Source: an uncultured Actinomycetes bacterium (GTDB lineage Bacteria; Actinomycetota; Thermoleophilia; UBA2241). From it: a DNA stretch of 64,000 bases. This document shows positions 1 through 64,000 of this stretch, in pieces. A program made the position numbers and the translations under genes. Under the pieces are notes generated by a model. It did not search any database. It was not told where the DNA came from and saw nothing but the letters and a program-made list of their open reading frames with translations. The stretch is taken from contig CAVRZA010000006.1 in the NCBI GenBank assembly GCA_963725665.1, positions 32,001-96,000 of the forward strand, given 5' to 3'. Position 1 is the stretch's first letter, and each line of letters starts with the position of its first letter.

Positions 1-982
1 CGGCGCTCATGCGGCGTGCCCGCAAGCCGTTGCCGTTGCCCGGCGAGGCGCTCAACAAGAGCATCGCATCCACGGGACAGACGGCAGTGCAGGCCCCGCA
101 ACCGTTGCAGCGCTGCTCGTCGACGACCGGCAGGAAGCGGGTCGTGTGCACCGGCCGCAGGATGGCGAAGCGCCGCGCCGCGGTCAAGGTATCGCAGCAG
201 CAGCCGCAGCAGTTGCAGATGAAGTTGGGCCGCACACGCACGTTCTCGGCGTACTGCACGAGATTGTGCTCGTAGGCGTCTTGGAGCAGCTCGATGCCCT
301 CGCGCGCGTCGAGGGGGCGCGCCAGGTCGTTGCGCAATAAGTAGTCTGCCGCCGTGTCGAAGGCCATGCAGAGCTCGAGCGGCGCGTCGCAGGCCTTCCC
401 GAGGTGGTGCATCTTGTGCCGGCAGAAGCAGACGCCGACCGCGCGGTGGTCGGCTTCCTCGATGATCGCCGAAGCGAGCTCGTAGTCGAGCACGTGGAGG
501 GCGTTGTCGCCAGCGAGCGCGGGCTCGTGGACGAGAGTGCGACCGAGCTGCGTCCCGCCGGGCTCGTAGAGCTGACGCATGAAATCGCCTTCGACGTTCA
601 CATAGCGGTAGAAGAGCTCAGCCAGGGCCTTCTGGCCGCCGTCGGGCGGGACACGCATGAGCGTGAGCTCGAAGAAGCCGGCCATGGGCGGCGGCATGAA
701 GTACACCCGTTGGCCGTTGAGGCCGGTGTCGACGACAAGGCCCTTGGCCGCGAGGCGGTCGAGAGTGCGCTCGGCCTCGGCAGGGCCCACCTTCCAGGCG
801 CGCGCGGCGGCGGCGACCTTGAAGGGCGCCAGGGGAAGCTGGGCGACCAGGCGCGCCTCCTCCTCGGTGAAGATGCGCGCCAGGATCTCGTAGAGCAGCT
901 CCGACGGCGGCGCCCCCGTGGGAAACCGATTCATCCGCCGGGTGAGCTCTTCGTAAACAGGCTTTGCGCTGTGATGGGCCAT
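1..982 (-). CDS. 4Fe-4S dicluster/ferredoxin-like protein, 3' end cut off by the window edge
   Basis: Manual translation from ATG 982: MAHHSAKPVYEELTRRMNRFPTGAP...VCFCRH...KACDAPLELC...FICNCCGCCC...RCNGCGACTAVCPVDA (CxxCxxCxxxCP). No stop within the window, so it is absent from the ORF track. Confidence 0.85.
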   Translation of the reverse strand, partial: MAHHSAKPVYEELTRRMNRFPTGAPPSELLYEILARIFTEEEARLVAQLPLAPFKVAAAARAWKVGPAEAERTLDRLAAKGLVVDTGLNGQRVYFMPPPMAGFFELTLMRVPPDGGQKALAELFYRYVNVEGDFMRQLYEPGGTQLGRTLVHEPALAGDNALHVLDYELASAIIEEADHRAVGVCFCRHKMHHLGKACDAPLELCMAFDTAADYLLRNDLARPLDAREGIELLQDAYEHNLVQYAENVRVRPNFICNCCGCCCDTLTAARRFAILRPVHTTRFLPVVDEQRCNGCGACTAVCPVDAMLLLSASPGNGNGLRARRMSA

Positions 983-1129
983 GGCTAGGGCGCGACGCGT
1001 CGCCGAACAGGATAGCAGACACGCGCGGCGACAAGACGTTGCCGTTTGGTGCAAGCAGTAGCAGGTTCATAACGGAGGGCAAAGTCGGCGCGCGGGCACC
1101 AGGCGCATATCCGCGCGCGAGGGGGTGAG

Positions 1130-2416
1130 ATGAAGAAGATCATCGTGCTGGGCGGCGGCTTCGCCGGCGTCTCCGCCGCCCAGCGCCTCGCCAAGGACAA
1201 GAGCGCCGAGGTCCTGCTGATCAGCAGGACCAACTTCCTGACGTACACGCCTTTTCTGGCCGACGTAGCCGGCGGGACGCTGGCTGTCGTTCACGCCGTT
1301 CCCCCCATACGGATGATGGCCCCGCGCGCACGCGTCGAGGTGGCCGAGGTCGAGACGATCGACGTGGGCGGCCAGTCGGTGGGCGTCAGACTGCCCGACG
1401 GTACGAACCGCGGGCGGTCGTTCGACTACCTGATCGTCGCGCTGGGCGCGCATACGGACTTCCGGCACGGCGCGGGCTCAGAGCGTTTCGGGTTCCCGCT
1501 CTACACCATGGGCGACGCCTTCCTGCTCCGCAACCACGTGCTGGAGATGCTGGAGCTGGCCGAAGCCTCCCACAACGCCGACAAGCGCCGTGAGCTTCTG
1601 ACCTTCGTCTTCTGCGGCGGCGGCTTCTCGGGCGTCGAAGGCGCCGCCGCCATCGAGGACCTCGTCCACGGGGCGATCCCATACTTCAAGACCATCCGGC
1701 CGGAGGAGACGACGTTCATCCTGGCGCCTCACGGAGACCGCCTCCTCGCTCAGATCGATGAGAAGCTCGGGCAATACGTCGTCAAGCGGCTGGCCAAACG
1801 CACCGTCGACGTGCGACTGGGAGTAGGGGTGACGGAGGTGACCGAGAGGAGCGCGACGTTGAGCACCGGCGAAGTGGTGCCGACGCGCACCGTCTTGTGG
1901 GCCGCGGGCATCGAGGTGAGCCCACTGCTCCACAGCGTCGACCTGCCCAAGGACGAGCACGGCGCCGTCCGGGTGGGCGGCAACTTGCAGGTGACCGGTC
2001 ACGAGAACGTCTTCGCCCTCGGCGACTGCGCGGCCGTCCCCACGCCCGACGGCAAGGGCTTCTACGCGCCGACCGCCCAGAACGCCATCCGCCAGGGCAA
2101 GGTCGCAGGGGAGAACCTGCTGGCGCTGCTCCGCGGCGACCAGCCCGACCGCGTCTTCGACTACAGGCCGATCGGCAGCCTCGCCAGTCTCGGGCGCCGC
2201 CAAGCGGTGGCGCAGATCAAAGGCCTGAGGCTCTCGGGCTTCCTGGCGTGGCTGCTCTGGCGGGGGATCTACCTGGGTAAGCTGCCGCGCTTCTCGCGCA
2301 AGTTCCAGGTGGCCGTCGACTGGATTGGCGACCTTTTCAGCCCTGTGGAGACCACCTACTTCCCGCTGGGGCCGCGTGAGACTCCGGCCGGCGAGATGAG
2401 CCCACCGAGACGCTAA
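1130..2416 (+). CDS. ndh: Type II NADH dehydrogenase-like NAD(P)/FAD oxidoreductase
   Basis: GGGFAG FAD motif, second GGGFSGVE nucleotide motif, FALGDCA, PTAQNAIRQG and C-terminal GFLAWLLWRGIYL membrane helix. Confidence 0.85.
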   Translation: MKKIIVLGGGFAGVSAAQRLAKDKSAEVLLISRTNFLTYTPFLADVAGGTLAVVHAVPPIRMMAPRARVEVAEVETIDVGGQSVGVRLPDGTNRGRSFDYLIVALGAHTDFRHGAGSERFGFPLYTMGDAFLLRNHVLEMLELAEASHNADKRRELLTFVFCGGGFSGVEGAAAIEDLVHGAIPYFKTIRPEETTFILAPHGDRLLAQIDEKLGQYVVKRLAKRTVDVRLGVGVTEVTERSATLSTGEVVPTRTVLWAAGIEVSPLLHSVDLPKDEHGAVRVGGNLQVTGHENVFALGDCAAVPTPDGKGFYAPTAQNAIRQGKVAGENLLALLRGDQPDRVFDYRPIGSLASLGRRQAVAQIKGLRLSGFLAWLLWRGIYLGKLPRFSRKFQVAVDWIGDLFSPVETTYFPLGPRETPAGEMSPPRR

Positions 2417-2492
2417 GTCGCCCAGCAAACGCCGCCCCGCGCCGTCTTCGTCTACACTGATTCGACACGCCCGGTTCCGAGGAGACAGACGC

Positions 2493-3755
2493 ATGGAAGA
2501 AGAGCAGCGCCCGCCGGTTTCGACCCCGCCGCCGGATCCCCGGCCGGACGTCCCGCCCGCGTTCCACCTGCTGGCCAAGCCCACCGGCTCGGTGTGCAAC
2601 CTCGACTGCGCCTACTGCTTCTTCCTCGAGAAGGAGAAGCTCTACCCGGAAAGCCGCTTCCGCATGAGCGATGAGCTGCTCGAGCGCTACATCCGGCAGC
2701 TCATCGCGGCGCATCGCACGCCCGAGGTGACCATCGCCTGGCAGGGCGGCGAGCCCACGCTCATGGGCTTGGAGTTCTTCCGCCGCTCGGTCGAGCTGGC
2801 CAAGAAGTACGCCAGGCCGGGCATGGCCGTGAGCCACACGATCCAGACCAACGGCACGCGCCTCAACGGCGACTGGGCGCGCTTCTTCAAGGAGAACGGC
2901 TACCTCGTGGGCCTGAGCATCGACGGGCCGCGCGAGCTGCACGACGCCTACCGCCGCGACAAGGGCGGCCGGCCGACCTTCGACCGCGTCATGCGCGGCC
3001 TCGGGCATCTGCGCGAGCGCGGCGTGGACTGGAACGCGTTGACCACGGTCCACGCCGCCAACGCCGAGCACCCCGTCGAGGTCTACCGCTTCCTGCGCGA
3101 CGAGTGCGGGGCGCAGTTCATCCAGTTCATCCCCATCGTCGAGCGACCGACCGAGGACGGCGTGCCCTACGGCGACGCCGTCACCGAGCGCTCCGTTACT
3201 GCCAATCAGTGGGGCACCTTCCTCATCGGGGTCTTCGAGGAGTGGGTGCGACGCGACGTGGGCGAGGTCTACGTGCAGATGTTCGACGTGGCGCTGGCGA
3301 ACTGGTACGGCGAGCCGGCAGGACTCTGCGTGCACTCGCCGACCTGCGGCACCGCCCTCGCCATGGAGCACAACGGCGACGTGTACGCCTGCGACCACTT
3401 CGTGGAGCCCGGCTACCTGCTGGGGAACATGGGCGAGCGGGAGCTGGGCGAGCTTGTCGCGTCGCCGCAGCAGCGCTGCTTCGGCCTCGACAAGCTCGCC
3501 CAGCTCCCCCAGTTCTGCCTCGACTGCGACGTGCGCTTCGCCTGTCACGGCGGCTGTCCGAAGGACCGCTTCATCTCGACGCCCGACGGCGACCCTCGGC
3601 TGAACTACCTCTGCGCCGGCTTCAAGGCCTTCTTCCATCACGTCGACCCCGCGATGCGGCGCATGTGCGAGCTTCTTCGGGCCGACCGGGCGCCGTCGGA
3701 CATCATGGCGCAGTATGTCGGCGCGGACGGCGACGACCAGGGGACGACCTCATGA
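2493..3755 (+). CDS. Anaerobic sulfatase-maturating radical SAM/SPASM enzyme (AslB/ChuR family)
   Basis: KPTGSVCNLDCAYCFF radical SAM motif, WQGGEP, SPASM cysteines (CVHSPTCG, YACDH, CLDCDVRFACHGGCPK); near a sulfatase. Confidence 0.92.
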   Translation: MEEEQRPPVSTPPPDPRPDVPPAFHLLAKPTGSVCNLDCAYCFFLEKEKLYPESRFRMSDELLERYIRQLIAAHRTPEVTIAWQGGEPTLMGLEFFRRSVELAKKYARPGMAVSHTIQTNGTRLNGDWARFFKENGYLVGLSIDGPRELHDAYRRDKGGRPTFDRVMRGLGHLRERGVDWNALTTVHAANAEHPVEVYRFLRDECGAQFIQFIPIVERPTEDGVPYGDAVTERSVTANQWGTFLIGVFEEWVRRDVGEVYVQMFDVALANWYGEPAGLCVHSPTCGTALAMEHNGDVYACDHFVEPGYLLGNMGERELGELVASPQQRCFGLDKLAQLPQFCLDCDVRFACHGGCPKDRFISTPDGDPRLNYLCAGFKAFFHHVDPAMRRMCELLRADRAPSDIMAQYVGADGDDQGTTS

Positions 3756-4213
3756 CGAGCGAGGACAGGCCCGCGGCACCGGACGCGCCGAGCGAACCGG
3801 CGCGCGAGAGTCGACAAGACGCGCACGTGGACGTGTCGGGCGCGGATCCACGCCGCGATGAGGCGGAACTCCGCCGCGACAGCGCGCCGCGCCGCACTCT
3901 CCTGGCCGCGGAACGGACCTACCTTGCCTGGCTCAGGACAGGGCTGGGAGCGATCGCCGTCTCAGTCGCGGTCGGCCGCGTCGCCCCCGCGCTGCTCGGC
4001 GGCCCGCATCTTGCCTACGCTCTGCTCGGCTCCGGCTACGGCGTGCTGGGCATCTTCTTCATCGTCTACGCGCTCGTCCGGGCGAGGCGACTCGACGCCG
4101 CCCTGGCCGCCGACACCTCGGTGACCCTGGACTGGTGGGCCCTCGTGATCACCACGGTCATCGGTCTCACCTTGGCCGTAGCCACGATCGTGATGGTCCT
4201 CGCCGAAGTCTGA
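3752..4213 (+). CDS. DUF202/YidH-family membrane protein
   Basis: ATGA overlap with the maturase stop; RTLLAAERTYLAWLRTG signature followed by 3 TM segments. Confidence 0.85.
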   Translation: MTSEDRPAAPDAPSEPARESRQDAHVDVSGADPRRDEAELRRDSAPRRTLLAAERTYLAWLRTGLGAIAVSVAVGRVAPALLGGPHLAYALLGSGYGVLGIFFIVYALVRARRLDAALAADTSVTLDWWALVITTVIGLTLAVATIVMVLAEV

Positions 4214-4220
4214 GAGGATC

Positions 4221-4682
4221 CTAGGAGCGCTTGTTCAGCGCGGCCTCGATCCGTTCGAGGCGTTCTTCGATCTTCAGCAGCTGCTCCGCGGGCGAGGCGT
4301 CGCTTCCGTTCGGCGGCTGTTCTCGGCTTGACCGCGCCACGAACGAGCTGGTGATCGACGCGGTGATCACCGTGACGAACCCGATCCCGAGCAGCATCAC
4401 GAGAGCTGCCACGATCTGGCCCGCGGCGGTCGTCGGGACGTGATCGCCGTAGCCGACTGTCGTGATTGTCTGGACGGCCCACCAGAGCCCAGTGCCGAGC
4501 GACGGAAAGCCTTTTCGGTCGAGGATCGTCATCGCCAGGCCGGCGACAATGGTTATCGAGGTCGTGATACTGGCGATGACGATCGCGGCCCCTCGAGGCG
4601 TCGCGGCGCGGACGATCCATCGGTCGAGCAGACGCTCGCTCCTAGTCTCGACTTCCATGACAGTAGAATTCGCTATAGCCAC
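4221..4682 (-). CDS. KcsA-like 2-TM potassium channel protein
   Basis: LWWAVQTITTVGYGD selectivity filter flanked by two TM helices; short C-terminal coiled segment. Confidence 0.88.
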   Translation of the reverse strand: MAIANSTVMEVETRSERLLDRWIVRAATPRGAAIVIASITTSITIVAGLAMTILDRKGFPSLGTGLWWAVQTITTVGYGDHVPTTAAGQIVAALVMLLGIGFVTVITASITSSFVARSSREQPPNGSDASPAEQLLKIEERLERIEAALNKRS

Positions 4683-4850
4683 GGTCGGCCCTCCCGCGCA
4701 CCGGCTGCTCTCGCCGTTGACCTCCTATATCATGCGGAAGCTGTTTCGTCGGCTCGCCAGGCTCATCTCGCGCGGGCAACCTGCGGCCTCAACGGGTCGA
4801 GGCCCCGTGCCCAGACGGAGCAACTCGCAAGAGCGAAGGAGTGATGGGGT

Positions 4851-7209
4851 ATGCGTGAACCGTTCAAGGGTGTCATCAACGTCGACATCCGCGACTCGAA
4901 ACCGGACTGGGCGCCGTTCGAGCCGCCGAAGGCGCCCGACGGCGCCCCCAACGTCGTCTACATCGTGCTCGACGACGTCGGCTTCTCGGCGATGTCCTGC
5001 TACGGCGGCCCGATCCCGACGCCCAACATCGACAAGATCGCGGCCGACGGCGTGCGCTACACGCAGTGGCACACCACGGCACTCTGCTCGCCGACTCGCT
5101 CGTGTCTGCTCACTGGTCGCAACCACACGCGCAACTCGATGGCCTGCATCACCGAGGCGGCGATCGGCTTCCCGAACGCCAGCGGGACCATCCCTCCCGA
5201 GAACGGCATGCTCTCCGAGATCCTCGGTGAGCTGGGCTGGAACACCTACATGGTCGGCAAGTGGCACCTCTGCCCGACCGACGAGATGAACCTGGCCGCG
5301 CCGCGCCGCAACTGGCCGTCCGGGCGCGGCTTTGAGCGCTGGTACGGTTTCCTCGGCGCCGAGACCAACCAGTGGTATCCCGAGCTCGTGTACGACAACC
5401 ACCCGGTGGACCCGCCCAAGACGCCGGAAGAGGGCTACCACCTCACCGACGACATCACCGACAAGGCGCTCGAGTTCATCAAGGACGCCAAGGCGATCGC
5501 GCCGGACAAGCCGTTCTTCCTCTACTACGCTCCCGGCGCCTGCCACGCGCCGCACCACGCGCCCAAGGAGTGGATCGACAAGTTCAAGGGCCAGTTCGAC
5601 ATGGGCTACGAGGCGATGCGCGAGCAGACGCTTGGCACGCCAGAAGAAGATGGGCCTCGTCCCGCCCGACACGGAACTGCCGCCGATCAACCCCATCGGC
5701 ACGCCCGAGACCCGCACCGGCCCCGACGGCAAGCCGTTCCCGGTGATGGACGTGACCAAGCCGTGGGACTCGCTCTCCGACGGCGAGAAGGAGCTCTTCT
5801 CCCGTATGGCTGAGGTCTACGCGGGCTTCCTCGCCCACGCCGACTACCACATCGGCCGGCTGCTCGACTACCTCGAGTTCGCCGGCCAGCGCGAGAACAC
5901 TCTGGTCATGCTCGTGTCGGACAACGGCGCCAGCGGCGAGGGCGGCCCCAACGGGTCGGTCAACGAGAGCCGGCTCTTCAACGGCATGCCCGACGACCTC
6001 GACTCAGCCCTCGCCATGCTCGACGAGCTCGGCGGTCCCAAGACCTACAACCACTACGCGAACGGCTGGGCGATGGCCTTCAACACGCCGTTCAAGATGT
6101 GGAAGCGCTACGAGTTCAACGGCGGCACCGCCGACCCGTGCATCGTCTCGTGGCCGGCCGGCATGAAGGCGAAGGGCGAGATCAGAGAGCAGTATCACCA
6201 CGCGATCGACCTCGTCCCGACGGTCCTCGACTGCCTCGGCGTCGAAGCCCCCAAGACCATCAAGGGCCACGTGCAGAGCGACTTCGACGGTGTGAGCATG
6301 CGCTACAGCCTCGACGACGCCAAGGCCGACGGGGCGCGCAAGACCCAGTTCTACTCGATGCTCGGTTCGAGGGGCATCTGGCACGAGGGCTGGAAGGCCG
6401 TCACGACCCACCCCACGGTCGCCGGGTGGAGCGATTTCAACGACGACACCTGGGAGCTCTATCACACCGAGGTCGACCGCTCAGAGCTCCACGATCTGTC
6501 CAAGGAGGACTGGGGCAAGCTCAGGGAGCTCCAGAGCCTGTGGTTCGCGGAGGCCGGCAGGAACGGCGCCTTCCCCCTCGATGACCGCTCTCCGCTCGAG
6601 ATCATCCTGACGCCGCGGCCTCTGCTCGCGCCGCCGCGCGACCGCTACGTGTACTTCCCCGACACCGCCGACGTCCCGGAGCAACAGGCCGTCAACGTCC
6701 GCAACCGCTCGTACTCGATCGGAGCACTGGTCGACATTCCCGCCCCCGGCGCCGAAGGGGTCCTCTTCGCCCACGGGGCACGCTTCGGCGGCCATGCCCT
6801 CTACGTCAAGGACAACCGCCTGCACTACGTGAACAGCTTCGTCGGCATCGTCGAGCAGAAGATCGACGCGACCGAGGACCTGCCGACCGGTGAAGACCTG
6901 ATCCTCTCGGCCTCCTTCGAGAAGGACGGCGAGGACCCGCCCGGGGTGGCCACCGGTATCCTGTCCCTCTATCACGGCGACAAGCAAGTCGGCGAGGGCC
7001 GGATCAAGACCCAGCCAGGCTTCTTCTCGCTTGCCGGCGAGGGTCTGTGCGTCGGACGCGACAGCGGCGAGGCCGTCACCGACGACTATCCGGGCGAGTC
7101 GCCGCACCGCTTCACGGGTGGCACGATCAAGCGTGTCGCCGTGGACGTCAGTGGCGAGCCCTACCTCGACCTGGAGCGCCACGCCCAGGCGATGCTGGCG
7201 CGGGAGTGA
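4851..7209 (+). CDS. Cys-type arylsulfatase (AtsA/AtsD-like), one frameshift near 5635
   Basis: PNVVYIVLDDVG, LCSPTRSCLLTGRN (CxPxR formylglycine motif), GKWHL, SDNG. N-half in ORF 4851..5813, C-half in ORF 5332..7209. No signal peptide. Confidence 0.92.
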
Positions 7210-7255
7210 TCCACCGACGTCAGGCTGACGACACTACCTTGACGCATTGAGAACC

Positions 7256-7293
7256 GGGGCGGGGGCCGGCATTCGCCGGCCCCCGCCCCCTTT
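7256..7293. terminator. Hairpin terminator between convergent sulfatase and antiporter genes
   Basis: GGGGCGGGGGCCGGC-ATTC-GCCGGCCCCCGCCCC 15-bp stem followed by CTTT. Confidence 0.7.
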
Positions 7294-7341
7294 GCATACA
7301 CACCACACGATGCGCGGTCCAGCGGGCACAGCCGGCCGCGA

Positions 7342-8625
7342 TCAGGCCAGGTGGGGATCGTCCGCTGCCGGCTGCCGGCGGAAGCGCGGCGCGACCGTAG
7401 GCACGGCCTCCTCGGCCTCCGGGCGCACCGCCGTGTGGGCCTCGTACCAGCGGCGGTAGGAGGCGATGAGCGGGACCGACGAGAGGCCGTGCGCAAGCAC
7501 GCTGAGCGCCACCGTGCACGCGACGACCCGCGCGAGCAGTTGCGCGTGGGGCACGTCTGCCTCCAGAGCCAGTAGGCCGAAGACGATCGAGGCCAGCCCG
7601 CGCGGTCCGAACCAGCCCATGAACCAGACGGTCGGCCCGCGCGCCCCGCTCCTCAGCATGGCGAGAGCGACCGGGCCGATGCGCACGACGGTCAGGCTGA
7701 GCACGGCGTAGAGTACGATCTGCCAGGTGAGGTGCGGGATGGCCCTCTCCAGGGCGAGCGCGCCGAAGCCTATCCACACGACCGCCGTGAGCAGTCCGCC
7801 GGTCTCCTCCGTGAAGAGGGTGAAGCGCAGACCACGCGCCCCTGCGGCGCGGCCGAAGGTCATACCGCCGACGAAGGCGCCGATGAAGCCGCTGCCGCCG
7901 AGCCACACGGCCAGGGAGTAGGCGAGGGCCGCCGTGGCCAGGGTCATGATCTGACGCCAATGCGCCTCGATCCAGCCGTGCCGGTCGGCCCAACGCACCA
8001 GCAGCGCCCCGAGCAGCGCCGCACCGACCCCTGCGAAAATGCCGTATCCGATCTGCTGCGCGGCGTTCCTGACCACCGCGGACACCGCGTTGGTCTTCGC
8101 TTCGGCCAATGTGATATCGACGGCCACGAGGAAGAAGGGCACCGCCAGGCCGTCGTTGAGCCCGCTCTCGACGTTCAGCGCCTGGCGCACGCGCGAGGCC
8201 ACGGCCGGGTCGGTCACGACGCGCTGACCGAGCGCGGCATCGGTCGAGGCGAGCATGATCGAGAGCAAAGCCGCCGTCGCCAGACCGATGCCGGGAAACA
8301 CCAGCAGCGCCGCACCGGCTCCGACCAGCATGGTGAGAGGCAGCCCGGCGAGGAGCAAACGCTCGGGCCACGCCAGCTGGGCGCGCAGCGAGCGCAGGTC
8401 GATGCGCGCGGCGTCGCTGAAGAGCAGGAGGGCCAGGGCGATCTCGGTCAGATGCTCCGCTGTCGCGCCCTCCACGGGCAGGTTCACCAGATCGAGGACC
8501 GAGGGACCCACGAGCAGCCCCGCCAGCATGAAGACCATCGCCGATGTGACGCCGCGCCCATCGAGCGGCTTGGAGACCGCACCGTAGGCGATGAGAATCG
8601 CGGCGATGGTCAGCAGGGCGATCAT
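7342..8625 (-). CDS. Cation:proton antiporter (CPA1/NhaP-like)
   Basis: About 12 TM segments; STDAALG, LNVESGLNDG, GWFGPRGLAS motifs. Confidence 0.88.
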   Translation of the reverse strand: MIALLTIAAILIAYGAVSKPLDGRGVTSAMVFMLAGLLVGPSVLDLVNLPVEGATAEHLTEIALALLLFSDAARIDLRSLRAQLAWPERLLLAGLPLTMLVGAGAALLVFPGIGLATAALLSIMLASTDAALGQRVVTDPAVASRVRQALNVESGLNDGLAVPFFLVAVDITLAEAKTNAVSAVVRNAAQQIGYGIFAGVGAALLGALLVRWADRHGWIEAHWRQIMTLATAALAYSLAVWLGGSGFIGAFVGGMTFGRAAGARGLRFTLFTEETGGLLTAVVWIGFGALALERAIPHLTWQIVLYAVLSLTVVRIGPVALAMLRSGARGPTVWFMGWFGPRGLASIVFGLLALEADVPHAQLLARVVACTVALSVLAHGLSSVPLIASYRRWYEAHTAVRPEAEEAVPTVAPRFRRQPAADDPHLA

Positions 8626-8732
8626 GCGCCGACTCCGGCGCGAGACGGGATCCGGGCTCGGTCACCCACACCCGCGGCTCCTGCCTCAGCCCTCTCCGTC
8701 CTCATTTGCCATGTGTGGGAGGCTGGGACCCC

Positions 8733-10297
8733 TCACGGGCTCGGCGACGCCGCCGGGCCCTGCGAGACGATGATCGTGACACTGCTCCCAGGCTCCACGA
8801 GCACACCCGACGACGGCGTCTGATCGACCACGGTGCCTGCCGGTGCTGACGCGTCGGGCACTTTCTCCACCACGACGGTGAAGCCGGCGGCCTGCAGGGC
8901 GCTCACCGCCTGCTCCTGTGTCTGGCCCACGACATCAGGTACGGCACTCGCCTGCGGACTCGCGCTCGGAGCCGGCCCCTTCGAGACGGCGAAGGCTATC
9001 TGTGAGCCGGGCAGGAGTTGCGTCCCCGCCGCGGGCGCCTGGTCGATGACCTGCCCGACCGCCGCACTGGCGTCGTAGGCGGCAGCGATGGCGCCCGTGG
9101 CGAACCCGGCATCCGTGATCGCCGCGGTCGCTTGCTCCTGGCTCAGGCCCAACAGGTTGGGCGCGGCCTTGGTGGCGACGCCAGCAGCTACGACGTCGAT
9201 CGATGAACCCTTGTCCACGGAGGCGCCGGCCGCGGGTGTCTGCGAGAGGACCGCGCCCTGGGCTGCTCCCGGGGACGACTTGTACGTCACCGTGCCCAGC
9301 TTGAGCCCGACGTCCGTGAGCGCCGTGCTCGCCTCGTTGACCGTCATCCCGGCAACGTCGGGGACGGTGACCGACTGGCTGAAGACGCCGCTGGTCCAGA
9401 GGAACGCGATGATCGCGATCGCCGCCACCAGGGCGAGGATGATCCAAGGCAGCAGGGGCCTCCTATTCTCCGCCGCGACGCTGACGGGGGCGGCCCCCAC
9501 CGACCCTCCCTCTAGGGCGTGTTCGAGGGCCTCGAAGAGCTCGACTCCGGTCGCGTACCTGTCCTCGGGCGCCTTCGAGAGGCAGCGCAGGATCACGTTC
9601 TCCAGGGACTTCGAGACGACCGGATTCACCAGGCGCGGACGGGTCACGGGCGCGTCGACATGCGCCTGGGCCACGCTGAAAGCGTTCCTGCCTTCGAAGG
9701 GCAAGCGGCCGGTGGCAAGCTGGTACAGGACGACGCCCAACGAGTAGACATCCGAGCCGGGGACCGAGGGTCGCGCCATCACCTCCTCGGGGCTGACGTA
9801 CCAGGCCGCGCGCGCCGGCGCCTCCTGGCTCAAGTCGGGAGGCGCCTGCGCGCGCGCCAGCCCGGTGTCGATGAGCTTGAGGCCGCCGGAAGGGGTGACC
9901 ACGATCGTCGACGGCTTGACGCCGCCGTGCACCACACCATGACGATGCAGCGCCGCCAGCGCCGAGGCGACCTGGGCTCCGTAGGCCTCGACGGTCGCCG
10001 CCGGCAAGGGAGCGCTCTTCGACACGCTCTGCCCCAGGTCGACCCCGCTCGACGAGCTCGGTGGCGACGTAGGCGAGCTCGCCACGCCTCCCCGAGTCCA
10101 CGACGCTCTCCAGATGCGGGTCGTCGATGCGGGCGACCACCGCCATCTCGTCGAGGAACCTCCCGATGTCGCGCGGCGCGATCTCCTTGAGAGCGACCTC
10201 GGCGCCCGCGCTGGTGACGGCCCGCTCCGCCTTCAGGGCGTCACCGGGCGGCAGCTCGCCTACAGTATCGATAGCTCGACTGGAAGCCGTTGGTCAT
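8733..10297 (-). CDS. PknB-like Hanks kinase-fold protein with TM and 3 PASTA domains; catalytic motifs degenerate (probable pseudokinase); frameshifts near 10270 and 10045
   Basis: VALK, HGGVKPST, DTG, YVSPE, SDVYSLG, GRLPF; TM LPWIILALVAAIAII; PASTA repeats VPDVAG/APNLLG/VPDVVG. Confidence 0.85.
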
Positions 10298-10392
10298 AGC
10301 CGTCCCCCCGATTAGAGTCAGGTGAGCGGCCGTCCGGGCCGCCTGGCGTACGTTACCACGCGGTCACGATCCCGCGACAGCGGACCAGACTG

Positions 10393-11714
10393 CTAGTGCG
10401 CGCTGGGCTCCGTGTACTTCTCGCAGGCGCCGGTACGCCGTAAGCCCGTGGCCGAACATCTGCTCGGCGTCGGCGAGCCGCCCGGCGTGCGGAGCGATGT
10501 CGAGGGCGCCGTCGCGTGTGCAGCGCTGGTAGGTGACGGTCTTGAGGAACTTGCCGACCCAGAGGCCACCGGTGTAGCGCGCAGCCTTCTCGGTCGGCAG
10601 GGTGTGGTTCGTGCCTATGGCCTTGTCGGAGAAGGCGATGGTCGCCTCCTCGCCGACGCACAGCGTGCCGTAGTTGCGCAGCCGGTCGAGCGTACCACTC
10701 CGGGTCGGCGGTCTGCACCTCGAGGTGCTCGGGCGCGTACTCGTCGGCGACCGCGACGGCTTCGTCGCGGTCGCCGACGACCACGACCTCGCCGCAGTCG
10801 CGCCAGGAGATCTCCGCGACCTCGCGTGTCGGCAGCTCCTCGAGCTGGCGACCGACCTCGGCGAGCACGGCCTCTGCCATGCCGCGCGAGAGGCTCACGA
10901 GCCACGCCGGCGACGTCGGGCCGTGCTCCGCCTGGCCCAGCAGGTCGGCCGCCACGATGACCGGGTCGGAGGCCTCGTCGACGATGATGAGGATCTCCGT
11001 GGGGCCGGCGAGCAGGTCGATGCCCACATCGCCGAAGAGCTGCCGCTTGGCCTCGGCCACGTACATGTTGCCGGGCCCCGAGATGAACTCGACCGGCGCG
11101 TAGCGTTCGGCGCTTTCCCCGTCGCCCGCGGCTCCTCGACCCTCGGCACCGTACGCCATGAGCGCGAGCGCCTGCACGCCGCCGACGCACCAGATCTCGT
11201 CGGCGCCGGCAAGCGCCATCGACCACAGCATCTCCGGGTAGATCCCCTGCTTCTTGTACGGTGGCGCGCAGGCGACGACGCGATCGACGCCGGCCACCTT
11301 GGCCGTGAGGATGCTCATCTGGGCCGACATGAGCATGGGGTACTTGCCGCCGGGGATGTAGGCGCCGGCGTTGGCGACGGGAATCTGCTTCTGCCCGAGG
11401 AAGACCCCGGGACGCGTCTCGACCTCGAAGTCGGTCATGCTCTCGCGCTGCAATCGGGCGAAACGCTCGATCTGCGCGTGCGCGAAGTCGAGCGACGCCA
11501 GCACGTCGGGCGCGATGCCGGCCTTCGCCCGCTCGATCTCATCCGCGGGCACCTTGAACGAGGGCGGATCCCAGCCATCGAAGCGACGCGAGTACTCGCG
11601 CACAGCCTCGAGGCCTCGCGCGCGCACGTCGGCGAGGATCGCCGACACCGTCTCGCGCACCGCGGCGACGTCGGCGGGGGGCTTCGGGGGCGCCTTCTTC
11701 AGGTACTCGCGCAT
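10393..11714 (-). CDS. Histidinol dehydrogenase paralog (HpsN/HisD2-like), frameshift near 10685
   Basis: MREYLKKA start, GAYIPGGKYP, GPGNMYVAEAKR, AGPTE, QAEHG, APEHL; second frame gives DKAIGTNHTLPT...YTGGLWV. End approximate. Confidence 0.85.
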
Positions 11715-11820
11715 GTCGACTATCGTCCTTTCTTCCGCTAGCCGAAGTCCCTGTGCGTCGGTGCGCCGGGACGCGTTTCAGGCGCGTCCCGGCGCACCAG
11801 GATCTTCGCGAGCATCGACC

Positions 11821-12933
11821 TCAGACGGTTTCGGTGGACGGAACCGAGGCGTCGCTGGGCGGCGACTCCTCCCGCTCGGGCGGCGCCTCGATCACGAGGC
11901 CGCGCCTCACCGGGAACAGGTGCACGTCCCAGCGCTCGACGACCCAGCCCCAGATCCCCCGCGGCGCCTTCGTCGCCATGACGACGGCGATCGCGCCGAG
12001 CAGCAGCATGTACGTCGAGCCGTACTGGCTGAGGGTCTGCTGCAAGACGAAGAAGATCACGGCCCCGATGATGGGCCCCTCGATGCTGCCGAAGCCGCCG
12101 ATGACGACGATGAAGATGGCAAATGCCGTCCAGTTGATGCTGAACGACGCCGCCGGCTGGATGAAGATCAGGTTCAACGCGACGACCGACCCCATGGCGC
12201 CGCAGCCGAAGGCCGCGACCACGAAGACGATAAGTTTCAAGCGGAAGATGTTCACGCCTGAACTCTGCGCCGCCAAGTCGTTGTCGCGGATGGCCGTCAG
12301 TCCGAGGCCGAGCTTCGAACGCAACAGGAAGTAGACGATCAGGACCGAGCCGACCGCAACGGTAAGCCCGATCCAGTAGGTGCCTGGTATGCGCGTCTCG
12401 AACGGCATGCTGGCGGCGGACATGACGCTTGTGCCCGACCCGCCTCCCGTTGCCTGGATGTTCGACACGATGATGCGCATGATCTCGGCGAACACCCAGG
12501 TGCCGATGGCGAAGTAGCCGCCCCTCAGGCGAAAGAGCAGCGGCGCGATGGGCAGCGCGATGAGAGCGGCGATCGCCGCCCCGCCGATGACCGACACGAA
12601 GGGGTGTATGTTGAGTCGATCGGCGAAGAACCACAACCCGTAGGCGCCGATGCCGATGAACGCTTGCTGACCGACTGAGATCAGCCCCGCATAGCCTCCC
12701 AACAAGTTCCACATCTGCGCCAGGGCGACCAAGCCGAAGAGCGTGATCAGCGTCCTCGACGTGCCCACCTGCGCCCAGAGCGGGACGGAGGCGAGCGCGG
12801 CGACGACGATCACGCTGACGACGAGCACGTAGAGGTGCATCCGCCTGGAGCGGGCGACGCGGAACCCTGGGATCCTCAAGCCGCTGCCGGCCGCGATGTG
12901 GCCACCGCCAGCCAGTGTCGCCGGTTCACTCAC
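11821..12933 (-). CDS. livM: Branched-chain-type ABC permease (LivM family)
   Basis: WNLLGGYAGLISVGQQAF, AIRDNDLAA, IGGFGSIEGP; GTG start overlaps the livH stop. Confidence 0.88.
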   Translation of the reverse strand: MSEPATLAGGGHIAAGSGLRIPGFRVARSRRMHLYVLVVSVIVVAALASVPLWAQVGTSRTLITLFGLVALAQMWNLLGGYAGLISVGQQAFIGIGAYGLWFFADRLNIHPFVSVIGGAAIAALIALPIAPLLFRLRGGYFAIGTWVFAEIMRIIVSNIQATGGGSGTSVMSAASMPFETRIPGTYWIGLTVAVGSVLIVYFLLRSKLGLGLTAIRDNDLAAQSSGVNIFRLKLIVFVVAAFGCGAMGSVVALNLIFIQPAASFSINWTAFAIFIVVIGGFGSIEGPIIGAVIFFVLQQTLSQYGSTYMLLLGAIAVVMATKAPRGIWGWVVERWDVHLFPVRRGLVIEAPPEREESPPSDASVPSTETV

Positions 12934-13802
12934 GTGGTCACCGTCCGGGCGAAGAAGCCGCTCGGCCGCAGCGCCAAGACGAACAGGAAGACGGCATGAC
13001 CGCAGAGGATCCCCCAGCCGGTGCCGAGGGCCTGTGCGCCGACTACCTGGGCGACGCCGAGGACGACTCCGCCCAGCAACGTGCCCCAGAGGGAGCCCAT
13101 GCCGCCCATGATGACCGCCTCGAAGGCGAAGATGAGGTTGAAGGGGCCGGTCGAGGGATCGAACGTGGTGCGGATGGCGAGCGCGATGCCGCCGATGGCG
13201 ACGGTCACGAGGGCCACGGCCATGGCGAGTGAGTAGATGTGCCGGTTGTCGATGCCCATCAGCTCGGCCGCCTCGCGATCGTCGGAGGTCGCTCTGAACG
13301 CCTTGCCGAGCTTTGTTCGGTTCAAGAACAGCTGCAGCGTGGTGATGCTCACGATTGCAGTGACGAACACGAGCAGCGGGTACCAGCCGACTGCGACCTG
13401 GTCTGAGATGCGTATGCTGGCGTTCTCGACGGCGCCCGCGTCGAGGCCGCGCGAGTCGGCCGAGAAGGCGACCAGTAGCCCGTTCTGGATGATGATCGAC
13501 AACCCGAAGGTGACCACGATGGGCCGCGTGTCGTCGGTGCCCAGGGTGAAGTTGAGGAGTCCCCGCTGGAGCACGTAGCCGATGGCGAACATGAGGACGA
13601 TCGTCAGGAGGCTCGACCACAGGAGCGGCAGATGGGCCGATTGCACCAGAGCCAAGGCGATGAAGGCCGCGAGGATGCCCAGGTCGCCGTGTGCGAGGTT
13701 GACCAGACGCATGACGCCGAAGACCAGGGCGAGGCCGACGGCGAAGAGTGCGTAGAGCCCTCCCAGAAGGATCCCCTGCAGTACGATGTTGACCCAGTTC
13801 AT
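12930..13802 (-). CDS. livH: Branched-chain-type ABC permease (LivH family)
   Basis: GILLGGLYAL...FGVMRLVNLAHG, GGMGSLWG. Confidence 0.9.
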   Translation of the reverse strand: MNWVNIVLQGILLGGLYALFAVGLALVFGVMRLVNLAHGDLGILAAFIALALVQSAHLPLLWSSLLTIVLMFAIGYVLQRGLLNFTLGTDDTRPIVVTFGLSIIIQNGLLVAFSADSRGLDAGAVENASIRISDQVAVGWYPLLVFVTAIVSITTLQLFLNRTKLGKAFRATSDDREAAELMGIDNRHIYSLAMAVALVTVAIGGIALAIRTTFDPSTGPFNLIFAFEAVIMGGMGSLWGTLLGGVVLGVAQVVGAQALGTGWGILCGHAVFLFVLALRPSGFFARTVTT

Positions 13803-13806
13803 GCCC

Positions 13807-14505
13807 TCACATCCCGAAGTAGGCGGCCGTGATGTCGTCGGAACTCAACTCGGCGGGTTCGCCCTGCAGCGAGATCCGGCCCTCGAGGAAGCAGGCGACG
13901 CGGTCGGCAACGGTGAGAACGTGCTGGACGTCCTGCTCGACGACGAGGATCGTGGTGCCCCGTGCCGGCAGGGCCTCCATGGCTTCGTAGATACGCTTGA
14001 TGACAACGGGCGCGAGGCCCAGCGAGACTTCATCGAGAAGCACAAGGCGCGGGTTCGACATCAACGCTCTGCCGATGGCGAGCGCCTGCTGTTCGCCGCC
14101 TGAGAGGCTCGCCGATTGTCGCTTTGCCAGCGGCTTCAAGAGCGGAAAGAGCTCGTACACCGATGCCACGTCCCAGTCGCCCTGGCGCCCCCCGTAGGCA
14201 CCGATCTGCAAGTTCTCTTCGACCGTGAGGCTCGGAAAGACGCGCCTCCCTTCGGGCACCATCGAGATACCCATCCCGACCCGTTTGTGGGTGCTCAGGT
14301 GGTCGATCGACTCCCCGTCGAAAAGCACCTTTCCCGAGCGGGGGCGAAGCAACCCGGCTATCGTCCTGAGCATCGTCGACTTGCCGGCGCCGTTGGCCCC
14401 GATGACGGCGAACGTCTGGCCCTCTTCGACCTTGAATGAGATCGAGAAGAGGGCCTGGAAGTCGCCGTAGAAGACGTCCACGCCCTCCAGCTCGAGGATG
14501 CTCAT
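13807..14505 (-). CDS. livF: ABC ATPase (LivF family)
   Basis: GANGAGKS, LSGGEQQ, LLDEVSLGLAP. Confidence 0.92.
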   Translation of the reverse strand: MSILELEGVDVFYGDFQALFSISFKVEEGQTFAVIGANGAGKSTMLRTIAGLLRPRSGKVLFDGESIDHLSTHKRVGMGISMVPEGRRVFPSLTVEENLQIGAYGGRQGDWDVASVYELFPLLKPLAKRQSASLSGGEQQALAIGRALMSNPRLVLLDEVSLGLAPVVIKRIYEAMEALPARGTTILVVEQDVQHVLTVADRVACFLEGRISLQGEPAELSSDDITAAYFGM

Positions 14506-15227
14506 ACCGGGGTGCCCCCCATGTAGCAGGCCTGCACCTCGTCGCTGCGCATGACCTCTTCCGGCTCTCCCTCTGCGATCTGGCGCCCGAAGTTGATGGC
14601 GAAGATCCGGTCGACGGTGGCCAGCAGGGCGTGGACGATGTGCTCGATCCAGACGATCGAGATGCCCTCAGCGTGCAGGTCGCGGATGGTCGTGATCAGC
14701 TCCTCGACCTCCACCTCGGTGAGCCCGCCGGCGATTTCGTCAAGCAACAGCACGAACGGATCGCCGGCCAGCGCCCGAGCGAGCTCGAGACGCTTGCGGT
14801 TGAGGAGCGTGAGCTTGCCCGCCTGATGGTTCGCCTTGTCGGTCAACCTCGTCAGCTCCAGCGTCTCGACACAGCGCTGGTAGCTCGCGCGCTCGGTCGT
14901 GCCGCGTGCGTATGCGGCGCACACGAGGACGTTCTCGAACACGCTCATGGCGGTGAACGGCTTGGGGATCTGGAACGTCCGTCCTATGCCGTTGCGGCAA
15001 CGTTTCTGCCGCGAGAGGTGAGTGATGTCGTCGTTGTTGAAGAGGACCCGACCGTCGTCGGGCCGATGGACGCCGGTGATGAGGTTGAACAAGGTCGTCT
15101 TACCGGCGCCGTTCGGCCCGACGATGCCCAGGGCTTCGCCCTCGGTCAGCTGGATGCTCAGATCGTCGATCACCAGCACGCCGCCGAACGACTTCGTCAG
15201 CCCCCTGGTCTCGAGGACGGTGGTCAC
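14502..15227 (-). CDS. livG: ABC ATPase (LivG family)
   Basis: GPNGAGKTT, LLDEIAGGL, IEH. Confidence 0.92.
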   Translation of the reverse strand: MTTVLETRGLTKSFGGVLVIDDLSIQLTEGEALGIVGPNGAGKTTLFNLITGVHRPDDGRVLFNNDDITHLSRQKRCRNGIGRTFQIPKPFTAMSVFENVLVCAAYARGTTERASYQRCVETLELTRLTDKANHQAGKLTLLNRKRLELARALAGDPFVLLLDEIAGGLTEVEVEELITTIRDLHAEGISIVWIEHIVHALLATVDRIFAINFGRQIAEGEPEEVMRSDEVQACYMGGTPV

Positions 15228-15317
15228 AAGTGACCACCGTCCTCGTCCCCCAGGCTCTTCTCGGAGCCGTTGGGCTGGAGAACGCCCTGGGCTTGCACGG
15301 TCCGGTTCACGTCACTC

Positions 15318-16739
15318 TCAGGCGTAGCTCATCGGTGCAAGCTTGCCGTTCTCGGGGATAGTGACGTTGAACGGCGCCGCCGCCGCGTGCGACGTGTCCA
15401 CGAGCAGCAGGTCGAACGGGTACTTCGTGCCCTTGGTCCACATGCCGCCCACGAGCACCGTGCGGCAGACGTTCGGGACCGGGTTCAGATCCCCTCCCGA
15501 CCACGTGACCTTGCCCGCGATGGTGTCCATGTCGGTCGCCTTGATGGCGTCCACGACGACTTGCTTGTCGTCGACGTTGGTGGCGCGCTTGAGGGCGTCG
15601 ACGACGACCTCGAAGACGGCGTAGTGCAGCAGTGGCTGTGCCCACTCCTTGCCGTTCGAGGCGGTCCAGGCGTCGGCCAGCTGCTGGCAGGTCTGACCGG
15701 AGAGCGACGACTTGAAGGGGTGCCAGGGCGACCACCAGCACTCGGTGGTGAGCCCGTAGCCGATGGGGCCGATCGCTTCCATCTCGGCCGGGAAGAGCAG
15801 GGCCTTGCCGACGGTGGCCGCAACCGGTTTGAACCTCTGCTGGTAGGACTGCTTCCAGAAGTTGACGAAGTCCGGCGGGATGAAGACGCCGCTCAGAATC
15901 TCACAGCCGGCCGCCTTGAACTTGGTGATCTGCGGCGTGTAGTCCTGCGTGTTGGGCAGGAAGCGGCCGCCGTCGACGAACGTATACCCCGCCGCCTTGA
16001 GCATCGGAGGCTGCCCCGTCTTGGGGTCGGCCCAGCCCTTGCCGTCGGCGTCGTTGGGCCACATCTCGCCGACTCGCTTGTTCGTCGGGAGCTGGTCCCA
16101 CATGCCGGTGAACACCGCCGTCACGTCTTCGAGGCCCCAGAAGAAGTGATAGGTCCACTTGAAGGGCACCGGGTTGGCCGGATCCTTCTGACGCCCGAAA
16201 AAGTATGGCTGCCATGGACAGTCGTTGGAGACGCAGGGAACGCCGAACGATTCGGCCGTGGAGGACACGGGGTTCACCGTGTCCGGCGTCGAAGCGACCA
16301 TCATGATGTCGACGCCGTCGTTGGTGATCAGGTCCCCGGCGACCGTCCCAGCACGCGTGGTGTCCGACTGGGAGTCCTTCACGATGATCTCGATCGGGTG
16401 AGTCTTGCCATCGCCGCAAGCGACACCGCCCTTCACGGCGGCCTTCCACTGTTCCACGATGAACGTGTCAAGCTGACCGAATGTGGCCAAGGGGCCCGTC
16501 AGCGGCGTCACGAAGCCGACCTTGATGGCGCGGCCCGTGGCGCTGGCGCTCGCCCCACCGCCACCGCCGCCGCTGCTGCCGCAGGCGGAGAGGGCGCCGC
16601 TCAGTCCGCCCAATGCGCCCACCGTGAGGCCGGTCGCGCCGGCGACCTTGAGAAAGTCGCGCCGGCTGATCGGCTTGCGGGTCAGCGGAGTCTCCTCCGA
16701 GCCCGAAGCCCCTGTGGACCTGTCATGGTCCTCTGCCAT
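15318..16739 (-). CDS. Tat-exported lipoprotein ABC substrate-binding protein (LivK-like)
   Basis: Strong SD GGAAGGAGGAGG before ATG 16739; SRRDFLK twin-arginine motif, LSAC lipobox, IKVGFVTPLTGPLA. Confidence 0.88.
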   Translation of the reverse strand: MAEDHDRSTGASGSEETPLTRKPISRRDFLKVAGATGLTVGALGGLSGALSACGSSGGGGGGASASATGRAIKVGFVTPLTGPLATFGQLDTFIVEQWKAAVKGGVACGDGKTHPIEIIVKDSQSDTTRAGTVAGDLITNDGVDIMMVASTPDTVNPVSSTAESFGVPCVSNDCPWQPYFFGRQKDPANPVPFKWTYHFFWGLEDVTAVFTGMWDQLPTNKRVGEMWPNDADGKGWADPKTGQPPMLKAAGYTFVDGGRFLPNTQDYTPQITKFKAAGCEILSGVFIPPDFVNFWKQSYQQRFKPVAATVGKALLFPAEMEAIGPIGYGLTTECWWSPWHPFKSSLSGQTCQQLADAWTASNGKEWAQPLLHYAVFEVVVDALKRATNVDDKQVVVDAIKATDMDTIAGKVTWSGGDLNPVPNVCRTVLVGGMWTKGTKYPFDLLLVDTSHAAAAPFNVTIPENGKLAPMSYA

Positions 16740-17033
16740 GCCTCCTCCTTCCCCTGGTCCCGCGGCCCCTCGGCTCTTCAACGAGCCGATGGCTGCCGCG
16801 AGTGACCCCCGCTGGTTCCGATTTCTACCTGGGCGGACGCCGCACCTGGCCTCCACCGCTTCTGGTCCTGACGTATCCGCACGGACGAAGCGGATGACTT
16901 GCCCGCCATACGGACGCCAGCACCCGCGATACGGGCATGATACCGTCGGCCCTGGTCCAGTCAAGCACCCCCTTTGGTCATTTCGGCCCCCTGCGAACAA
17001 GGGACTGCAGCCCTCGTCGAGGAAGCCGGACCC

Positions 17034-17867
17034 TCACGTTTGCCCCACCAACTGTGGCGATAGGCGCAGCCGCTCGACCACCTCGGCCACGGTGGCCGGC
17101 TCGCGTCCGACGGCACGCGCCACCCCGACGAGCTGCTCGACGAGCTGGGCGTTCGAGTCCGCCGGCACGCCAGGCTCGAGAAGCAGCGTGTCCTCCATAC
17201 CGGTGCGCGCGTTGCCGCCCATCGCGAGCCCAATGGTGGTCATCGGCCGATTGGCCTTGGCCACGCCGATGACCTGCCAGCTCGTGCCCGGCGGCAACTC
17301 GCGCACCAGGTAGGCCAGCAGGGCCGGGTCACCGGTCATGCCGCCGCGCACACCCATCACGAACGAGATCTGCAGCGGCTCTGCGAGGAGCCCCTTCTTC
17401 AACAGCTCGAGGGCCACCACGATGTGGCCGGTGTCGTAGACCTCGAGCTCCGGCTTGACCCCGAGCTCGAGCATGCGCTCGGCCAGCTGCATCATCTGTA
17501 CGGGAGGATTGCGGAACTCGCCCTGCCCGAAGGTCATCGTGCACGGGTTCAGGGTCGCCATGGCCGGCCGCACCTCGACGATCTTCATGCGATCTTCGTA
17601 CTCGAACTCGAGCCCGACCCCCGTCGACAGCTGGATGATCGCCGGACAGGCCTCACGCACGAGATCCACCGTGCGCCTGGCGATATCGAGGTCGGCGGTC
17701 CGTCGACCCTGGTCGTCACGAAGGTGGATGTGGACGACCGCCGCTCCGGCCTCGAACGCCCCCCGCGCGCTCTCGGCGACCTCGGCCGGCGACCCCGGCA
17801 GCGCGGGGTTGTCGGCCTTGGTCGCCATGGGGCCCGTGAGCGCGGCCGTGATGATCGGGTTCGGCAT
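17034..17867 (-). CDS. Beta-keto acid cleavage enzyme (BKACE/DUF849); candidate triacetate-cleaving enzyme
   Basis: IITAALTG, HIHLRD Zn motif, STG, KPELEVYD, RTGMEDT. Confidence 0.88.
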   Translation of the reverse strand: MPNPIITAALTGPMATKADNPALPGSPAEVAESARGAFEAGAAVVHIHLRDDQGRRTADLDIARRTVDLVREACPAIIQLSTGVGLEFEYEDRMKIVEVRPAMATLNPCTMTFGQGEFRNPPVQMMQLAERMLELGVKPELEVYDTGHIVVALELLKKGLLAEPLQISFVMGVRGGMTGDPALLAYLVRELPPGTSWQVIGVAKANRPMTTIGLAMGGNARTGMEDTLLLEPGVPADSNAQLVEQLVGVARAVGREPATVAEVVERLRLSPQLVGQT

Positions 17868-17879
17868 GCCGCCCCCTTC

Positions 17880-18230
17880 TCAGACGTCCCGGGGCTCGGG
17901 ATAGGGGATCGCCACCAGCATCGACGCCGGCGAGTTCGTGCGGTTCTCGATGGCCCGCGACTCGTTGGGTGCCAGGTAGCACGAATCCCACTTCTTCAAC
18001 GTCGTCTCACCCTCGGCGGTGATGACGACGACCTCACCTTCGAGCACGAAGTAGACCTTCTCCACCGGCGTCGCATCCTCGAAGGCTCCGCCTTTGGGCA
18101 AGAAGTGCGAGAGGCCCATCCAGAACGTGCGCGTCTTGCTGACGTCGAAGCCCTGTAGGCGCAGGCCGTAGCATTCGTGGTGCTTGGGCGCCTCGTAGGG
18201 CGGCGCCTCGTCGTAGCGCGTGACCTCCAT
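17880..18230 (-). CDS. Cupin-domain protein
   Basis: SHFLPKGGA...EKVYFVLEGE...DSCYLAPNESR cupin motifs. Confidence 0.85.
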   Translation of the reverse strand: MEVTRYDEAPPYEAPKHHECYGLRLQGFDVSKTRTFWMGLSHFLPKGGAFEDATPVEKVYFVLEGEVVVITAEGETTLKKWDSCYLAPNESRAIENRTNSPASMLVAIPYPEPRDV

Positions 18231-18232
18231 CG

Positions 18233-19045
18233 TCACTCCTTCCCCTTCGGGATGCGGAACTCGCCGCTCGGATCGACCATCGCCACGACGCGCACGATGG
18301 AGCCGTCGCCCTTCTCCCAGCGGATCGGGAAGGCGGCGAGAGTGACGCGCTTGCCGGTGACCTTGTCGATGTCGCTGCCGCAGACGTTCTCGAAGCCGAC
18401 CATGCCGTTGCCCAGGATGAGGCGGTGGCAGGGTTCCCAGTCCGGGAAGTCCTGCTCGATCGCGTGCCCCTTACGCTCCTCGTACTCCTTCACGACCTTG
18501 GGCAGCAGCGGGCCGGGGCCGTGCCTGCCGATGGCCGTCGCCAGGGGATGGTCGAGCGCCTGCTGGTCGACGCCGACACCCTTGGCGCCCACCTCGAGGA
18601 GGTACTCGATGGCGCTCGGCACCAGGCCGGGCGAGTAGGCAAAGTACTTCTGGGAGTCGCTGTAGTACTTGTGCCAGCCGCAGTTGATGATCACGAGGTC
18701 GCCGGACCGGATCTGCGGCGTGGCCATCTCCAGGTCCTCGCGCGTGATGGGCGCCCAGTCCTCCTCCTTGGGAATGGAGAGCACGACGCCCGGCCCGAAG
18801 TACTTGTAGAGCGGCACCTCGTCCGTGAACTCGAGGCCTTCGACGACGTGCGCCGGGGCATCGGCGTGCGTCGTGCAGTGCATCACGGTGGTGATCTTCT
18901 GCGATAGCACGCCCGATTTGGCGTGGTAGTGAACGCGCTCGATCTTGACGTCCTCGAAGTAGGGCCAGAGCGGCGCGTTGTGCCCGAAGGGAGCGCTCAG
19001 GTCGTAGAACTCGAGACCGGTCTTCGGATCCTTTGGTTGCTCCAT
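18233..19045 (-). CDS. Cyclase family (kynurenine formamidase/isatin hydrolase-like) metal hydrolase; candidate dihydrophloroglucinol-type cyclohydrolase
   Basis: HCTTHADAPAH (HxxTHxDxPxH), GVDQQALDH, GFENV, GDGSIVRVVA. Confidence 0.85.
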   Translation of the reverse strand: MEQPKDPKTGLEFYDLSAPFGHNAPLWPYFEDVKIERVHYHAKSGVLSQKITTVMHCTTHADAPAHVVEGLEFTDEVPLYKYFGPGVVLSIPKEEDWAPITREDLEMATPQIRSGDLVIINCGWHKYYSDSQKYFAYSPGLVPSAIEYLLEVGAKGVGVDQQALDHPLATAIGRHGPGPLLPKVVKEYEERKGHAIEQDFPDWEPCHRLILGNGMVGFENVCGSDIDKVTGKRVTLAAFPIRWEKGDGSIVRVVAMVDPSGEFRIPKGKE

Positions 19046-20017
19046 CTAGCTCTCCTCTTCGTCCATGTCCTTGGTCAGGCGGACCAGGTGTTCCATGAGG
19101 CGCCGGCGTGAGGCCTGCGCCTCCTCCGGGCTCCAGTCGCGGAAGCCGTGGCCGCTCTTGAAGCCCAGCTCGCCCTTCTCCACCTTCTCACGCAGCGCTG
19201 CAGAGGGCTCGGTCGAGGCGTCGAGGTAGGGGAAGATGTACTGGTGGATGCTGAGCACCAAGTCGAGGCCGCTCATCTCGGCGGTCTCGATCGGGCCGAG
19301 GACCGGCAGCCGCAACCCGAAGCCGTAGCGGATGCTCTCGTCGACCGTGGCGGGATCGGCGATGCCGCGGTCGACGATGGCGAATGCCTCGCGCCAGAGG
19401 GCGTGCTGCAGGCGGTTGGCGACGAACCCAGGCACGTCCTTCTTGACGTCGATGGGGTGCTTGCCGACCGAGCGCAGCAGGGCGATGGTCTTCTCGATCA
19501 CGTGTGGTGCGGTGTCCGGGGTGCGCACGACCTCGACCAGCGGCACCAGGTAGGGGGGGTTCCAGAAGTGCGTGCCGATGACGCGCTCCTTGTGGCGCGC
19601 CTGACTGCCGACCTCTCCTATGCTCATGACGGAGGTGTTGGTGGCCAGGATCGTCTGGGGCGGGCAGAGCTCGTCGAGATCGGCGAAGACCTGCTGCTTG
19701 AGCTGCAGGTCTTCGAAGACGCACTCCACGACAAAGCCCGCCCCACGCGCCGCTTCCGCGAGATCCGACGTCGTGGTCACGCGGGCGACGGCCACACCGA
19801 TCTCGTCGGGCGGGTACACCTCGTGCTCGGCCAAGAAGGTCAGGTTCGATCGGATCGCCTCCGGCGCCCGCTCGAGCGCCTCTTCGAAGACGTCCTGGAG
19901 CATCACCTGGTGTCCGCGCGCCGCGAACACCTGCGCGATGCCGACGCCCATCATGCCGGCGCCGATGACCGCTACACGCTCCGGCTCGCCTGATCTCATC
20001 CTTCGCTCCCCGGGCAC
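19046..20017 (-). CDS. 3-hydroxyacyl-CoA dehydrogenase family protein
   Basis: GAGMMG, ECVFEDL, ATNTS, GTHFWNPP, GFVANRLQ, GFKSGHGF. Start may be ATG near 19999. Confidence 0.9.
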   Translation of the reverse strand: MPGERRMRSGEPERVAVIGAGMMGVGIAQVFAARGHQVMLQDVFEEALERAPEAIRSNLTFLAEHEVYPPDEIGVAVARVTTTSDLAEAARGAGFVVECVFEDLQLKQQVFADLDELCPPQTILATNTSVMSIGEVGSQARHKERVIGTHFWNPPYLVPLVEVVRTPDTAPHVIEKTIALLRSVGKHPIDVKKDVPGFVANRLQHALWREAFAIVDRGIADPATVDESIRYGFGLRLPVLGPIETAEMSGLDLVLSIHQYIFPYLDASTEPSAALREKVEKGELGFKSGHGFRDWSPEEAQASRRRLMEHLVRLTKDMDEEES

Positions 20018-20030
20018 TGGCGTTGGCGGC

Positions 20031-20828
20031 TCAGCCGGCCGTGGCGCCGCCGTCGACCATGAGGATGTCGCCGGTGACCATGTCGGACGCCGCCGAGGCG
20101 AGGTAGACGACCGCCCCGATCAAGTCGTTCAGCTCGGCGGCGCGTTTCAAGGGGATGCGCTGCATGAAGATCTCGAAGAGCTTGGGGTCGTCGAGGATCG
20201 GCTGCGTGAGAGGCGTCCAGAAGACGCAGGGCGCTATGCTGTTCACGTTGATCTTGTACTTCGCCCACTCCGTCGCCAGTTGCTTGGTCAACAGGTGCAC
20301 GGCGCCCTTGGCCGGCACGTAGGCGGCGTAGCCGCCCGGGTGACCCAGCTCCCCGCGCAAGGACCCGACGGTGATGATCTTGCCGCCGCCCTGCTTGATC
20401 ATCTGCCGTCCCGCCGCCTGGCAGCAGAGGAAGGTCCCCCTGACCAGGGAGTCCATCACCTTCTGCCACTCGTCGATGGGGAACTCCTCGGCGGGGTAGC
20501 GGTTGGTGACCCCCGAGCCGGTGACGAGGATGTCGACGTGGCCGAGCTCCTCGATCGTCTGGGCGACCATCGCCGCGACGCTGGCCTCGTCGGTCGTGTC
20601 GCACGGGATCGCCCGCACCTCGTGCTCCGACAGGGCGCGCAACTCGTCGGCGGCCCGATCGAGGTTCTCCGCGTTGCGGCTCGTAAGCACGACGTCGGCG
20701 CCGAAGGCGGCCAGTCCTCTCGCCGCCGCGCCGCCGAAGGCGCCCGAGCCCCCGGTGACGATGGCCACCTTGCCGGTCAGGTCGAACATGTTGCGGATCT
20801 GCTCAAGACTCCAGGTCTCTTGCGCCAT
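20031..20828 (-). CDS. Short-chain dehydrogenase/reductase, phloroglucinol-reductase-like
   Basis: TGGSGAFG, TSRN (basic residue suggests NADPH), SLRG...GYAAYVPAKG (YxxxK), INVNSIAPCVF. Confidence 0.85.
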   Translation of the reverse strand: MAQETWSLEQIRNMFDLTGKVAIVTGGSGAFGGAAARGLAAFGADVVLTSRNAENLDRAADELRALSEHEVRAIPCDTTDEASVAAMVAQTIEELGHVDILVTGSGVTNRYPAEEFPIDEWQKVMDSLVRGTFLCCQAAGRQMIKQGGGKIITVGSLRGELGHPGGYAAYVPAKGAVHLLTKQLATEWAKYKINVNSIAPCVFWTPLTQPILDDPKLFEIFMQRIPLKRAAELNDLIGAVVYLASAASDMVTGDILMVDGGATAG

Positions 20829-20911
20829 CTGCTCCCCTTCCGAACCGTGCCTTTGCTCTCTCGACCGCCGACGGCGGTCGCGTTCTGTCGCCGATCAGGC
20901 GGCGAAGCCCG

Positions 20912-21740
20912 TCACCGTTCGCCGCCGCTCAGTACCGACTGGATCTCGTCACGCGTGCGCAGCAGCGCCGCGGCGACCTCGCGTTCTCTCGCCTCGAAGC
21001 GCGCCGCCGGCAAGACCACTCCGACGGCCGCCAGTGATCCCAGGGCGTCGTGGACCACCGTCGCGACCGCCGCGATCCCCACGGTGTGCTCCTCGCGGTC
21101 GTAGGCCACGCCCGTGGCACGGACTAGATCGAGCTCCTCGTGCAGCACGCGGCGGTCAGTGATCGTCGCCGGAGTGTGCTTCGGCAGGCCGGACGGGACG
21201 AGGGCGTCGACCTCGTCGTCGCCCATGGCTGCAAGCAGGGCCTTGCCGTTCGCCGTGCAGTAGACGGGAAAGCGACCGCCGATCTCAGACACGATACGCA
21301 GCACGTTCTGCGAGGTGTACTGGTCGATGAAGAGCACATCCTCGCCGTCGAGCACCCCGAGGTCGACCGTCTCATGCACCTCGTGCGAGAGCCGCTCCAG
21401 GTAGGGCGCCGCCTCGTGACGGAGCTCTCTCCGGCTGGCTACGGCGATGTGGATGAGAGCCGGGCCGATGCGCAGCTTGCCCGACGGCGACGCGAGCACG
21501 AAGCCCTCGTGACTCAGGGCCCGCACGATGCGGTGCGCGGTCGAGCGCGGCAGCTCGACGCGCGCCGCGAGCTCGGCAAGGGAGAGACCGCGCGGCGAGG
21601 CCGCGAGCTGGCGCAGCACCTCCGACGCGCGGGCGATGACCTGCACACCCTCGCGGCGCCGGCCCGCGGCGTTGGGCGAAGCCGTCATCCGCAGTTGCGC
21701 CACGTCCCCTGACTCCCTCGTGGATCCCTCGCCGGACATC
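20912..21740 (-). CDS. IclR-family regulator (start uncertain)
   Basis: VQVIARASEVL, LPRSTAHRI HTH, YCTANGKALL, DREEH. Confidence 0.88.
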
Positions 21741-21883
21741 CCCGCGAATACTGCATTGCGGAACTGCCCATCCGTGATGCAGGACATCATTGCAGCACAC
21801 GAGGCGCGAATCAAGTACGAGTCCGACGCTCGTCGTCGAGCCTGAACGCCGCTCGCCGAGGCACGCGCGGTGCGTGCCGAACG

Positions 21884-22648
21884 CTAGATCCGCGCCGTCA
21901 GACCACCGTCGACGAAGAGGATCTGGCCGGTGACGAAGGCGGACGCCGGCGACGCCAGAAAGAGCACCGGCCCGACGACGTCGCCGGCGTCCGCCCACCG
22001 CCCCATCGGGATGCTCGCGCGCAAGGTGGCGGCGAACTTCTCGTCGGCGAGCACGGCACGCGTGAGGTCGGTCTCGACGAACGTCGGCGCGACGGCGTTG
22101 ACGCGCACACCGAACTCGGCCCACTGCGCCGCCAGCGAGCGAGTCAGCGAATCGACCGCGCCCTTGCTGGCCGAGTACTCGGTCTGTCCGAACGCGGCCC
22201 CGAAACGGCCGCGCACCGATGACAGATTGACGATCGCGCCGGAGCGCTGGCGGATCATCTGCTCCCCGAAGACGCGGCAGCAGACGAAGGTGCCGGTCGC
22301 GTTCACGTCGAGGATGCGCCGCCACTCTTCGACGGTCACGTGCTCGGCGCGCTTGCGCACAGTGACGCCGGCGGCGTTGACGAGGATATCGACACGCGCG
22401 AACGCGGCGAGACGACCTGCGCGCAGGCCGCCCGCACCGAGGCCTCGTCCGTGATCTCGATGGCCAAGCCCAGCGCCTGGACGCCGAGCTGGCGCGCCGC
22501 GTCGGCGGCCTCGAGCGGCGCGATCGCCGTCGAGGTCGGCCACGGCGACGTCGGCGCCGTGGCCGGCTAGGCCCGCGGCGATCGCCCGGCCAAGGCCGCC
22601 CGCTCCGACGACGACGGCTCGCCGGCCGGCAATGTCGAACACGCTCAT
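21884..22648 (-). CDS. Short-chain dehydrogenase/reductase, with compensating indels mid-gene
   Basis: VGAGGLG, VNAAG, SSVRG, YSASKG, VNAVAPT, DGG. Confidence 0.85.
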   Translation of the reverse strand: MSVFDIAGRRAVVVGAGGLGRAIAAGLAGHGADVAVADLDGDRAARGRRRGAPARRPGAGLGHRDHGRGLGAGGLRAGRLAAFARVDILVNAAGVTVRKRAEHVTVEEWRRILDVNATGTFVCCRVFGEQMIRQRSGAIVNLSSVRGRFGAAFGQTEYSASKGAVDSLTRSLAAQWAEFGVRVNAVAPTFVETDLTRAVLADEKFAATLRASIPMGRWADAGDVVGPVLFLASPASAFVTGQILFVDGGLTARI

Positions 22649-22684
22649 GCGCCCTCCTCAGCACCCGCCCGCCGTGACTCGTCC

Positions 22685-24880
22685 CTAGTCGCCGTCGCCG
22701 GAGAGACCGGTGGCGTGCCGCCGGCGGTAGTCTGCGTACCAGGCCATGCGGTCGAGCGCGAACAGAGCGGACCGCGGCGACGGAAGCACGATCGGATCGT
22801 AGGGGCCGTCGCACGGGAAGAGCGCCTGGCGGATCGGCGAGTCGTAGACGTTGATGATGGGCTTGCCGGTGGCCTCCATGAGTCCCGCGACGTAGGTGAG
22901 GAACCCGCTCTCCCAGGTGCTGAAGCCGTCGTACTCGCCGCTCGCGCTTGCGGGCCGCACGTCGTCGCCGGTGTTGGGCACGCCGAGCACCGAGAGCACC
23001 GCTATCGCGTCGAAGGCGTCGTTCTCAGCCACCGCGGAGAGCACCCGGCTCCCCACGTCACCGCCGGCCGACGCTACCATGTCGAGCGGGTTGTGGCGGC
23101 TCCAGAACGGCGGCAGCAGCCCGTCGAGCTCCTCGACGAGCGCCGGCGGCAGATCGGGCAAGACCAGGCCGCGGCGCGCGGCCTCGTCGGCCGCGAGCAC
23201 GCCGGCGCCGCCGCCGTTGGTCACGATCGCCACGCGGCGGCCGCGCGGCAGCGGCAGATGCGCCAGCGCGAGAGCCAGGTCCAGCGCCTCGTCGGTGGCC
23301 GTACAGGTGACCACGCCGGCCTGCCGGGCCGCCGCCTCGTAGACGGCCGCGGAGCCCGCCATGGCGCCGGTGTGCGAGGCGGCGGCCCTGCCGCCGACCT
23401 CGGTGAGACCGCCACGCACCGCTACGACCGGTTTGACGGCCGCGGTCCGCCTCGTGACATCCAGGAAGCGGCGCCCGTCGTCGATGCCTTCCACGTACAT
23501 CAGAACGCACTCGGTGCGCTCGTCGGTGCGCAGGTAGTCGAGCACGTCGATGACGCTCACCTGAGCCTCGTTGCCGACGCTGAGGAACTTGTCGATGCCG
23601 ATGGCGCGCCGCTCGGACGCCTTGACGATCTGCACGCCCAGGTTACCCGACTGCGAGACCAGGCTCAGCGGGCCCTGCTGCGGGTGCAGCGTGATGAAGC
23701 CGGTGCCGTGCAGCCGCGTCTCGTTCGAGATCACGCCCATGCAGTTGGGGCCGATCACCGTGATCCCCAGCTCGGCAGCCGCATCCGCCATCTCCCGCTC
23801 CGCCTGCCGGCCCTCATCGCCGGTCTCCGAGAACCCGGCGGCCACGGCCACCACGGCCGGCACGCCGCGTCGCGCGCACTGCTCGAGGACGGACGTGACC
23901 CGCTCGCCGCTGACGGCGAGAAGTGCCAGATCGGGCGCTTCGGGCAGCTCCTCGACGCTCGTGTACACCGGCAGGCCGAAGTACGTGCCGCCGCGCGGGT
24001 TCACCGCGTAGACCGGACCCTCGAAGCCACCGTCGAGGATGTTCTTCAGCGCCGAGCCGCCCCACTTCACGACGTCGTCGGAGGCGCCCACGACGGCGAC
24101 CGACCGGGGGGCGCACACGGCCCGCAGGTCGGGCTGGAAGCCCCGGCCCGGCGCGGGCGCGGTAGCGGCCGACGCGCCGCCCGAGAGGACCACCAGCGCG
24201 TCGGCCGCCACCGGATGATCACCGGCGATGATGAGCGGGTTGAGGTCGATCTCGGTGACCTGTGGATAGTCCGCGGCGATACGAGCGACCGCCAGCACGA
24301 CGCCGGCCAGCTTCGCGCGGTCGACGGCCGGCTGGCCGCGAAACGCTCCCAGGAGGCGCTTCGAGCGGATTAGCTCGAAGAGCTCGTCGACATCGCGCTC
24401 GTCGAGAGGGGGGATCGCGAGCGCGATGTCGCCGAGCACCTCAGTCATGACGCCGCCCAGACCGAAGGCCACCACAGGACCGAAGGCGGCGTCGCGCTTC
24501 ATGCCTACCATGAGCTCGCGGCCGCCGGTCACCATCTCCTCGACGAGCACCGCATCGAGCGCGTCGCCGGCCCGCTCCGCGAGATCGCCGTAGGCGACGA
24601 CCACCTCTTCCGGCCCGCGACGGTCGAGAAGCACCAGCCCCGCCTCGGTCTTGTGGTGGATGCCCTCGCCCACGGCCTTGAGCGCCACCGCGCCGTCGAC
24701 CGACGCGGCAAGTGCGACCGCCTCGGCCTCCGAGCGCGCAAGGCCGCCCTCAGGCACCGGGACACCATAGGCGGCCAGCAGGCGTTTCGCCTCGTGCTCA
24801 TCAAGCGCGGAGCGCCCCGCCACGAGCGCCGCCTCAACGATGGCGGATGCTTCCGCGGGCTGCCGTCTCGCTGTCTGCAT
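22685..24880 (-). CDS. ADP-forming acetate/acyl-CoA ligase (ATP-grasp first, then CoA-binding domains)
   Basis: EHEAKRLLAAYG, HKTEAG, EIDLNPL, VAVVGAS, GPNCMG, SQSG, AASHTGAMAG phospho-His, NPLD. Confidence 0.9.
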   Translation of the reverse strand: MQTARRQPAEASAIVEAALVAGRSALDEHEAKRLLAAYGVPVPEGGLARSEAEAVALAASVDGAVALKAVGEGIHHKTEAGLVLLDRRGPEEVVVAYGDLAERAGDALDAVLVEEMVTGGRELMVGMKRDAAFGPVVAFGLGGVMTEVLGDIALAIPPLDERDVDELFELIRSKRLLGAFRGQPAVDRAKLAGVVLAVARIAADYPQVTEIDLNPLIIAGDHPVAADALVVLSGGASAATAPAPGRGFQPDLRAVCAPRSVAVVGASDDVVKWGGSALKNILDGGFEGPVYAVNPRGGTYFGLPVYTSVEELPEAPDLALLAVSGERVTSVLEQCARRGVPAVVAVAAGFSETGDEGRQAEREMADAAAELGITVIGPNCMGVISNETRLHGTGFITLHPQQGPLSLVSQSGNLGVQIVKASERRAIGIDKFLSVGNEAQVSVIDVLDYLRTDERTECVLMYVEGIDDGRRFLDVTRRTAAVKPVVAVRGGLTEVGGRAAASHTGAMAGSAAVYEAAARQAGVVTCTATDEALDLALALAHLPLPRGRRVAIVTNGGGAGVLAADEAARRGLVLPDLPPALVEELDGLLPPFWSRHNPLDMVASAGGDVGSRVLSAVAENDAFDAIAVLSVLGVPNTGDDVRPASASGEYDGFSTWESGFLTYVAGLMEATGKPIINVYDSPIRQALFPCDGPYDPIVLPSPRSALFALDRMAWYADYRRRHATGLSGDGD

Positions 24881-24954
24881 GGTCGCTCCCTCGCGGTGCC
24901 TGGATCGCTCCCTCGCGGCTTGCGTATCGACCCAACGCGGTCCCCTTGGGCCAA

Positions 24955-24993
24955 TTGACTATATGGTAACCAAATTGCTATTTTACGGTCAAC
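24955..24993. promoter_or_regulatory. Overlapping divergent promoters with a putative GntR/FadR operator
   Basis: AT-rich island. Near-palindrome ATATGGT-A-ACCAAAT at 24961-24975; TTGACT...TATTTT on +, TTGACC...TACCAT on -. Confidence 0.5.
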
Positions 24994-25118
24994 ACGCACT
25001 CGTGCGTGCGCGGGAGAGAGCCGGTTGAGCAGGTGAGCGCAGTGCAGGCAGGCGAGGGCCCGGCGGACAAAGCAGCGTCGTGCGAGCAGGTGAAAGCGGT
25101 GCCGACAGGGGAGCGCAG

Positions 25119-25853
25119 GTGACGGACGAGGACATCCACGGCACGCCGCCGGCGCCCGACACCGCCAGCGAGAGCGCGGCGCGGTACGTGCGCTCGCTCA
25201 TCTTCTGGGGCGAGCTCGGTCCCGGCGACAAGCTGCCCCCGGCGACAGAGTTGGCGACCCGTCTGGGCATCTCGCGCGTGACGCTGCGCCTGGCTCTCAA
25301 GTCGCTGCAGAGCACGGGCTACATCGTCACCACGCGCGGCGCTCATGGGGGGTCGCGGGTGAGCGACGCGGCCGCCCTACAGCGGTGCTGGAGCCAGTGG
25401 ATGGCGGTCCACAACGGCGAGCTCGACGACATCTTCGAGTTCCGCACCACGATCGAGAGCCGGCTGGCCGCGCTGGCGGCGCAGCGGCGTACTGCCAAGG
25501 AGATGACCACTGTCGCGCGCGCGCTCGCGCGCGAGCGCGGGGAGCACAGGCGCTCGTCGCTGTTCCGAGCCGACGCCGACATCCACCGCAGCATCGCCAG
25601 GGCGGCCCACAGCCCTCGTCTCGCCGCAGCCATGAACGCCGTGCGCGCCCAGCTCTTCCTGCCGGTTGACCAGGAGCTCTTCGAGGAGAGCGAGGCCGGC
25701 GTCTACGCCTCGCACGCGGCCATCGTGGCCGCCATCCGCGACCGCGACCCAGAGCGCGCCGCTCGGGCGGCCAGAGAGCACACCGAGAGGGTGCGCGGGC
25801 TCATCGACCGGGCGCTGGAGGCCGCACAGGTCCGCGAGCGAGCGCTGATGTGA
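25119..25853 (+). CDS. GntR/FadR-family regulator with FCD domain
   Basis: LGPGDKLP, LGISRVTLRLAL, RGAHGG, DADIHRSIA. Start uncertain (25080 or 25119). Confidence 0.88.
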   Translation: MTDEDIHGTPPAPDTASESAARYVRSLIFWGELGPGDKLPPATELATRLGISRVTLRLALKSLQSTGYIVTTRGAHGGSRVSDAAALQRCWSQWMAVHNGELDDIFEFRTTIESRLAALAAQRRTAKEMTTVARALARERGEHRRSSLFRADADIHRSIARAAHSPRLAAAMNAVRAQLFLPVDQELFEESEAGVYASHAAIVAAIRDRDPERAARAAREHTERVRGLIDRALEAAQVRERALM

Positions 25854-25878
25854 GGTCGTCCATGCCACAAGGAGGCGG

Positions 25879-27232
25879 ATGGTCGTCACGGCGCTCAACG
25901 GACGCAGGGCTCGTGAACGCCACTCCGACGCACATCAACATCACCATCAGCTTCTATCGCGGTTGGCTGGTCACGTTTGCGGCCGCCACGATGGGCCTGT
26001 TCCTCGGCATCCTGTACGTCTGGAGCGTGGTCAAGGCCGGCATCCCCGCATCCTGGGGCTGGAGCAACGCCGACATGGCGCTACCGTATTCGGTGATGTG
26101 CGTCCTGTTCGCGGCCACCATGATCCCGGCGGGCCGGCTGCAGGACCACTACGGACCGCGCATCGCCATCCTGCTGGGCGGGTTTCTGGTCGGCCTGGGA
26201 TGCATCGTGTGCGGGGCGGGAGGCTCGTCGCTGGCCGCCTACGTGGTCGGCTTCGGGGTCCTGCACGGCAGCGGGGTGGGCTTCGGGTACTCGGCCATGA
26301 CGCCCGCGTCGGTGAAGTGGTTCGCACCCCGGCGCACCGGCCTGATCGCGGGCATCGTGGTTGCCGGGTTCGGTCTAGCGCCGGTCGTCCTCGCACCACT
26401 GGTCACCTGGCTTCTGACGGCCTTTCAAACAACGACCGCGTCGGGGGCGGTCGAGAAGGGGGTCTCCGCCACCATGATCACCCTGGGCATCGTCGCCTGG
26501 CTGGTGGTCGGCGGCCTGACCCTGCTGGTCCGCAACCCTCCCGAAGGGCACCTGGTGCAACCACCCCAGGAGTTGCGGCAGGCCTTCGAGCACTCGGCCG
26601 GCAGTGAGTTCACCTGGCGCGCCATGCTGCGCACGACGCAGTTCTGGCTGCTGTTCGTCATGTTCTTCTGCGGGGCCGCCGCTGGGCTCATGTTCATCAG
26701 CGTGGCCTCCGACCTGGGCAAGCGGGCGCTTGGATCGTGGGCGTTCCTGGCCGTGATGGTCCTTGCGTTCGGCAACAGCAGCGGGCGCATCCTGGCGGGT
26801 GTAGTCTCGGACAGGATCGGACGCCAATGGACCCTGTTCGTCGAGTTCGTCTGCCAGGGCCTGGTGGTCGCCGTCCTCTACCGGCTCAGCGGCGGCGGCG
26901 TGTGGCCGGTCATCCTGACCGTCGTGTTCCTGCTGGGGTTCAACTACGGCGCCAACCTGGCGGTGTTCCCGGCCGCCTGCAAGGACTACTTCGGCCTGCG
27001 GAGCTTCGGGCTCAACTACGGCTGGCTGTTCGCCGCTTTCGGCCTGGCGGGGCTGACCATGCCTTGGGTCAACGGCCTGATCAGGGACGCGACCGGATCG
27101 TCCGACTTGTCGTACGCGATCATCATCGGGCTGATGGTGGTGGCAGCCGTCCTGGCTCAGGTCAGCCGGCTCCTGGGACCGCCGAACGCGAGACCGAAAT
27201 CCGCCGTGTCCGTGGGCGAAGGAGAAGAGTAG
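25879..27232 (+). CDS. OFA-family MFS transporter (oxalate/formate or monocarboxylate antiporter-like); probable N-terminal indel
   Basis: GILYVWSV, GRLQDHYGPR, KWFAPRRTGL, DYFGLRSFGLNYG. SD AAGGAGG precedes ATG 25879 in another frame. Confidence 0.85.
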
Positions 27233-28045
27233 ATGGCCATTGTCACGATCTCGAGAGGCACCTACACGGGCGGCATCGCGGTGGCCGAGGGGCTTGCGGT
27301 AGCACTGGGGCACCCTTGCGTGAGCCGCGAAGTCGTCATAGACGCCGCGCGGGACTCCGGCGTCCCCGAAGCCGAGCTGCAGTCCACGCTCGAGGAGCCG
27401 CCGCACTTCTGGGAGAAGACACCGGGAAAGACCGCGGCGTCCCTGAACCTCGTGAGAGCGGCACTGCTCAAGCGGGCCCGTGACGGTGACCTCGTCTACC
27501 ACGGCTACGCCGGGCACCTGCTGCTGAGCGGCATCGCACACGTGTTGCGCGTTCGGGTCATCGCCGATCAAGAGTCTCGCATCAGAGCGGCGATGGAGGA
27601 CAAGGGCATGGACTATCGAGCGGCGGCCGATTTCGTCAAGAAGCTCGACAACCAGCTCATCAAGTGGACCAGGTTCCTCTACGGCGTCGAGTGGCAGGAC
27701 CCCTCGGTCTACGATGTAGTCCTGAACCTGGAGCACATGAGCGTCGACAGCGCCGTGCAGACGATCGCGCAGATCACCCGGCTGGACGACTTCAGACCGA
27801 CGGCGGACTCCCGCAAGGCCTTCGAGGACCTTCTCCTGAGCAGCAACGTCTGGGCGGCGCTGACCGCGGACAAGCGGACCCGCTCGGCGAACGTGCGCGT
27901 CGCGGCCGACGACGGCGTCGTCTTCATCACCGGACTGGCCGACAACGAGCGCACGCTGACGGCCGTGCAGGAGGTGGCTGCGGCCATACACAGCGTCAGA
28001 GAGGTGCAGAGCGAGGTCGGCATCGGCCGTACCTGGCAGTGGTGA
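27233..28045 (+). CDS. Cytidylate-kinase-like family protein with C-terminal BON domain
   Basis: IVTISRGTYTGG, DPSVYDVVLN, C-terminal VRVAADDGVVFITG...VREV; TAGATG coupling to the MFS gene. Confidence 0.8.
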   Translation: MAIVTISRGTYTGGIAVAEGLAVALGHPCVSREVVIDAARDSGVPEAELQSTLEEPPHFWEKTPGKTAASLNLVRAALLKRARDGDLVYHGYAGHLLLSGIAHVLRVRVIADQESRIRAAMEDKGMDYRAAADFVKKLDNQLIKWTRFLYGVEWQDPSVYDVVLNLEHMSVDSAVQTIAQITRLDDFRPTADSRKAFEDLLLSSNVWAALTADKRTRSANVRVAADDGVVFITGLADNERTLTAVQEVAAAIHSVREVQSEVGIGRTWQW

Positions 28046-28104
28046 CGAACGGGACGGGGCGGGCCCGCCGCGCACAGGCGGCGGGCCCGCCCCGTCCCGT
28101 TCGT
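28045..28104. terminator. Perfect 27-bp inverted repeat between convergent genes
   Basis: ACGAACGGGACGGGGCGGGCCCGCCGC-GCACAG-GCGGCGGGCCCGCCCCGTCCCGTTCGT. Confidence 0.8.
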
Positions 28105-28115
28105 GACCGCTGGTC

Positions 28116-28953
28116 TTACGAGGCCGTCAGGACGATCTCACCGAGGTCGACGTCGGTCTGCGTCTTGACGTCGGACCGCTGCGGCACGTAGCCGTCGTGG
28201 CTGACGGTGATGCGGTAGGCCGCGTTCCTGGCGAGGCCCTCGAACTCGAACTGGCCGAAGACATCCGACGTCGTCTCCGCACGCACGCCCTCGCCCTCGA
28301 GCACGACCTTGATGCCCGCAGCGCAGGCGTCGGCGGCGTCGTCGAGGACGACCTCGCCGGCCACGAAGCGCTTGGGGATGCCGTGGTAGCGCACCAGCGG
28401 CGAGCACCCGTACTCCGGGTGCAGCGCCTCGGTCTTCAGGGCCGCCACGCGCTGGGAGATCTCCGACTGCGGATCGTCGAGGTCGCCGAACACCATGGCG
28501 CCGGTCGGGCACGACTCGACGCACCGCGGCTGCTTCTCGCCGGCGTCGAGCCGGTGGGCGCAGAGGGTGCACTTCTGCGGGATCTCGAGCTCCGCGTTCC
28601 AGAACACGACCCGGTAGGGGCAGGCCTGCACGATCTGCCGCTGGCCCTTGGCCTTGTCCGGGTCGATGACGACGATGCCGTCCGGCCGCCGGTAGACGGC
28701 GCCGTCCGTAGCGACGTCCATGCACGGCGCGTCCTCGCAGTGCAGGCAGGGGATGGCGACGTAGTCCACCTTGGGACGCGGGTAGGCGCCGCGCTCGATC
28801 TCCTTGACCTGCATCCAGAACTGCCCGTGCAGCGGCTGCGCGGCCGAGTAGCCCGGGTAGTCGTTGTTGTCGTGCTCGTCACGGCACGCCAGGAAGCAGT
28901 TGTGGCAGCCGTTGCACCTGGTCGACATCGATCAGCATGCTCAGTCGCGTCAT
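28116..28953 (-). CDS. bthL: Pyrogallol transhydroxylase beta-like Fe-S subunit (3 clusters plus C-terminal beta-sandwich); indel near the start
   Basis: CNGCHNCFLACRDEH, ERGAYPRP, CLHCEDAPC, DPDKAKG (no Cys), CPY, KCTLCAH, RCVESCP, C-terminal SDVFGQFEFEGL...VDLG. Confidence 0.85.
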
Positions 28954-28956
28954 CGA

Positions 28957-31504
28957 TCAGCCCTCCCACTTCTCGATGTCGATCAGGCACGAGTTGGGCG
29001 TCATGCCGGGGGCGTTCTTGCTGAGCATGCGCGAAGGCGTGAGCAGGTTGACGCAGCCGCCCTTGTCGATGGAGTCGGCCTTGCCCGGGATCAGCGGATC
29101 GTACTTGGCGGACGAGGCGTAGCTGTGCATCACGCCGGGCCGCACGCGCTCGGTGACGACGGCGCAGCAGAGCACCGACGCCCGGTCGTTGTAGAGCCGG
29201 ACGATGTCGCCGTTGCGGATGCCCCGCGCCTGCGCGTCGTCGGGATGGATGCGCGCCGGCCACCAGGCGTAGCCGTCCTTCTTGATGCGGTGGACGGGGA
29301 TGTCGTCCAGCCAGTCGGTGTGCTTGTCGTAGTGGGAGTGGAAGGAGAAGCGCGGATGCGGCGAGATGAGCTGCAGCGGATACTTCTCGAAGAGCTCGGT
29401 CGAGTGATGGCCCTCCCAGCTCGGGATGTAGTGCGGGATAGACCGGCCGCTCCTCGTCGTCCGGGAAGTGCGCCTTGAGGCTCTCGCGAGACGAACTCGA
29501 TCTTGCCGCTGTAGGTGCCGAGCTCGTGGGCCTTGTCGGTGCCGCGCTTCGGGTTGCTCGGGTCCGGGGTGTCGCACGTCGCGCCCCTCGGCGAACCAGC
29601 GCATCGCCGGGGTGGGCTTGTAGTTCTCCGGGCAGCGTTGATGATGTGGTAGCCCTTCCTGTCGAACTCCTCCCAGTCGACGAACTTGGGCAGGTCGGAG
29701 ATCTCGAAGAACGAGCCTGACCCAGTCGATCTCGGTCTTGCCGCCGTCGGTGAAGTCCTCGTCGAGACCGAGCCGCTCGGAGAGGTCGGCGAAGATCTCG
29801 TAGTCCGACTTCGACTCCCACAGCGGCTCGATGCACTTCTTCTCGCGCACGATGACGCGGAAGTTGTAGCCGCGTGCTGCGCGTTCGTGGTGTACCCGCC
29901 GCAGGCGCCCCACTCGCCGATGTCGTCGCGCTCGAGGTTGGTGCAGGCCGGCAGGATGACGTCGGCGATCCGCGTCTCGCCGTCGACACCAGCAGTCCTG
30001 GTTGACGACGAATTCGAGCTTGGGGCTCTGGTACATGCGCACCCACTTGCGTGGTGTCCGTCATGGTGCCCATGAACGAGCCGCCGTAGCGGTAGAACAG
30101 CTTCACCTCCGAGCAGCCCGGCATGGGATAGATGAAGTGCGTGAACTGCTGCTCGAGCGACTGGCCGCAGAAGCCGTCGCCGTACCAGCTGACCGGCGGT
30201 TCGAGGATCGCGTCCGGGCACGGTCAGCCGATAGAGGCGCTGCTTGGTCGGGTTGTCCGGGAGGAGGTCGGCGACCAGCTTGGACAGCGCGATGCGGCCC
30301 GTCGGGATCGGCATAGGCCGGGAACCAGATGTCGTTGTCGCGCGGCGCGCCCATGGCGGTGCCCCAGATGCTGACGCCCGGGCTTGCCCAGCCCCTGCAT
30401 CGCCTGCAGCAGGACCATCAGGCGCGCCCATTCGGTGCCGTAGGCGGTGCGGCAGGCGCCGCCTTCGCCGCCGCGGGCGCCACGCCGAGAGCATGGTGCG
30501 CTTGCGCGGCCCACTCGCGCGCCAGCGCGCCGATGATGCGGGCCTGCACGCCGCACTCCTCGGCCGCCCACTCCGGGGTCTTGGGCACGCCGTCGCTCTC
30601 GCCCAGCACGTAGGCGCTTGAACTCGTCGAAGCCGACGGTGCGCTCGGCGACGTAGTCCTTGTCGTAGGTGTCCTCGGTGATCCACACATGGGCGATCGC
30701 CATGCGCCAGCGCCGCGTCGGTGCCCGGGCGCGGGGCGATCCATTGGCCGTCCGTCGCGGGCGCCGTGTAGTTGTGGAAGGGGTCGATGAAGACCATCTT
30801 GACGCCCTTCTCCTTCAGCCACTGGCGCCAGATGCGCCGACTCGTGGCCGGTGTAGATGCCGCGGGTCGTGTCCGGGTCGTTCGACCAGAAGACGATCAT
30901 CTCGGCGTGCTTGAGCGCGTCCTCGAGCATGTCGTAGGGCTCGGGCATGCCGAGCCGCCAGTAGAAGCCGTAGGTGTGGGTCGCGCCCCAGTGCCAGCCC
31001 TCCCAGCTGTCGGGGTTGTCGAGCACCGGCGTGTAGCTCGAGCAGGTTCATGAAGCGCGAGAACGCGCCCATCTTGTAGCCGACGATGCCCCAGTTGTGG
31101 TGCGAGGAGGTGAGCGCCGCTGATCGCCGACCCGCCGTAGGTGTTCTGCACGCGCTTGATCTCGCCCGCGACGATGTCGAGCGCCTCGTCCCAGGAGATG
31201 CGCTCGTAGGGCGACTTGCCGCGGTTCTGCGGGTTGCGCTCGCCGTTCGGGTCGAAGTCGACGCGCTTCAGCGGGTACTTGATGCGGTCGTCGGAATAGA
31301 GGCGCCTGCGCTCGGCGAGCACGAACGGCGCGAGGTTGAACTTCTTCGGCGGCGAGTACGTCTTGCCGTCGGCCTCGATCGTCCACGGCCTGAAGTCGGT
31401 CTCGTCGGCGACGAGCGGACGGATGCGCACGACCTTTCCGTCCTCGACGTAGACGCTGATCGGGCCCGCAGTTGGTGCAGTTGGTGAAGACCGCTCTCAG
31501 TCAT
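28957..31504 (-). CDS. athL: Pyrogallol transhydroxylase alpha-like Mo-bisPGD enzyme (copy 1), many frameshifts
   Basis: Pieces across frames: GPISVYVEDGKVVRIRP, RIKYPLKRVDFDPNGERNPQNRG, SSHHNWG, NPDSWEGWHWG, LEDALKHAEMIVFWSNDP, GGACRTAYGTEWAR, LISPHPRFSFH, GGCVNLLTPSRMLSKNAPGM. Confidence 0.9.
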
Positions 31505-31618
31505 GCTCTGACCTCCCACCGGCCATCACGGACGCGCGTAGGCTCGACCGAGCGTCGGGCTTCGACTGGTCGTGGCCTGCTGCTGGTCGATTTCGCCGCA
31601 GTCCCCTTGCGGAGGCGC

Positions 31619-31632
31619 AATATTGTGATATC
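31619..31632. promoter_or_regulatory. Putative IclR operator, site 1 (AATAT-TGTG-ATATC)
   Basis: In the divergent athL/iclR intergenic region; matches the motif at five other sites. Confidence 0.5.
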
Positions 31633-31746
31633 GTGCAGTAGCAGTGTGGATATCGTAGGTAGTCTCAGCGCAGTAATCAAGTCTTGACCGAGAAGACCGC
31701 CTCGTCCCGGCTTTGGACAGAGGACGTGTCCATGGCAAGGGGGGCC

Positions 31747-32626
31747 ATGGCAGCGACCAAGAACCTCGCGGCGCCCAGAGCGAGACGACCTGATCGAGCA
31801 GACGTCCGACTGCCCGATCGAGCGCGATCCGCTCCTCGTGCGCGCGCTCGCGCGCGGCCTCTCTATCCTCTGTCTGTTCGACGTCGACCACCGCGAGTGG
31901 ACCATCGACCAGATGGCCGAGCAGACGGGGCTCCTGCGCATGACCGCGTACCGCATGGTCCGCACGCTGGAGTCGACGGGATTCCTGGTCCGCGATCCCG
32001 CGACCAACCGCTACCACCTCGGTCCCTCGGTCCTTGCCATGACCTACGTCTCGGAGGACCACTCGGAGTTCGTCGCCCTGGCCAGACCGTTCATGGAAGC
32101 CCTTGTGGACCGCACGGGGGAGTCGGTCACGCTCGCGATCGAGGTCGATGGGGCCCCGGTCTGCGTCGACACGATCGACACGACGCGACCCTTCAAGCGG
32201 CAGACGGCTCGCGGTCGAGTCATCGGAGATCTAGCATCTGTGCACGGCAAGGTCTTCGCGGCCTTCAAGCCGGACGAGCAACGAGCGGCCATCCTCGCTC
32301 GACCCCATCCCAAGTTGACGCCGAACACCGTCACCGATCCACAGGCTCTGGCCGACGAACTCGACCTGATCGCGCGCGAGGACCTGGCTTTCGACGTGGA
32401 AGGCCTCTACGTCAGCACGTGCGCTGTCGGGTCCCCGATCCGTGACCAACTGGGCGAAGTCGTCGCGGCGATATCCGTGGTCATGCCCACAGGTCGATTC
32501 GGGCCCGAAGAACGCAGACTCTGCGCCGAAGCCGTGAAGAGCATCGCGACGTCGCTCTCCGCGTACCTTGGCTGGAATCCCCCCGAGTCATCACGAGACG
32601 GTATCCCGTCACACGCCAGTGTGTAG
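31747..32626 (+). CDS. IclR-family regulator, paralog A (N-terminal indel; intact ORF from 31838)
   Basis: VRALARGLSILCLFDVDHREW, RMTAYRMVRTL, GESVTLAIEVDG, TRPFKR, PIRDQLG, PTGRFG. Confidence 0.88.
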
Positions 32627-32674
32627 TCAACCCTTGGTCCAGGTCCCCTCGATGGCGAAAGGACAGCGATTGAG

Positions 32675-35307
32675 ATGACTGAAGGAAACCGCAAGAAGAG
32701 TGGACGTGAGCGTCGACAAGACCGCGATCAAGTCCCTGGCCATGGGCGGCCTGCTCGGGGGCGGCGGAGAGTGTGTCGTCGACGTCAAAGACGGCAAGGC
32801 CGTCAGGATCAGGCCGCTCCACTACGACTGGAAGTACGACGGCGAGCAGTTCAACGCCTGGAAGATCGAGCGCGAACGGCGAGACGCTCGAGCCGCTGAT
32901 GAAGGCGCTGCCCGCCCCCTTCTCGCTCGCCTACAAGAAGAGGACCTTCTCCCCGAACCGCATCAAGTATCCCGATGAAGCGGGTCGACTGGGACCCCGA
33001 CGGCGAGAGGAACACCCAGAACCGGGGCAGGAGCAAGTACAAGAGGATCTCCTGGGACGAGGCGACGGACATCATCGCCGCAGAGATCCGGCGCATTCAC
33101 AAGAAGTACGGCCCGCTCTGCCATCCTGGCCCAGGGAGACGGGCACGGTGAGTGCAAGACGATCCACACGCCCCACGGCCATCAGGCACGTCTCCTCGAC
33201 ATGATGGGCGGATTCACGCAGCAGGTCCGCAACCCGGACAGCTGGGAGGGCTGGTACTGGGGCGCCAAGCACGTCTGGGGTCAAGGCTTCCAGGGCATGA
33301 TGTCGCCGGCCGCGAACCTCATCAAAGACATCTCCGAGAACGCCGACATGGTCCTCAAGTGGGGCTGCGACGAGGAGACCACGCCCTGGGGCTTCACGGG
33401 GCAGTACGCCAGCCCGCATCTCGCAGTTCTGGACGCGAGCCGGCATCAAGCAAGTGTACATCTGCCCGGACCTCAACTACGCGGCCGCCGTCCACGCCGA
33501 CAAGTGGATCCCCATCCTCCCCAACACCGACGCGGCGCTTCAGCTGGCCATCATCTACGTCTGGCTCACCGAGGACACCTGGAACAAGGAGTACGTCGAG
33601 ACGCACGCCGTCGGCATCGACAAGGTCGCCGACTACGTCCTCGGCAAGGAAGACGGCATCGCCAAGACGCCCGAGTGGGCATCCGCCAAGTGCGGAGTGC
33701 CCGAGTGGACCATCAAGGCGTTGGCCCGGGAGTTCGCCAAGAAGACGACCTCCATCGTCCACTACTTCGGCGGCTCCTTCATCAGAGGGCCGTACTCGCA
33801 TGAGCCCGGGCGGCTGGAGTGCGTGCTCCTGGGCATGCAGGGGCTCGGCGGGCCCGGCGTCCACCAGTGCCAGATGACCTACTTCGGCATGCCGAGGGCC
33901 GAAGGCCTGCGGAGCGTGCGCTTCTTCAACCCCGAGTTGAGTGAACGTCTCACGAAGCCCTGCTGGACCACGGTCCACGCCTGGGGACCGCAGCTCATCC
34001 CCAAGACGCTGATCCAGGACGCCATCCTCAAGCCGCCCCTCACGTTCCACGGGAGCGGCGGCCAGGAGTGCCAGACAGAGGAGCAGTTCGAGAAGTTCAC
34101 GTATCCCATCGCCAAGGAGAAGGGCGGCACTCCCATCCACATGATGTGGACCGACACCCCGTGCCGCATCACGTGCTGGAACCACGGCAACTGGACCATC
34201 GAGGCCATGCGCGACCCGAGCATCGAGTGCGTGGTCGCCCAGCATCCGTGGCTCGAGAACGACTGCCTCTACGCCGACCTGATCCTGCCGGCCAACACGA
34301 CGCTCGAGGTCGAGGACATCGTCACCAACACCCGGCAGGGCCCGCACTTCCAGAGCGTCGCCATCCAGGAGCAGGCCATCCAGCCGATCGGCGAGTCGAA
34401 GAGCGACTACGAGATCGTCCTGGCGATCGCCGAGAAGCTGGGGATGGGCGAGCAGTTCAGCGGCGGCTTCACGGTCCGCGATCTGCAGAAGATGGTCTTC
34501 GACAACATGCGCATGGAGGAGCTCACGACCTGGGAGGAGTTCGAGGAGAAGAAGTACTACGTCTACTCCGTCGCCGAGGACTGGGAGAACGACCCGCCCG
34601 GCTTCAGGCTCTTCTACGAAGACCCGAAGGCCAATCCACTGCCGACTCCGACGGGCCTGCTGGAGTTCTACTCCGAACGCCTGGCGCAGCACTTCCCGGA
34701 CGACAAGGAGAGGCCGCCTTACCCGAAGTGGATCGAGAAGGGCGAGACTCACGACGAGCGGCTCTCGAGTGAGAAGGCCGGCATGTTTCCCCTGCTCGTC
34801 ATGTCGAACCACCCGCGCTGGCGCACACACGCTCAGGGCGACGACATCAGCTGGGCCAGAGAGACACCCACCGGCAAGGTGCTCGGCTTCGACGGCTACA
34901 GGTACGAACCGGTCTGGATCAATCCGATCGACGCTGCAGGAGCGCGGCATCAAGGACGGCGACGTGGTCAAGATCTTCAACGAGAGAGGCATCGTGCTCG
35001 TCGGGCGCGCGCGTCTGGGAGAGGATCATGCCCGGCGTGGTCTACGTCGACCACGGGGCTCGCCACGACCCGATCATCCCCGGCAAGGTCGACCGCGGCG
35101 GCGCCATCAACACCATCGCACCGAACGGGATCACCTCGAAGAACGCGTGCGGCCAGGCTACGAGCGGCTACCTGGTCGACGTGCAGAAGGTCACGAAACG
35201 ACGAATGGGAAGCCTGGCGCAGGGACCACCCCGAGGCCTTCGCCAGGGAGTACGACCAGGCCGCCGGGCTGCGCTTCGACGCTTGGATCGAGGGAGGCAC
35301 GGAGTAG
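32675..35307 (+). CDS. Divergent AthL-like Mo-bisPGD enzyme (copy 2), frameshifted
   Basis: VDVKDGKAVRIRPLHY, RIKYP..RVDWDPDGERNTQNRG, GDGHGE, RNPDSWEGWYWG, KTPEWAS, SNHPRWRTHAQGDD, DRGGAINTIAP; TAGATG coupling to the beta gene. Confidence 0.88.
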
Positions 35308-36126
35308 ATGAAGGCATTCGTTATTGACGTCGGCCTCTGCGTGGGCTGCTACGCCTGCCAGTTCGTCTGCAAAGACGAGCACGTCGGCAACGACTGGTCG
35401 CCCATCGCCAAGCCTCAACCCGACACCGGCCAGTTCTGGATGAGGCTCGACGAGCATATCCGGGGCACCGTGCCCAAGGTCGAGATGCACTACGTGCCGA
35501 ACCCGTGCATGCACTGCGACGAGCCCCCGTGCATCCCCCCCTGCCCCGTCGAAGGCGCGATCTACAAGAGGGACGACGGGCTGGTCATCATCGACTCGGT
35601 CAAGTGCACCGGCTGCAAGGCGTGCGTCGATTCCTGCCCCTACGACGCCATCTATTTCAACGAGGACCTCAACCTCGCCCAGAAATGCACCGGCTGCGCC
35701 CACCTGCTCGACGGCGGCGAGTGGAAGACGACCCGTTGCGCCGATGCCTGCCCCACCGAGGCCATCAAGTTCGGGGAGGAGAGCGAGCTCACGGACCTGA
35801 TCGCGCAGGCCGAGGTGCTCAAGCCCGAACTGGGAGCCAAGCCCCGGGTCTACTACCTGAACATCCCCCGGAAGTTCGTCGCCGGCACGGTCTACGACCC
35901 GATCGAGAAGGAGGTCGTCATCGGGGCCACCTGCACCCTCGTCGGCTCCGGCGACGGCGACAAGCAGACCGTCGTCACCGACGCCTTCGGCGATTTCTGG
36001 TTCCGCGGTCTGGCGGACGGCACGTACTCACTCACGATCGACGCGGAGGGCTTCGCCGCCAAGAGCTACGCCGAGATCAGCACGGAGAAAGACGTGAACC
36101 TTGGCGACATACCACTGTCCAGATAG
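35308..36126 (+). CDS. BthL-like Fe-S subunit with 4 complete 4Fe-4S motifs and C-terminal beta-sandwich
   Basis: CVGCYACQFVC, CMHCDEPPCIPPCP, CTGCKACVDSCP, CTGC...CADACP; TDAFGDFWF...VNLGDI. Confidence 0.9.
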   Translation: MKAFVIDVGLCVGCYACQFVCKDEHVGNDWSPIAKPQPDTGQFWMRLDEHIRGTVPKVEMHYVPNPCMHCDEPPCIPPCPVEGAIYKRDDGLVIIDSVKCTGCKACVDSCPYDAIYFNEDLNLAQKCTGCAHLLDGGEWKTTRCADACPTEAIKFGEESELTDLIAQAEVLKPELGAKPRVYYLNIPRKFVAGTVYDPIEKEVVIGATCTLVGSGDGDKQTVVTDAFGDFWFRGLADGTYSLTIDAEGFAAKSYAEISTEKDVNLGDIPLSR

Positions 36127-36213
36127 GCGACTAGCGGGCGAGAGCGGTCGCCGCGAGACCACTCGCGCGGCCTGCCACGAAGACCCAGTCCGTGGCAAGG
36201 AGGACATCAGGAC

Positions 36214-37005
36214 ATGAGATGGGGAACGGTCATCAACCTGGCGAAGTGCATGCGCTGTCACGCCTGCATCGCCGCCTGCAGGATCGAGCACTTCCTGCCC
36301 CTCCACGTGACCTGGTCGAAGCTGATCGCCTACGAAGTGGACGAGGGTGGCGAGGTGGACGTCACCACGTACCCGGTGCGCTGCAACCAGTGTGCCGACG
36401 CTCCGTGCACGCACGTTTGCCCCACCGAAGCCTCACACCAGCGCGAGGACGGTATCGTGGTCATCGACTCGGACAAGTGCATCGGATGTCGCTACTGCGT
36501 CATCGCCTGTCCGTATCAGAACCGCACCTTCCTCTCGAAGGACAAGAACCCCGGCTACTTCCCCGGGTACGAGAAGACCAGGTTCGAGAAGAAGGGCGAG
36601 AAGCTCTACCCGCACCAGGTGGGCACCACCGAGAAGTGCAACTTCTGCGCCGAGCGTCTCGACGCCGGCATGGCTCGCGGCCTGCAACCGGGCAAGGACC
36701 GCGACGCCACGCCGGCGTGCGTGAACGTCTGTCAGGCGCGCGCCCTGACCTTTGGCGACCTCGACGACCCTGACAGCGACGTCTCGATCCTGATCCGCAA
36801 GTACAAGGGCTACCAGCTGCGCGCCGAATACGGGACGGATCCGTCGGTCTACTACATCGACTACAGGCTGGGCGGCTCGCCCTCGAACAAAGCGCCGCGT
36901 GAAGCTCAAACGGGCCATCACATCCAGCACCTCAGCTCCGTGGACCGCGACGCGTACCGGCGCATCTACGGGCACGAGCAGGCTGAGGCGGAGGTGCAGT
37001 CATGA
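36214..37005 (+). CDS. NrfC/DmsB-like 4x[4Fe-4S] electron-transfer subunit
   Basis: CMRCHACIAAC, CNQCADAPCTHVCP, CIGCRYCVIACP, KCNFC...PACVNVC, GTDPSVYY. Confidence 0.9.
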   Translation: MRWGTVINLAKCMRCHACIAACRIEHFLPLHVTWSKLIAYEVDEGGEVDVTTYPVRCNQCADAPCTHVCPTEASHQREDGIVVIDSDKCIGCRYCVIACPYQNRTFLSKDKNPGYFPGYEKTRFEKKGEKLYPHQVGTTEKCNFCAERLDAGMARGLQPGKDRDATPACVNVCQARALTFGDLDDPDSDVSILIRKYKGYQLRAEYGTDPSVYYIDYRLGGSPSNKAPREAQTGHHIQHLSSVDRDAYRRIYGHEQAEAEVQS

Positions 37006-37982
37006 AGGTCCAGACCAACCGACAGTGGATCACCACCCACGAGTGGATGGTCAAGCCCATGCGCCAGAAGGAGTGGATCTCGGGCAAGGGCATCCTCGTG
37101 TGGCTCGCCGAGGTCTTCTCCGCGCTCGGCATGGGGACGCTACCTCGTCGGCCTGCTCGCGGGGCTCGGCGGCATCACCACCGGCGCGTGGTGGGCGACG
37201 GTGCTCGGCTGGGCTGCTCATCGTGCTCTTCAAGCTGCCGCTGCACCTGGTGTACCTGGGCCGGCCGCTGCGCTTCTGGCGCGCGATCCCGCCGTTCACC
37301 AGAGGCGTGGAAGACGTCGTGGCTCGCCCGGGGGATGTTCTTCTCGATCGTGTTCGTCGGCGCCGGCTTCCTGCAGATCGTCTTCTGGTACCTGCTGCAT
37401 TGGGTCGATCTGAGCGCCTCCGCCGCCGACATCGTGACGGTGCTCGCCTGGATCGTCGGCATCGTCGCCGGCGTGTTCATCATCCTCACCGGCGTCTATT
37501 GCGGCTTCGCCATGAGCTACTGCAAGAGCCTGCCGTTCTGGAACACCGGGCCTGCTGCCGATCGTGTTCGTCATCATGGGCATCGCCGACGGTCTGGCCC
37601 TGACGATGGGCGTCAGTCTGATGACGGGCAGAGACGTTCCCATCGAGACGCTCGAGTCCTGGAGCCGTATCGTGCTCGTGGTCAACGCCCTGCTGATCGC
37701 CGGGTACCTGATCCGCGCGTACCACAGGCACTCGACCGCCGAGCTGGCCGCTCATGACCTCATCAAGGGCAGCACGGCCTGGGTCTTCTGGATCCTCCTC
37801 GTGGTCCTCGGCATCGTCACCCCCCTGGCCATCTCATTCGTCGACCATGTTCATGGCGGAGTCGAATGCCGAGCCGCTGCTGATCGTCGCGATCATCTGT
37901 CACACCGATCGGCGCCTTCGCGCTCAAGTACTCCGTCCTCAAGGTCGGCATCTACCGGTCCGTCCTTCCAGGGGTCGCGTGA
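37002..37982 (+). CDS. NrfD/PsrC-like membrane anchor, frameshifted
   Basis: ATGA overlap; LHLVYLGRPLRFWRA, SWLARG, YCGFAMS...PFWN, multiple TM, ending LKYSVLKVGIY. Confidence 0.8.
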
Positions 37983-38016
37983 GGACGGCCTCCGGGCCTG
38001 TCAGGAAAGGGAGACA

Positions 38017-40215
38017 ATGGCTGACCGCAAGCAGATTCTGACGACGTGCAAGAGCTGCCACGGCGGCTGCGGCGTGATCGTCACCGTCGAGGACGGCGTG
38101 ATCGTCCACATCCAGGGCAACCCCGACTCGCTCACCAAGGGCACGATGTGCTCCAAAGGCCTCTCGAGCATCCAGCACATCGACAACCCCTACCGCGTCA
38201 AGTACCCCATGAAGCAGGTCGGGCCCAAGGGCGAGGGCAGGTGGCAGCGCATCTCGTGGGACGAAGCGCTCGACACGATCGCAGACAAGATGAAGGAAGC
38301 GATCCGCGACTACGGGCCGCACACCATCGCCGTCTCGCAGGGCACCGGCCGCGGCTACAACCGCTACACGATGAAGATGGCGCGCTCTCTCGGCACCGGC
38401 AACGCCATCACGCCGGGCTACGTCTGCCACAGCCCCCGGCTTGGCCTCTACGGCCTGGTCACTGGTTACGGACGGCTGTACTGCGACTACCACGGCTGGG
38501 GAGGGGAGTTCCCCAAGACCCAGATCTCGTGGGCCAAGCAGCTGGAGATCAGCAGCGCCGATTCCGAGATGGCGGTGTGGTTCATCAACTCGCTGGACTA
38601 CTGCAAGAACCTGATCATCATCGATCCACGCGCCAGCGCCTTCGCCTCTCGCGCGACGCTTTGGATCCAGCCCCGACCGGGCACCGACTGCGCTCTGGCC
38701 ATGGGCATGATGAACGTGATCTACGAAGAGGAGCTCTGGGACAAGGAGTTCTGCGACAACTGGACCTTCGGCTTCGACGAGCTCCGCGAGCGCGTGCGGG
38801 ACTTCACCCCTGAGAAGGTCTCCGACATCTGCTGGATCCCCAAGGAGCACGTCATCGAGGCGGCGAGGATGTGGGCCATCGATACCCCCGGCTGCATCCA
38901 GGTCGGCAGCTCGCTCGAGCGCCAGGCGAACTGCGGTCACACGCTGCGCGCCATCACCTGCCTCTTGGGCCTGGCCGGCAACATCGAGCGGCCGGGCAGC
39001 ATGATCACCTGGGTGCTCCCCGAGACCGGGCTCATCGAGGACTTCTTCCTGGAGCTGCCGATCACCGACGAGATGAAGAGCAAGATCATCGGCGGCGACA
39101 AGTACAAGATGGGCGCCGCCCGCACGTGCAACCCCGACACGATGGTCAAAGCCATCAACGCCGGCAACAGCCCCATCAAGGTGTGGTTCAGCGTGGGCGG
39201 GCAGCAGATCGTGCACATGGCCAACACCAATGAGGTCGTCGCGGCCATCGAGAAGGTCGACTTCATGGTTCACACCGATCTCTTCATGGGCCCGATGGCG
39301 GAGGCCGCGGACATCGTGCTGCCGGCCGCCCACTGGCTGGAGCTCGACGACGTCTACGACATGCACCCGCGCTTCATGATCGAGGCGCACAACAAGGTCA
39401 TCGACCCGCCCGGCGAGGCGAAGGCCGACGCGTGGATCTTCAACGAGGTCGGCAAGCGGGTCGTTCCCGACAAGTGGTTCGACGACGTCGAAGACATGCT
39501 CGATTACGAGGTCAGAAAGGGCAAGAACGGCACCATGACCTGGAAAGACTTCAGCGAGCAGCTGGTCAGCGGCTGCTTCGGCCCCGACCAGGTGTACTAC
39601 AAGTACAAGACCAACTACTGGAACGAAGGCGGAGGGTTCCCCACTCCGAGCGGCAAGTTCGAGTTCCACTCGAACCATCTCGAGTCGCTCGGGTACGACC
39701 CGCTGCCGGTATTCAGCGAGCCGGGCGAAAGCCCGGTCTCCACGCCGGAACTGTTCAAGGAGTACCCGCTTGTCATGAGCTCGGGCTTCCGGCAGCCCTT
39801 CTACTTCCTCGGTCAATACCGCAACATCCCCTGGCTGCGGAGCTACATGGAGTACCCGCAGTGCCAGCTGCACCCGGAGACGGCGGCGCAGTACGGCGTC
39901 GAGGACGGCGACATCGTCTGGATCGAGTCGCCGCGCGGCCGCGTGCGCCAGAAGCTGCGTGCCTTCCCGGGGATCAAGAAGGGCGTGCTCATGGCCACCG
40001 CCAACTGCTTCTACCCCGAGGAGCCGGCCAAGGGCTACCACGGCGTCTTCATCTCGAACCCCAACGTCCTTACGAGCAACGACCATCTCGACCCGATGTA
40101 CGGCTCACCCGATCTCACCTGCCTTCTGTGCAAGGTCTACAAAGCCAGGCCGGAGGAGCTGAAGGAGAGGGTCTTCCAGACCGAGGAGTACGGCACCGTA
40201 CCTTCCCCGGAGTGA
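38017..40215 (+). CDS. Mo/W-bisPGD oxidoreductase with FS0 cluster and Cys ligand (acetylene hydratase/catechol dehydroxylase-like clade); no Tat signal
   Basis: CKSCHGGC...MCSKG FS0 motif, SQGTGRG, PGYVCHSPR, ADIVLPAAHWLE, FPTPSGKFE, SNPNVLT...CLLCKV; 732 aa, intact. Confidence 0.9.
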   Translation: MADRKQILTTCKSCHGGCGVIVTVEDGVIVHIQGNPDSLTKGTMCSKGLSSIQHIDNPYRVKYPMKQVGPKGEGRWQRISWDEALDTIADKMKEAIRDYGPHTIAVSQGTGRGYNRYTMKMARSLGTGNAITPGYVCHSPRLGLYGLVTGYGRLYCDYHGWGGEFPKTQISWAKQLEISSADSEMAVWFINSLDYCKNLIIIDPRASAFASRATLWIQPRPGTDCALAMGMMNVIYEEELWDKEFCDNWTFGFDELRERVRDFTPEKVSDICWIPKEHVIEAARMWAIDTPGCIQVGSSLERQANCGHTLRAITCLLGLAGNIERPGSMITWVLPETGLIEDFFLELPITDEMKSKIIGGDKYKMGAARTCNPDTMVKAINAGNSPIKVWFSVGGQQIVHMANTNEVVAAIEKVDFMVHTDLFMGPMAEAADIVLPAAHWLELDDVYDMHPRFMIEAHNKVIDPPGEAKADAWIFNEVGKRVVPDKWFDDVEDMLDYEVRKGKNGTMTWKDFSEQLVSGCFGPDQVYYKYKTNYWNEGGGFPTPSGKFEFHSNHLESLGYDPLPVFSEPGESPVSTPELFKEYPLVMSSGFRQPFYFLGQYRNIPWLRSYMEYPQCQLHPETAAQYGVEDGDIVWIESPRGRVRQKLRAFPGIKKGVLMATANCFYPEEPAKGYHGVFISNPNVLTSNDHLDPMYGSPDLTCLLCKVYKARPEELKERVFQTEEYGTVPSPE

Positions 40216-40266
40216 CCAGCGCCGAAGGGGCAAATGACTGCGCAACCCGGAGTGGAGGAGGATCCG

Positions 40267-40587
40267 ATGGCGAAATACCTGATCGTGGCCACCTACAGCC
40301 CCGACGGCATGAAGGGCGTCATCAGAGAAGGCGGCAGCGGCCGCCGCTCGACCATCGCCGACATCGTGAAGAACCTCGACGGCTCGTTGGAGGCTTTCTA
40401 CTACGCCTTCGGCGAGAACGATGTGTACAGCATCGTCGATCTTCCCGACAACGTCACCGCGGCCGCGATGGCCATGCACATCACCGCGGCGGGGATGAGC
40501 AGGTGCGACGTCACGGTGCTGCTGACGCCGGAGGAGATCGACAAGGCCGCCAGGACCAAGATGTGGTTCAGGCCACCCGGGGCGTGA
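40267..40587 (+). CDS. GYD-domain protein
   Basis: MAKYLIVATYSPDG...FYYAFGENDVYSIVDLPDN...LLTPEE; SD GGAGGAGG. Confidence 0.82.
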   Translation: MAKYLIVATYSPDGMKGVIREGGSGRRSTIADIVKNLDGSLEAFYYAFGENDVYSIVDLPDNVTAAAMAMHITAAGMSRCDVTVLLTPEEIDKAARTKMWFRPPGA

Positions 40588-40670
40588 GCGACGAGCGAAC
40601 GCACAGCGGCCGCGGCCGGCGTCGGCTGAACTGGGCAATCCGCTCCCCGACATGGCGGCGGTGCCGGATC

Positions 40671-40704
40671 GGGGGAGGCTCCACGATTCGCGTGAAGCCT
40701 CCCC
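40671..40704. terminator. Hairpin between convergent genes; near-identical to the hairpin at 48199
   Basis: GGGGGAGGCTCCACG-ATTCG-CGTGAAGCCTCCCC. Confidence 0.6.
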
Positions 40705-40747
40705 GCTCGTCATCAAGCCACGCGACTTCTAGCCGCGCACACCCTGC

Positions 40748-42127
40748 TCAGTACCCCTTCAGGATGTCGATCATGATGTCGGTGGCCTTCAGGGCGTACT
40801 CCCTGGGCACCGTCAGCGGAGGCATGAAGCGGAAGACGTTGGCGTGACGTCCGCAGGGAGTCATGAGGATGCCGCTGTTGAGCAGCTTAATGGCGATCTC
40901 GCCGACGTACTTGCCCTCCAGAGGCTCCTTGGTCTTTCTGTCGGCGACGACCTCGATGCCGACCATGAGACCGTTGCCGCGCACGTCGCCGATGCACTTC
41001 ACCTGCGGCATGGCGTCGACGAAGAGGCCCTTGATCTCCTCGCCCAGCGTGGCGGCCCGGCCCATGAGGTCCATCTGCCGGGTCGGTGATGATGTCGATG
41101 TTCGTCATGCAGACCTCGCAGCCCATGGCGTTGCCGGCGAAGGTGCTCGGCTGCGAGCCCTCCGCCAGGCTGGCCTCCATGTCGGCCCGATACGTCACGC
41201 CGGCCATGGGCATGTCGCCGCCCATGCCCTTGCCCCAGGTCAGCATGTCGGGGACCACGCTCGAGTGCTCGATGGCCCACATCTTGCCGGTGCGCCCGGC
41301 GCCGGCCTGGACCTCGTCGGCGATGTAGAGACAGCCGTACTTCTCGCACGCCTGCTTGACGAGCTCCAGGAACTCCGGAGGTGGAACGACGTAGCCACCC
41401 TCGCCCTGCTGCGCTTCGACGATCACCGCAGCCACGTCGTCGAGACCTGTATACGGCGTGTTGAGCACGTAGTCGACGTACTTGCCGCACTGCACCTCGC
41501 AGTCGGGATAGGTCATACCGAAGGCGCAGCGATAGCAGTAGGCATAGGGAAGGTGGGTGACGCCCGGGATCAGGGGTCCCCAGCCGTGGCGATAGCCGTA
41601 CCCGGTCGTCAGGGCGGCGCTGCCGCACCAGACGCCGTGATAGGCGCCCTGGAAGGCGATGATCTGCGATCTGCCGGTGTGAGCGCGGGCGAACTTGATG
41701 GCCGTCTCGACGGCGTCGACTGCCGGCCTGATAGACGGCCGTGTGGCAGTTGCCCCTGAGGCCCTCGGGCATGACCCCGGAGACCTTCTTGGCCAGCTCG
41801 ATGCGCTTGGGGTTGGTGATGTCGGTGGTGTGCATGATGACGTCGCACTGACGGCGGATCGCCTCCAGCACCTTCGGGTGGCCGCGGCCGACGGCGTTGA
41901 CGGCGACGCCGGCGGCCATGTCGATGTAGAGGTTGCCGTCGGCGTCGTAGACAGTGACTCCCTTGCCGTGCTCCAGGATCACCGGGAAGCCGCCGCCGCC
42001 ACGAGTGAACGACTCGTACTTGGCCGACTCGGCCATCAGCGCAGCTGACCTTGGGACCGGGGACCTGCGTCACCATGCGGGGCGCATCGGGGAAGGACAA
42101 CTCCATCAGTTCGGACTCAGCGATCAT
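40748..42127 (-). CDS. Class III PLP aminotransferase (GabT-like), frameshifted
   Basis: DADGNLYIDMAAGVAV, AFQGAYHG, EAQQGEGG, ADEVQAGAGRTG, TWGKGMGG (PLP Lys), STFAGN, RFMPPL. Confidence 0.88.
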
Positions 42128-42155
42128 TCCTTCTCTCCTGATCATGCGACGCACC

Positions 42156-42864
42156 TCAGTCCCCACACCAAGATGCCTGCCCTTGATGCTCTCGTTGTCG
42201 ATCAGCTCTTCCGGTGTCGACTCATAGACAATAGAACCCTTGCTCATGATGTAGACGTAGTCGGCGACTTCCATCGCCATGCCGAAGTCCTGCTCCACCA
42301 GGAGGATCGAGTGGCCCGCTCGCCTTGAGCTGCTCGATCACCCTGAACACCTCCTGCAACGACTATGGGCGCCAGCCCCTCAGAGGGCTCGTCCAACAAG
42401 ATCAGGTCGGGGTTGGTCATGAGGGCTCGGGCGATCGTCAACATCTGCTGTTCGCCGCCGCTCAGGAGGTTGCCCTTGTTCTTGCTCCGTTCTTTCAGCT
42501 TGGGAAAGAGCGTGAACACCTTCTCCAGCGTCCAGGGGTCCTGTTTGTCGCCGGTCCGGGCGGCCATCGTCAGGTTCTCGGTCACCGACAGCGACGGGAA
42601 GATCATCCTCCCCTGAGGGACGAGGCCGATGCCCAGCCGGGCGATCCTGAAGGGCGGCAGGCCGACGATGTTCTGGCCGTTCGAGGACGATGGCGCCCCG
42701 GCGCGGCGGCGTGAGCCCAATGATGGAACGGATGGTCGTCGTCTTTCCCATGCCGTTCCTGCCCAGGAGAGCGACGCAGGTCGCGTCCTTGACCTGCAGG
42801 GATACGCCCTGGAGCATGTAGCTGTCGCCGTACCAGGTGTGGATGTCATCTGCAGCTCGATCAT
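42156..42864 (-). CDS. livF: ABC ATPase (LivF family), frameshifted; end approximate
   Basis: GRNGMGKTT, VPQGR, LSGGEQQML, LDEPSEGLAP. Confidence 0.85.
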
Positions 42865-43636
42865 CGCTCGCTCACCCGTGGGCCTGCGGTGCTTGTGAGC
42901 GCCCATGTAGATGTCCCTGACCATCTCGTTGGAGCGCGATCTCGTCGCAGGTGCCCTCGGCCGACGATCTCGCCGTAGTGCAGAAGGAGGATGCGCTCGG
43001 CCACGCCGAAGACGAGGTCCATGTCGTGGGCGATCATAAGCACCGTGATCCTGGAGCCCAGCACCGCGGATGCGGGCGGTGATGTCGGCGCTCTCGGTCG
43101 TCGTCAGACCGCAGCTCGGCTCGTCGAGCATCAGCAGCTCAGGCTCGCTGGCGAGACACAGGGCCATCTCGAGCTGGCGCTGCCGCCCGTAGGCCAGCGA
43201 GCTCACGATCTCGTCCCTGAGGTCCCACATGTCCAGCGGACTCCAGCAGCGCTGGGCGGCTCGCCGTGAAGCGCCTTGTCCTTCATGAGATACCGGACGA
43301 TGCCGTAGCGCCTCTTCTGCACGCCCTGCAGAGCGATGAGCACGTTGACGAGGACGGTCTGCTGGGGAACAGGCTGGTGATCTGGAACGAGCCGAGCCAT
43401 GCCCAGGTGCGTGCGCGGTACACCGAGTGACTGGTGATGTCCTGGCCCTTGAAGAAGACCTTGCCGGCCGAGGGCTTGAGCTGGCCGGTGAGCAGGTTGA
43501 AGAGCGTGGTCTTGCCGGCCCCGTTGGGACCGATCATCGCCACTCTCTCGCCCGGCTCGACGCCGAACGTCACGGCCTTGACCGCCGCCAGTCCCCCGAA
43601 GTGCACCGAGAGCCCTTGGACGTCAAGCAGAGCCAC
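42861..43636 (-). CDS. livG: ABC ATPase (LivG family), frameshifted
   Basis: GPNGAGKTT, LAYGRQRQLE, LDEPSCGL, AHDMD. Confidence 0.85.
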
Positions 43637-44698
43637 GTATCAGCCTCCTCCACCCGTTCACGAGCATCGGATCCGAGTCCTTCCCGCATGAGCATGATCA
43701 CCACCACGAACATCGCGCCCAGGATGAGCGGCCAGCGGTCGGGCAGGTAGAGACTAGCTAGGTACTCGATCCCAACGTAGAGGACGACGCGCCACGATCG
43801 GCCCCGCGAAGAGGGCGGCGCCGCCAAGGATGACGATCATGAAGCCGATCTCGGACGTCTGCATCGGCCAGGCTGTTCGGGGTGCATGACGCCGCCGAAG
43901 TAGGCGAACAGGACACCCGCCACGCCGCCGAACGCGCCGGCGATGACCCAGGACGTGTACTTGTAGAGCCACGTGTTGTAGCCAAGAGCCTGCATGCGTC
44001 GCTCGTTGTCGTGGATGCCCTCAGACCGTAGCCGTAGTGGGAGTTCTGGATCCGGTACATGAGGTAGATGCAGACGACCGCGAAGATGAAGACCAGGTAG
44101 TAGTACCTGGACGGCGTCATCCTCAGCCCCATCCCGAGCTCGGGGTCGGGGATACCGGCCATACCGGTAGACCCCCCGGTGAGCGAGCGCGCCGCGATCG
44201 CCACCCGGGATGCGATCTCTCCAAAGGCCAGCGTCACCAGCAGAAAGTAGATGGGGTTGGTGTTGCCGGCCCCCACACCGAACACCCTGAAAGCCGGGAA
44301 GCCCAAGAGGGCGGCCACGGCCGCAGCGAAGAGCACGGCCAGCACGAGGTTCAGCCAGAAGTTGGAGATGCCGGCGTGGAAGATCAGGATGCCAGCGGCA
44401 TAGCCGCCGGCGCCGAAGAAGACGGCGTGGCCGAAGGTCGGGATATTGGCATAGCCCCAGAGGATGTTCATGCTCATGGCGAAGATGGAGAAGATCATCA
44501 TCTTCGTGACGAGGCTCTGGAGGAACGACGGGATGAACGTCGGCAGCACTGGAGCGCGACGCCCACGATGATGATCGGCAGGACGGCCCGGAGCAGCGAG
44601 CCCCGAGCCCTCTTCACCGGAGCGGCGGCTTGCCCCTCGGCGACCTGAGCGTCGCCCGGGACACTCTCCGTCATGGGCTCGTCCGCAGCCTCGCCCAC
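43623..44698 (-). CDS. livM: ABC permease (LivM family), frameshifted; ends approximate
   Basis: MNILWGYANIPTFGHAVFFG, YFLLVTLAFGE, TGGSTG, VILGG. Confidence 0.8.
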
Positions 44699-44724
44699 GA
44701 TGGTGCCTCCCTCTCGCTCGTCCA

Positions 44725-45585
44725 TCAGAACACCTTGCGACCGATCAGCCCGCTCGGCCTGACCAACAGGACGATGACGAAGATGACGTAGGACGTGAAC
44801 AGGGCCGCCGATGGGAAGTAGGCCTTGCCGAACGTGTCGAGGACCCCGATGATGAGCGCCCCCAACATGGTGCCCTGGATATATCCGGTGCCGCCGACGA
44901 TCACGACCACCAGGGTCAAGAGCAAAAGGTTGTCGCCCATCGAGGGATAGGCACCCAGGATCGGGGTGCCGAGAAACCCGGCGGCCCCAGCCAGGGCGAT
45001 CCCCAATACGAAGATCAGGGTGCTCACGAGACCGTAGTTGATACCGAGGCTCACGGTCATGTCTTTGTTATCCATCCCCGCCCGGATGATGGCTCCCCAG
45101 CGCGTCTTGTCCTGCATCCACCAGAGGACGCCCAGCACGACCAGACCGACCCCGACGATGAAGACACGGTAGATGGGAAACGCCAGATCGCCGACGTGGA
45201 TGACGCCGGTCAGCCGCGGAGGCGTCAGGCCCATCTGCGCGAACGGACCCCAGATCCAGAGCACGATGTTGGCGACTATGAGAGCGATGCCGATCGTGAG
45301 CACACCTTGCTCGGGAGGGTGGTTGTAGAGATGTCTGAGGAAGAAGTAGTAGAGAGCGAACCCGATCGCGGCGAGCCCGAGAGCTGCGACGACGACGCCA
45401 AACCAGAAGGCGTCAAGCCTGCCGACCACCGCGAGCCCGATGTAGGCACCAAGCATGAACAGGGCGCCGTGGGCAAGGTTGAGGACCCCCATGACGCCGA
45501 AGGTCAGGGAGAAGCCCGCGGCGACCAGGAAGAGGATGAACGCGTACGAAAGCCCGTTCAGTCCCGTGACCAGCACTTGGTTCAT
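44725..45585 (-). CDS. livH: ABC permease (LivH family)
   Basis: MNQVLVTGLNG...FGVMGVLNLAHG, VGGTG, RPSGLIG. Confidence 0.88.
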   Translation of the reverse strand: MNQVLVTGLNGLSYAFILFLVAAGFSLTFGVMGVLNLAHGALFMLGAYIGLAVVGRLDAFWFGVVVAALGLAAIGFALYYFFLRHLYNHPPEQGVLTIGIALIVANIVLWIWGPFAQMGLTPPRLTGVIHVGDLAFPIYRVFIVGVGLVVLGVLWWMQDKTRWGAIIRAGMDNKDMTVSLGINYGLVSTLIFVLGIALAGAAGFLGTPILGAYPSMGDNLLLLTLVVVIVGGTGYIQGTMLGALIIGVLDTFGKAYFPSAALFTSYVIFVIVLLVRPSGLIGRKVF

Positions 45586-45607
45586 ACGTCCCCCTAGCTT
45601 GCTCCAG

Positions 45608-45652
45608 CAGTGCGTCTGCACACGGGCTGCCAGTGCGTCTGCACACGGGCTG
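45608..45652. repeat. Tandem direct repeat, 2 x 22 bp (period 23)
   Basis: CAGTGCGTCTGCACACGGGCTG at 45608 and 45631. Confidence 0.85.
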
Positions 45653-45740
45653 TCTGCTGGCCGCGCGCCTCGCTCTGGTCCATATCGCCGAGATACCTGT
45701 CGTCTAGACGCCGAGTCTCCCCCGGTGCCAGCAGGGAGAT

Positions 45741-45754
45741 GATATACCGATATC
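45741..45754. promoter_or_regulatory. Putative IclR operator, site 2 (perfect GATAT-ACCG-ATATC)
   Basis: Perfect palindromic arms in the divergent liv/iclR region. Confidence 0.6.
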
Positions 45755-45860
45755 GGACTTTGGCAACACTGAATAGCGGACATCGCCATCTTGGCGCACG
45801 AACGCCTCACTCAATGCGCGAGAACCAGGGGAATTACCGGTGGCAGGCCAAGATTCACTT

Positions 45861-45876
45861 TGATACCGACATATCA
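45861..45876. promoter_or_regulatory. Putative IclR operator, site 3 (TGATAC-CGAC-ATATCA)
   Basis: Second copy in the same intergenic region. Confidence 0.55.
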
Positions 45877-45926
45877 CGAATGCTAGAATCGGGCCGCAAT
45901 CGGCGCGCTTTGTGAGCTGATTCTGC

Positions 45927-46793
45927 GTGATGGGGGGTCTCTTGGCAACCAGGCCGTATCTGCGAGGCAAGGCAACGCTGCTCGAGACGACTTCGATCCG
46001 CAACGACGAAGCCCTATTGGTGCGCGCGTTGTCGAAGGGCCTCCTCGTGCTCAGCCTCTACGACGCCGACCATCGCGAGTGGAGTCTCGACCAGATCGTC
46101 GACCAGACGCGCCTTCCGCGGATGACCGCCTACCGCATGGTGAGAACGCTGGAGAGCGCCATGTATGTGGTGCGCGACCCGGCGACCAACCGCTACCACG
46201 TGGGTCCCGCCGTGATCGCGCTGATGTACCTCCGAGACGCGTACTTGGAGCTGGTCAGGATCGCGCGTCCCTACTTGGAGGCTCTCGCCGAGGAGGCGGG
46301 AGAATCCGCTACCCTCGCCGTCGAAGTAGATGGCGTCGCGGTCAGCGTCGACATGGTGAACACGACTCGCCCCTTCAAGCGGGAGCTGACGCCGGGCCGA
46401 ATCATCGGCGACACGGGCAACTGCAGCGGAAAGGTGTTCGCGGCGTTCAAGTCGCCCGCTGAGAGAGCACTGCTCGTCGCCTCGCCTCACGCGCAGTTGA
46501 CTCCGAACACCATCACCGACCCGGACGCGCTTGCCACCGAGCTGAAACAGATCGCGCGCAGCGGCGTCGCCTTCGACATCGAGGAGCGACACATCGGCAC
46601 CTGCGCTGTGGCGGCTCCGATCCGCGATCAGTTGGGAGCGGTCGTGGCCGCGATGGCGCTCGTGGCACCGACTGGGCGCTTCGGGCTCGAAGAACGGACG
46701 CGGTATGCAGAAGCGGTCAAAGCCAAGGCCGACTCCTTGTCGGCCTACCTCGGCTATTCCGCCCAACACCGTAGCTCAGAAGGCGTCGTCTAG
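45927..46793 (+). CDS. IclR-family regulator, paralog B (start uncertain)
   Basis: VRALSKGL...DADHREWSL, PRMTAYRMVRTL, GESATLAVEVDG, TRPFKRE, PIRDQLG, PTGRFG. Confidence 0.88.
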   Translation: MMGGLLATRPYLRGKATLLETTSIRNDEALLVRALSKGLLVLSLYDADHREWSLDQIVDQTRLPRMTAYRMVRTLESAMYVVRDPATNRYHVGPAVIALMYLRDAYLELVRIARPYLEALAEEAGESATLAVEVDGVAVSVDMVNTTRPFKRELTPGRIIGDTGNCSGKVFAAFKSPAERALLVASPHAQLTPNTITDPDALATELKQIARSGVAFDIEERHIGTCAVAAPIRDQLGAVVAAMALVAPTGRFGLEERTRYAEAVKAKADSLSAYLGYSAQHRSSEGVV

Positions 46794-47948
46794 GATTTCG
46801 GCGACGTCCTGCTTGCCGAAGGCGCGAGCGTTCGACCCGAGGAAGTCGTCGATCTGGCTCCACGAGAGCTCGACGACCTTGGGGATATCCTCGCGCCTGA
46901 GCCCGTAGTCCCGCAGCCGGTGCGCCATTCCTATGTGGTCGAGGAGCTGCTCGACCGCAACGATCGAAAGTCGAGCAGCCTCCAGGTCCGACATGCCGCT
47001 CACCTGCTGACCGAAGATCTCCGCGATGCGCTTGAACGCCTTCGTCTTGGCCGGCAGGTTGAAGCGCATCACTGCGGGAAGTATCGCCGCCATCGAGCGT
47101 CCGTGGGTCAGCTCGCAGACCGCAGCCACTCCGGTGGCGATGCCGTGCACCGCGCCGATGAACGAGCTCATGTAGGCCCAGCCACCCATGCTTGCCGCAA
47201 GGGCTAGGTTGTAGCGAGCCTCCCTGTCCGATCCGTCGGCGACCACCGCGCGCATATACCGGTTGCAGATCTCGAGGATGCTCTCGCTGAACAAGTCGGA
47301 CACGGGGTTCGCCTGCGTGCCCGTGAGGCACTCGATGCCGGTGACGAGGGTGTCGACGCAGGTGTCTGCGGTCGCCTCCGGCGGCATCGACATGGTCAGC
47401 AGAGGGTCGTTGATCACCACGTCGGCCAGCATGAACGGGCTGTTGATGGCGCCATGCTCGTGGGTCTTCTCGTCGATCCGCATGACCGCCGCGGAACCCG
47501 TGTCGGCCCCCGCGACGTGGGTCGTGGAGAGGACGATCAGGGGCAGGCCGGGCCGCGCCACCCTGTTGTGTCCCACCATGCCGCGCAGGTCCGTGCCGTT
47601 CGTCGCCGCCACGGCGACGCACTTGGCGATGTCCATGGCACTGCCCCCTCCGCAGCCGACCACCAGGTCGCAGCTCGAAGACCGAAGGAGCTCGACCGCG
47701 TCGGCAACAAGCTCGATCGGCGCGTCTGGGAGCACGCCGTCGTAGATGGTGAAGGGGATCTGCCCTTCCTCGAGTGACCTCAGCACGGGCGCTACGTCGC
47801 CACGCTCGATCATCGTCTTCTTGGTTACGACAAGGACCTTTGTGCCTCCCAGGGCCTTGACCTCATCGGCCAGTCCCGCAGCGGCTCCGAAGCCGAGGAT
47901 GAACTTGCTGGGCGACAGGAACTCGAAGCCGCCTAGGCTCGAAGGCAT
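46776..47948 (-). CDS. Iron-containing alcohol dehydrogenase family protein
   Basis: SD AAAGGAG; GGGSAMDIAK, STTHVAGAD, NDPLLT, GAVHG...THG. Confidence 0.85.
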   Translation of the reverse strand: MPSSLGGFEFLSPSKFILGFGAAAGLADEVKALGGTKVLVVTKKTMIERGDVAPVLRSLEEGQIPFTIYDGVLPDAPIELVADAVELLRSSSCDLVVGCGGGSAMDIAKCVAVAATNGTDLRGMVGHNRVARPGLPLIVLSTTHVAGADTGSAAVMRIDEKTHEHGAINSPFMLADVVINDPLLTMSMPPEATADTCVDTLVTGIECLTGTQANPVSDLFSESILEICNRYMRAVVADGSDREARYNLALAASMGGWAYMSSFIGAVHGIATGVAAVCELTHGRSMAAILPAVMRFNLPAKTKAFKRIAEIFGQQVSGMSDLEAARLSIVAVEQLLDHIGMAHRLRDYGLRREDIPKVVELSWSQIDDFLGSNARAFGKQDVAEILDDAF

Positions 47949-48035
47949 TGGGGCGCTCCTTTCTCTGATCGCGGACGCTCCAGCGGCCGTTGTGACTGAA
48001 CCACCCCTGCTCGCCGGCACTCGCCCGGCGGCCTG

Positions 48036-48175
48036 CTACACGATGGGAGAGACGCGGCCGAGGTAGCCGCGCAGGGTGGTCGATCCCATCTCGCGGTTGT
48101 ACGGCGGGTCACCCGTCGTGAGCACGTTCAGGTTCGAGTCAGCCCAGCCGTGCACGTCGTCATCTCTGTGCAGGA
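48036..48175 (-). pseudogene. Orphan 3' fragment of a Mo-bisPGD oxidoreductase (C-terminus of the dinucleotide-binding domain)
   Basis: Translates HGWADSNLNVLTTGDPPYNREMGSTTLRGYLGRV, alignable by eye with HGVFISNPNVLTSNDHLDPMYGSPDLTCLLCKV at the end of 38017..40215. Confidence 0.65.
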
Positions 48176-48198
48176 ACACAAGATGCGGCCAAACGTGA

Positions 48199-48242
48199 GC
48201 GGGGGAGGCTTCACGACTTGTGGTCGTGAAGCCTCCCCCCGC
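48199..48242. terminator. Hairpin downstream of the SBP gene; same family as 40671
   Basis: GGGGGAGGCTTCACGAC-TTGTG-GTCGTGAAGCCTCCCCC. Confidence 0.7.
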
Positions 48243-48280
48243 GAGAGTCAACTACCTGGTCCGCTCCACCCCTAAAGGCA

Positions 48281-49524
48281 TCACGGGTTCGTGAACGTCA
48301 CGTTCGGATACGTGTAGACGGGCATCCACCGGTAGTTGCCGTCGACCTTCTGCGTCTTGGCGATGTAGAAGTTGCCGGTGCCGACGAACACGCTTTCGTA
48401 CGGAGACATCGTCACCGTGCCGATCGGCGTGTCGATGCTGATGTCCGCCATGGCCTTCTTGAGCGCCTCAGGCGACGTGTCGCCGTTGGTCTTCTTGACC
48501 GCCGCCAGGAACAGATTGACCGCGGTCCACCCGCCGAAGGAGTCCATGTTGGGCAGCTCGCCGTTCCACATCTTGGTGTAGTCGGCGACGAACTTCTTAT
48601 TGAGGGGGTTGTCCAGCTGCGAGAGATAGTGGTCCGAACCGATGATGTTCAACGAGAGATCGCCGAGCTTCTTCATGACCGGCTCCTGGAGGTCGTCGGC
48701 CATGGTCATGACCAGCGGAGCGGTGATGCCGTAGTCGTTGTACTGCTTGATGAACGGACCGGTGCCGTTACCGAAGATCCAGTTGTACGTGCAGTCGGCC
48801 GGCTTCAAGGAGGTCAGGTAGGAACTGAAGTCGACCGTGTCGATGGGCACGTACTTCTCGGTCAGGATCTGACCGCCGCCCTCCTCGAGGGCCTTCCTGA
48901 AGCCGCGCATCAGCTCGTGGCCGGTCGTGTCCTCGTAGTTGATGGAGTTCGCCGTCTTGAATCCGAGCTGCTCGACCACGTACTTGCCGAGCAGGTATCC
49001 CTCCATCGCGAACATCCCGGCCGGGATGAACGACAGGTTGTTCCCCGTCTTCAAGTTGTCGGTCGGCTGGCCGAAGATCGAGATGGAGGGTATGCCACCG
49101 CCCTCTTTGCCCAGATAGCCGGTGACAGCCGCGTTGGCCGGCGAAAAGATCGGACCGAGCATGACTTGTATCTTGTCCTGCTCCACAAGCTGCCGGGCCT
49201 TCTCGACGGCCTGGGTCGGATCGGAGTTGTTGTCGGCCTTGATGTACTCGAGCGGCCTGCCCATCCACTGGTTGTTGACCTCTGCCATAGCGGTCTTGAT
49301 GCCGTGCTCGGTGAGGTTCGCGTCAACGGCCATAAAGCCCGTGAACCCCTCATCGAACCCCATCTTGAGCGGCTCTCCGGTTGCTGCCGGCACCGGCGAC
49401 GCCGACGCCGAGGCAGAAGCGCCACCCCGGAGGTCCCGCTCGAGCCGCACGAGGCCAGAACGAACGCGCTGATCGCCAGCATGAGCACGAGCACCAAGAA
49501 TATTGTCAGTGGCTTCTTGTGCAT
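48281..49524 (-). CDS. Lipoprotein ABC substrate-binding protein (LivK-like); indel after the lipobox
   Basis: MHKKPLTIFLVLVLMLAISAFVLASC signal; PLKMGFDEGFTG, DNNSDPTQAVEKARQL, DFSSYL. Confidence 0.85.
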
Positions 49525-49907
49525 CTTCAGTCCCCCTTTGCCTGATTTCCTTACGCTATGCTTGCCAGAACCACGCACCGTGGCACCCCCTACCACACGT
49601 GCGAACGCCGGCTAGGTCCCCGTAACAGACAGTCTCCGCATACACCCCCTTGCCCTGAATCCGTCGCCAGATCGGCGGTGTGCCGGCCGACGGACTCCGC
49701 GTGTCGCCTCGTCTTGTCCCCCTTCGCGACGAGCGCGCGCGAGCGCCGCGTTGCCGGCGAGATCCCCGGTCGTCGACGGTGACTGGCAGGCTACTCCACC
49801 TCCAAAGAGCAGACAATACCGGTACTATCGACTTCGCGCCCAGGAGGCCGCGCCCTGGGCTCGCTCATAATCATGGCCGGACATCACGCTCTCGTAGCGC
49901 AGTCGTG

Positions 49908-50723
49908 CTACGCATACGTGGTTTCGTTGAGCAGGGTCGCGAAGGCCCCGATCGGCGTGTTGGCCAGCTCGCCGAAGTCGTCGGACTCATAGCCGAGGAG
50001 TTTGCCGGTGGTCTTCTTCTGGCGCCAGTCCAGAAGCACCACGCCGAGCGTGGGCACGATCTTCTCGCGCCAGACGAACAGATAGAGCTCATCGTCGATC
50101 TTGTAGTAGTGACAGCGATCGGTGTCGGCAAGGCCCTTCTCACTGCCGGCCAGACACTGCCACGTGTACAGCTTCTCGTTCAGGTAGATGTGCTCGTACG
50201 TCTCTGTGCGACTGTAGACGTACTTGACCCTCTTGCCCACCAACTCCGTCGTAGGTGCATGATGGCACTCCTCGGTGTCGAACGGCCTGTCAATGGCCGC
50301 TCTCTGGAACTGGACGCCGACTGCCGTCAGGTCCGCTCCTTCGCTGGCGAGACGGTAGGCGCTCTTCTGGACCTCAGATTCGGCAGGCAGCGTGCCGGTA
50401 ACGGCCGTCGCCCTGCCGGCTGCGAGATCGAGGACCAGGCTGACCGACGTGGCCCGCTGAGCGCGACTGACATAGTCCACGAAGTAGAAGGCGTCCCTGA
50501 AGCAGGTCGCGGAGTAGATCTCTTCGCCCCTGGCGCCTTTGGCGGAGCCCTCCAGGACCTCCCAGCGCAGCTCATGCGCGTCGGCGAACGTGAAACGGGT
50601 GGAGCTGCCGTCTTCGAAGAAGAGCTGCAGGGATTGACCGCTCAAGGCATCTACGGCCGCGAGTACGTTCTCGCTGATCCCCTTCGCCAGCTCCCCGACC
50701 TGTATGAATCGCAGATCATCCAT
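49908..50723 (-). CDS. moaF: MoaF-family protein
   Basis: FIQVGELAKG, YVYSRTETYEHIYLN, WQCLAGSEKGLADTDRC, YLFVWREKIVPTLG. Confidence 0.82.
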   Translation of the reverse strand: MDDLRFIQVGELAKGISENVLAAVDALSGQSLQLFFEDGSSTRFTFADAHELRWEVLEGSAKGARGEEIYSATCFRDAFYFVDYVSRAQRATSVSLVLDLAAGRATAVTGTLPAESEVQKSAYRLASEGADLTAVGVQFQRAAIDRPFDTEECHHAPTTELVGKRVKYVYSRTETYEHIYLNEKLYTWQCLAGSEKGLADTDRCHYYKIDDELYLFVWREKIVPTLGVVLLDWRQKKTTGKLLGYESDDFGELANTPIGAFATLLNETTYA

Positions 50724-50753
50724 CGGCCGCTCATATCCTCCCAGCCACCGATG

Positions 50754-51948
50754 TCATCCGGCGGCTTCCACGACGGTCGTCATGCCCTGCCCGCCGGCGA
50801 TGCAGATCGTCGCCAGCCCGTACCTCGTGCCTCGTTTGTGCATCTCGTGGAGCAGCGTGGTCAGGATACGGGCGCCGGAGCAGCCGAGGGGGTGACCCAG
50901 CGCGATCGCCCCGCCGTTGACGTTGACGATCTCCCGGTTCAGCCCGAGCTCCTCGATCACCGCCAGGCTCTGCGCCGCGAACGCCTCGTTCAGTTCGATC
51001 AGACCGATATCGTCCAACGTGAGGCCGGCGCGCGCGAGAGCCTTGTGCGTCGCCGGGACGGGCCCGATGCCCATGATCTCGGGCCCGACGGCGGCGACCG
51101 CCTGACCCCGAATGGTCGCCATTGCCCTCACGCCCCGACGCCGCGCTTCCGCCGCCGACATGATCACCAGGCAAGCGGCGCCGTCGTTGCGACCCGACGC
51201 ATTGCCTGCCGTCACGCTGCCACCCTCCTTGAACACCGCGGGCAGCTTGGCGAGCTTCGCCATGCTCGTCTTCCGCGGGTACTCGTCCGTGTCGAAGACG
51301 ACCGCGGGTCCACTGCGCACCGGCACCTCCACGGGGACGATCTCGTCCTTGAACCGGCCTTCCTCGATGGCGCGCCGGGCCCGCTCCTGGCTCTCGAGCG
51401 CAAACTCGTCCTGCTTCTGCCGAGAGATGCCGTACCTGTCGGCGAGGTTCTCCGCCGTCAGTCCCATCGTGAGGTCGCCGTACACCTCGTATGGCTGCGA
51501 TCGCGGCTGGCTCTCGGTGTTCGGATCCACGAGGACGGCGTTGCCTGAGACGAGACCGAAGCGAGCCCCTCTCAGGTAGTAGGGAGCGCGGCTCATGCTC
51601 TCCACGCCGCCGGCCACGACGACGTCGGCTTGGCCGGCTAGAATGGACTGCACGGCGTTGTGGACCGCTTGCAGCCCAGAGCCGCACTGGCGCATGACCG
51701 TGTATGCGGGGACCTCGACCGGCAAGACCGGCTTTGAGAGCCGCCACGCGGGCCAGGTTGGCGGCATCCGCGCTTTGCTTGGTCTGCCCGAAGATGACCT
51801 CGTCGACGTGTGCCGGCTCTATCCCCGCGCGCTCGATCGCCGCGAGGATCACGACCTTGGCGAGCTCCTCCGGCTGCACGTCCTTGAGCGCCCCGCCGAC
51901 CTTGCCCACGGCGGTACGGACCGCAGATGCGACGACGACTTCAGTCAT
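50754..51948 (-). CDS. Acetyl-CoA acetyltransferase (thiolase), frameshift near 51725
   Basis: [48 protein letters not shown]. Confidence 0.92.
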
Positions 51949-51964
51949 GGCGGATCGCATAGCG

Positions 51965-52737
51965 TCAGGCGTACGCCATGTTCCCGCCGTCGATGTTGAG
52001 GATGGTGCCCGTGACGAAGTCCGACGCCGCCGACGCCAGGAAGACGACGGGCCCCACGATGTCGGCGACGGTGGCCATGCGGCCCATGGGCACGTTCTGC
52101 AGCATCCTCTCGTAGCGAGCCGCCTCGTCCTTGATGCGCTGCTCTGTCATGGGCGTCACGGTGATGATCGGGGCGATGGCGTTGACCAGCACGCCGTGAG
52201 GCGCCAGCTCGCAGGCCAGTTGGCGGGTGATCATGTCGACCGCGCCTTTGGTCGCACAGTAGGCGCTGTTGCCGCCCGACGTGCCTCGCTGGCCTCTGAC
52301 CGACGACAGGCTGATGATCTTGCCGCCGCCCTGCTTGACCATCTGTGCACCGAACGCCTTGCAGCAGATCATCACTCCCCTGACGTTGACGGCGAAGAGC
52401 TTGTCCCACTGGTCCATAGGGAACTCCGTCGCGGGCGCCTTGAAGTTGACTCCCAAGGCATTGACGAGGATATCGACACGCCCCATGTCGGAGACCGCCT
52501 TGGCCACCAGCTCCTCGACGCTCGTTCTCCTGGGTGCAATCGACCTGGTAGACCCCGACCTTCTGGCCCGTGGTCGCCTCGATCTCGGCAGCCGCGGCGC
52601 TCGAGAGTGGCCGGGTTGACGTCGGCGATCGCCACCCGGGCACCGTAGCGCGCGAGCCCGTCCGCTATGGCGTTGCCCATGCCTCCGGCGCCGACGACGA
52701 CGGCGCTCTTGCCCTCGAGCGAAAACAGGTCATCCAT
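51965..52737 (-). CDS. Short-chain dehydrogenase/reductase, frameshifted
   Basis: MDDLFSLEGK..VGAGGMG, SSVRG, YCATKG, VNAIAP, DGG. Confidence 0.85.
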
Positions 52738-52783
52738 GGCCCATCTCCTTTCCTCCACCACTGCTCTGCGCTCTTCTGCGCGC

Positions 52784-53638
52784 CTATCTCTTCGCGACGC
52801 CCAGTATCTGTCTGGTCTCGTCGGGTGTGGCGGGTTCGATGTTCAGCTCCCTGGCGATGCGCACCGACCGCTCGACGAGCTGGGCGTTGCCCTCTGCCAG
52901 CACGCCCCTCGAGTAGTAGATGTTGTCCTCCAGCCCGACCCGGATCGCCCCGCCCATGACCATGCCCATCGTCGTCAGCGGCAGTTGGGCGGCCCTGGTC
53001 GCCGTCGTGTTGAAGTAGCAGTCGTCGGGCAGGAACTGATGCATCGACATCAGCGTCTCCGGGCTGGCCTCGACGGCGCCTTGATACGCCATCCCCAGCA
53101 CGAGGTTCACGTAGTACGGAGGATCGATCAGCCCCTTGTCTATCAGGTTGCGCACGTCCCGATACATGCTCTGGGAGTAGCACTCCATCTCGGGCTTGAT
53201 GCCGAGATCTTGCATCTTGGCGGCCCACGCCTCGATGTCTCTCGTGAGGTTGGAGAACGGCAAGCCGGCCTGGGGGCCAGTCTGGCGCATGAGCGTGCCC
53301 ATGTTGAGAGACGCCATCTCCGGTTTCGCCTCGAGGCACGCTACTCGCTCCTCGATCGTCAGGTTCGACCCGCCGCCGGTGGAGAACTGGATGATGATCT
53401 CACTGCACGCGCCGCGCACCGCGGCCATGATCTCGGCGAACTTCTCCCTGGTGCCGCAGGGCATTCCATGCTCGTCCCGGGCGTGGATATGGACGATCGC
53501 GGCGCCGGCGTCGTAGCACTCGGCCGCCGCGCGCGCGATCTCGTCCGGCTGCTCGGGGACGTTCGGGTTGTTCTCCTTGCGGACGAAGGCGCCGTTGAGG
53601 GCTGCAGTGATGATGACTTTGCCGGCGGGCAGTCTCAT
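52784..53638 (-). CDS. Beta-keto acid cleavage enzyme (BKACE/DUF849), second copy
   Basis: IITAALNG, HIHARD, STGG, KPEMECY, RVGLEDN. Confidence 0.88.
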   Translation of the reverse strand: MRLPAGKVIITAALNGAFVRKENNPNVPEQPDEIARAAAECYDAGAAIVHIHARDEHGMPCGTREKFAEIMAAVRGACSEIIIQFSTGGGSNLTIEERVACLEAKPEMASLNMGTLMRQTGPQAGLPFSNLTRDIEAWAAKMQDLGIKPEMECYSQSMYRDVRNLIDKGLIDPPYYVNLVLGMAYQGAVEASPETLMSMHQFLPDDCYFNTTATRAAQLPLTTMGMVMGGAIRVGLEDNIYYSRGVLAEGNAQLVERSVRIARELNIEPATPDETRQILGVAKR

Positions 53639-53773
53639 GAATCCCTTGTCTCCGAGCTAACGCTCTCGCAGATCACATCTCGTGCCTCCGCGAGGACATC
53701 GAAGAGAGCATCATCGCTCTCTCTCGAGATGTCCTCCCCGCTGAGCGGCACGCCAGGAACAGGTGTAGGTGAT

Positions 53774-53787
53774 GATATTCCCATACC
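53774..53787. promoter_or_regulatory. Putative IclR operator, site 4 (GATAT-TCCC-ATACC)
   Basis: Upstream of the BKACE-SDR-thiolase-moaF operon. Confidence 0.55.
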
Positions 53788-53900
53788 ACATGCTAGGACA
53801 AGCATACCGTGCCATCACGCACCCGGCGATCCCGGCCCCGGAAGCACGAAGGGACCCGAGCCGTGTCCCTCGCGTCAGGTTCGATGTCCTCAGGAGCTGA

Positions 53901-54748
53901 TTACCGCCCCGTCCCGGCATACCCGAAGAACTCGGAGAGCGACGCGGCGGTCGCCTTCACCGCGTCGGCGCAGGCCTGTCTCTCCTCGAGACCGAAGCGA
54001 CCGGTCGGGACCACGAGCCCCAGCGTGGCGATGACGTTTCCCATCTGGTCGCGGACGGGCGCGACGACGGCACACGTGCCGATGTCGCGCTCTTCGAGGT
54101 CGAACGCCACACCCTCGCTCCTGACCTTCTCCAGCTCGCGCGCGAGCTCGCGCGGGTCCGTGATCGTCCTGGGCGTGCGTCGAGCGCGCGGCTGGTTGAC
54201 AATGGCTTCTCGTTCGGCGTCCGACTTCCAGGCCGCGAACGTCTTGCCGTGGGCGTTCGCAGTGTCGCCGATGACGCGCCCGACCGCCACCTCGCGTTTG
54301 AGGGGCCGCGTCGAGGCGACCATATCGACGCAGACCGCCACTCCGTCGACCTCGACCGCCAGAGTGGCCGACTCACCGCTCGACTCAACCAGCGATTCGA
54401 GATACGGGCGTGCGATCGCCACAAGCTGGGCGTAGCCTTCGGACAGGTAGATCGCCGCCAGCAGAGCGGGGCCTAGATGGTACCTGCCGGTCACCGGATC
54501 GGTGACCAGGTAGCCCGCACCCTGCAGGGTGCGGGCCATGCGGTAGCCGGTCATGCGCGGCAGGCCCAGTCGCGCCACCATCTCGTCGAGGCTCCACTCG
54601 CGATGCTCGGCGTCGAAGAGGCCGAGCATCGCGAGCCCCTTGGCCAACGCCCGGACTACGAACGGGATCATCGCCGTCGGCGCTGCCCGACGCTGCCCCC
54701 AGCCGGCCCGCGTTTGCGCTTGCTCCTGGATCGATCCCCTTTTGCCAT
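53901..54748 (-). CDS. IclR-family regulator, paralog C (appears fused to AOR in the ORF track)
   Basis: VRALAKGL...DAEHREWSL, PRMTGYRMARTL, GESATLAVEVDG, PVRDQMG, PTGRFG; own SD GAGGAAG and ATG at 54748. Confidence 0.85.
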
Positions 54749-54763
54749 GACTTCCTCGATGTC

Positions 54764-56477
54764 CTAGCTCGGCGAACACGCTGTCGAGGTCTGCCTCGCT
54801 CACGTCGAAACGATTCCCGGTGGGCGGCAACGCCTCGTTCACCATGAAGGCCGGCAGCCTGTCGTCGGCCGCGGTGAAGCCGGCGCGACGGTTGAAGTCG
54901 CGCTCCTGCTTCACGATCTGGCTGCCCAGAACGATGAGGTAGTCCTCAGGCAGCGCTTTACCGGTGAGGGCCGCCACGGCGGAGACCAGTTGGCCCTGGA
55001 GCTCCGGCATGTCGAGCGGGGGCAGGCACGCGAACAGGCACATGCCCAAGGCATCGATCGCGGCGAAGTAGGCCTGCAGGAACTGCGACATCTGCGCCTG
55101 CCCCTCCGACGAGCTTGGGTCGTAGGCCGGGTTGGCGGGGCTGGGCAGAGCGTTGCCCGCTGTGTGGTCCCCACCCTGAGGGCTGGTCGCGTAGGTGACC
55201 CCGGTGCCCTTGAGCACCCTCGGTTCCCAGGCGGCGATCCCCTGGCCCTTGACGGCGGGTATGCGGGCGACTCCGAGCGCCGTGCCGGTGGCGACGCAGC
55301 CGTTGGCGATCAGCCTGGCGTTCTCGTCGCCGGAGGTCAGCTTGCCGAGCAGCTCGTGCACGGCAGCACCGTCGCCCCAGGGGAGCAGACCGCCCTCCAT
55401 GGCGACCCCGACCGCCGCCCCAATCTCGATGGTGTCGAGCCCGAGGTCGTCGCAGAGACGGTCGATGCGCGCCAGTTGATCGAGGTCGGTGATGGCGCAG
55501 TTCGAGCCCAGGAGCCCCAGGCTCTCGAACTCGAAGCCCGAGGTGACCTCGTTGCCGTCTTCGTCGGTGAAGACTTGGGAGCAGTTGATCACGCAGCCCG
55601 CCATGCAGCGGTGCTTGGCCTCGCTGTTCGGGCGTTCGGCCATCAGCTCCACCAGGCGCGCACCGTTGATCTTGTCTGCGCCCTCGAACTCACCGGCCGA
55701 GAAGTTCCTGGTGACCAGGCAGCCCATGGGGTTGGCGACATCCACGAGGAAGGCTGAGCCCAGCGCCTCCAAGGCCCCCACCGCCGGGTGCGAGCGGATG
55801 CCCTTCGAGAAGCTAGAGGCCGCGGCCTTCATGGCGGCCGGGTCGGCGGGCTTCACAGCACGACCGCCGGCATCGTCGATGACGATGGCCTTGAGGTTCT
55901 TGGCGCCCATGACGGCGCCCAGGCCGCCCCGGGCCGCGGCACGCAGCCGGAAGTCGGGACTCGTCACCGTGACCGACGCCGCCTTGAGCTGCAGCTCGCC
56001 CGCGGGCCCGGCACAGATGATCGACACACCTTCGCCGTAGCGCTCGCGAAGTCTCTGCACGGTGTCACGATTCCCGAGCCCCTTGAGCTCGCCGGCCGCC
56101 ACCAGCGCACCTCCGTCCGCCGCCACCTCAAGGAGGCTGAGCGAGTCGGCCCGACCCGTCACCTTGATGCCGCGCAGGTCGAGTTGGGCCATCTTGCGGG
56201 CGGCCGACCCACCTGCGTTGGCCTCTTTGATGCCGCCCGTCAGCGGGCTCTTCGCCCCGACCGAGAGCCGGCCGCTGTTGGGGATCGACGTACCGGCCAG
56301 GATGCCCGCGGCGTACACCAGGACGTTGTCGGGACCGAGCGGATCCGCCTTGGGGTCGACCTCCTGGGCCACGATGGCAGACGTAAGGCCGTGACCGCCG
56401 AGCTTCTCCAGCTCTTCGGACAGCGCCTCCCTGGTCACCGTGCCGTGGGTCAAGTCAACGTTGAGAAGGTCGGCCAT
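54764..56477 (-). CDS. aor: Aldehyde:ferredoxin oxidoreductase (tungstopterin AOR family)
   Basis: KSPLTGGIKEANAGG, GPAGE, AARGGLGAVMGAKNLKAI, CMAGCVINC, EFES, DDLGLD, GGDHT, DALGMC, DDRLP. Confidence 0.9.
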
Positions 56478-56587
56478 GGTCCATCACATCCTTCACGGAG
56501 CAGTTGGCGGCTCTTCAGTGCGTAACTTGGGCGCTGGCCTCGATGCCTGGACGCCGCAGCAATCCCGTTCGGCGCGCTGCACGCTAT

Positions 56588-56601
56588 GGTATCAGGATAT
56601 C
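56588..56601. promoter_or_regulatory. Putative IclR operator, site 5 (GGTAT-CAGG-ATATC)
   Basis: Upstream of aor. Confidence 0.55.
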
Positions 56602-56621
56602 GATTCGTGCCAACAAGGTCC

Positions 56622-57413
56622 CTACCGGCCCGTATAGGTCGGCTTCCGCTTCTCGAGGAACGCCCTGGCGCCTTCCTTCTGGTCGTCGGTGCCGAAGCAG
56701 AGGGCGAACAGGTCGCGCTCGTAGCTCATGCCGACGGAGAGCGGCGTCTCGATGCGACTTGTTGACGGCGATCTTGGCCAGCCTGAGCATCACCGGGCTG
56801 TTCCTCAGAAGATCGCCGACCAACTGCTCGGTCGCCTCCCTGCAGCTCGGCCAGCGGAACGACTCTGGTTGACGATGCCTAGGCCGAGCGCTTCGTCCGC
56901 GGACATCATGCGCCCGGTGAAGATGAGCTCCTTGGCCCTCTTCTCGCCCATCAGACGCGGCAGCATCTGCGTCCCTCCGCACCCCGGGATGACGCCCACC
57001 CGGATCTCGGGCTGACCGAACTTGGCGCTGTCTCGCGGCGATCGATCGAGTCGCACGCCAGGACCAGCTCGCACCCGCCGCCGAGAGCCAGGCCGTTCAC
57101 CGCGGCGATGACCGGCTTGGGCATCTCGCGGATCGTCTCGTACGGACGCCTTCTCGCCTTGGCGGTTATGACGTCGACGGGGTACCTCGACGGGAACTGG
57201 CTGATGTCGGCGCCGGCGCTGAAGGCCTTCTCGCCGGCGCCGGTGATCACCACCACGTACACGTCGTCGTCGAGCGCTGGCCTGTTCCAGCGCCTGCGAC
57301 GAGCTCGGCGCGCAGCTCGTCGCTCTGCGCGTTGAGCACTTCGGGCCGGTTCAGCGTGATCCACGCCGCGTGTCGGCCTTCTCGTAGATGATCGACGCGT
57401 ATTCACCGGGCAT
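56622..57413 (-). CDS. Enoyl-CoA hydratase/crotonase, frameshifted
   Basis: AFSAGADI, PVIAAVNGLALGGGCE, FGQPEIRVGVIPGCGGTQ, EKRKP. Confidence 0.88.
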
Positions 57414-57422
57414 GGGTCTCTC

Positions 57423-58624
57423 CTAGCTGTCTTCAGCTCTGATGATCGCGCGCGTTGTTGCCCGCCATGCCGTAGACCTCGGACATGCCCACCTTGGCGC
57501 CCTCGACCTGCCTCGCCCCGCACTGGCCCCTCAGCTGCAGGACCATCTCGTAGACCTGGGCGAACCCCTGGGCCATGGTGGCTTCGCCGAAGCTCGAGAA
57601 GCCCGCCGCTGGGGCAGACCGGGAGCCTGCCGCCGATCATCGTCTCGCCGCGCTCGAGCGCGAGGTGCGCGGTGCCCTCCTCGAAGAGGCCCATGGTCTC
57701 GAGGTACTGGAAGTAGTGCCACGAGCTGTTGTCGGGGACTTCGACGAAGTCGACGTCTTCCGGGCCCATGCCCGGCCTGCTCGTAGGCCGCCTTCGCCGC
57801 CACCCAGCTCTCGCTGATGATCGGCACGCCCTCCTTGGGCTGGAAGCCCAGCACCGGGATGCGGGTCGTCGGGTCGCCGTACAGCGGACTGCCCAGAGCC
57901 GCGAGCGCCGATCGTGATCGGCTTGCCGGTGTACTGCTTCGCCTTCTTGGCGCTGCACAGGATCACCGCGCCGGCCCCGTCGCTGGTGGCGCAGATCTCG
58001 TAGGAGTCGCAGCGGGTCGGTGACCATCGGCGACGCGAGGACCTCCTCGAGGGTGAACTCCTTGCGGTAGCGGGCCATCGGGTTCAGCGCGCCGTGCTTG
58101 CTGGTCGCGACCTTCACCATGGGCCAGGTGCTCGTCGGTGATGCCGTGCCTGGCCATCTTCTTGCGGCATTCGAGCGCCCAGAAGATGGGATTCGGCAGG
58201 CCCATCTGCCAGCGCATGGTGTCGTCGGACGGCACCGGCTCCTCGTGGTACGGCGGCAGGAAGGGGAAGAAGCCCTTCGCGGACTTGTCGGCGCTCACGG
58301 CGAGCACGACGTCCGCGTAGCCGGAGGCGACCATCGCCGCCGCGACGGTGATGCACGTGCCGCCGGTGGCGCAGGCGTTGTTGACGTTGATCGTGGGCAC
58401 GCCGGTGTAGCCCATCACCTCGTCGAAGTAGTTGCCCGAGTAGATGCCCTTGCGACCTCCCCAGTTCTGCGAGCCGGAGACGACCGCCTGGACGTCCTTC
58501 CAGCGGATCGCCGGCGTCGGCCAGGGCCTCGTTGGCGGCGTCCGCACGCCATGTGGGTCCAGAACTTCTCGGGGAACTTGCCCCACGGATGCAGCCCGAC
58601 GCCGATGATCGCGATCTCTTCCAC
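57423..58624 (-). CDS. SCP-x/Ltp-type thiolase-family protein, frameshifted
   Basis: IIGVGLHPWGK, VNNACATGG, NPMARYRK, SDGAGA, EVPDNSS, CPSGG. Confidence 0.8.
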
Positions 58625-58663
58625 TGTCCGTCTCCCTTACGAAAGCCGAGCCGCGGGAGGCGC

Positions 58664-59095
58664 TCAGACGCTCTTGAACTTCCAGCCGACGAGCTCCTCG
58701 CCCTTCTTCGTTCGTGTAGAGCACGGGACGACGGTCTTGACTTCCATGCCGATGGAGACGTCGGCGGGAGCGCAGTCCTCCATCATGCCGATGATGTGGA
58801 TGCCTTCGGGCAGTTCCGACCGCGACCACGGGGATCGGCTCGGTAGTCCTTCGACGCCACGTAGGGCGGCGGCGGCGGATAGCTCATGGCTGAGTAGTGT
58901 CGAGACCGTGCCGGTCGGGACTGAGGGGGACGTCTTCGACGTCCCTGGCCTCGCACTCCGGGTTGTGGCAGGTGAAGGTCCTGCGGGAAGAAGTAGTCGC
59001 CGCACGACTTGCAGTGCGTGCCGATGAGATGGCCGTCACCCAGCTCCGGAGATGAACAACCCCTCCCCCAGCAGCACTCGCTTGATCTCCGTCAT
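58664..59095 (-). CDS. DUF35 Zn-ribbon/OB-fold thiolase partner, frameshifted
   Basis: GTHCKSCGDYFFP...CHNPEC, ELPEG..IIG, IGMEV; adjacent to the Ltp-type thiolase. Confidence 0.8.
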
Positions 59096-59135
59096 GTGTG
59101 ACTCCCTCCGTATCGCAGCTGCAGTGGCGAGCTTC

Positions 59136-60356
59136 TCAGTCGACGACGCGACTCCTCTCGGAGCCGGGGATCTCGTCGGGGCCGTAGCCGAGCTCCGACG
59201 AGGATCTCCTCGGTCTGCTCGCCCAGTCGAGGCGTCGGCGACTTGATCGACGACAGGCGCCTCGCAGAACTTGGTCGGTGCGTTGATCGACCTGATGCGG
59301 CCGAGATCGGGCTGATCGACCTCGACGAAGAAGTCGTTGATCGAGGGCCTGCGGGTCGTCGATCACGTCGAGCGGGCGAGAGGATCGGCCCGTACATGAG
59401 GTTCTCGCCGCGTCAGTCGCGTCTCCCACTCGGCGTACGTGCGCGGCAGGAGAAGACCTCGTTCAGCAGCGGCGACAGCACGTCGCGATGCTCCTGTCGC
59501 ATGTCCGTCGTCGCGAAGCGCGGGATCCTCCGCCAGGTCCGGCCTCTCCATGGCGCGGCAGAACGCGGTCCAGAACGCGCTGCCGGAGGGATCGGCGGCC
59601 TTGGCATAACGATCGGCCGCCGTGAGCTGCAGCCAGCGCCCGTCTTTGCACTGGTAGACGTCGTAGAAGGGGTTGTCGGACTTGGACGGGTCCACTCGCC
59701 TCAGAGGCAGGCCGAAGAGCGCGTCCATGACGTCGGCGCCCACCATCCACACGCCGGTGTGGTACAGGTTGAACTCGACCTTCTGGCCCTCGCCCGTCCG
59801 CTCCCGGTGGTAGAGCGCCGCCGCGATGCCGCCGAAGATCTGCATCGACGAGACGCTGTCGATGATGCCGGGGCGGGAGGCCGGTGGAGGAGTGCCCGGG
59901 GCGCTCAGCATGTCCTGGATCCCCGAGCGCGCCCAGCCGGCGGCGAAGTCGTAGCCGGCCATGTCCTTGTCGGGTCCGATGGTCCCGTACGCCGACACGA
60001 TCCCGTAGATGATCCTCGGGTTGATCTCGCGGAGGGTCTCGTAGTCCAGCCCAGCCGCTCGAGAGAGCCGGCCTGGTAGTTGGTCAGGAACACGTCGTGA
60101 CTCGCGCACGAGCTTGTACACGATGTCCTTGCCGGCCTCCTGCTTCAGGTTGACGGCGATGCTCTTCTTGCTGCGATTGTGCAGGTAGAACCCGGGATTG
60201 ACGTCGGTCCCGCGGAACGTGCGTGACTGGTCGCCGGTGAGCGGCTCGACCTTGATGACCTGCGGCGCCGCAGTCCCCCATCATCGAGGAGGCCGCCGGG
60301 ACCGCCACCACGTGCCCCATCTCGATGATCCTCACGCCCTCTAGTATGTCTGCCAT
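59136..60356 (-). CDS. CaiB/BaiF family III CoA-transferase, frameshifted
   Basis: LEGVRIIEMGHVVAVP, IKVEP..GD, NRSKKSI, NPRIIY, GYD, LGEQTEEIL. Confidence 0.88.
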
Positions 60357-60499
60357 GCGTCCCTCCGTAGTGTGGCAGCAGGATCCCTGCGATCGAACGT
60401 GATCACGTCCCGCGTGACGCGCGGCCGCTGAGTCGTTACGGCGCGCAGCCTCCCCACGCCGACGTGGTCTCCCGCACGCGGACGCGTCTGCTCGATAAT

Positions 60500-60513
60500 G
60501 GTATGTGCATATC
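60500..60513. promoter_or_regulatory. Putative IclR operator, site 6 (GGTAT-GTGC-ATATC)
   Basis: Upstream of the CoA-transferase/DUF35/thiolase/crotonase operon. Confidence 0.55.
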
Positions 60514-60666
60514 ATATCGCAACAGAGGGATGCTACAAACAGCTCGCGCGAGTCCGGTCGACTCCACGCCGGTGAGGGCACGCGCAGGCGCAGTCGAGCT
60601 GTGCGTACCTTCGAGCGGGCGGGCGCAGCCGGTCTGCGACGACGACGTGCGAGCGGGCCAGCGGGC

Positions 60667-61464
60667 TCAGTCGACCGGCAGCCCGAAGAAGTCGCGCGGG
60701 TTCTCCCAGCAGACCTCGTCGATCGTGGTCTCTGTCGAGACCCATCAGGCGCATGGCGAGCATCACGCGCGGCACCATGAAGTAGTCGTTGCCCTGGCCG
60801 CCGAGCTCGGAGTTGATGAGGATCCTGCTCGCGCCCGTCGGGGTTGTCGATCACGAAGCGCGCGGCCGCCTCGGGCGGCATCTTGTCCCAGCAGATGGAG
60901 AGGCCCACCATGGCGCCGGTCCCCATGCGGAAGTCGAGCGTCTCCTCGCCGGCGTGGTCGAACACGCAGCGCTCCACCGGGAAGCCCTCCTCCTCGATGA
61001 TCTCCAGGACCCTGGGCGTGACGGTCTGACCCTGCGGCGCCAGGCGGATCGGCGTGTGCAGGATCACCGGCAGGTCGTTGGCCTTGGCGAGGCGCAGGTG
61101 CTCGCGGAAGAGGTCCTCCTCGAACTGGGTCGCGCAGTCGAGGCCGATCTCGCCTATGGCCACGACGCGCTCGTGCTCCAGGAAGTCGGGCAGCTTGGCG
61201 AGGCACGTCTCGGCGTCGGCGTGGTTGACGCCGAAGAAGGGCACCGAGAGAGAGGCGAACGCCTCGAAGCCGAGCGTCTTGGCCGTGTTGACCTCCATGG
61301 TGAGGAAGCGCTCCCAGAGGAGCAGCACGGTGTCGGCGTCGTGGCGTGCCGAGGAACATGTGCGGGCTGGGGATCACCGCCGCATCCATGCCCATCATGA
61401 CCAGCTTCTGGAGCTGGACGTCCTCGATCATGTCGGTGTGCAGATGCGAGTCGATGAACCTCAC
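60667..61464 (-). CDS. TatD-family metallohydrolase, frameshifted
   Basis: FIDSHLH, GVNH, AIGEIGLD, PVILHTP, FDH, NPRDFFGL. Confidence 0.82.
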
Positions 61465-61489
61465 GTGAAGCACCTCCCTCGACCGTAGC

Positions 61490-63005
61490 CTACGACGTTC
61501 CGCCCGTTCGACCACGCGGCGCGAGCGCCGCCGACGCGCTGCCCCGTCGGCCAGGCGGCGCGAGCGCCGCTACGACGCCCCGCTTCGTTGCGGTGGCCCG
61601 TCGCCGCAGCTCGTCCCACAGACCGCGCACGTGCTCCAGCTCGGTCGCCTGCGCGCCGATGGAGACGCGGATCATCTGCCTGCCCTTGAGCACCGACGGC
61701 GTCAGGTAGTAGCGACCGCCGCGGTTGATCTCGGCGGCGATGGTCAGGTTGTGCGCCGCCAGCGCCGGCTCGTCGCCGCGCAACCTTTCGGGCACGTGAC
61801 GCAGGCAGACGGTCTGCAGGGGGACCGGCGCGAGGCGCTCCCAGTCGCGGCTCTGCGTCGACCTGCTCCTTGAGCCACTGCGCGTTGGCGACGTCGCGGC
61901 GCAGCCGAGCCTGCAGCCCCTCCACGCCGTGCTCCCTGATGAGGAACCAGAGCTTGAGGGCGCGGAATCGGCGCCCGAGCGGGATGCCCCAGTCGCGCAG
62001 ATTGCGCGCCACGCCGTCGTGCGCCGTGCGCAGGTAGCTGGGGTCGGTGCTCATGACCCGCACGAGGTGCTCGGAGTCGCGTACGTAGTAGGCGGAGAGG
62101 TCGAAGGCGGTGCCCAGCCACTTGTGCGGGTTGAACACCAGCGAGTCGGCCGCCTCGACGCCGCGCCACATCCAGCGGAACTCGGGACAGATCATGGCCG
62201 AGCCGGCGAGGGCGGCGTCGACGTGCAGCCACATGCCGTGGCGCCGGGCGACGGCGGCGATGTCGGCCACGGGATCGAGGGCGGTCGTGGCCGTCGTTCC
62301 GACGGTGGCCACGACCGCACACGGGCGTCGACCCGCCTCGAGGTCGGCGGTCACGGCGGCCTCGAGGAGGTCGACGCGCAGGGCGTGCTCGTCGTCGGTC
62401 GCGACGAGACGCAGGTGGTCGCGACCGAAGCCGGCCAGCAGGGCGGCCTTGGGGATCGAGCTGTGCGCCTGGTCGGAGGCGTACACGACGAGCGGCGGCC
62501 CCTCGCCTTGCAGGCCGCCGCTCTCCTGACCGAAGTCGGTTGCCCGCTCGCGCGCGCACAGGAGGGCGCACAACGTACAGGTGCTGGCGGTGTCCTGGAT
62601 CACGCCGCTGAACGTCTCGGGCAGGCCGACCATCTGACGCAGCCACTCCATGACCACGTTCTCGACTTCGGTGGCCGCCGGGCTCGTCTGCCAGCTCATG
62701 CCCTGACTGCCGAGCCCGGTCGAGACGAGGTCGGCGAGCACCGACGAGAGGTCGGCGTTGGAGGGAAAGTAGGCGAAGAAGCCGGGGTGGTTCCAGTGGG
62801 TGATCCCCGGCAGCACCAGGCGTTCGAGGTCGGCGACGATCGACTCGAACCCCTCAGGCCGCAGCGGTGGCTCGGCGGCGAACAGCGCCTCGAGGTCCCC
62901 CGGCTCGACGCGGCTCATCACGGGGTACTGCTCGATGCGCTCGCGGTAGTCGGCGATCCACTCGACCAGCTCGTGACCGAGACGGCGGAACTCCTCGGGG
63001 TCCAT
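61490..63005 (-). CDS. Group II PLP decarboxylase, aromatic-L-amino-acid (DOPA) decarboxylase-like; frameshift near 61850, end approximate
   Basis: MDPEEFRRLG, PGITHWNHPGFFAYFP, SWQTSPAATEVE, AHSS, HVDAA, NPHKW (PLP Lys), DWGIPLGRRFRALKLW. Confidence 0.9.
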
Positions 63006-63033
63006 CCCTGCCTCCCTTGCGCCCGGTACCGGG

Positions 63034-63696
63034 CTACTGCACCCAGGTCACCAGCTCGTCTAAGCCCGCGCGGGTGCGCTCGAAGCGGTTGGCCGCTGCC
63101 TCATAGTCGGGGTGGCCAAGCGTGACGCCGACCACGAACCGCTTGCCGTCGCTCCCCGGCAGCAGCTCGCGCAGCAGCTCCGGGTAGCGCACGATGGTGG
63201 CCACGATACAGGTGCCCAAGCCCCTGTCGTAGGCGGCGAGACAGACGCTCTGCACGAGCGACCCGGTGTCGAAAGAGGCGTACTCGGGCGCGAGGCAGTC
63301 CTCGATGCCGAACGCCAGCAGACAGGGAGCGCCGAACAGGTTGGCCATGCGCGCCAGGGCGGCCGCCGGGTCGGTGGCCTCGCCGGCGGCCGCCAGCGAG
63401 GCCGCCCGGGCCTGCATCATGCTGGTCGTCCTCGCCGAACACGCCGCCGGCCAGTCGTTGGTGGGCACGAAGTCGGGGCTCGGCGGTTCGCCGTCGTCTA
63501 CCGCGCTCTTGAAGCGCTCCTTGAAGCGCTTCAGCGCCTCGCCGGTGACGACCCAGATGCTCCACGCCTGCGTGTTGCGCCACGAGGGCGACCAGCGCGC
63601 CTCGTCGAGGATCTCCTCGATCAGCTCGCGCGCGACGGGCTCAGCGGTGTAGGCGCGGATGCTGCGCCGTCCGCGCAGCACCGTCTCGAATTCCAT
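63034..63696 (-). CDS. Nitroreductase-family flavoprotein
   Basis: RRSIRAY, SPSWRNTQAW, DTGSLVQSVCLAAYDRGLGTC, LGHP. Confidence 0.88.
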   Translation of the reverse strand: MEFETVLRGRRSIRAYTAEPVARELIEEILDEARWSPSWRNTQAWSIWVVTGEALKRFKERFKSAVDDGEPPSPDFVPTNDWPAACSARTTSMMQARAASLAAAGEATDPAAALARMANLFGAPCLLAFGIEDCLAPEYASFDTGSLVQSVCLAAYDRGLGTCIVATIVRYPELLRELLPGSDGKRFVVGVTLGHPDYEAAANRFERTRAGLDELVTWVQ

Positions 63697-63771
63697 CCGT
63701 CCTCCAAACGTCCACAGGCCTGCCGACGCCGACAGGGCGCCGCGCGGCGCTGCGCCGCGCGGCGCCGACTC

Positions 63772-64000
63772 CTATCCCGCCTGGCGCACGGGCAGCGCGC
63801 CCAGTGTGACACTCTCGCCAAGCGTCACCGGCATGCTCAGCGACTGGTAGCCGGCGCCCGCGAGCGTGAGCGTGTACTCCCGGCCGGGTTCGAGCTTGTC
63901 GATCAGGAAGGTGCCGTAGTTGTCGGTCGTCGCTCGGCCGATCTCCCGGCCGTCGAGGGACACAACGGCCGTGACCCCCTCGGCACACTCGTCGCGCGCC
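63772..64000 (-). CDS. C-terminus of a third BthL-like beta subunit, 5' cut off by the window edge
   Basis: Open to the edge: ARDECAEGVTAVVSLDGREIGRATTDNYGTFLIDKLEPG...VTLG, like the C-termini of both other beta subunits. Confidence 0.7.
   Translation of the reverse strand, partial: ARDECAEGVTAVVSLDGREIGRATTDNYGTFLIDKLEPGREYTLTLAGAGYQSLSMPVTLGESVTLGALPVRQAG

Follow-up and report, generated by a model that had tools for sequence, protein, structure and literature searches.

Probable soil-actinobacterial copy of the published phloroglucinol ring-cleavage gene cluster, with a candidate reductase outside the canonical clade and a conserved accessory cupin

PMC10470551 describes a phloroglucinol gene cluster in which phloroglucinol reductase (PGR) is an SDR, dihydrophloroglucinol cyclohydrolase (DPGC) a cyclase-family enzyme, (S)-3-hydroxy-5-oxohexanoate dehydrogenase (TfD) a 3-hydroxyacyl-CoA-dehydrogenase-family (3HCDH) enzyme and triacetate acetoacetate-lyase (TAL) a BKACE. 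It reports the cluster from Mycobacterium, proteobacteria, sulfate reducers and Archaeoglobus, and gives CsPGR a kcat of about 22–25 per second and a KM of 0.3 mM. According to PMC5894108, Rv1714–Rv1716 are approximately 40% identical to the Clostridium cluster.

We analysed a 64,000-nucleotide stretch of DNA (the window) from an uncultured Actinomycetes bacterium of the Thermoleophilia. By Pfam, a string of minus-strand genes from 24880 to 10353 encodes, in order, an acyl-CoA ligase, a second SDR (SDR2), an IclR-family regulator, SDR1, a 3HCDH-family enzyme, a cyclase, a cupin, a BKACE, an ABC importer and a histidinol-dehydrogenase (HisD)-like protein:

22685..24880, minus strand: NDP-forming acyl-CoA synthetase, first gene of the string (Pfam ATP-grasp_5, CoA_binding_2, Succ_CoA_lig, Ligase_CoA_2)
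21884..22648, minus strand: SDR2 (Pfam adh_short_C2), carrying two indels
20912..21814, minus strand: IclR-family regulator (Pfam HTH_IclR and IclR_C; coordinates of the longest open reading frame)
20031..20828, minus strand: SDR1, candidate phloroglucinol reductase outside the canonical clade (Pfam SDR)
19046..20017, minus strand: 3HCDH-family enzyme, candidate TfD (Pfam 3HCDH_N and 3HCDH)
18233..19045, minus strand: cyclase-family metal hydrolase, candidate DPGC (Pfam Cyclase)
17880..18236, minus strand: cupin, 118 aa (Pfam Cupin_2), its start overlapping the cyclase stop by 4 nt
17034..17867, minus strand: Kce-like BKACE, 277 aa, candidate TAL (Pfam BKACE, 298.7 bits)
11821..16739, minus strand: ABC importer (Pfam, GC3 phase and homology to loci L003 and L004), comprising the next four lines
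15318-16739, minus strand: TAT-signal substrate-binding protein (Peripla_BP_6), start inferred at Met88 of open reading frame 15318-17000
14502-15227 and 13807-14505, minus strand: importer ATPases (Pfam ABC_tran, twice)
12930-13802, minus strand: importer permease (Pfam BPD_transp_2)
about 11821-12930, minus strand: second importer permease (frame of open reading frame 11821-13620 by GC3 phase; homology)
10353..11714, minus strand: HisD-family gene, last of the string (Pfam Histidinol_dh, profile positions 5-323 of 411)

The genes for IclR, SDR, the 3HCDH-family enzyme, cyclase, cupin, BKACE and the five-gene importer form a single operon, in which stops and starts overlap or abut at 19045/19046, 18233-18236 and 14502-14505; the true start of the IclR gene probably lies further in. 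These families, in one direction, are those that a sequence-only reading of this DNA had listed. We take Rv1714–Rv1719 to be the mycobacterial counterpart. The gene order is the mycobacterial order given in PMC10470551, which also bears out the matching, made in that reading, of the cyclase, 3HCDH and BKACE families to their steps. Because the same source already lists Mycobacterium, a high-GC host is not the novelty it had been taken for. We consider it probable that the string holds an IclR-controlled operon of the Mycobacterium type for taking up phloroglucinol, or a compound very like it, and cleaving its ring, with a neighbouring AthL/BthL pair standing apart from it.

To place the operon, we gathered 80 cyclase loci from genome contigs by the peptide pattern [GR]DxV[IVL][IV]N[TC]GW, with confirmation by tblastn. 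Within 8 kb of the cyclase there was an SDR in 73 of the 80 loci, a cupin in 68, IclR in 57, 3HCDH in 51 and BKACE in 43. In 51 loci the flanks on both sides reach 4 kb or more, and in 31 of these SDR, 3HCDH, BKACE and cupin occurred jointly. With this gene set found again near the cyclase in the majority of the 80 genomes, the co-occurrence is more than chance. M. gordonae, M. simiae and Alteromonas portus are among the species sampled, and cyclases of these are listed as DPGCs in Supplementary data 3 of PMC10470551, with lengths (276 and 274 aa) that agree with ours; the cyclase, 3HCDH, BKACE and SDR genes of the window are syntenic with these listed clusters. Among the organisms surveyed are aerobes with the cluster, for example Mycobacterium and Sphingomonas.

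The window cyclase carries W27-P-Y29 and the metal motif HxxTHxDAPxH; WPYF is invariant across all 81 cyclase sequences. It is 61–63% identical to the Mycobacterium cyclases in Supplementary data 3 of PMC10470551 and 61–70% identical to cyclases of canonical clusters, and homology and diagnostic residues predict that it opens the ring to (S)-3-hydroxy-5-oxohexanoate. Aligned to C. acetobutylicum HBD (6aa8), the 3HCDH-family enzyme retains the catalytic Ser117, His138 and Asn188 and has lost two CoA-contacting residues (Lys56 to Glu, Asn221 to Arg), the pattern described for CsTfD in PMC10470551; its top PDB match, 4om8, is a free-acid dehydrogenase. On the same kinds of evidence it would oxidize (S)-3-hydroxy-5-oxohexanoate to triacetate (3,5-dioxohexanoate). 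Both enzymes bear the diagnostic residues of that paper.

The BKACE reaches the cut-off of no NCBIfam BKACE model and scores 211 bits against Kce (2y7d), an alignment in which it has no Glu at the amino-binding position. We take its Met14 to stand at the position of Kce Glu14. In the published account, CsTAL has a Trp where the window enzyme has this Met. The short type, to which the window enzyme belongs, accounts for 19 of 41 aligned locus BKACEs, Mycobacterium included, and a type of approximately 310 aa for 20. The A. portus BKACE passes the NCBI model for 3,5-dioxohexanoate:acetyl-CoA acetone transferase (546.7 bits; cut-off, 430), which independently ties these clusters to triacetate. 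Family and context suggest that the window BKACE would convert triacetate and acetyl-CoA to acetoacetate and acetoacetyl-CoA.

Automated names tell a different story: gluconate 5-dehydrogenase, 3-hydroxybutyryl-CoA dehydrogenase, an arylformamidase-like cyclase and a lysine-fermentation Kce, with no link to a phenol. The best NCBIfam models do include PRK08213 gluconate 5-dehydrogenase (242.3 bits) and Lys_ferment_KCE (271.2 bits), and JGI calls relatives of the SDR gluconate 5-dehydrogenase. However, both scores fall under the curated cut-offs (279 and 382, respectively), the Kce-type Glu and the CoA-contacting residues are missing, and the genes are syntenic with clusters characterized or listed as phloroglucinol clusters. 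We regard these names as very improbable descriptions of the operon.

The weakest step of the proposed pathway is the reduction of phloroglucinol to dihydrophloroglucinol, for which SDR1 would use NADPH. SDR1 is 35% identical to phloroglucinol reductase (5g4k/5g4l) versus 40% to gluconate 5-dehydrogenase (1vl8), which also leads in PDB score (184.7 bits, versus 145.5 for 5g4k in the tenth row) and in fold ranking (rank 1, versus 25 for 5g4l). In the SDR tree it falls in a separate clade of 5 rows, sister to a clade (99% support) that unites 65 cluster SDRs, which have 5g4k as their best match; it shares 7 of the 23 signature columns of that clade and differs at 16, among them the substrate-loop changes R204W and W210Q/P. 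This low identity, with better matches elsewhere (1vl8), counts against the identification of SDR1 by the sequence-only reading. Of the motifs that reading cited, KY.INVNSI.P.VF is identical in 5g4k, with the substrate-loop PxVF common to both proteins, and NMF..GKVA.VTG is also shared, whereas the Ser of.SGA.G is a Thr and SxR...GY is off by one residue in length.

A reductase from a different SDR lineage could mean that this Thermoleophilia operon acts on another ring, such as an acyl- or alkyl-phloroglucinol or a cyclic 1,3-dione. The position of SDR1 outside the reductase clade and its altered substrate loop are consistent with this, as are the mosaic make-up of the module among close relatives (cyclase and cupin 89–93% identical, SDR1 71–74%, 3HCDH 49–68%) and the conservation in this lineage of the extra SDR and the HisD-like gene. 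The closest relatives also have SDR2 upstream of IclR (74–83% identical to loci L001, L003 and L004), and the HisD-like gene is 75–79% identical to its positional counterpart in L003 and L004. Yet the cyclase retains WPYF, the metal motif and its similarity to canonical-cluster cyclases, and the A. portus cluster, listed in PMC10470551, likewise has an SDR that is not part of the canonical clade, so a non-canonical SDR alone is no sign of another substrate. A different ring seems distinctly unlikely, and we favour phloroglucinol or a very close analogue.

Two further components accompany the ring-cleavage genes. Import of the phenol may fall to the TAT-exported binding protein together with the ABC ATPases and permeases; 16 of the 80 loci have a similar binding protein no more than 8 kb from the cyclase. 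In 68 of the 80 loci the cupin adjoins the cyclase, and between cyclase and BKACE it is a conserved accessory. The usual HxH metal motif of cupins is not conserved, the score against the NCBIfam Rv1717-type model (111.2 bits) is under the cut-off of 175, and the nearest solved fold is TM1459 (26–28% identity).

The AthL/BthL pair (31504-28116) is a separate transcription unit, with three plus-strand genes between it and the operon:

28960..31504, minus strand: AthL-family molybdopterin large subunit, clade B (frameshift-aware alignment to the intact 842-aa homologue P0121)
28116..28955, minus strand: BthL-family Fe-S small subunit (Pfam Fer4_11 and C-terminal CarboxypepD_reg; listed open reading frame 28116-28928)

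The AthL gene starts at 31504, where the interval described earlier ends. Against Pelobacter acidigallici BthL (4v4c_B), the BthL-like protein gives 209.5 bits, with aligned Cys motifs. Judged by their sequences, the two are related to, yet not the same as, the molybdenum enzyme that makes phloroglucinol from pyrogallol; they probably form a cytoplasmic hydroxyl-transferase of a paralogous clade of the pyrogallol-transhydroxylase family and may supply trihydroxybenzenes to the operon.

A complete pyrogallol route had been proposed, in which AthL/BthL makes phloroglucinol, the operon cleaves it and fermentation ends in acetate, an ADP-forming ligase drawing ATP from acetyl-CoA. Every family is indeed found inside 21 kb, and AthL-family genes adjoin the cluster in L003, L004 and L026. 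The window AthL retains His144, Asp174, Ser175 and Tyr404, presumably the Pelobacter catalytic residues, and the window also has an aldehyde:ferredoxin oxidoreductase and other anaerobe-type enzymes. However, the AthL genes beside the cluster elsewhere, including the pair directly upstream of it in the closest relatives, L003 and L004, are of clade A, which is nearest to the Pelobacter enzyme, whereas the window has clade B only, 52% identical to clade A (889.7 bits for P0121 versus 1101.8 for clade A against Pelobacter AthL, 4v4c_A). The AthL/BthL assignment holds at the level of the family. Arg153 and Trp354 of the Pelobacter enzyme are replaced by Lys and Glu, and the family also includes a resorcinol hydroxylase (PMC10100899). 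Production of ATP by the ligase was pure inference: only 2 of the 80 loci, and none of the 4 closest relatives, have a homologue inside the 8-kb range around the cyclase, and the protein, in which ATP-grasp precedes the CoA-binding and ligase domains, scores 407.5 bits against its best NCBIfam model, acetate--CoA ligase (cut-off, 1200). The operon contains no thiolase, CoA-transferase or acetoacetate-activating gene, and the same cluster occurs in aerobes; both points count against the route. We consider this complete route unlikely.

Relative to P0121, 20 single-base indels (18 insertions and 2 deletions) interrupt the AthL frame. If this were genuine decay, the locus would have lost its hydroxyl-transfer step; 20 breaks in 2.5 kb, against 0 to 2 per neighbouring gene and none in SDR1 (compared with L004), 3HCDH, cyclase or BKACE, are what a decaying pseudogene might show. 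But AthL is identical to P0121 at 716 of 839 aligned residues (85.3%), with no in-frame stop or large deletion. Real bacterial pseudogenes generally show deletion bias, and the 18:2 excess of insertions is the opposite, which counts for assembly errors. One or two indels also affect BthL (an insertion near 28917 masks its probable upstream start), SDR2 (an insertion near 22483 and a deletion near 22412, relative to L004) and the HisD-like gene (an insertion near 10688); together with further broken-frame patches at 40.7-45.6 kb and 56.5-60.3 kb, these fit uneven consensus quality. The AthL breaks are most likely assembly errors, and we give decay only a slim chance.

Compared with the described systems, the window operon is probably an ordinary soil-actinobacterial member of the published phloroglucinol ring-cleavage cluster type, set apart by its non-canonical candidate reductase and its conserved cupin.

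Because the G+C content of the window is about 67%, we called genes from the phase of third-position GC (GC3) together with Pfam matches. An uninterrupted string of genes occupies the minus strand from 24880 down to 10353, adjoined by a PASTA kinase gene on one side and, on the other, by plus-strand genes and an AthL/BthL-like pair. Every gene listed in the sequence-only reading, which had proposed a route from pyrogallol through phloroglucinol to acetate, was found in this way; the locus is real and was correctly spotted.

Genes of the string and its surroundings (window positions; 'Pfam' marks assignments from Pfam matches).
28960-31504, minus strand, AthL-like region
28116-28928, minus strand, BthL-like gene (Pfam)
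25080-28045, plus strand, GntR, MFS and cytidylate-kinase-like/BON genes
22685-24880, minus strand, NDP-forming acyl-CoA synthetase, the acyl-CoA ligase (Pfam)
21884-22648, minus strand, SDR2 (Pfam)
20912-21814, minus strand, IclR regulator (Pfam)
20031-20828, minus strand, SDR1, the candidate phloroglucinol reductase (Pfam)
19046-20017, minus strand, 3-hydroxyacyl-CoA-dehydrogenase-family gene, 3HCDH (Pfam)
18233-19045, minus strand, cyclase-family gene (Pfam)
17880-18236, minus strand, cupin of 118 aa (Pfam)
17034-17867, minus strand, BKACE (Pfam)
15318 to about 16739, minus strand, TAT-signal solute-binding protein
13807-15227, minus strand, two ABC ATPases
12930-13802 and about 11821-12930, minus strand, two permeases
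10353-11714, minus strand, histidinol-dehydrogenase-family (HisD-like) gene
8733-10085, PASTA kinase, adjoining the string

Stops and starts abut or overlap at 19045/19046, 18233-18236 and 14502-14505, which fits operon organisation. A gene call at 11738-12712 was discarded because it misfits the GC3 phase; the frame of the open reading frame at 11821-13620 fits instead. The HisD-like gene is the last of the operon and holds the same position, at 75-79% identity, in two of the closest related loci (L003 and L004). The named relatives of SDR1 are Thermoleophilia MAG proteins (64-71% identity), and the cyclases closest to that of the window (89-91%) are found in four loci from Thermoleophilia or Actinomycetota MAGs.

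In the sections of PMC10470551 drawn on here, the Clostridium scatologenes phloroglucinol reductase (PGR) is an SDR, the dihydrophloroglucinol cyclohydrolase (CsDPGC) a Mn-dependent cyclase-family enzyme, the (S)-3-hydroxy-5-oxohexanoate dehydrogenase (CsTfD) a 3-hydroxyacyl-CoA-dehydrogenase-family enzyme with the free acid as substrate, and the triacetate acetoacetate-lyase (CsTAL) a BKACE; the families assigned to these four steps in the sequence-only reading were therefore right. We anchored the comparison with this pathway on the solved reductase 5g4k, Kce (2y7d) and the Clostridium acetobutylicum dehydrogenase HBD (6aa8) rather than on the C. scatologenes proteins themselves.

The same sections give as the diagnostic of DPGC a pair of residues, Trp20 and Tyr22 in CsDPGC, two residues apart, that replaces the Ile/Leu of isatin hydrolase. 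The window cyclase has the matching W27-P-Y29, and WPYF is invariant in all 81 aligned cyclases (the window's and those of 80 related loci). Its metal-binding block, HxxTHxDAPxH, is present as HCTTHADAPAH; 14 distant homologues all keep H56, T59, H60 and A63, and nearly all keep D62, P64 and H66. The protein is 61-63% identical to the cyclases of M. gordonae, M. simiae and A. portus; Supplementary data 3 of PMC10470551 gives cyclases from these species as DPGCs, and the lengths of the two mycobacterial proteins (276 and 274 aa) match the entries there.

The dehydrogenase follows suit. CsTfD is described in part of PMC10470551 as keeping the catalytic His and the Ser/Asn of HBD while missing the CoA-contacting Lys56 and Asn221. 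When residues were counted by hand on the alignment to 6aa8, the window 3HCDH kept Ser117, His138 and Asn188 and had Glu for Lys56 and Arg for Asn221, as in the pattern given for CsTfD. Its best solved relative is 4om8, a free-acid dehydrogenase.

For the BKACE, the cited sections place Trp16 of CsTAL where Kce has Glu14. The window protein has Met there and so is without the amino-group-binding glutamate of Kce (taking an inferred offset between 2y7d chain and Kce numbering). Of the locus BKACEs, 19, Mycobacterium included, have Ile, Val or Met here, and those of L026 and L077 have Trp. On NF053538, the NCBI equivalog model for 3,5-dioxohexanoate:acetyl-CoA acetone transferase, the window BKACE scores 167.7 bits, below the cut-off of 430. 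This model fits another BKACE type of about 310 aa, found in 20 of the 41 aligned locus BKACEs: the A. portus protein (L068) passes it at 546.7 bits, which ties the clusters independently to triacetate, and that of L006 falls just under (394.1 bits). The longer type stands in for the short one in L006, L023, L024, L027, L035, L036, L041-L043, L045, L047, L051, L053, L056, L058, L059, L066-L068 and L071. The exchange of short and long BKACE looks like non-orthologous displacement within one pathway. No NCBIfam model passed its cut-off for any of the five enzymes in the window. Taken with synteny, the diagnostic residues of the cyclase and dehydrogenase bear out most of the ring-cleavage reading.

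We searched for similar loci with an alignment of six sequences (the window cyclase and five representatives from a whole-library HMMER search), scanning 185,579 species genomes and retaining the 80 closest cyclase loci (61-91% identity). M. gordonae, M. simiae and Alteromonas portus are among them; none of the 80 is clostridial. Neighbours were sought by tblastn with the window proteins (E <= 1e-8, at least half of the query covered), and 51 of the 80 loci, those in which the cyclase is flanked by 4 kb or more in each direction, were also counted as a subset.

Genes within 8 kb of the cyclase (all closest loci; subset with flanks of 4 kb or more).
SDR, 73/80; 49/51
Cupin, 68/80; 42/51
IclR, 57/80; 41/51
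3HCDH, 51/80; 38/51
BKACE, 43/80; 33/51
Similar binding protein, 16/80; 13/51
BthL, 4/80; 3/51
AthL, 3/80; 2/51
Acyl-CoA ligase, 2/80; 1/51

The SDR, 3HCDH, BKACE and cupin occur all together in 31 of the 51 subset loci. Compared with its four closest relatives (L001-L004), the cluster is a mosaic: the cyclase and cupin are 82-93% identical, SDR1 69-74% and 3HCDH 49-70%. In L003 and L004 the 3HCDH gene comes behind the cupin; in the window, as in L001 and L002, it stands ahead of the cyclase.

The phloroglucinol reading is weakest at the reductase. SDR1 had been likened to PGR on shared motifs, one of which, KY.INVNSI.P.VF, is indeed common to SDR1 and 5g4k and absent from the Thermotoga gluconate 5-dehydrogenase 1vl8. 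As a match to characterised PGR, however, SDR1 disappoints: its top match is 1vl8 (184.7 bits), and 5g4k comes only tenth (145.5 bits). A fold search with the AlphaFold model (pLDDT 91.8) likewise ranks 1vl8 first (40% identity) and 5g4l, titled 'Phloroglucinol reductase from Clostridium sp.', 25th (35%). By comparison, 5g4k is the first match of the cluster SDRs of the deltaproteobacterial locus L026 (235.9 bits) and of M. gordonae (174.6 bits). A quick maximum-likelihood tree was built from 81 of 85 SDR rows, omitting four rows longer than 330 aa and without a gluconate-dehydrogenase outgroup. In this tree, one clade (SH-aLRT 99) unites 65 cluster SDRs, whereas SDR1 and the SDRs of L001-L004 form a separate clade (99) that is sister to it at 90; the A. 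portus cluster SDR also lies outside the canonical clade.

Seven of 23 signature columns of the canonical clade are common to the Thermoleophilia SDR1 group (for example, Y167 and F203) and 16 differ, including R204W and W210Q/P in the substrate loop. In the region of the NADPH-pocket motif, TR(S/N) in the consulted part of PMC10470551, the window has T-S-R-N and 5g4k T-G-R-N, compared without the exact spacing of the paper. Judged from its sequence, SDR1 is the most likely reductase of the operon, and would be a recruited paralogue or else a highly divergent orthologue.

In 68 of the 80 closest genomes, a small cupin (about 115 aa) stands beside a DPGC-like cyclase. Its invariant residues are Y14, H19, P47, Y62, G67, L80, D84, S85, R94, N98 and V108; conservation does not extend to the usual HxH metal motif, and a fold search returned generic small cupins only, such as TM1459, RemF and DddK. 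The homologous mycobacterial cupin is assigned a beta-galactosidase role in the portion of PMC7873859 consulted, and a protein with that role in the mycobacterial literature is a near-constant neighbour of the ring-opening enzyme. Its gene neighbourhood points instead to phloroglucinol catabolism. A literature search pairing dihydrophloroglucinol with cupin found nothing, and the word is absent from the main text of PMC10470551, one supplement of which is unsearchable.

The AthL/BthL pair had been taken for a pyrogallol transhydroxylase co-located with the ring-cleavage genes. Fragments of the window AthL match the Pfam families PF21423 (AhtL-like first domain), Molybdopterin and Molydop_binding, without an Fe-S domain, and BthL has Fer4_11 and a C-terminal CarboxypepD_reg domain and scores 209.5 bits to 4v4c_B, the small subunit of the Pelobacter enzyme. 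The AthL reading frame is broken. We aligned the intact homologue P0121 (842 aa) to 31600-28900 in a frameshift-aware manner: 20 single-base changes are needed (18 insertions and 2 deletions), after which the read-through agrees with P0121 at 716 of 839 residues (85.3%) and contains no in-frame stop. BthL has one insertion near its start, SDR2 one insertion and one deletion, and the HisD-like gene one insertion; SDR1, 3HCDH, cyclase and BKACE have no frame changes. A homopolymer origin of the AthL indels was discarded, as the 20 contexts, viewed by eye, are not obvious homopolymer runs.

Frame switches fall in patches at 28900-31600, 40700-45600, 56500-60300, 4845-7209 and 53901-56483, and the remaining stretches are clean. 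In these patches, where the Pfam scan covered open segments only, we saw a class-III aminotransferase and an ABC transporter in fragments, a sulfatase whose parts lie in two frames, and what looks like a fusion of an aldehyde:ferredoxin oxidoreductase (AOR) with an IclR regulator. The patches look like uneven consensus quality in the assembly. A genuinely decaying AthL would explain why the indels are concentrated in that gene, and on this account we keep decay as a minor rival. Yet the protein is strongly conserved relative to P0121, the read-through is free of stops, and insertions exceed deletions 18:2; bacterial pseudogenes tend towards deletion bias. Frame switches also occur far from AthL (at 40.7-45.6 kb and 56.5-60.3 kb). 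Conservation, absence of stops and insertion excess fit uneven consensus quality better than decay, and the AthL/BthL indels are likely to be assembly errors.

With the frame read through, His144, Asp174, Ser175 and Tyr404 of the Pelobacter numbering, which we take to be active-site or catalytic residues (Ser175 as Mo ligand), are all present in P0121 and in the window AthL. Their roles were reportedly described by Messerschmidt et al. in 2004. Arg153 and Trp354 of the Pelobacter enzyme are replaced by Lys and Glu. P0121, as an 85%-identical proxy, scores 889.7 bits to 4v4c_A, and the AthL of L026, directly beside ring-cleavage genes, 1101.8 bits. The homologues fall into two groups: clade A comprises those of L026, L003 and L004 (57-85% identical among themselves); clade B comprises P0121, P0138 and P0224 (75-85% identical to each other and thus highly conserved; two of the three have names at phylum level), together with the window AthL, placed by its similarity to P0121. 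The clades are 47-53% identical to each other. Two-subunit architecture and active-site residues thus stand, whereas an intact frame does not, and scores and pairwise identities, taken without a tree holding Pelobacter and resorcinol-hydroxylase sequences, leave orthology to the Pelobacter enzyme unsupported; the transhydroxylase claim was overstated. The AthL family also includes resorcinol hydroxylase (PMC10100899).

In L003 and L004, a clade-A AthL-BthL pair lies immediately upstream of SDR2-IclR-SDR1. In the window, the acyl-CoA ligase takes this position, and the clade-B pair lies 3.2 kb beyond it, past three opposite-strand genes. The clade-A pairs beside phloroglucinol genes span 1108-4655 in L003, 2664 to about 6100 in L004 (both Thermoleophilia/Actinomycetota MAGs) and 4413-7963 in L026 (a deltaproteobacterial MAG). 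These three loci exemplify the proposed co-location of transhydroxylase and ring cleavage better than the window does. A second AthL region runs along the plus strand at 31838-40215: a divergent IclR is followed by a distant, frame-broken AthL-like gene (about 30% identical to P0121), a BthL-like gene with the same CarboxypepD_reg tail (35308-36126), another Fe-S protein (36127-37005) and, at 37516-40215, a molybdopterin oxidoreductase that includes Fe4S4 and NrfD-like parts.

The last steps of the proposed fermentation are less certain. The best NCBIfam model for the acyl-CoA ligase gives 407.5 bits against a cut-off of 1200, indicating a generic superfamily member, and the gene is not conserved with the cluster (2 of the 80 closest loci within 8 kb of the cyclase); ATP formation by this ligase was overstated and is hypothetical. 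For the BKACE products, both a thiolase and an acetoacetate-activating enzyme are required, and the operon has neither; a thiolase gene with a broken frame is located 30 kb away. Aerobes, too, carry the cluster among the 80 closest loci. A second beta-keto-acid module lies at 45921-53656, with its IclR on the plus strand and its other genes on the minus strand.

Genes of the second module (window positions).
52784-53656, minus strand, BKACE2, with Phe at the Kce Glu14 position
51965-52729, minus strand, SDR
50754-51818, minus strand, thiolase without its N-terminus
49908-50753, minus strand, MoaF
48281-49555, minus strand, binding protein
46776-48035, minus strand, Fe-alcohol dehydrogenase
45921-46793, plus strand, IclR

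The thiolase of this module could serve acetoacetyl-CoA from the main operon.

A high-GC host had been put forward as new. The 12,225 clusters in PMC10470551 include, in the sections drawn on, Mycobacterium, proteobacteria, sulfate reducers and Archaeoglobus, and because Mycobacterium is already among them this novelty was overstated. With the cluster catalogued in thousands of genomes, the Thermoleophilia example is mainly confirmatory. In print, we found neither the near-constant cupin nor the non-canonical Thermoleophilia SDR nor AthL clades of differing linkage; all three are leads, not findings. We think it improbable that the cupin as a possible fifth enzyme, a recruited SDR and a distinct clade-B hydroxyl-transferase jointly constitute undescribed enzymology, which may apply to the Thermoleophilia and mycobacterial form of the pathway. 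Were it so, the cupin could handle, for example, a tautomer of dihydrophloroglucinol or of triacetate, the first reduction in this lineage would be carried out by an SDR from outside the known reductase clade, and the clade-B AthL/BthL would be no pyrogallol transhydroxylase but a separate hydroxyl-transferase acting on a phenol of its own.

Some consequences concern annotation. Pipelines that seek the canonical reductase may miss lineages with a different cluster SDR, and family-level 'pyrogallol transhydroxylase' calls combine two or more clades that share 52% identity; among the loci examined, just one of these clades adjoins ring-cleavage genes. How phenols derived from tannins and flavonoids are turned over under anaerobic and microaerobic conditions matters for carbon storage in peat and soils, the subject of the 'enzyme latch' debate discussed in part of PMC10470551.

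Among known systems, the Pelobacter acidigallici AthL/BthL (4v4c) agrees with the window in having two subunits and in their order. The large subunits share the AhtL-like first domain and the absence of an Fe-S domain, and the small subunits the Cys motifs for Fe-S clusters and a CarboxypepD_reg domain at the C-terminus. A further likeness is that no twin-arginine motif was seen at the N-terminus of the window AthL read-through. The window AthL differs in belonging to clade B and in length (about 842 aa against 875). Like the NDP-forming acetyl-CoA synthetase (ACD) family, the window ligase has ATP-grasp, CoA-binding and ligase domains, but it places ATP-grasp first and has no conserved linkage to the cluster.

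The C. scatologenes cluster (Zhou et al., mBio 2023, PMC10470551) has the same four enzyme families with a regulator and a transporter. The window shares its W-x-Y pair in the cyclase, the loss of Lys56/Asn221 equivalents with Ser/His/Asn kept in the dehydrogenase, and a BKACE without the Kce glutamate. Unlike that cluster, the window has an SDR outside the reductase clade, Met where CsTAL has Trp16, an ABC importer in place of the MFS transporter and a cupin inside the operon.

The mycobacterial cluster type, which we take to be Rv1714-Rv1719, has the same gene set as the window, including cupin and IclR. A passage of PMC5894108 had earlier connected Rv1714-Rv1716 with the Clostridium cluster, giving an identity of about 40%, and the cited sections of PMC10470551 report clusters in 'various Mycobacterium species', with phloretin hydrolase, of which none was seen among the Pfam matches of the window. 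The Mycobacterium SDR, about 40% identical to SDR1, has the solved reductase as its best match (174.6 bits), unlike the window; most Mycobacterium loci are without an ABC importer alongside, and IclR sits at the opposite end of the cluster. The cyclases, by contrast, are 61-63% identical, the BKACE is of the same short, Kce-like type in which a hydrophobic residue takes the place of Glu14, and the Mycobacterium loci L046, L063-L065, L073 and L075 have the SDR-3HCDH-cyclase-cupin-BKACE order of the window.

Follow-up and report, generated by a model that had tools for sequence, protein, structure and literature searches.

The pyrogallol-phloroglucinol transhydroxylase, with a large subunit AthL and a small subunit BthL, needs tetrahydroxybenzene as a cosubstrate, and BthL carries three [4Fe-4S] clusters and, at its C-terminus, an Ig-like domain. 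An AthL-like hydroxylase, DbhLS, is presumably also encoded in the Thauera aromatica gene cluster for 3,5-dihydroxybenzoate. That operon is described as holding an acetylene-hydratase-like gene whose mutant grows poorly (PMC7028382). RehLS and DbhLS are AthL-like true oxidases, which take the ring hydroxyl from water and release electrons (PMC10084136, PMC10100899). The catechol dehydroxylases are, according to the same paper, the closest relatives of acetylene hydratase; those of Eggerthella are exported by Tat and have a membrane anchor and a 4Fe-4S subunit as partners, those of Gordonibacter have no Tat signal and a small FeS protein as partner, and its passages on these enzymes report no link to an AthL-like hydroxylase (PMC7028382). 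Our literature searches found no description of the two-Mo-enzyme system set out below.

The window analysed here is a DNA stretch of 64,000 nucleotides. Six genes lie on its + strand: alpha1, an AthL-like molybdopterin subunit with a Ser ligand (32675..35307); beta1, a BthL-like FeS subunit (35308..36126); an NrfC-like four-cluster ferredoxin subunit without a signal peptide, assigned by domain and NCBIfam searches (36214..37005; best NCBIfam match DsrO, 174 bits, under the cutoff of 200); an NrfD-like membrane subunit, recognised by PF03916 on a fragment (37002..37990, the end being approximate); CysMo, an intact bis-MGD enzyme of 732 aa with a Cys ligand and an FS0 cluster (38017..40215; Molybdop_Fe4S4, Molybdopterin and Molydop_binding); and a GYD-domain protein (40267..40587; PF08734, E 1.1e-22). 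The TAG of alpha1 directly abuts the ATG of beta1, and the NrfD start at 37002 overlaps the NrfC end in an ATGA. The earlier note on this DNA had listed these six genes, both junctions, the NPDSW motif, the four-cluster beta and a Cys enzyme with no Tat peptide, and all of them are present where it had put them. That note had also held that an internal terminator at about 36130-36210 would speak against a single unit; no terminator-like site was found on the + strand in the beta1-NrfC gap (36127-36213). Directly 5' of alpha1 lies a gene for an IclR-family regulator (31838..32626, + strand; HTH_IclR and IclR_C), and an IclR match occupies the same position in all 11 loci that share the arrangement with alpha1 upstream.

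The unit has a well supported polyphenol context. On the opposite strand, and divergently transcribed from alpha1, are alpha2 (28957..31504; PF21423, 71 bits) and its BthL-type small subunit beta2, which by Pfam and Cys count has only three complete Cys groups (28116..28928). About 12 kb upstream of the unit, also on the - strand (17037-20894), Pfam assigns genes to BKACE/TAL (17037-17879), cyclase/DPGC (18236-19045), the 3-hydroxyacyl-CoA-dehydrogenase-like TfD (19049-20119) and SDR/PGR (20034-20894). The same four families are named for the characterised phloroglucinol pathway (PMC10470551), and the genes beside the unit are thus, by family, a predicted phloroglucinol pathway set. Neither the canonical transhydroxylase next door nor this full pathway had appeared in the earlier note. 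The aromatic context that it proposed is therefore stronger than it had supposed, and an operon that lacks NrfD (described below) adds to it.

The N-terminal piece of alpha1, whose frame is broken in this assembly, matches PF21423, and its middle piece finds its best PDB match in the large subunit of pyrogallol hydroxytransferase (E 5e-50). An intact alpha1 orthologue (L021:9488-12106(-)) aligns over its full length with AthL of Pelobacter acidigallici (4v4c_A; E 5.7e-134, 451 bits) and keeps His144, Asp174 and Ser175 of that chain, which we take to have the roles seen in the AthL structure, with the Ser of NPDSW as ligand. Like AthL, alpha1 has the Ser-ligand NPDSW and is without FS0 and without a Tat signal (no Tat motif was seen in 30 alpha1 N-termini), and beta1 shares with BthL the build of Fer4_11 followed by a C-terminal CarboxypepD_reg. 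However, the two pairs also differ. Alpha1 has GDGHGE in place of SSHH in 29 of 29 orthologues, each of which also has (N/Q)PDSWEG, and its Tyr404 region has no reliable alignment to AthL. Beta1 has 16 Cys in four complete groups, where BthL and the canonical-type beta2 have three; 15 of the 16 never vary across 26 orthologues, in which Cys14 is conserved to 90% or more. Finally, alpha1/beta1 has a second Mo enzyme and NrfC/NrfD as companions, unlike AthL/BthL. An alpha2 orthologue (L001:1021-3546(-)) reaches 865 bits against the same 4v4c_A chain (E 3.9e-259), so that alpha1 was rejected as the canonical AthL orthologue. By these alignments alpha2 is the true AthL orthologue, and alpha1 is a paralogue in a clade distinct from canonical AthL; the earlier note had taken alpha1 for the AthL-like enzyme of the locus and in this it was mistaken.

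Likened by description, RehLS and DbhLS of the denitrifying Aromatoleum and Thauera resemble alpha1/beta1 as AthL-like ring hydroxylases. Their pathways, in contrast, run oxidatively via hydroxyhydroquinone and hydroxybenzoquinone whereas the context here is that of reductive phloroglucinol metabolism, and the membrane protein they use, BtdS, is a DoxX-family member and no NrfD (PMC10084136). The acetylene-hydratase-like gene of the Thauera operon offers a precedent for the pairing seen here.

Among PDB sequences CysMo is closest to acetylene hydratase (306 bits, E 3e-90; next 188 bits, 1.7e-54), well ahead of thiosulfate reductase (174 bits) and DMSO reductase (138 bits), so that the Cys enzyme is not nearest to a sulfur or N-oxide reductase, an outcome that the earlier note had counted against its own proposal. 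It shares with acetylene hydratase of Pelobacter acetylenicus (2e7z) the FS0 cysteines, the ligand Cys, the cytoplasmic location and the length (732 versus 727 aa). In an alignment of 12 CysMo sequences (70-100% identity), FS0 cysteines 9, 12, 16 and 46 and the Cys141 ligand of 2e7z are all matched and invariant; the roles of these residues in acetylene hydratase are described, and Asp13 of that enzyme is subfamily-specific and essential, D13A being inactive (PMC12096430). The HMMER alignment to 2e7z puts Cys137 of CysMo at the ligand Cys141 and His15 at Asp13, the replacement that the earlier note had read from the sequence. CysMo further has Ala181 for Trp179, His450 for Trp472, and His138 after the ligand Cys, and all four residues are invariant in the same 12 sequences. 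The catalytic residues of acetylene hydratase are thus lost, the aligned pocket is His-rich, and CysMo was rejected as an acetylene hydratase because its essential Asp13 is an invariant His. CxxCHGGC is present in all 62 complete CysMo N-termini listed, and the 63rd sequence (L006) starts past the motif. No Tat motif was seen in the 63 CysMo and 65 NrfC N-termini, which places the active site on the cytoplasmic side. Compared by description, CysMo is akin to Dadh, Hcdh, Cadh, Dodh and Cldh of gut Coriobacteriia through their common kinship with acetylene hydratase; it shares FeS and membrane partners with the Eggerthella type but lacks Tat export (PMC7028382).

CysMo was found in 221 of the species-representative genomes scanned, and its best 120 matches, 70-86% identical, are spread over Actinomycetota, Desulfobacterota, Acidobacteriota and Chloroflexota. 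NCBIfam and Atlas give it generic names only, and it is among the most strongly conserved uncharacterised molybdoenzymes of anoxic soils and sediments, found within genomic islands for polyphenol catabolism in bacteria of peat and wetlands. Whereas acetylene hydratase is non-redox and works alone, CysMo is always accompanied: in the loci with at least 1.9 kb upstream of it, NrfC precedes CysMo in 76 of 76 and NrfD is present in 74, and NrfC-NrfD-CysMo is therefore a fixed module. Fifty-six loci are fully flanked, with 5.8 kb or more of sequence upstream and 3.7 kb or more downstream; in 26 of them alpha1/beta1 adjoins this module, lying upstream in 11, downstream in 14 and convergent in 1, and in 6 more beta1 is about 9 kb away. 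Thermoleophilia have the order alpha-beta-NrfC-NrfD-CysMo, and in Desulfobacterota, Acidobacteriota and SAR324 the alpha-beta pair comes last (NrfC-NrfD-CysMo-alpha-beta), so that two arrangements in different phyla keep both Mo enzymes together with NrfC/NrfD, and the synteny is conserved, as the earlier note's reading required. At one locus (L053) a tight seven-gene operon, SDR-cyclase-cyclase-NrfC-CysMo-alpha1-beta1, has gaps of 0-86 bases, a PGR-like SDR and no NrfD. NrfD is absent from L052 too, which leaves beta1 as the sole redox partner encoded at these two loci for the FeS protein.

We consider it an evenly balanced proposition that alpha1/beta1 as hydroxylase and CysMo/NrfC/NrfD form one conserved unit that breaks down polyhydroxybenzenes and supplies the phloroglucinol pathway. 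Alpha1/beta1 would be a ring hydroxylase of the AthL/BthL type that uses water, in which beta1 would serve as a complete four-cluster electron wire, and CysMo would be a cytoplasmic enzyme with Mo or W bound by Cys, from the acetylene hydratase/catechol dehydroxylase branch. Alpha1 could add a hydroxyl to a trihydroxybenzene, turning for instance pyrogallol into 1,2,3,5-tetrahydroxybenzene, with two electrons leaving via beta1; CysMo would take up two electrons via NrfC and remove a flanked ring hydroxyl, giving phloroglucinol, which the nearby SDR, cyclase, dehydrogenase and BKACE would then reduce and cleave. Through NrfD the pair might draw electrons from the quinone pool or give them back. 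A more specific form of this proposal, which we offer tentatively, is a transhydroxylase in two halves: alpha1/beta1 would add one hydroxyl from water and CysMo would remove another, electrons may pass directly from FeS to FeS, and NrfD-quinone coupling may act as a redox buffer or conserve energy. Such split-transhydroxylation chemistry is plausible, and the conserved pair beside phloroglucinol genes suggests an undescribed, oxygen-free reshuffling of the hydroxyls of plant phenols. The interpretation in the earlier note thus holds in part: linkage and co-occurrence uphold a conserved unit of two enzymes with NrfC/NrfD, the neighbouring genes uphold its aromatic setting, and the note's taking of alpha1 for the AthL-like enzyme of the locus and its inclusion of the GYD gene have to be given up.

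If a hydroxylase/dehydroxylase couple of this kind is real, the DMSO reductase family has a broader known chemistry, and a function would be at hand for the numerous sediment-genome genes called "pyrogallol hydroxytransferase" or "acetylene hydratase-like", which were noted earlier without explanation (PMC3971608). The long-standing question of the cosubstrate of the transhydroxylase would also become testable. Should the two-halves reading hold, it would amount to a new oxygen-free phenol isomerisation and would explain where the classical transhydroxylase obtains its tetrahydroxybenzene cosubstrate. The breakdown of polyphenols without oxygen matters for the "enzyme latch" view of peat carbon storage (PMC10470551).

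The two Mo enzymes could instead share a pathway but no wire, and this we regard as somewhat doubtful. NrfC-NrfD-CysMo would then work by itself as a reductase that depends on quinol and probably dehydroxylates some hydroxylated aromatic, and alpha1/beta1 would be a separate hydroxylase or transhydroxylase; they would lie together only because each handles polyphenols ahead of phloroglucinol, with electrons travelling via the general pool. The module has its own membrane anchor in nearly every locus, and 23 of the 56 fully flanked loci are devoid of alpha1 out to 10 kb, so that NrfC-NrfD-CysMo can be a self-standing operon. Alpha1 is missing in this way from 7 of the 8 Chloroflexota loci and from 12 of the 18 loci of other Actinomycetota; in Chloroflexota the module is followed by genes for a membrane protein, UbiA, a radical-SAM protein and a methyltransferase, and at L022 by 3HCDH, BKACE and SDR genes of ring cleavage, which speak equally for the phloroglucinol setting of the proposed unit. 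However, the pair is adjacent in two independent gene orders, the loci without NrfD leave the FeS protein only beta1 as an encoded partner, and beta1 keeps the fourth cluster that is missing in the non-redox transhydroxylase type.

Of 38 CysMo genomes in which alpha1 is not adjacent, 30 hold an alpha1-type gene of at least 76% identity, and 7 more hold one of 63-72%, which also weighs against separate wiring. In a sample of 401 genomes of the window's class, with only two candidates scored per genome and a 70% identity line for alpha1 that was set after the data were seen, 50 have CysMo and 45 have alpha1; 40 of these carry the two together, 10 have CysMo alone and 5 alpha1 alone; the genomes compared are kin and such counts overstate their independence. 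Of the 301 genomes in the class of the L051 genome, 6 have CysMo and the same 6 have an alpha1 orthologue (at least 93% identity), none being found in the other 295, although the six Desulfobacterota genomes with CysMo are 92-96% identical and effectively one lineage; a paralogue of alpha1 at 66-68% occurs in 24 genomes of that class. The link between alpha1/beta1 and the CysMo module is thus well supported.

The adjoining canonical transhydroxylase could isomerise pyrogallol by itself, leaving little apparent need for a split version. An unlikely alternative is that alpha2/beta2 carries out the bulk conversion of pyrogallol to phloroglucinol, and that alpha1/beta1, CysMo and NrfCD make and trim the catalytic pool of 1,2,3,5-tetrahydroxybenzene, with the quinone pool as electron sink and source. 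The cosubstrate need of the transhydroxylase fits such a helper role, as do the position of alpha2/beta2 beside the unit in the window and the standing of alpha2 as the true AthL orthologue. Beta2 and both alpha2 fragments are also matched, at 49-84% identity, in 14 loci (L001, L002, L007, L008, L015, L016, L035, L065, L068, L037, L041, L044, L047 and L063). Most Desulfobacterota CysMo-alpha1-beta1 loci, however, have no alpha2-type gene within 10 kb, and the L053 operon joins alpha1/beta1 and CysMo straight to an SDR and cyclases with no alpha2.

It is very improbable that CysMo does not act on aromatic rings at all and is a hydratase, or a reductase of small S, N or As oxyanions, present here by chance. 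Psr/Phs enzymes typically have NrfC/NrfD partners, no solved structure is nearer to CysMo than acetylene hydratase, and its best NCBIfam model is thiosulfate reductase PhsA (264 bits). But the PhsA score is far under its cutoff of 694 and CysMo and NrfC have no Tat motif, on which grounds a Psr/Phs-type polysulfide/thiosulfate reductase was rejected; the invariant His at the essential Asp13 and the conserved linkage to alpha1 and phloroglucinol genes point the same way.

The earlier note had advised polishing the sequence, and the need is evident. Alpha1 as given has 8 frame switches, each of one surplus base and with no in-frame stops, and its pieces are 65-97% identical to the intact orthologue; NrfD, whose intact orthologues have 314-321 aa, has about 7 single-base insertions. 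In related short-read contigs from four peat-metagenome runs, 90-99% alike to this DNA, one base is absent, among the rows listed, at alpha1 sites 33119, 34939, 35001 and 35196 (at least 4 of the 8 junctions, the remaining four not being among those rows) and at NrfD sites 37140, 37213, 37302, 37546/37548, 37841 and 37905 (at least six), and we read the insertions as assembly errors. That alpha1 and NrfD are true pseudogenes and the unit dead in this organism is scarcely credible: beta1, NrfC and CysMo have no frame switches, which sets the two broken genes apart, but the breaks have the single-base form just described, at least 4 of them in alpha1 and 6 in NrfD are absent from the contigs of near relatives, and unrelated neighbouring genes are broken in the same way (alpha2 with about 17 frame switches, an aminotransferase gene with 3).

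The GYD protein lies outside the conserved unit in which the earlier note had placed it, as a GYD match follows CysMo in only 2 of the 80 loci searched (L008 and L017). The public reads closest to this DNA come from peat metagenomes.

Our analysis shows that a putative redox-competent AthL-like hydroxylase and an FeS-wired, cytoplasmic enzyme of acetylene-hydratase descent are functionally linked, that this link is conserved, and that its setting is phloroglucinol-directed polyphenol catabolism. In the window, the genes concerned lie on the + strand within a span that runs with its flanks from 31838 to 40587 and begins with an IclR regulator. They encode an AthL-like Ser-ligand Mo subunit (alpha1, 32675–35307) and its FeS subunit (beta1, 35308–36126), an NrfC-like protein (36214–37005), an NrfD-like membrane protein (starting at 37002), the 732-aa Cys-ligand molybdopterin enzyme CysMo (38017–40215) and a GYD protein (40267–40587), which has a match 3’ of CysMo in only 2 of 80 loci searched. 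An earlier note had read these genes as one operon, and its junctions are as described: TAG abuts ATG between alpha1 and beta1 (35305–35310), an ATGA overlap joins NrfC and NrfD (37002–37005), and between the genes for beta1 and NrfC the + strand shows no terminator-like site. The beta1–NrfC spacer folds somewhat more strongly than shuffled sequences (z -2.25) and has no T tail; a join skipping 36127–36212 in two peat-metagenome runs had short sides (40 + 26 letters, 90% likeness) and was given no weight.

At E 1e-20 or better, CysMo matched 4268 proteins among 8000 candidates scored; the best 120 matches were 70–86% identical, and the small number of these with a name belong to Thermoleophilia, Desulfobacteraceae, Dehalococcoidales and Chloroflexi MAGs. 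A scan of species-representative genomes yielded 221 CysMo loci, and synteny was taken from the best 80 of these. The proposed gene order is conserved for NrfC, which lies 5’ of CysMo in all 76 loci that extend 1.9 kb or more upstream, and for NrfD, present in 74 of the 76 (absent from L052 and L053), but for alpha1/beta1 it is conserved only in part. Among the best 80 loci, alpha1/beta1 stand directly upstream in 11 and directly downstream in 23, and one locus has them convergent; a further upstream-type locus, the twelfth, ends after beta1, six have beta1 ~9 kb from CysMo, one has a 51% paralogue as its sole match, and none was seen in 37, many on short contigs. When we considered the 56 loci whose flanks reach 5.8 kb or more upstream and 3.7 kb or more downstream, alpha1/beta1 were adjacent in 26, near in six, represented by a paralogue in one and not seen in 23. 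By record label, these loci divide into Thermoleophilia (14: 11 upstream, one convergent, two none), other Actinomycetota (18: six near, 12 none), Desulfobacterota (seven, all downstream), Acidobacteriota (four: three downstream, one none), Chloroflexota (eight: one paralogue, seven none) and other labels (five: four downstream, one none).

Of the 38 genomes without adjacency, 30 nonetheless carry an alpha1-type gene at 76% identity or above, seven carry one at 63–72% and one has only a weak match. The alpha1 identity cut-offs were set after the lists were viewed, and all co-occurrence counts come from related genomes, with two to three candidates scored per genome in the large searches. A sample of 401 genomes of the window’s class held CysMo in 50, namely the window’s own genome, 12 of the 79 in one family and 37 of the 61 in another, and in none of the rest; alpha1 at 70% or more was found in 45, so that 40 genomes have both, 10 CysMo alone and five alpha1 alone. 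In the class of the genome carrying locus L051 (301 genomes), six have CysMo and exactly those six have an alpha1 orthologue (at least 93%); a 66–68% alpha1 paralogue occurs in 24 of the 301, 19 of them without CysMo.

CysMo shows all three Pfam domains that an FS0-bearing bis-MGD enzyme carries. Among proteins of solved structure, acetylene hydratase is its closest relative (E 3e-90, 306 bits), ahead of an FdhF (188 bits) and thiosulfate reductase (174 bits), which bears out the earlier placement with acetylene hydratase rather than with the sulfur reductases. All four FS0 cysteines of acetylene hydratase are retained, as is its ligand Cys; however Asp13 aligns with His15, as had been noticed, Trp179 with Ala181 and Trp472 with His450, and in CysMo the ligand Cys is followed by His138. 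These four CysMo residues (His15, Ala181, His450 and His138) are invariant in 12 sequences spanning 70–100% identity. Because Asp13 is reported to be essential and subfamily-specific (PMC12096430), CysMo is, from its aligned residues, not an acetylene hydratase, and the hydrophobic pocket of that enzyme is predicted to be His-rich here. Catechol dehydroxylases have been placed beside acetylene hydratase by Maini Rekdal et al. (2020), who also report homologues from the environment; one of these sits in the 3,5-dihydroxybenzoate operon of Thauera aromatica, where losing it impairs growth (PMC7028382). No Tat motif was found in the N-termini of 65 NrfC, 63 CysMo and 30 alpha1 proteins. No NCBIfam model scored above cutoff for alpha1, beta1, alpha2, CysMo, NrfC, NrfD, GYD or four pathway proteins, and the ESM Atlas gave nothing beyond generic ‘molybdopterin oxidoreductase’ clusters.

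The earlier note’s AthL-like alpha is indeed AthL-like, but its list lacked a second AthL/BthL pair next door, alpha2/beta2, at 28116–31504 (-) and divergent from the IclR gene (alpha2, 28957–31504). An alpha1 orthologue (L021:9488-12106(-)) matches 4v4c_A, the pyrogallol hydroxytransferase large subunit AthL, from end to end (E 5.7e-134, 451 bits), and an alpha2 orthologue (L001:1021-3546(-)) matches it far more closely (E 3.9e-259, 865 bits). The canonical transhydroxylase here is therefore alpha2/beta2, the true orthologue of the Pelobacter enzyme, and alpha1 belongs to a separate clade. The alpha1 orthologue retains His144, Asp174 and Ser175 (NPDSW) of AthL, but GDGHGE replaces SSHH in all 29 alpha1 orthologues compared, whereas the alpha2 orthologue retains both SSHH and FPAYAE; the alpha1 partner of AthL Tyr404 is Arg by HMMER and Phe or Tyr by MAFFT, the two alignments disagreeing. 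Beta1 has the four clusters ascribed to it, with 16 Cys in four groups (15 invariant and one at least 90% conserved across 26 sequences), and beta2 has lost the third group, leaving three. The window’s genome has three more AthL-like alpha genes, two of them a short way outside the window (C6:96617-99173(-) and C6:103619-106189(+)) and one on contig C7 (C7:9950-12496(-)); this contig, which carries a second, 100% identical PGR protein, may be a strain duplicate. Relative genomes carry up to ~29 AthL-like genes each.

The most economical mechanism for these genes is the coupled hydroxylation and dehydroxylation put forward before, which we favour as a candidate. Alpha1 would hydroxylate the ring, freeing two electrons, and CysMo would spend them in removing a flanked hydroxyl, so that overall a hydroxyl is moved, as in pyrogallol to 1,2,3,5-tetrahydroxybenzene to phloroglucinol, with NrfD as the putative link to quinone. 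The existence of an NrfD-less operon, a tight L053 unit of SDR-cyclase-cyclase-NrfC-CysMo-alpha1-beta1 followed by TRAP transporter genes, argues for direct electron exchange between beta1 and NrfC as the putative route; a complex prediction for this pair (score 0.27, mark 0.32) weighs neither for nor against contact. The many modules that stand alone argue that CysMo with NrfCD could also run from the quinone pool alone. Another possibility is that the unit supplies or trims the cosubstrate of the canonical transhydroxylase, since this enzyme adjoins it in the window; alpha2/beta2-type genes are also found in L001, L002, L007, L008, L015, L016, L035, L065 and L068, and further in L037, L041, L044, L047 and L063. 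Hydroxyl transfer by the classical transhydroxylase is reported to proceed with no water exchange. NrfC/NrfD as the hydroxyhydroquinone dehydrogenase BtdLS was ruled out, BtdS being a 135-aa DoxX-family protein (PMC10084136).

Upstream of the unit, 17037–20894 (-) encodes BKACE, cyclase-family, 3-hydroxyacyl-CoA-dehydrogenase-like and SDR proteins, the same four families as TAL, DPGC, TfD and PGR of the characterised anaerobic phloroglucinol pathway (PMC10470551). The degradation set looks complete, the region 17037–24958 (-) adding an IclR regulator, a second SDR and an ADP-forming acyl-CoA synthetase. L051 has the L053 gene set plus NrfD, and L022 reads NrfC-NrfD-CysMo-3HCDH-BKACE-SDR-IclR-AOR. 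Hug et al. (2013) report ‘acetylene hydratase-like’ and pyrogallol hydroxytransferase genes in sediment Chloroflexi, drawing no connection between the two (PMC3971608); a published description of the unit was not found in the full-text literature, subscription journals and supplements excluded.

A tandem cyclase-family pair, 42–47% identical to the window’s DPGC, travels with CysMo (L051 3810–5469, L053 7504–9114; also G349, G249, G304, G364 and other genomes). It lies ~6–34 kb from CysMo in the nearest genus; in the window’s genome, the single DPGC type is the only one present. In Chloroflexota loci, CysMo is followed 3’ by membrane protein, UbiA, radical-SAM and methyltransferase genes, a set suggestive of a cofactor related to quinone or haem. 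L071, L073 and L075 (~11850–16200) encode a 371–401-aa protein (cytochrome b561-like in L073), then a UbiA prenyltransferase, a radical SAM/SPASM protein (absent from L075) and a UbiE-like methyltransferase.

The source genome (3.73 Mb, 12 contigs, G+C 68%), of which the window forms part of contig C6, has MAGs labelled Thermoleophilia as its nearest relatives. Alpha1 and beta1 resemble their counterparts in a different family of the class (L021 alpha 81%, L018 beta 86%) more than those at the syntenic loci of the nearest genus (70–76%), whereas for NrfC and CysMo the best matches are in that genus (83–92%), as they are for the NrfD fragment (67–82%); the halves 32675–36126 and 36214–40215 seem to have been recombined. 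Alpha1 has eight frame changes of one extra base each, without in-frame stops, and its pieces are 65–97% identical to an intact orthologue; there are ~7 frame changes in NrfD, ~17 in alpha2 and three in a downstream aminotransferase, and beta1, NrfC and CysMo are intact. We compared 32600–38100 with contigs 90–99% alike from four peat-metagenome runs of one study. Among the indels listed, these contigs lack one base at 33119, 34939, 35001 and 35196, four of the eight alpha1 junctions, and in NrfD at 37140, 37213, 37302, 37546/37548, 37841 and 37905; at least 16 further indels come in addition to these. Because related contigs lack those extra bases, we attribute the breaks to assembly errors of patchy distribution, and orthologues from other loci were substituted where an intact protein was required. 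A second cluster at 46779–53656 (-) encodes an Fe-ADH, a solute-binding protein, MoaF, a thiolase, a second BKACE and an SDR that is the window’s best match (54%) to the L053 operon SDR. Beyond it, one 860-aa open frame at 53904–56483 (-), an aldehyde:ferredoxin oxidoreductase then an IclR regulator, is probably two genes joined by an assembly error and not a fusion.
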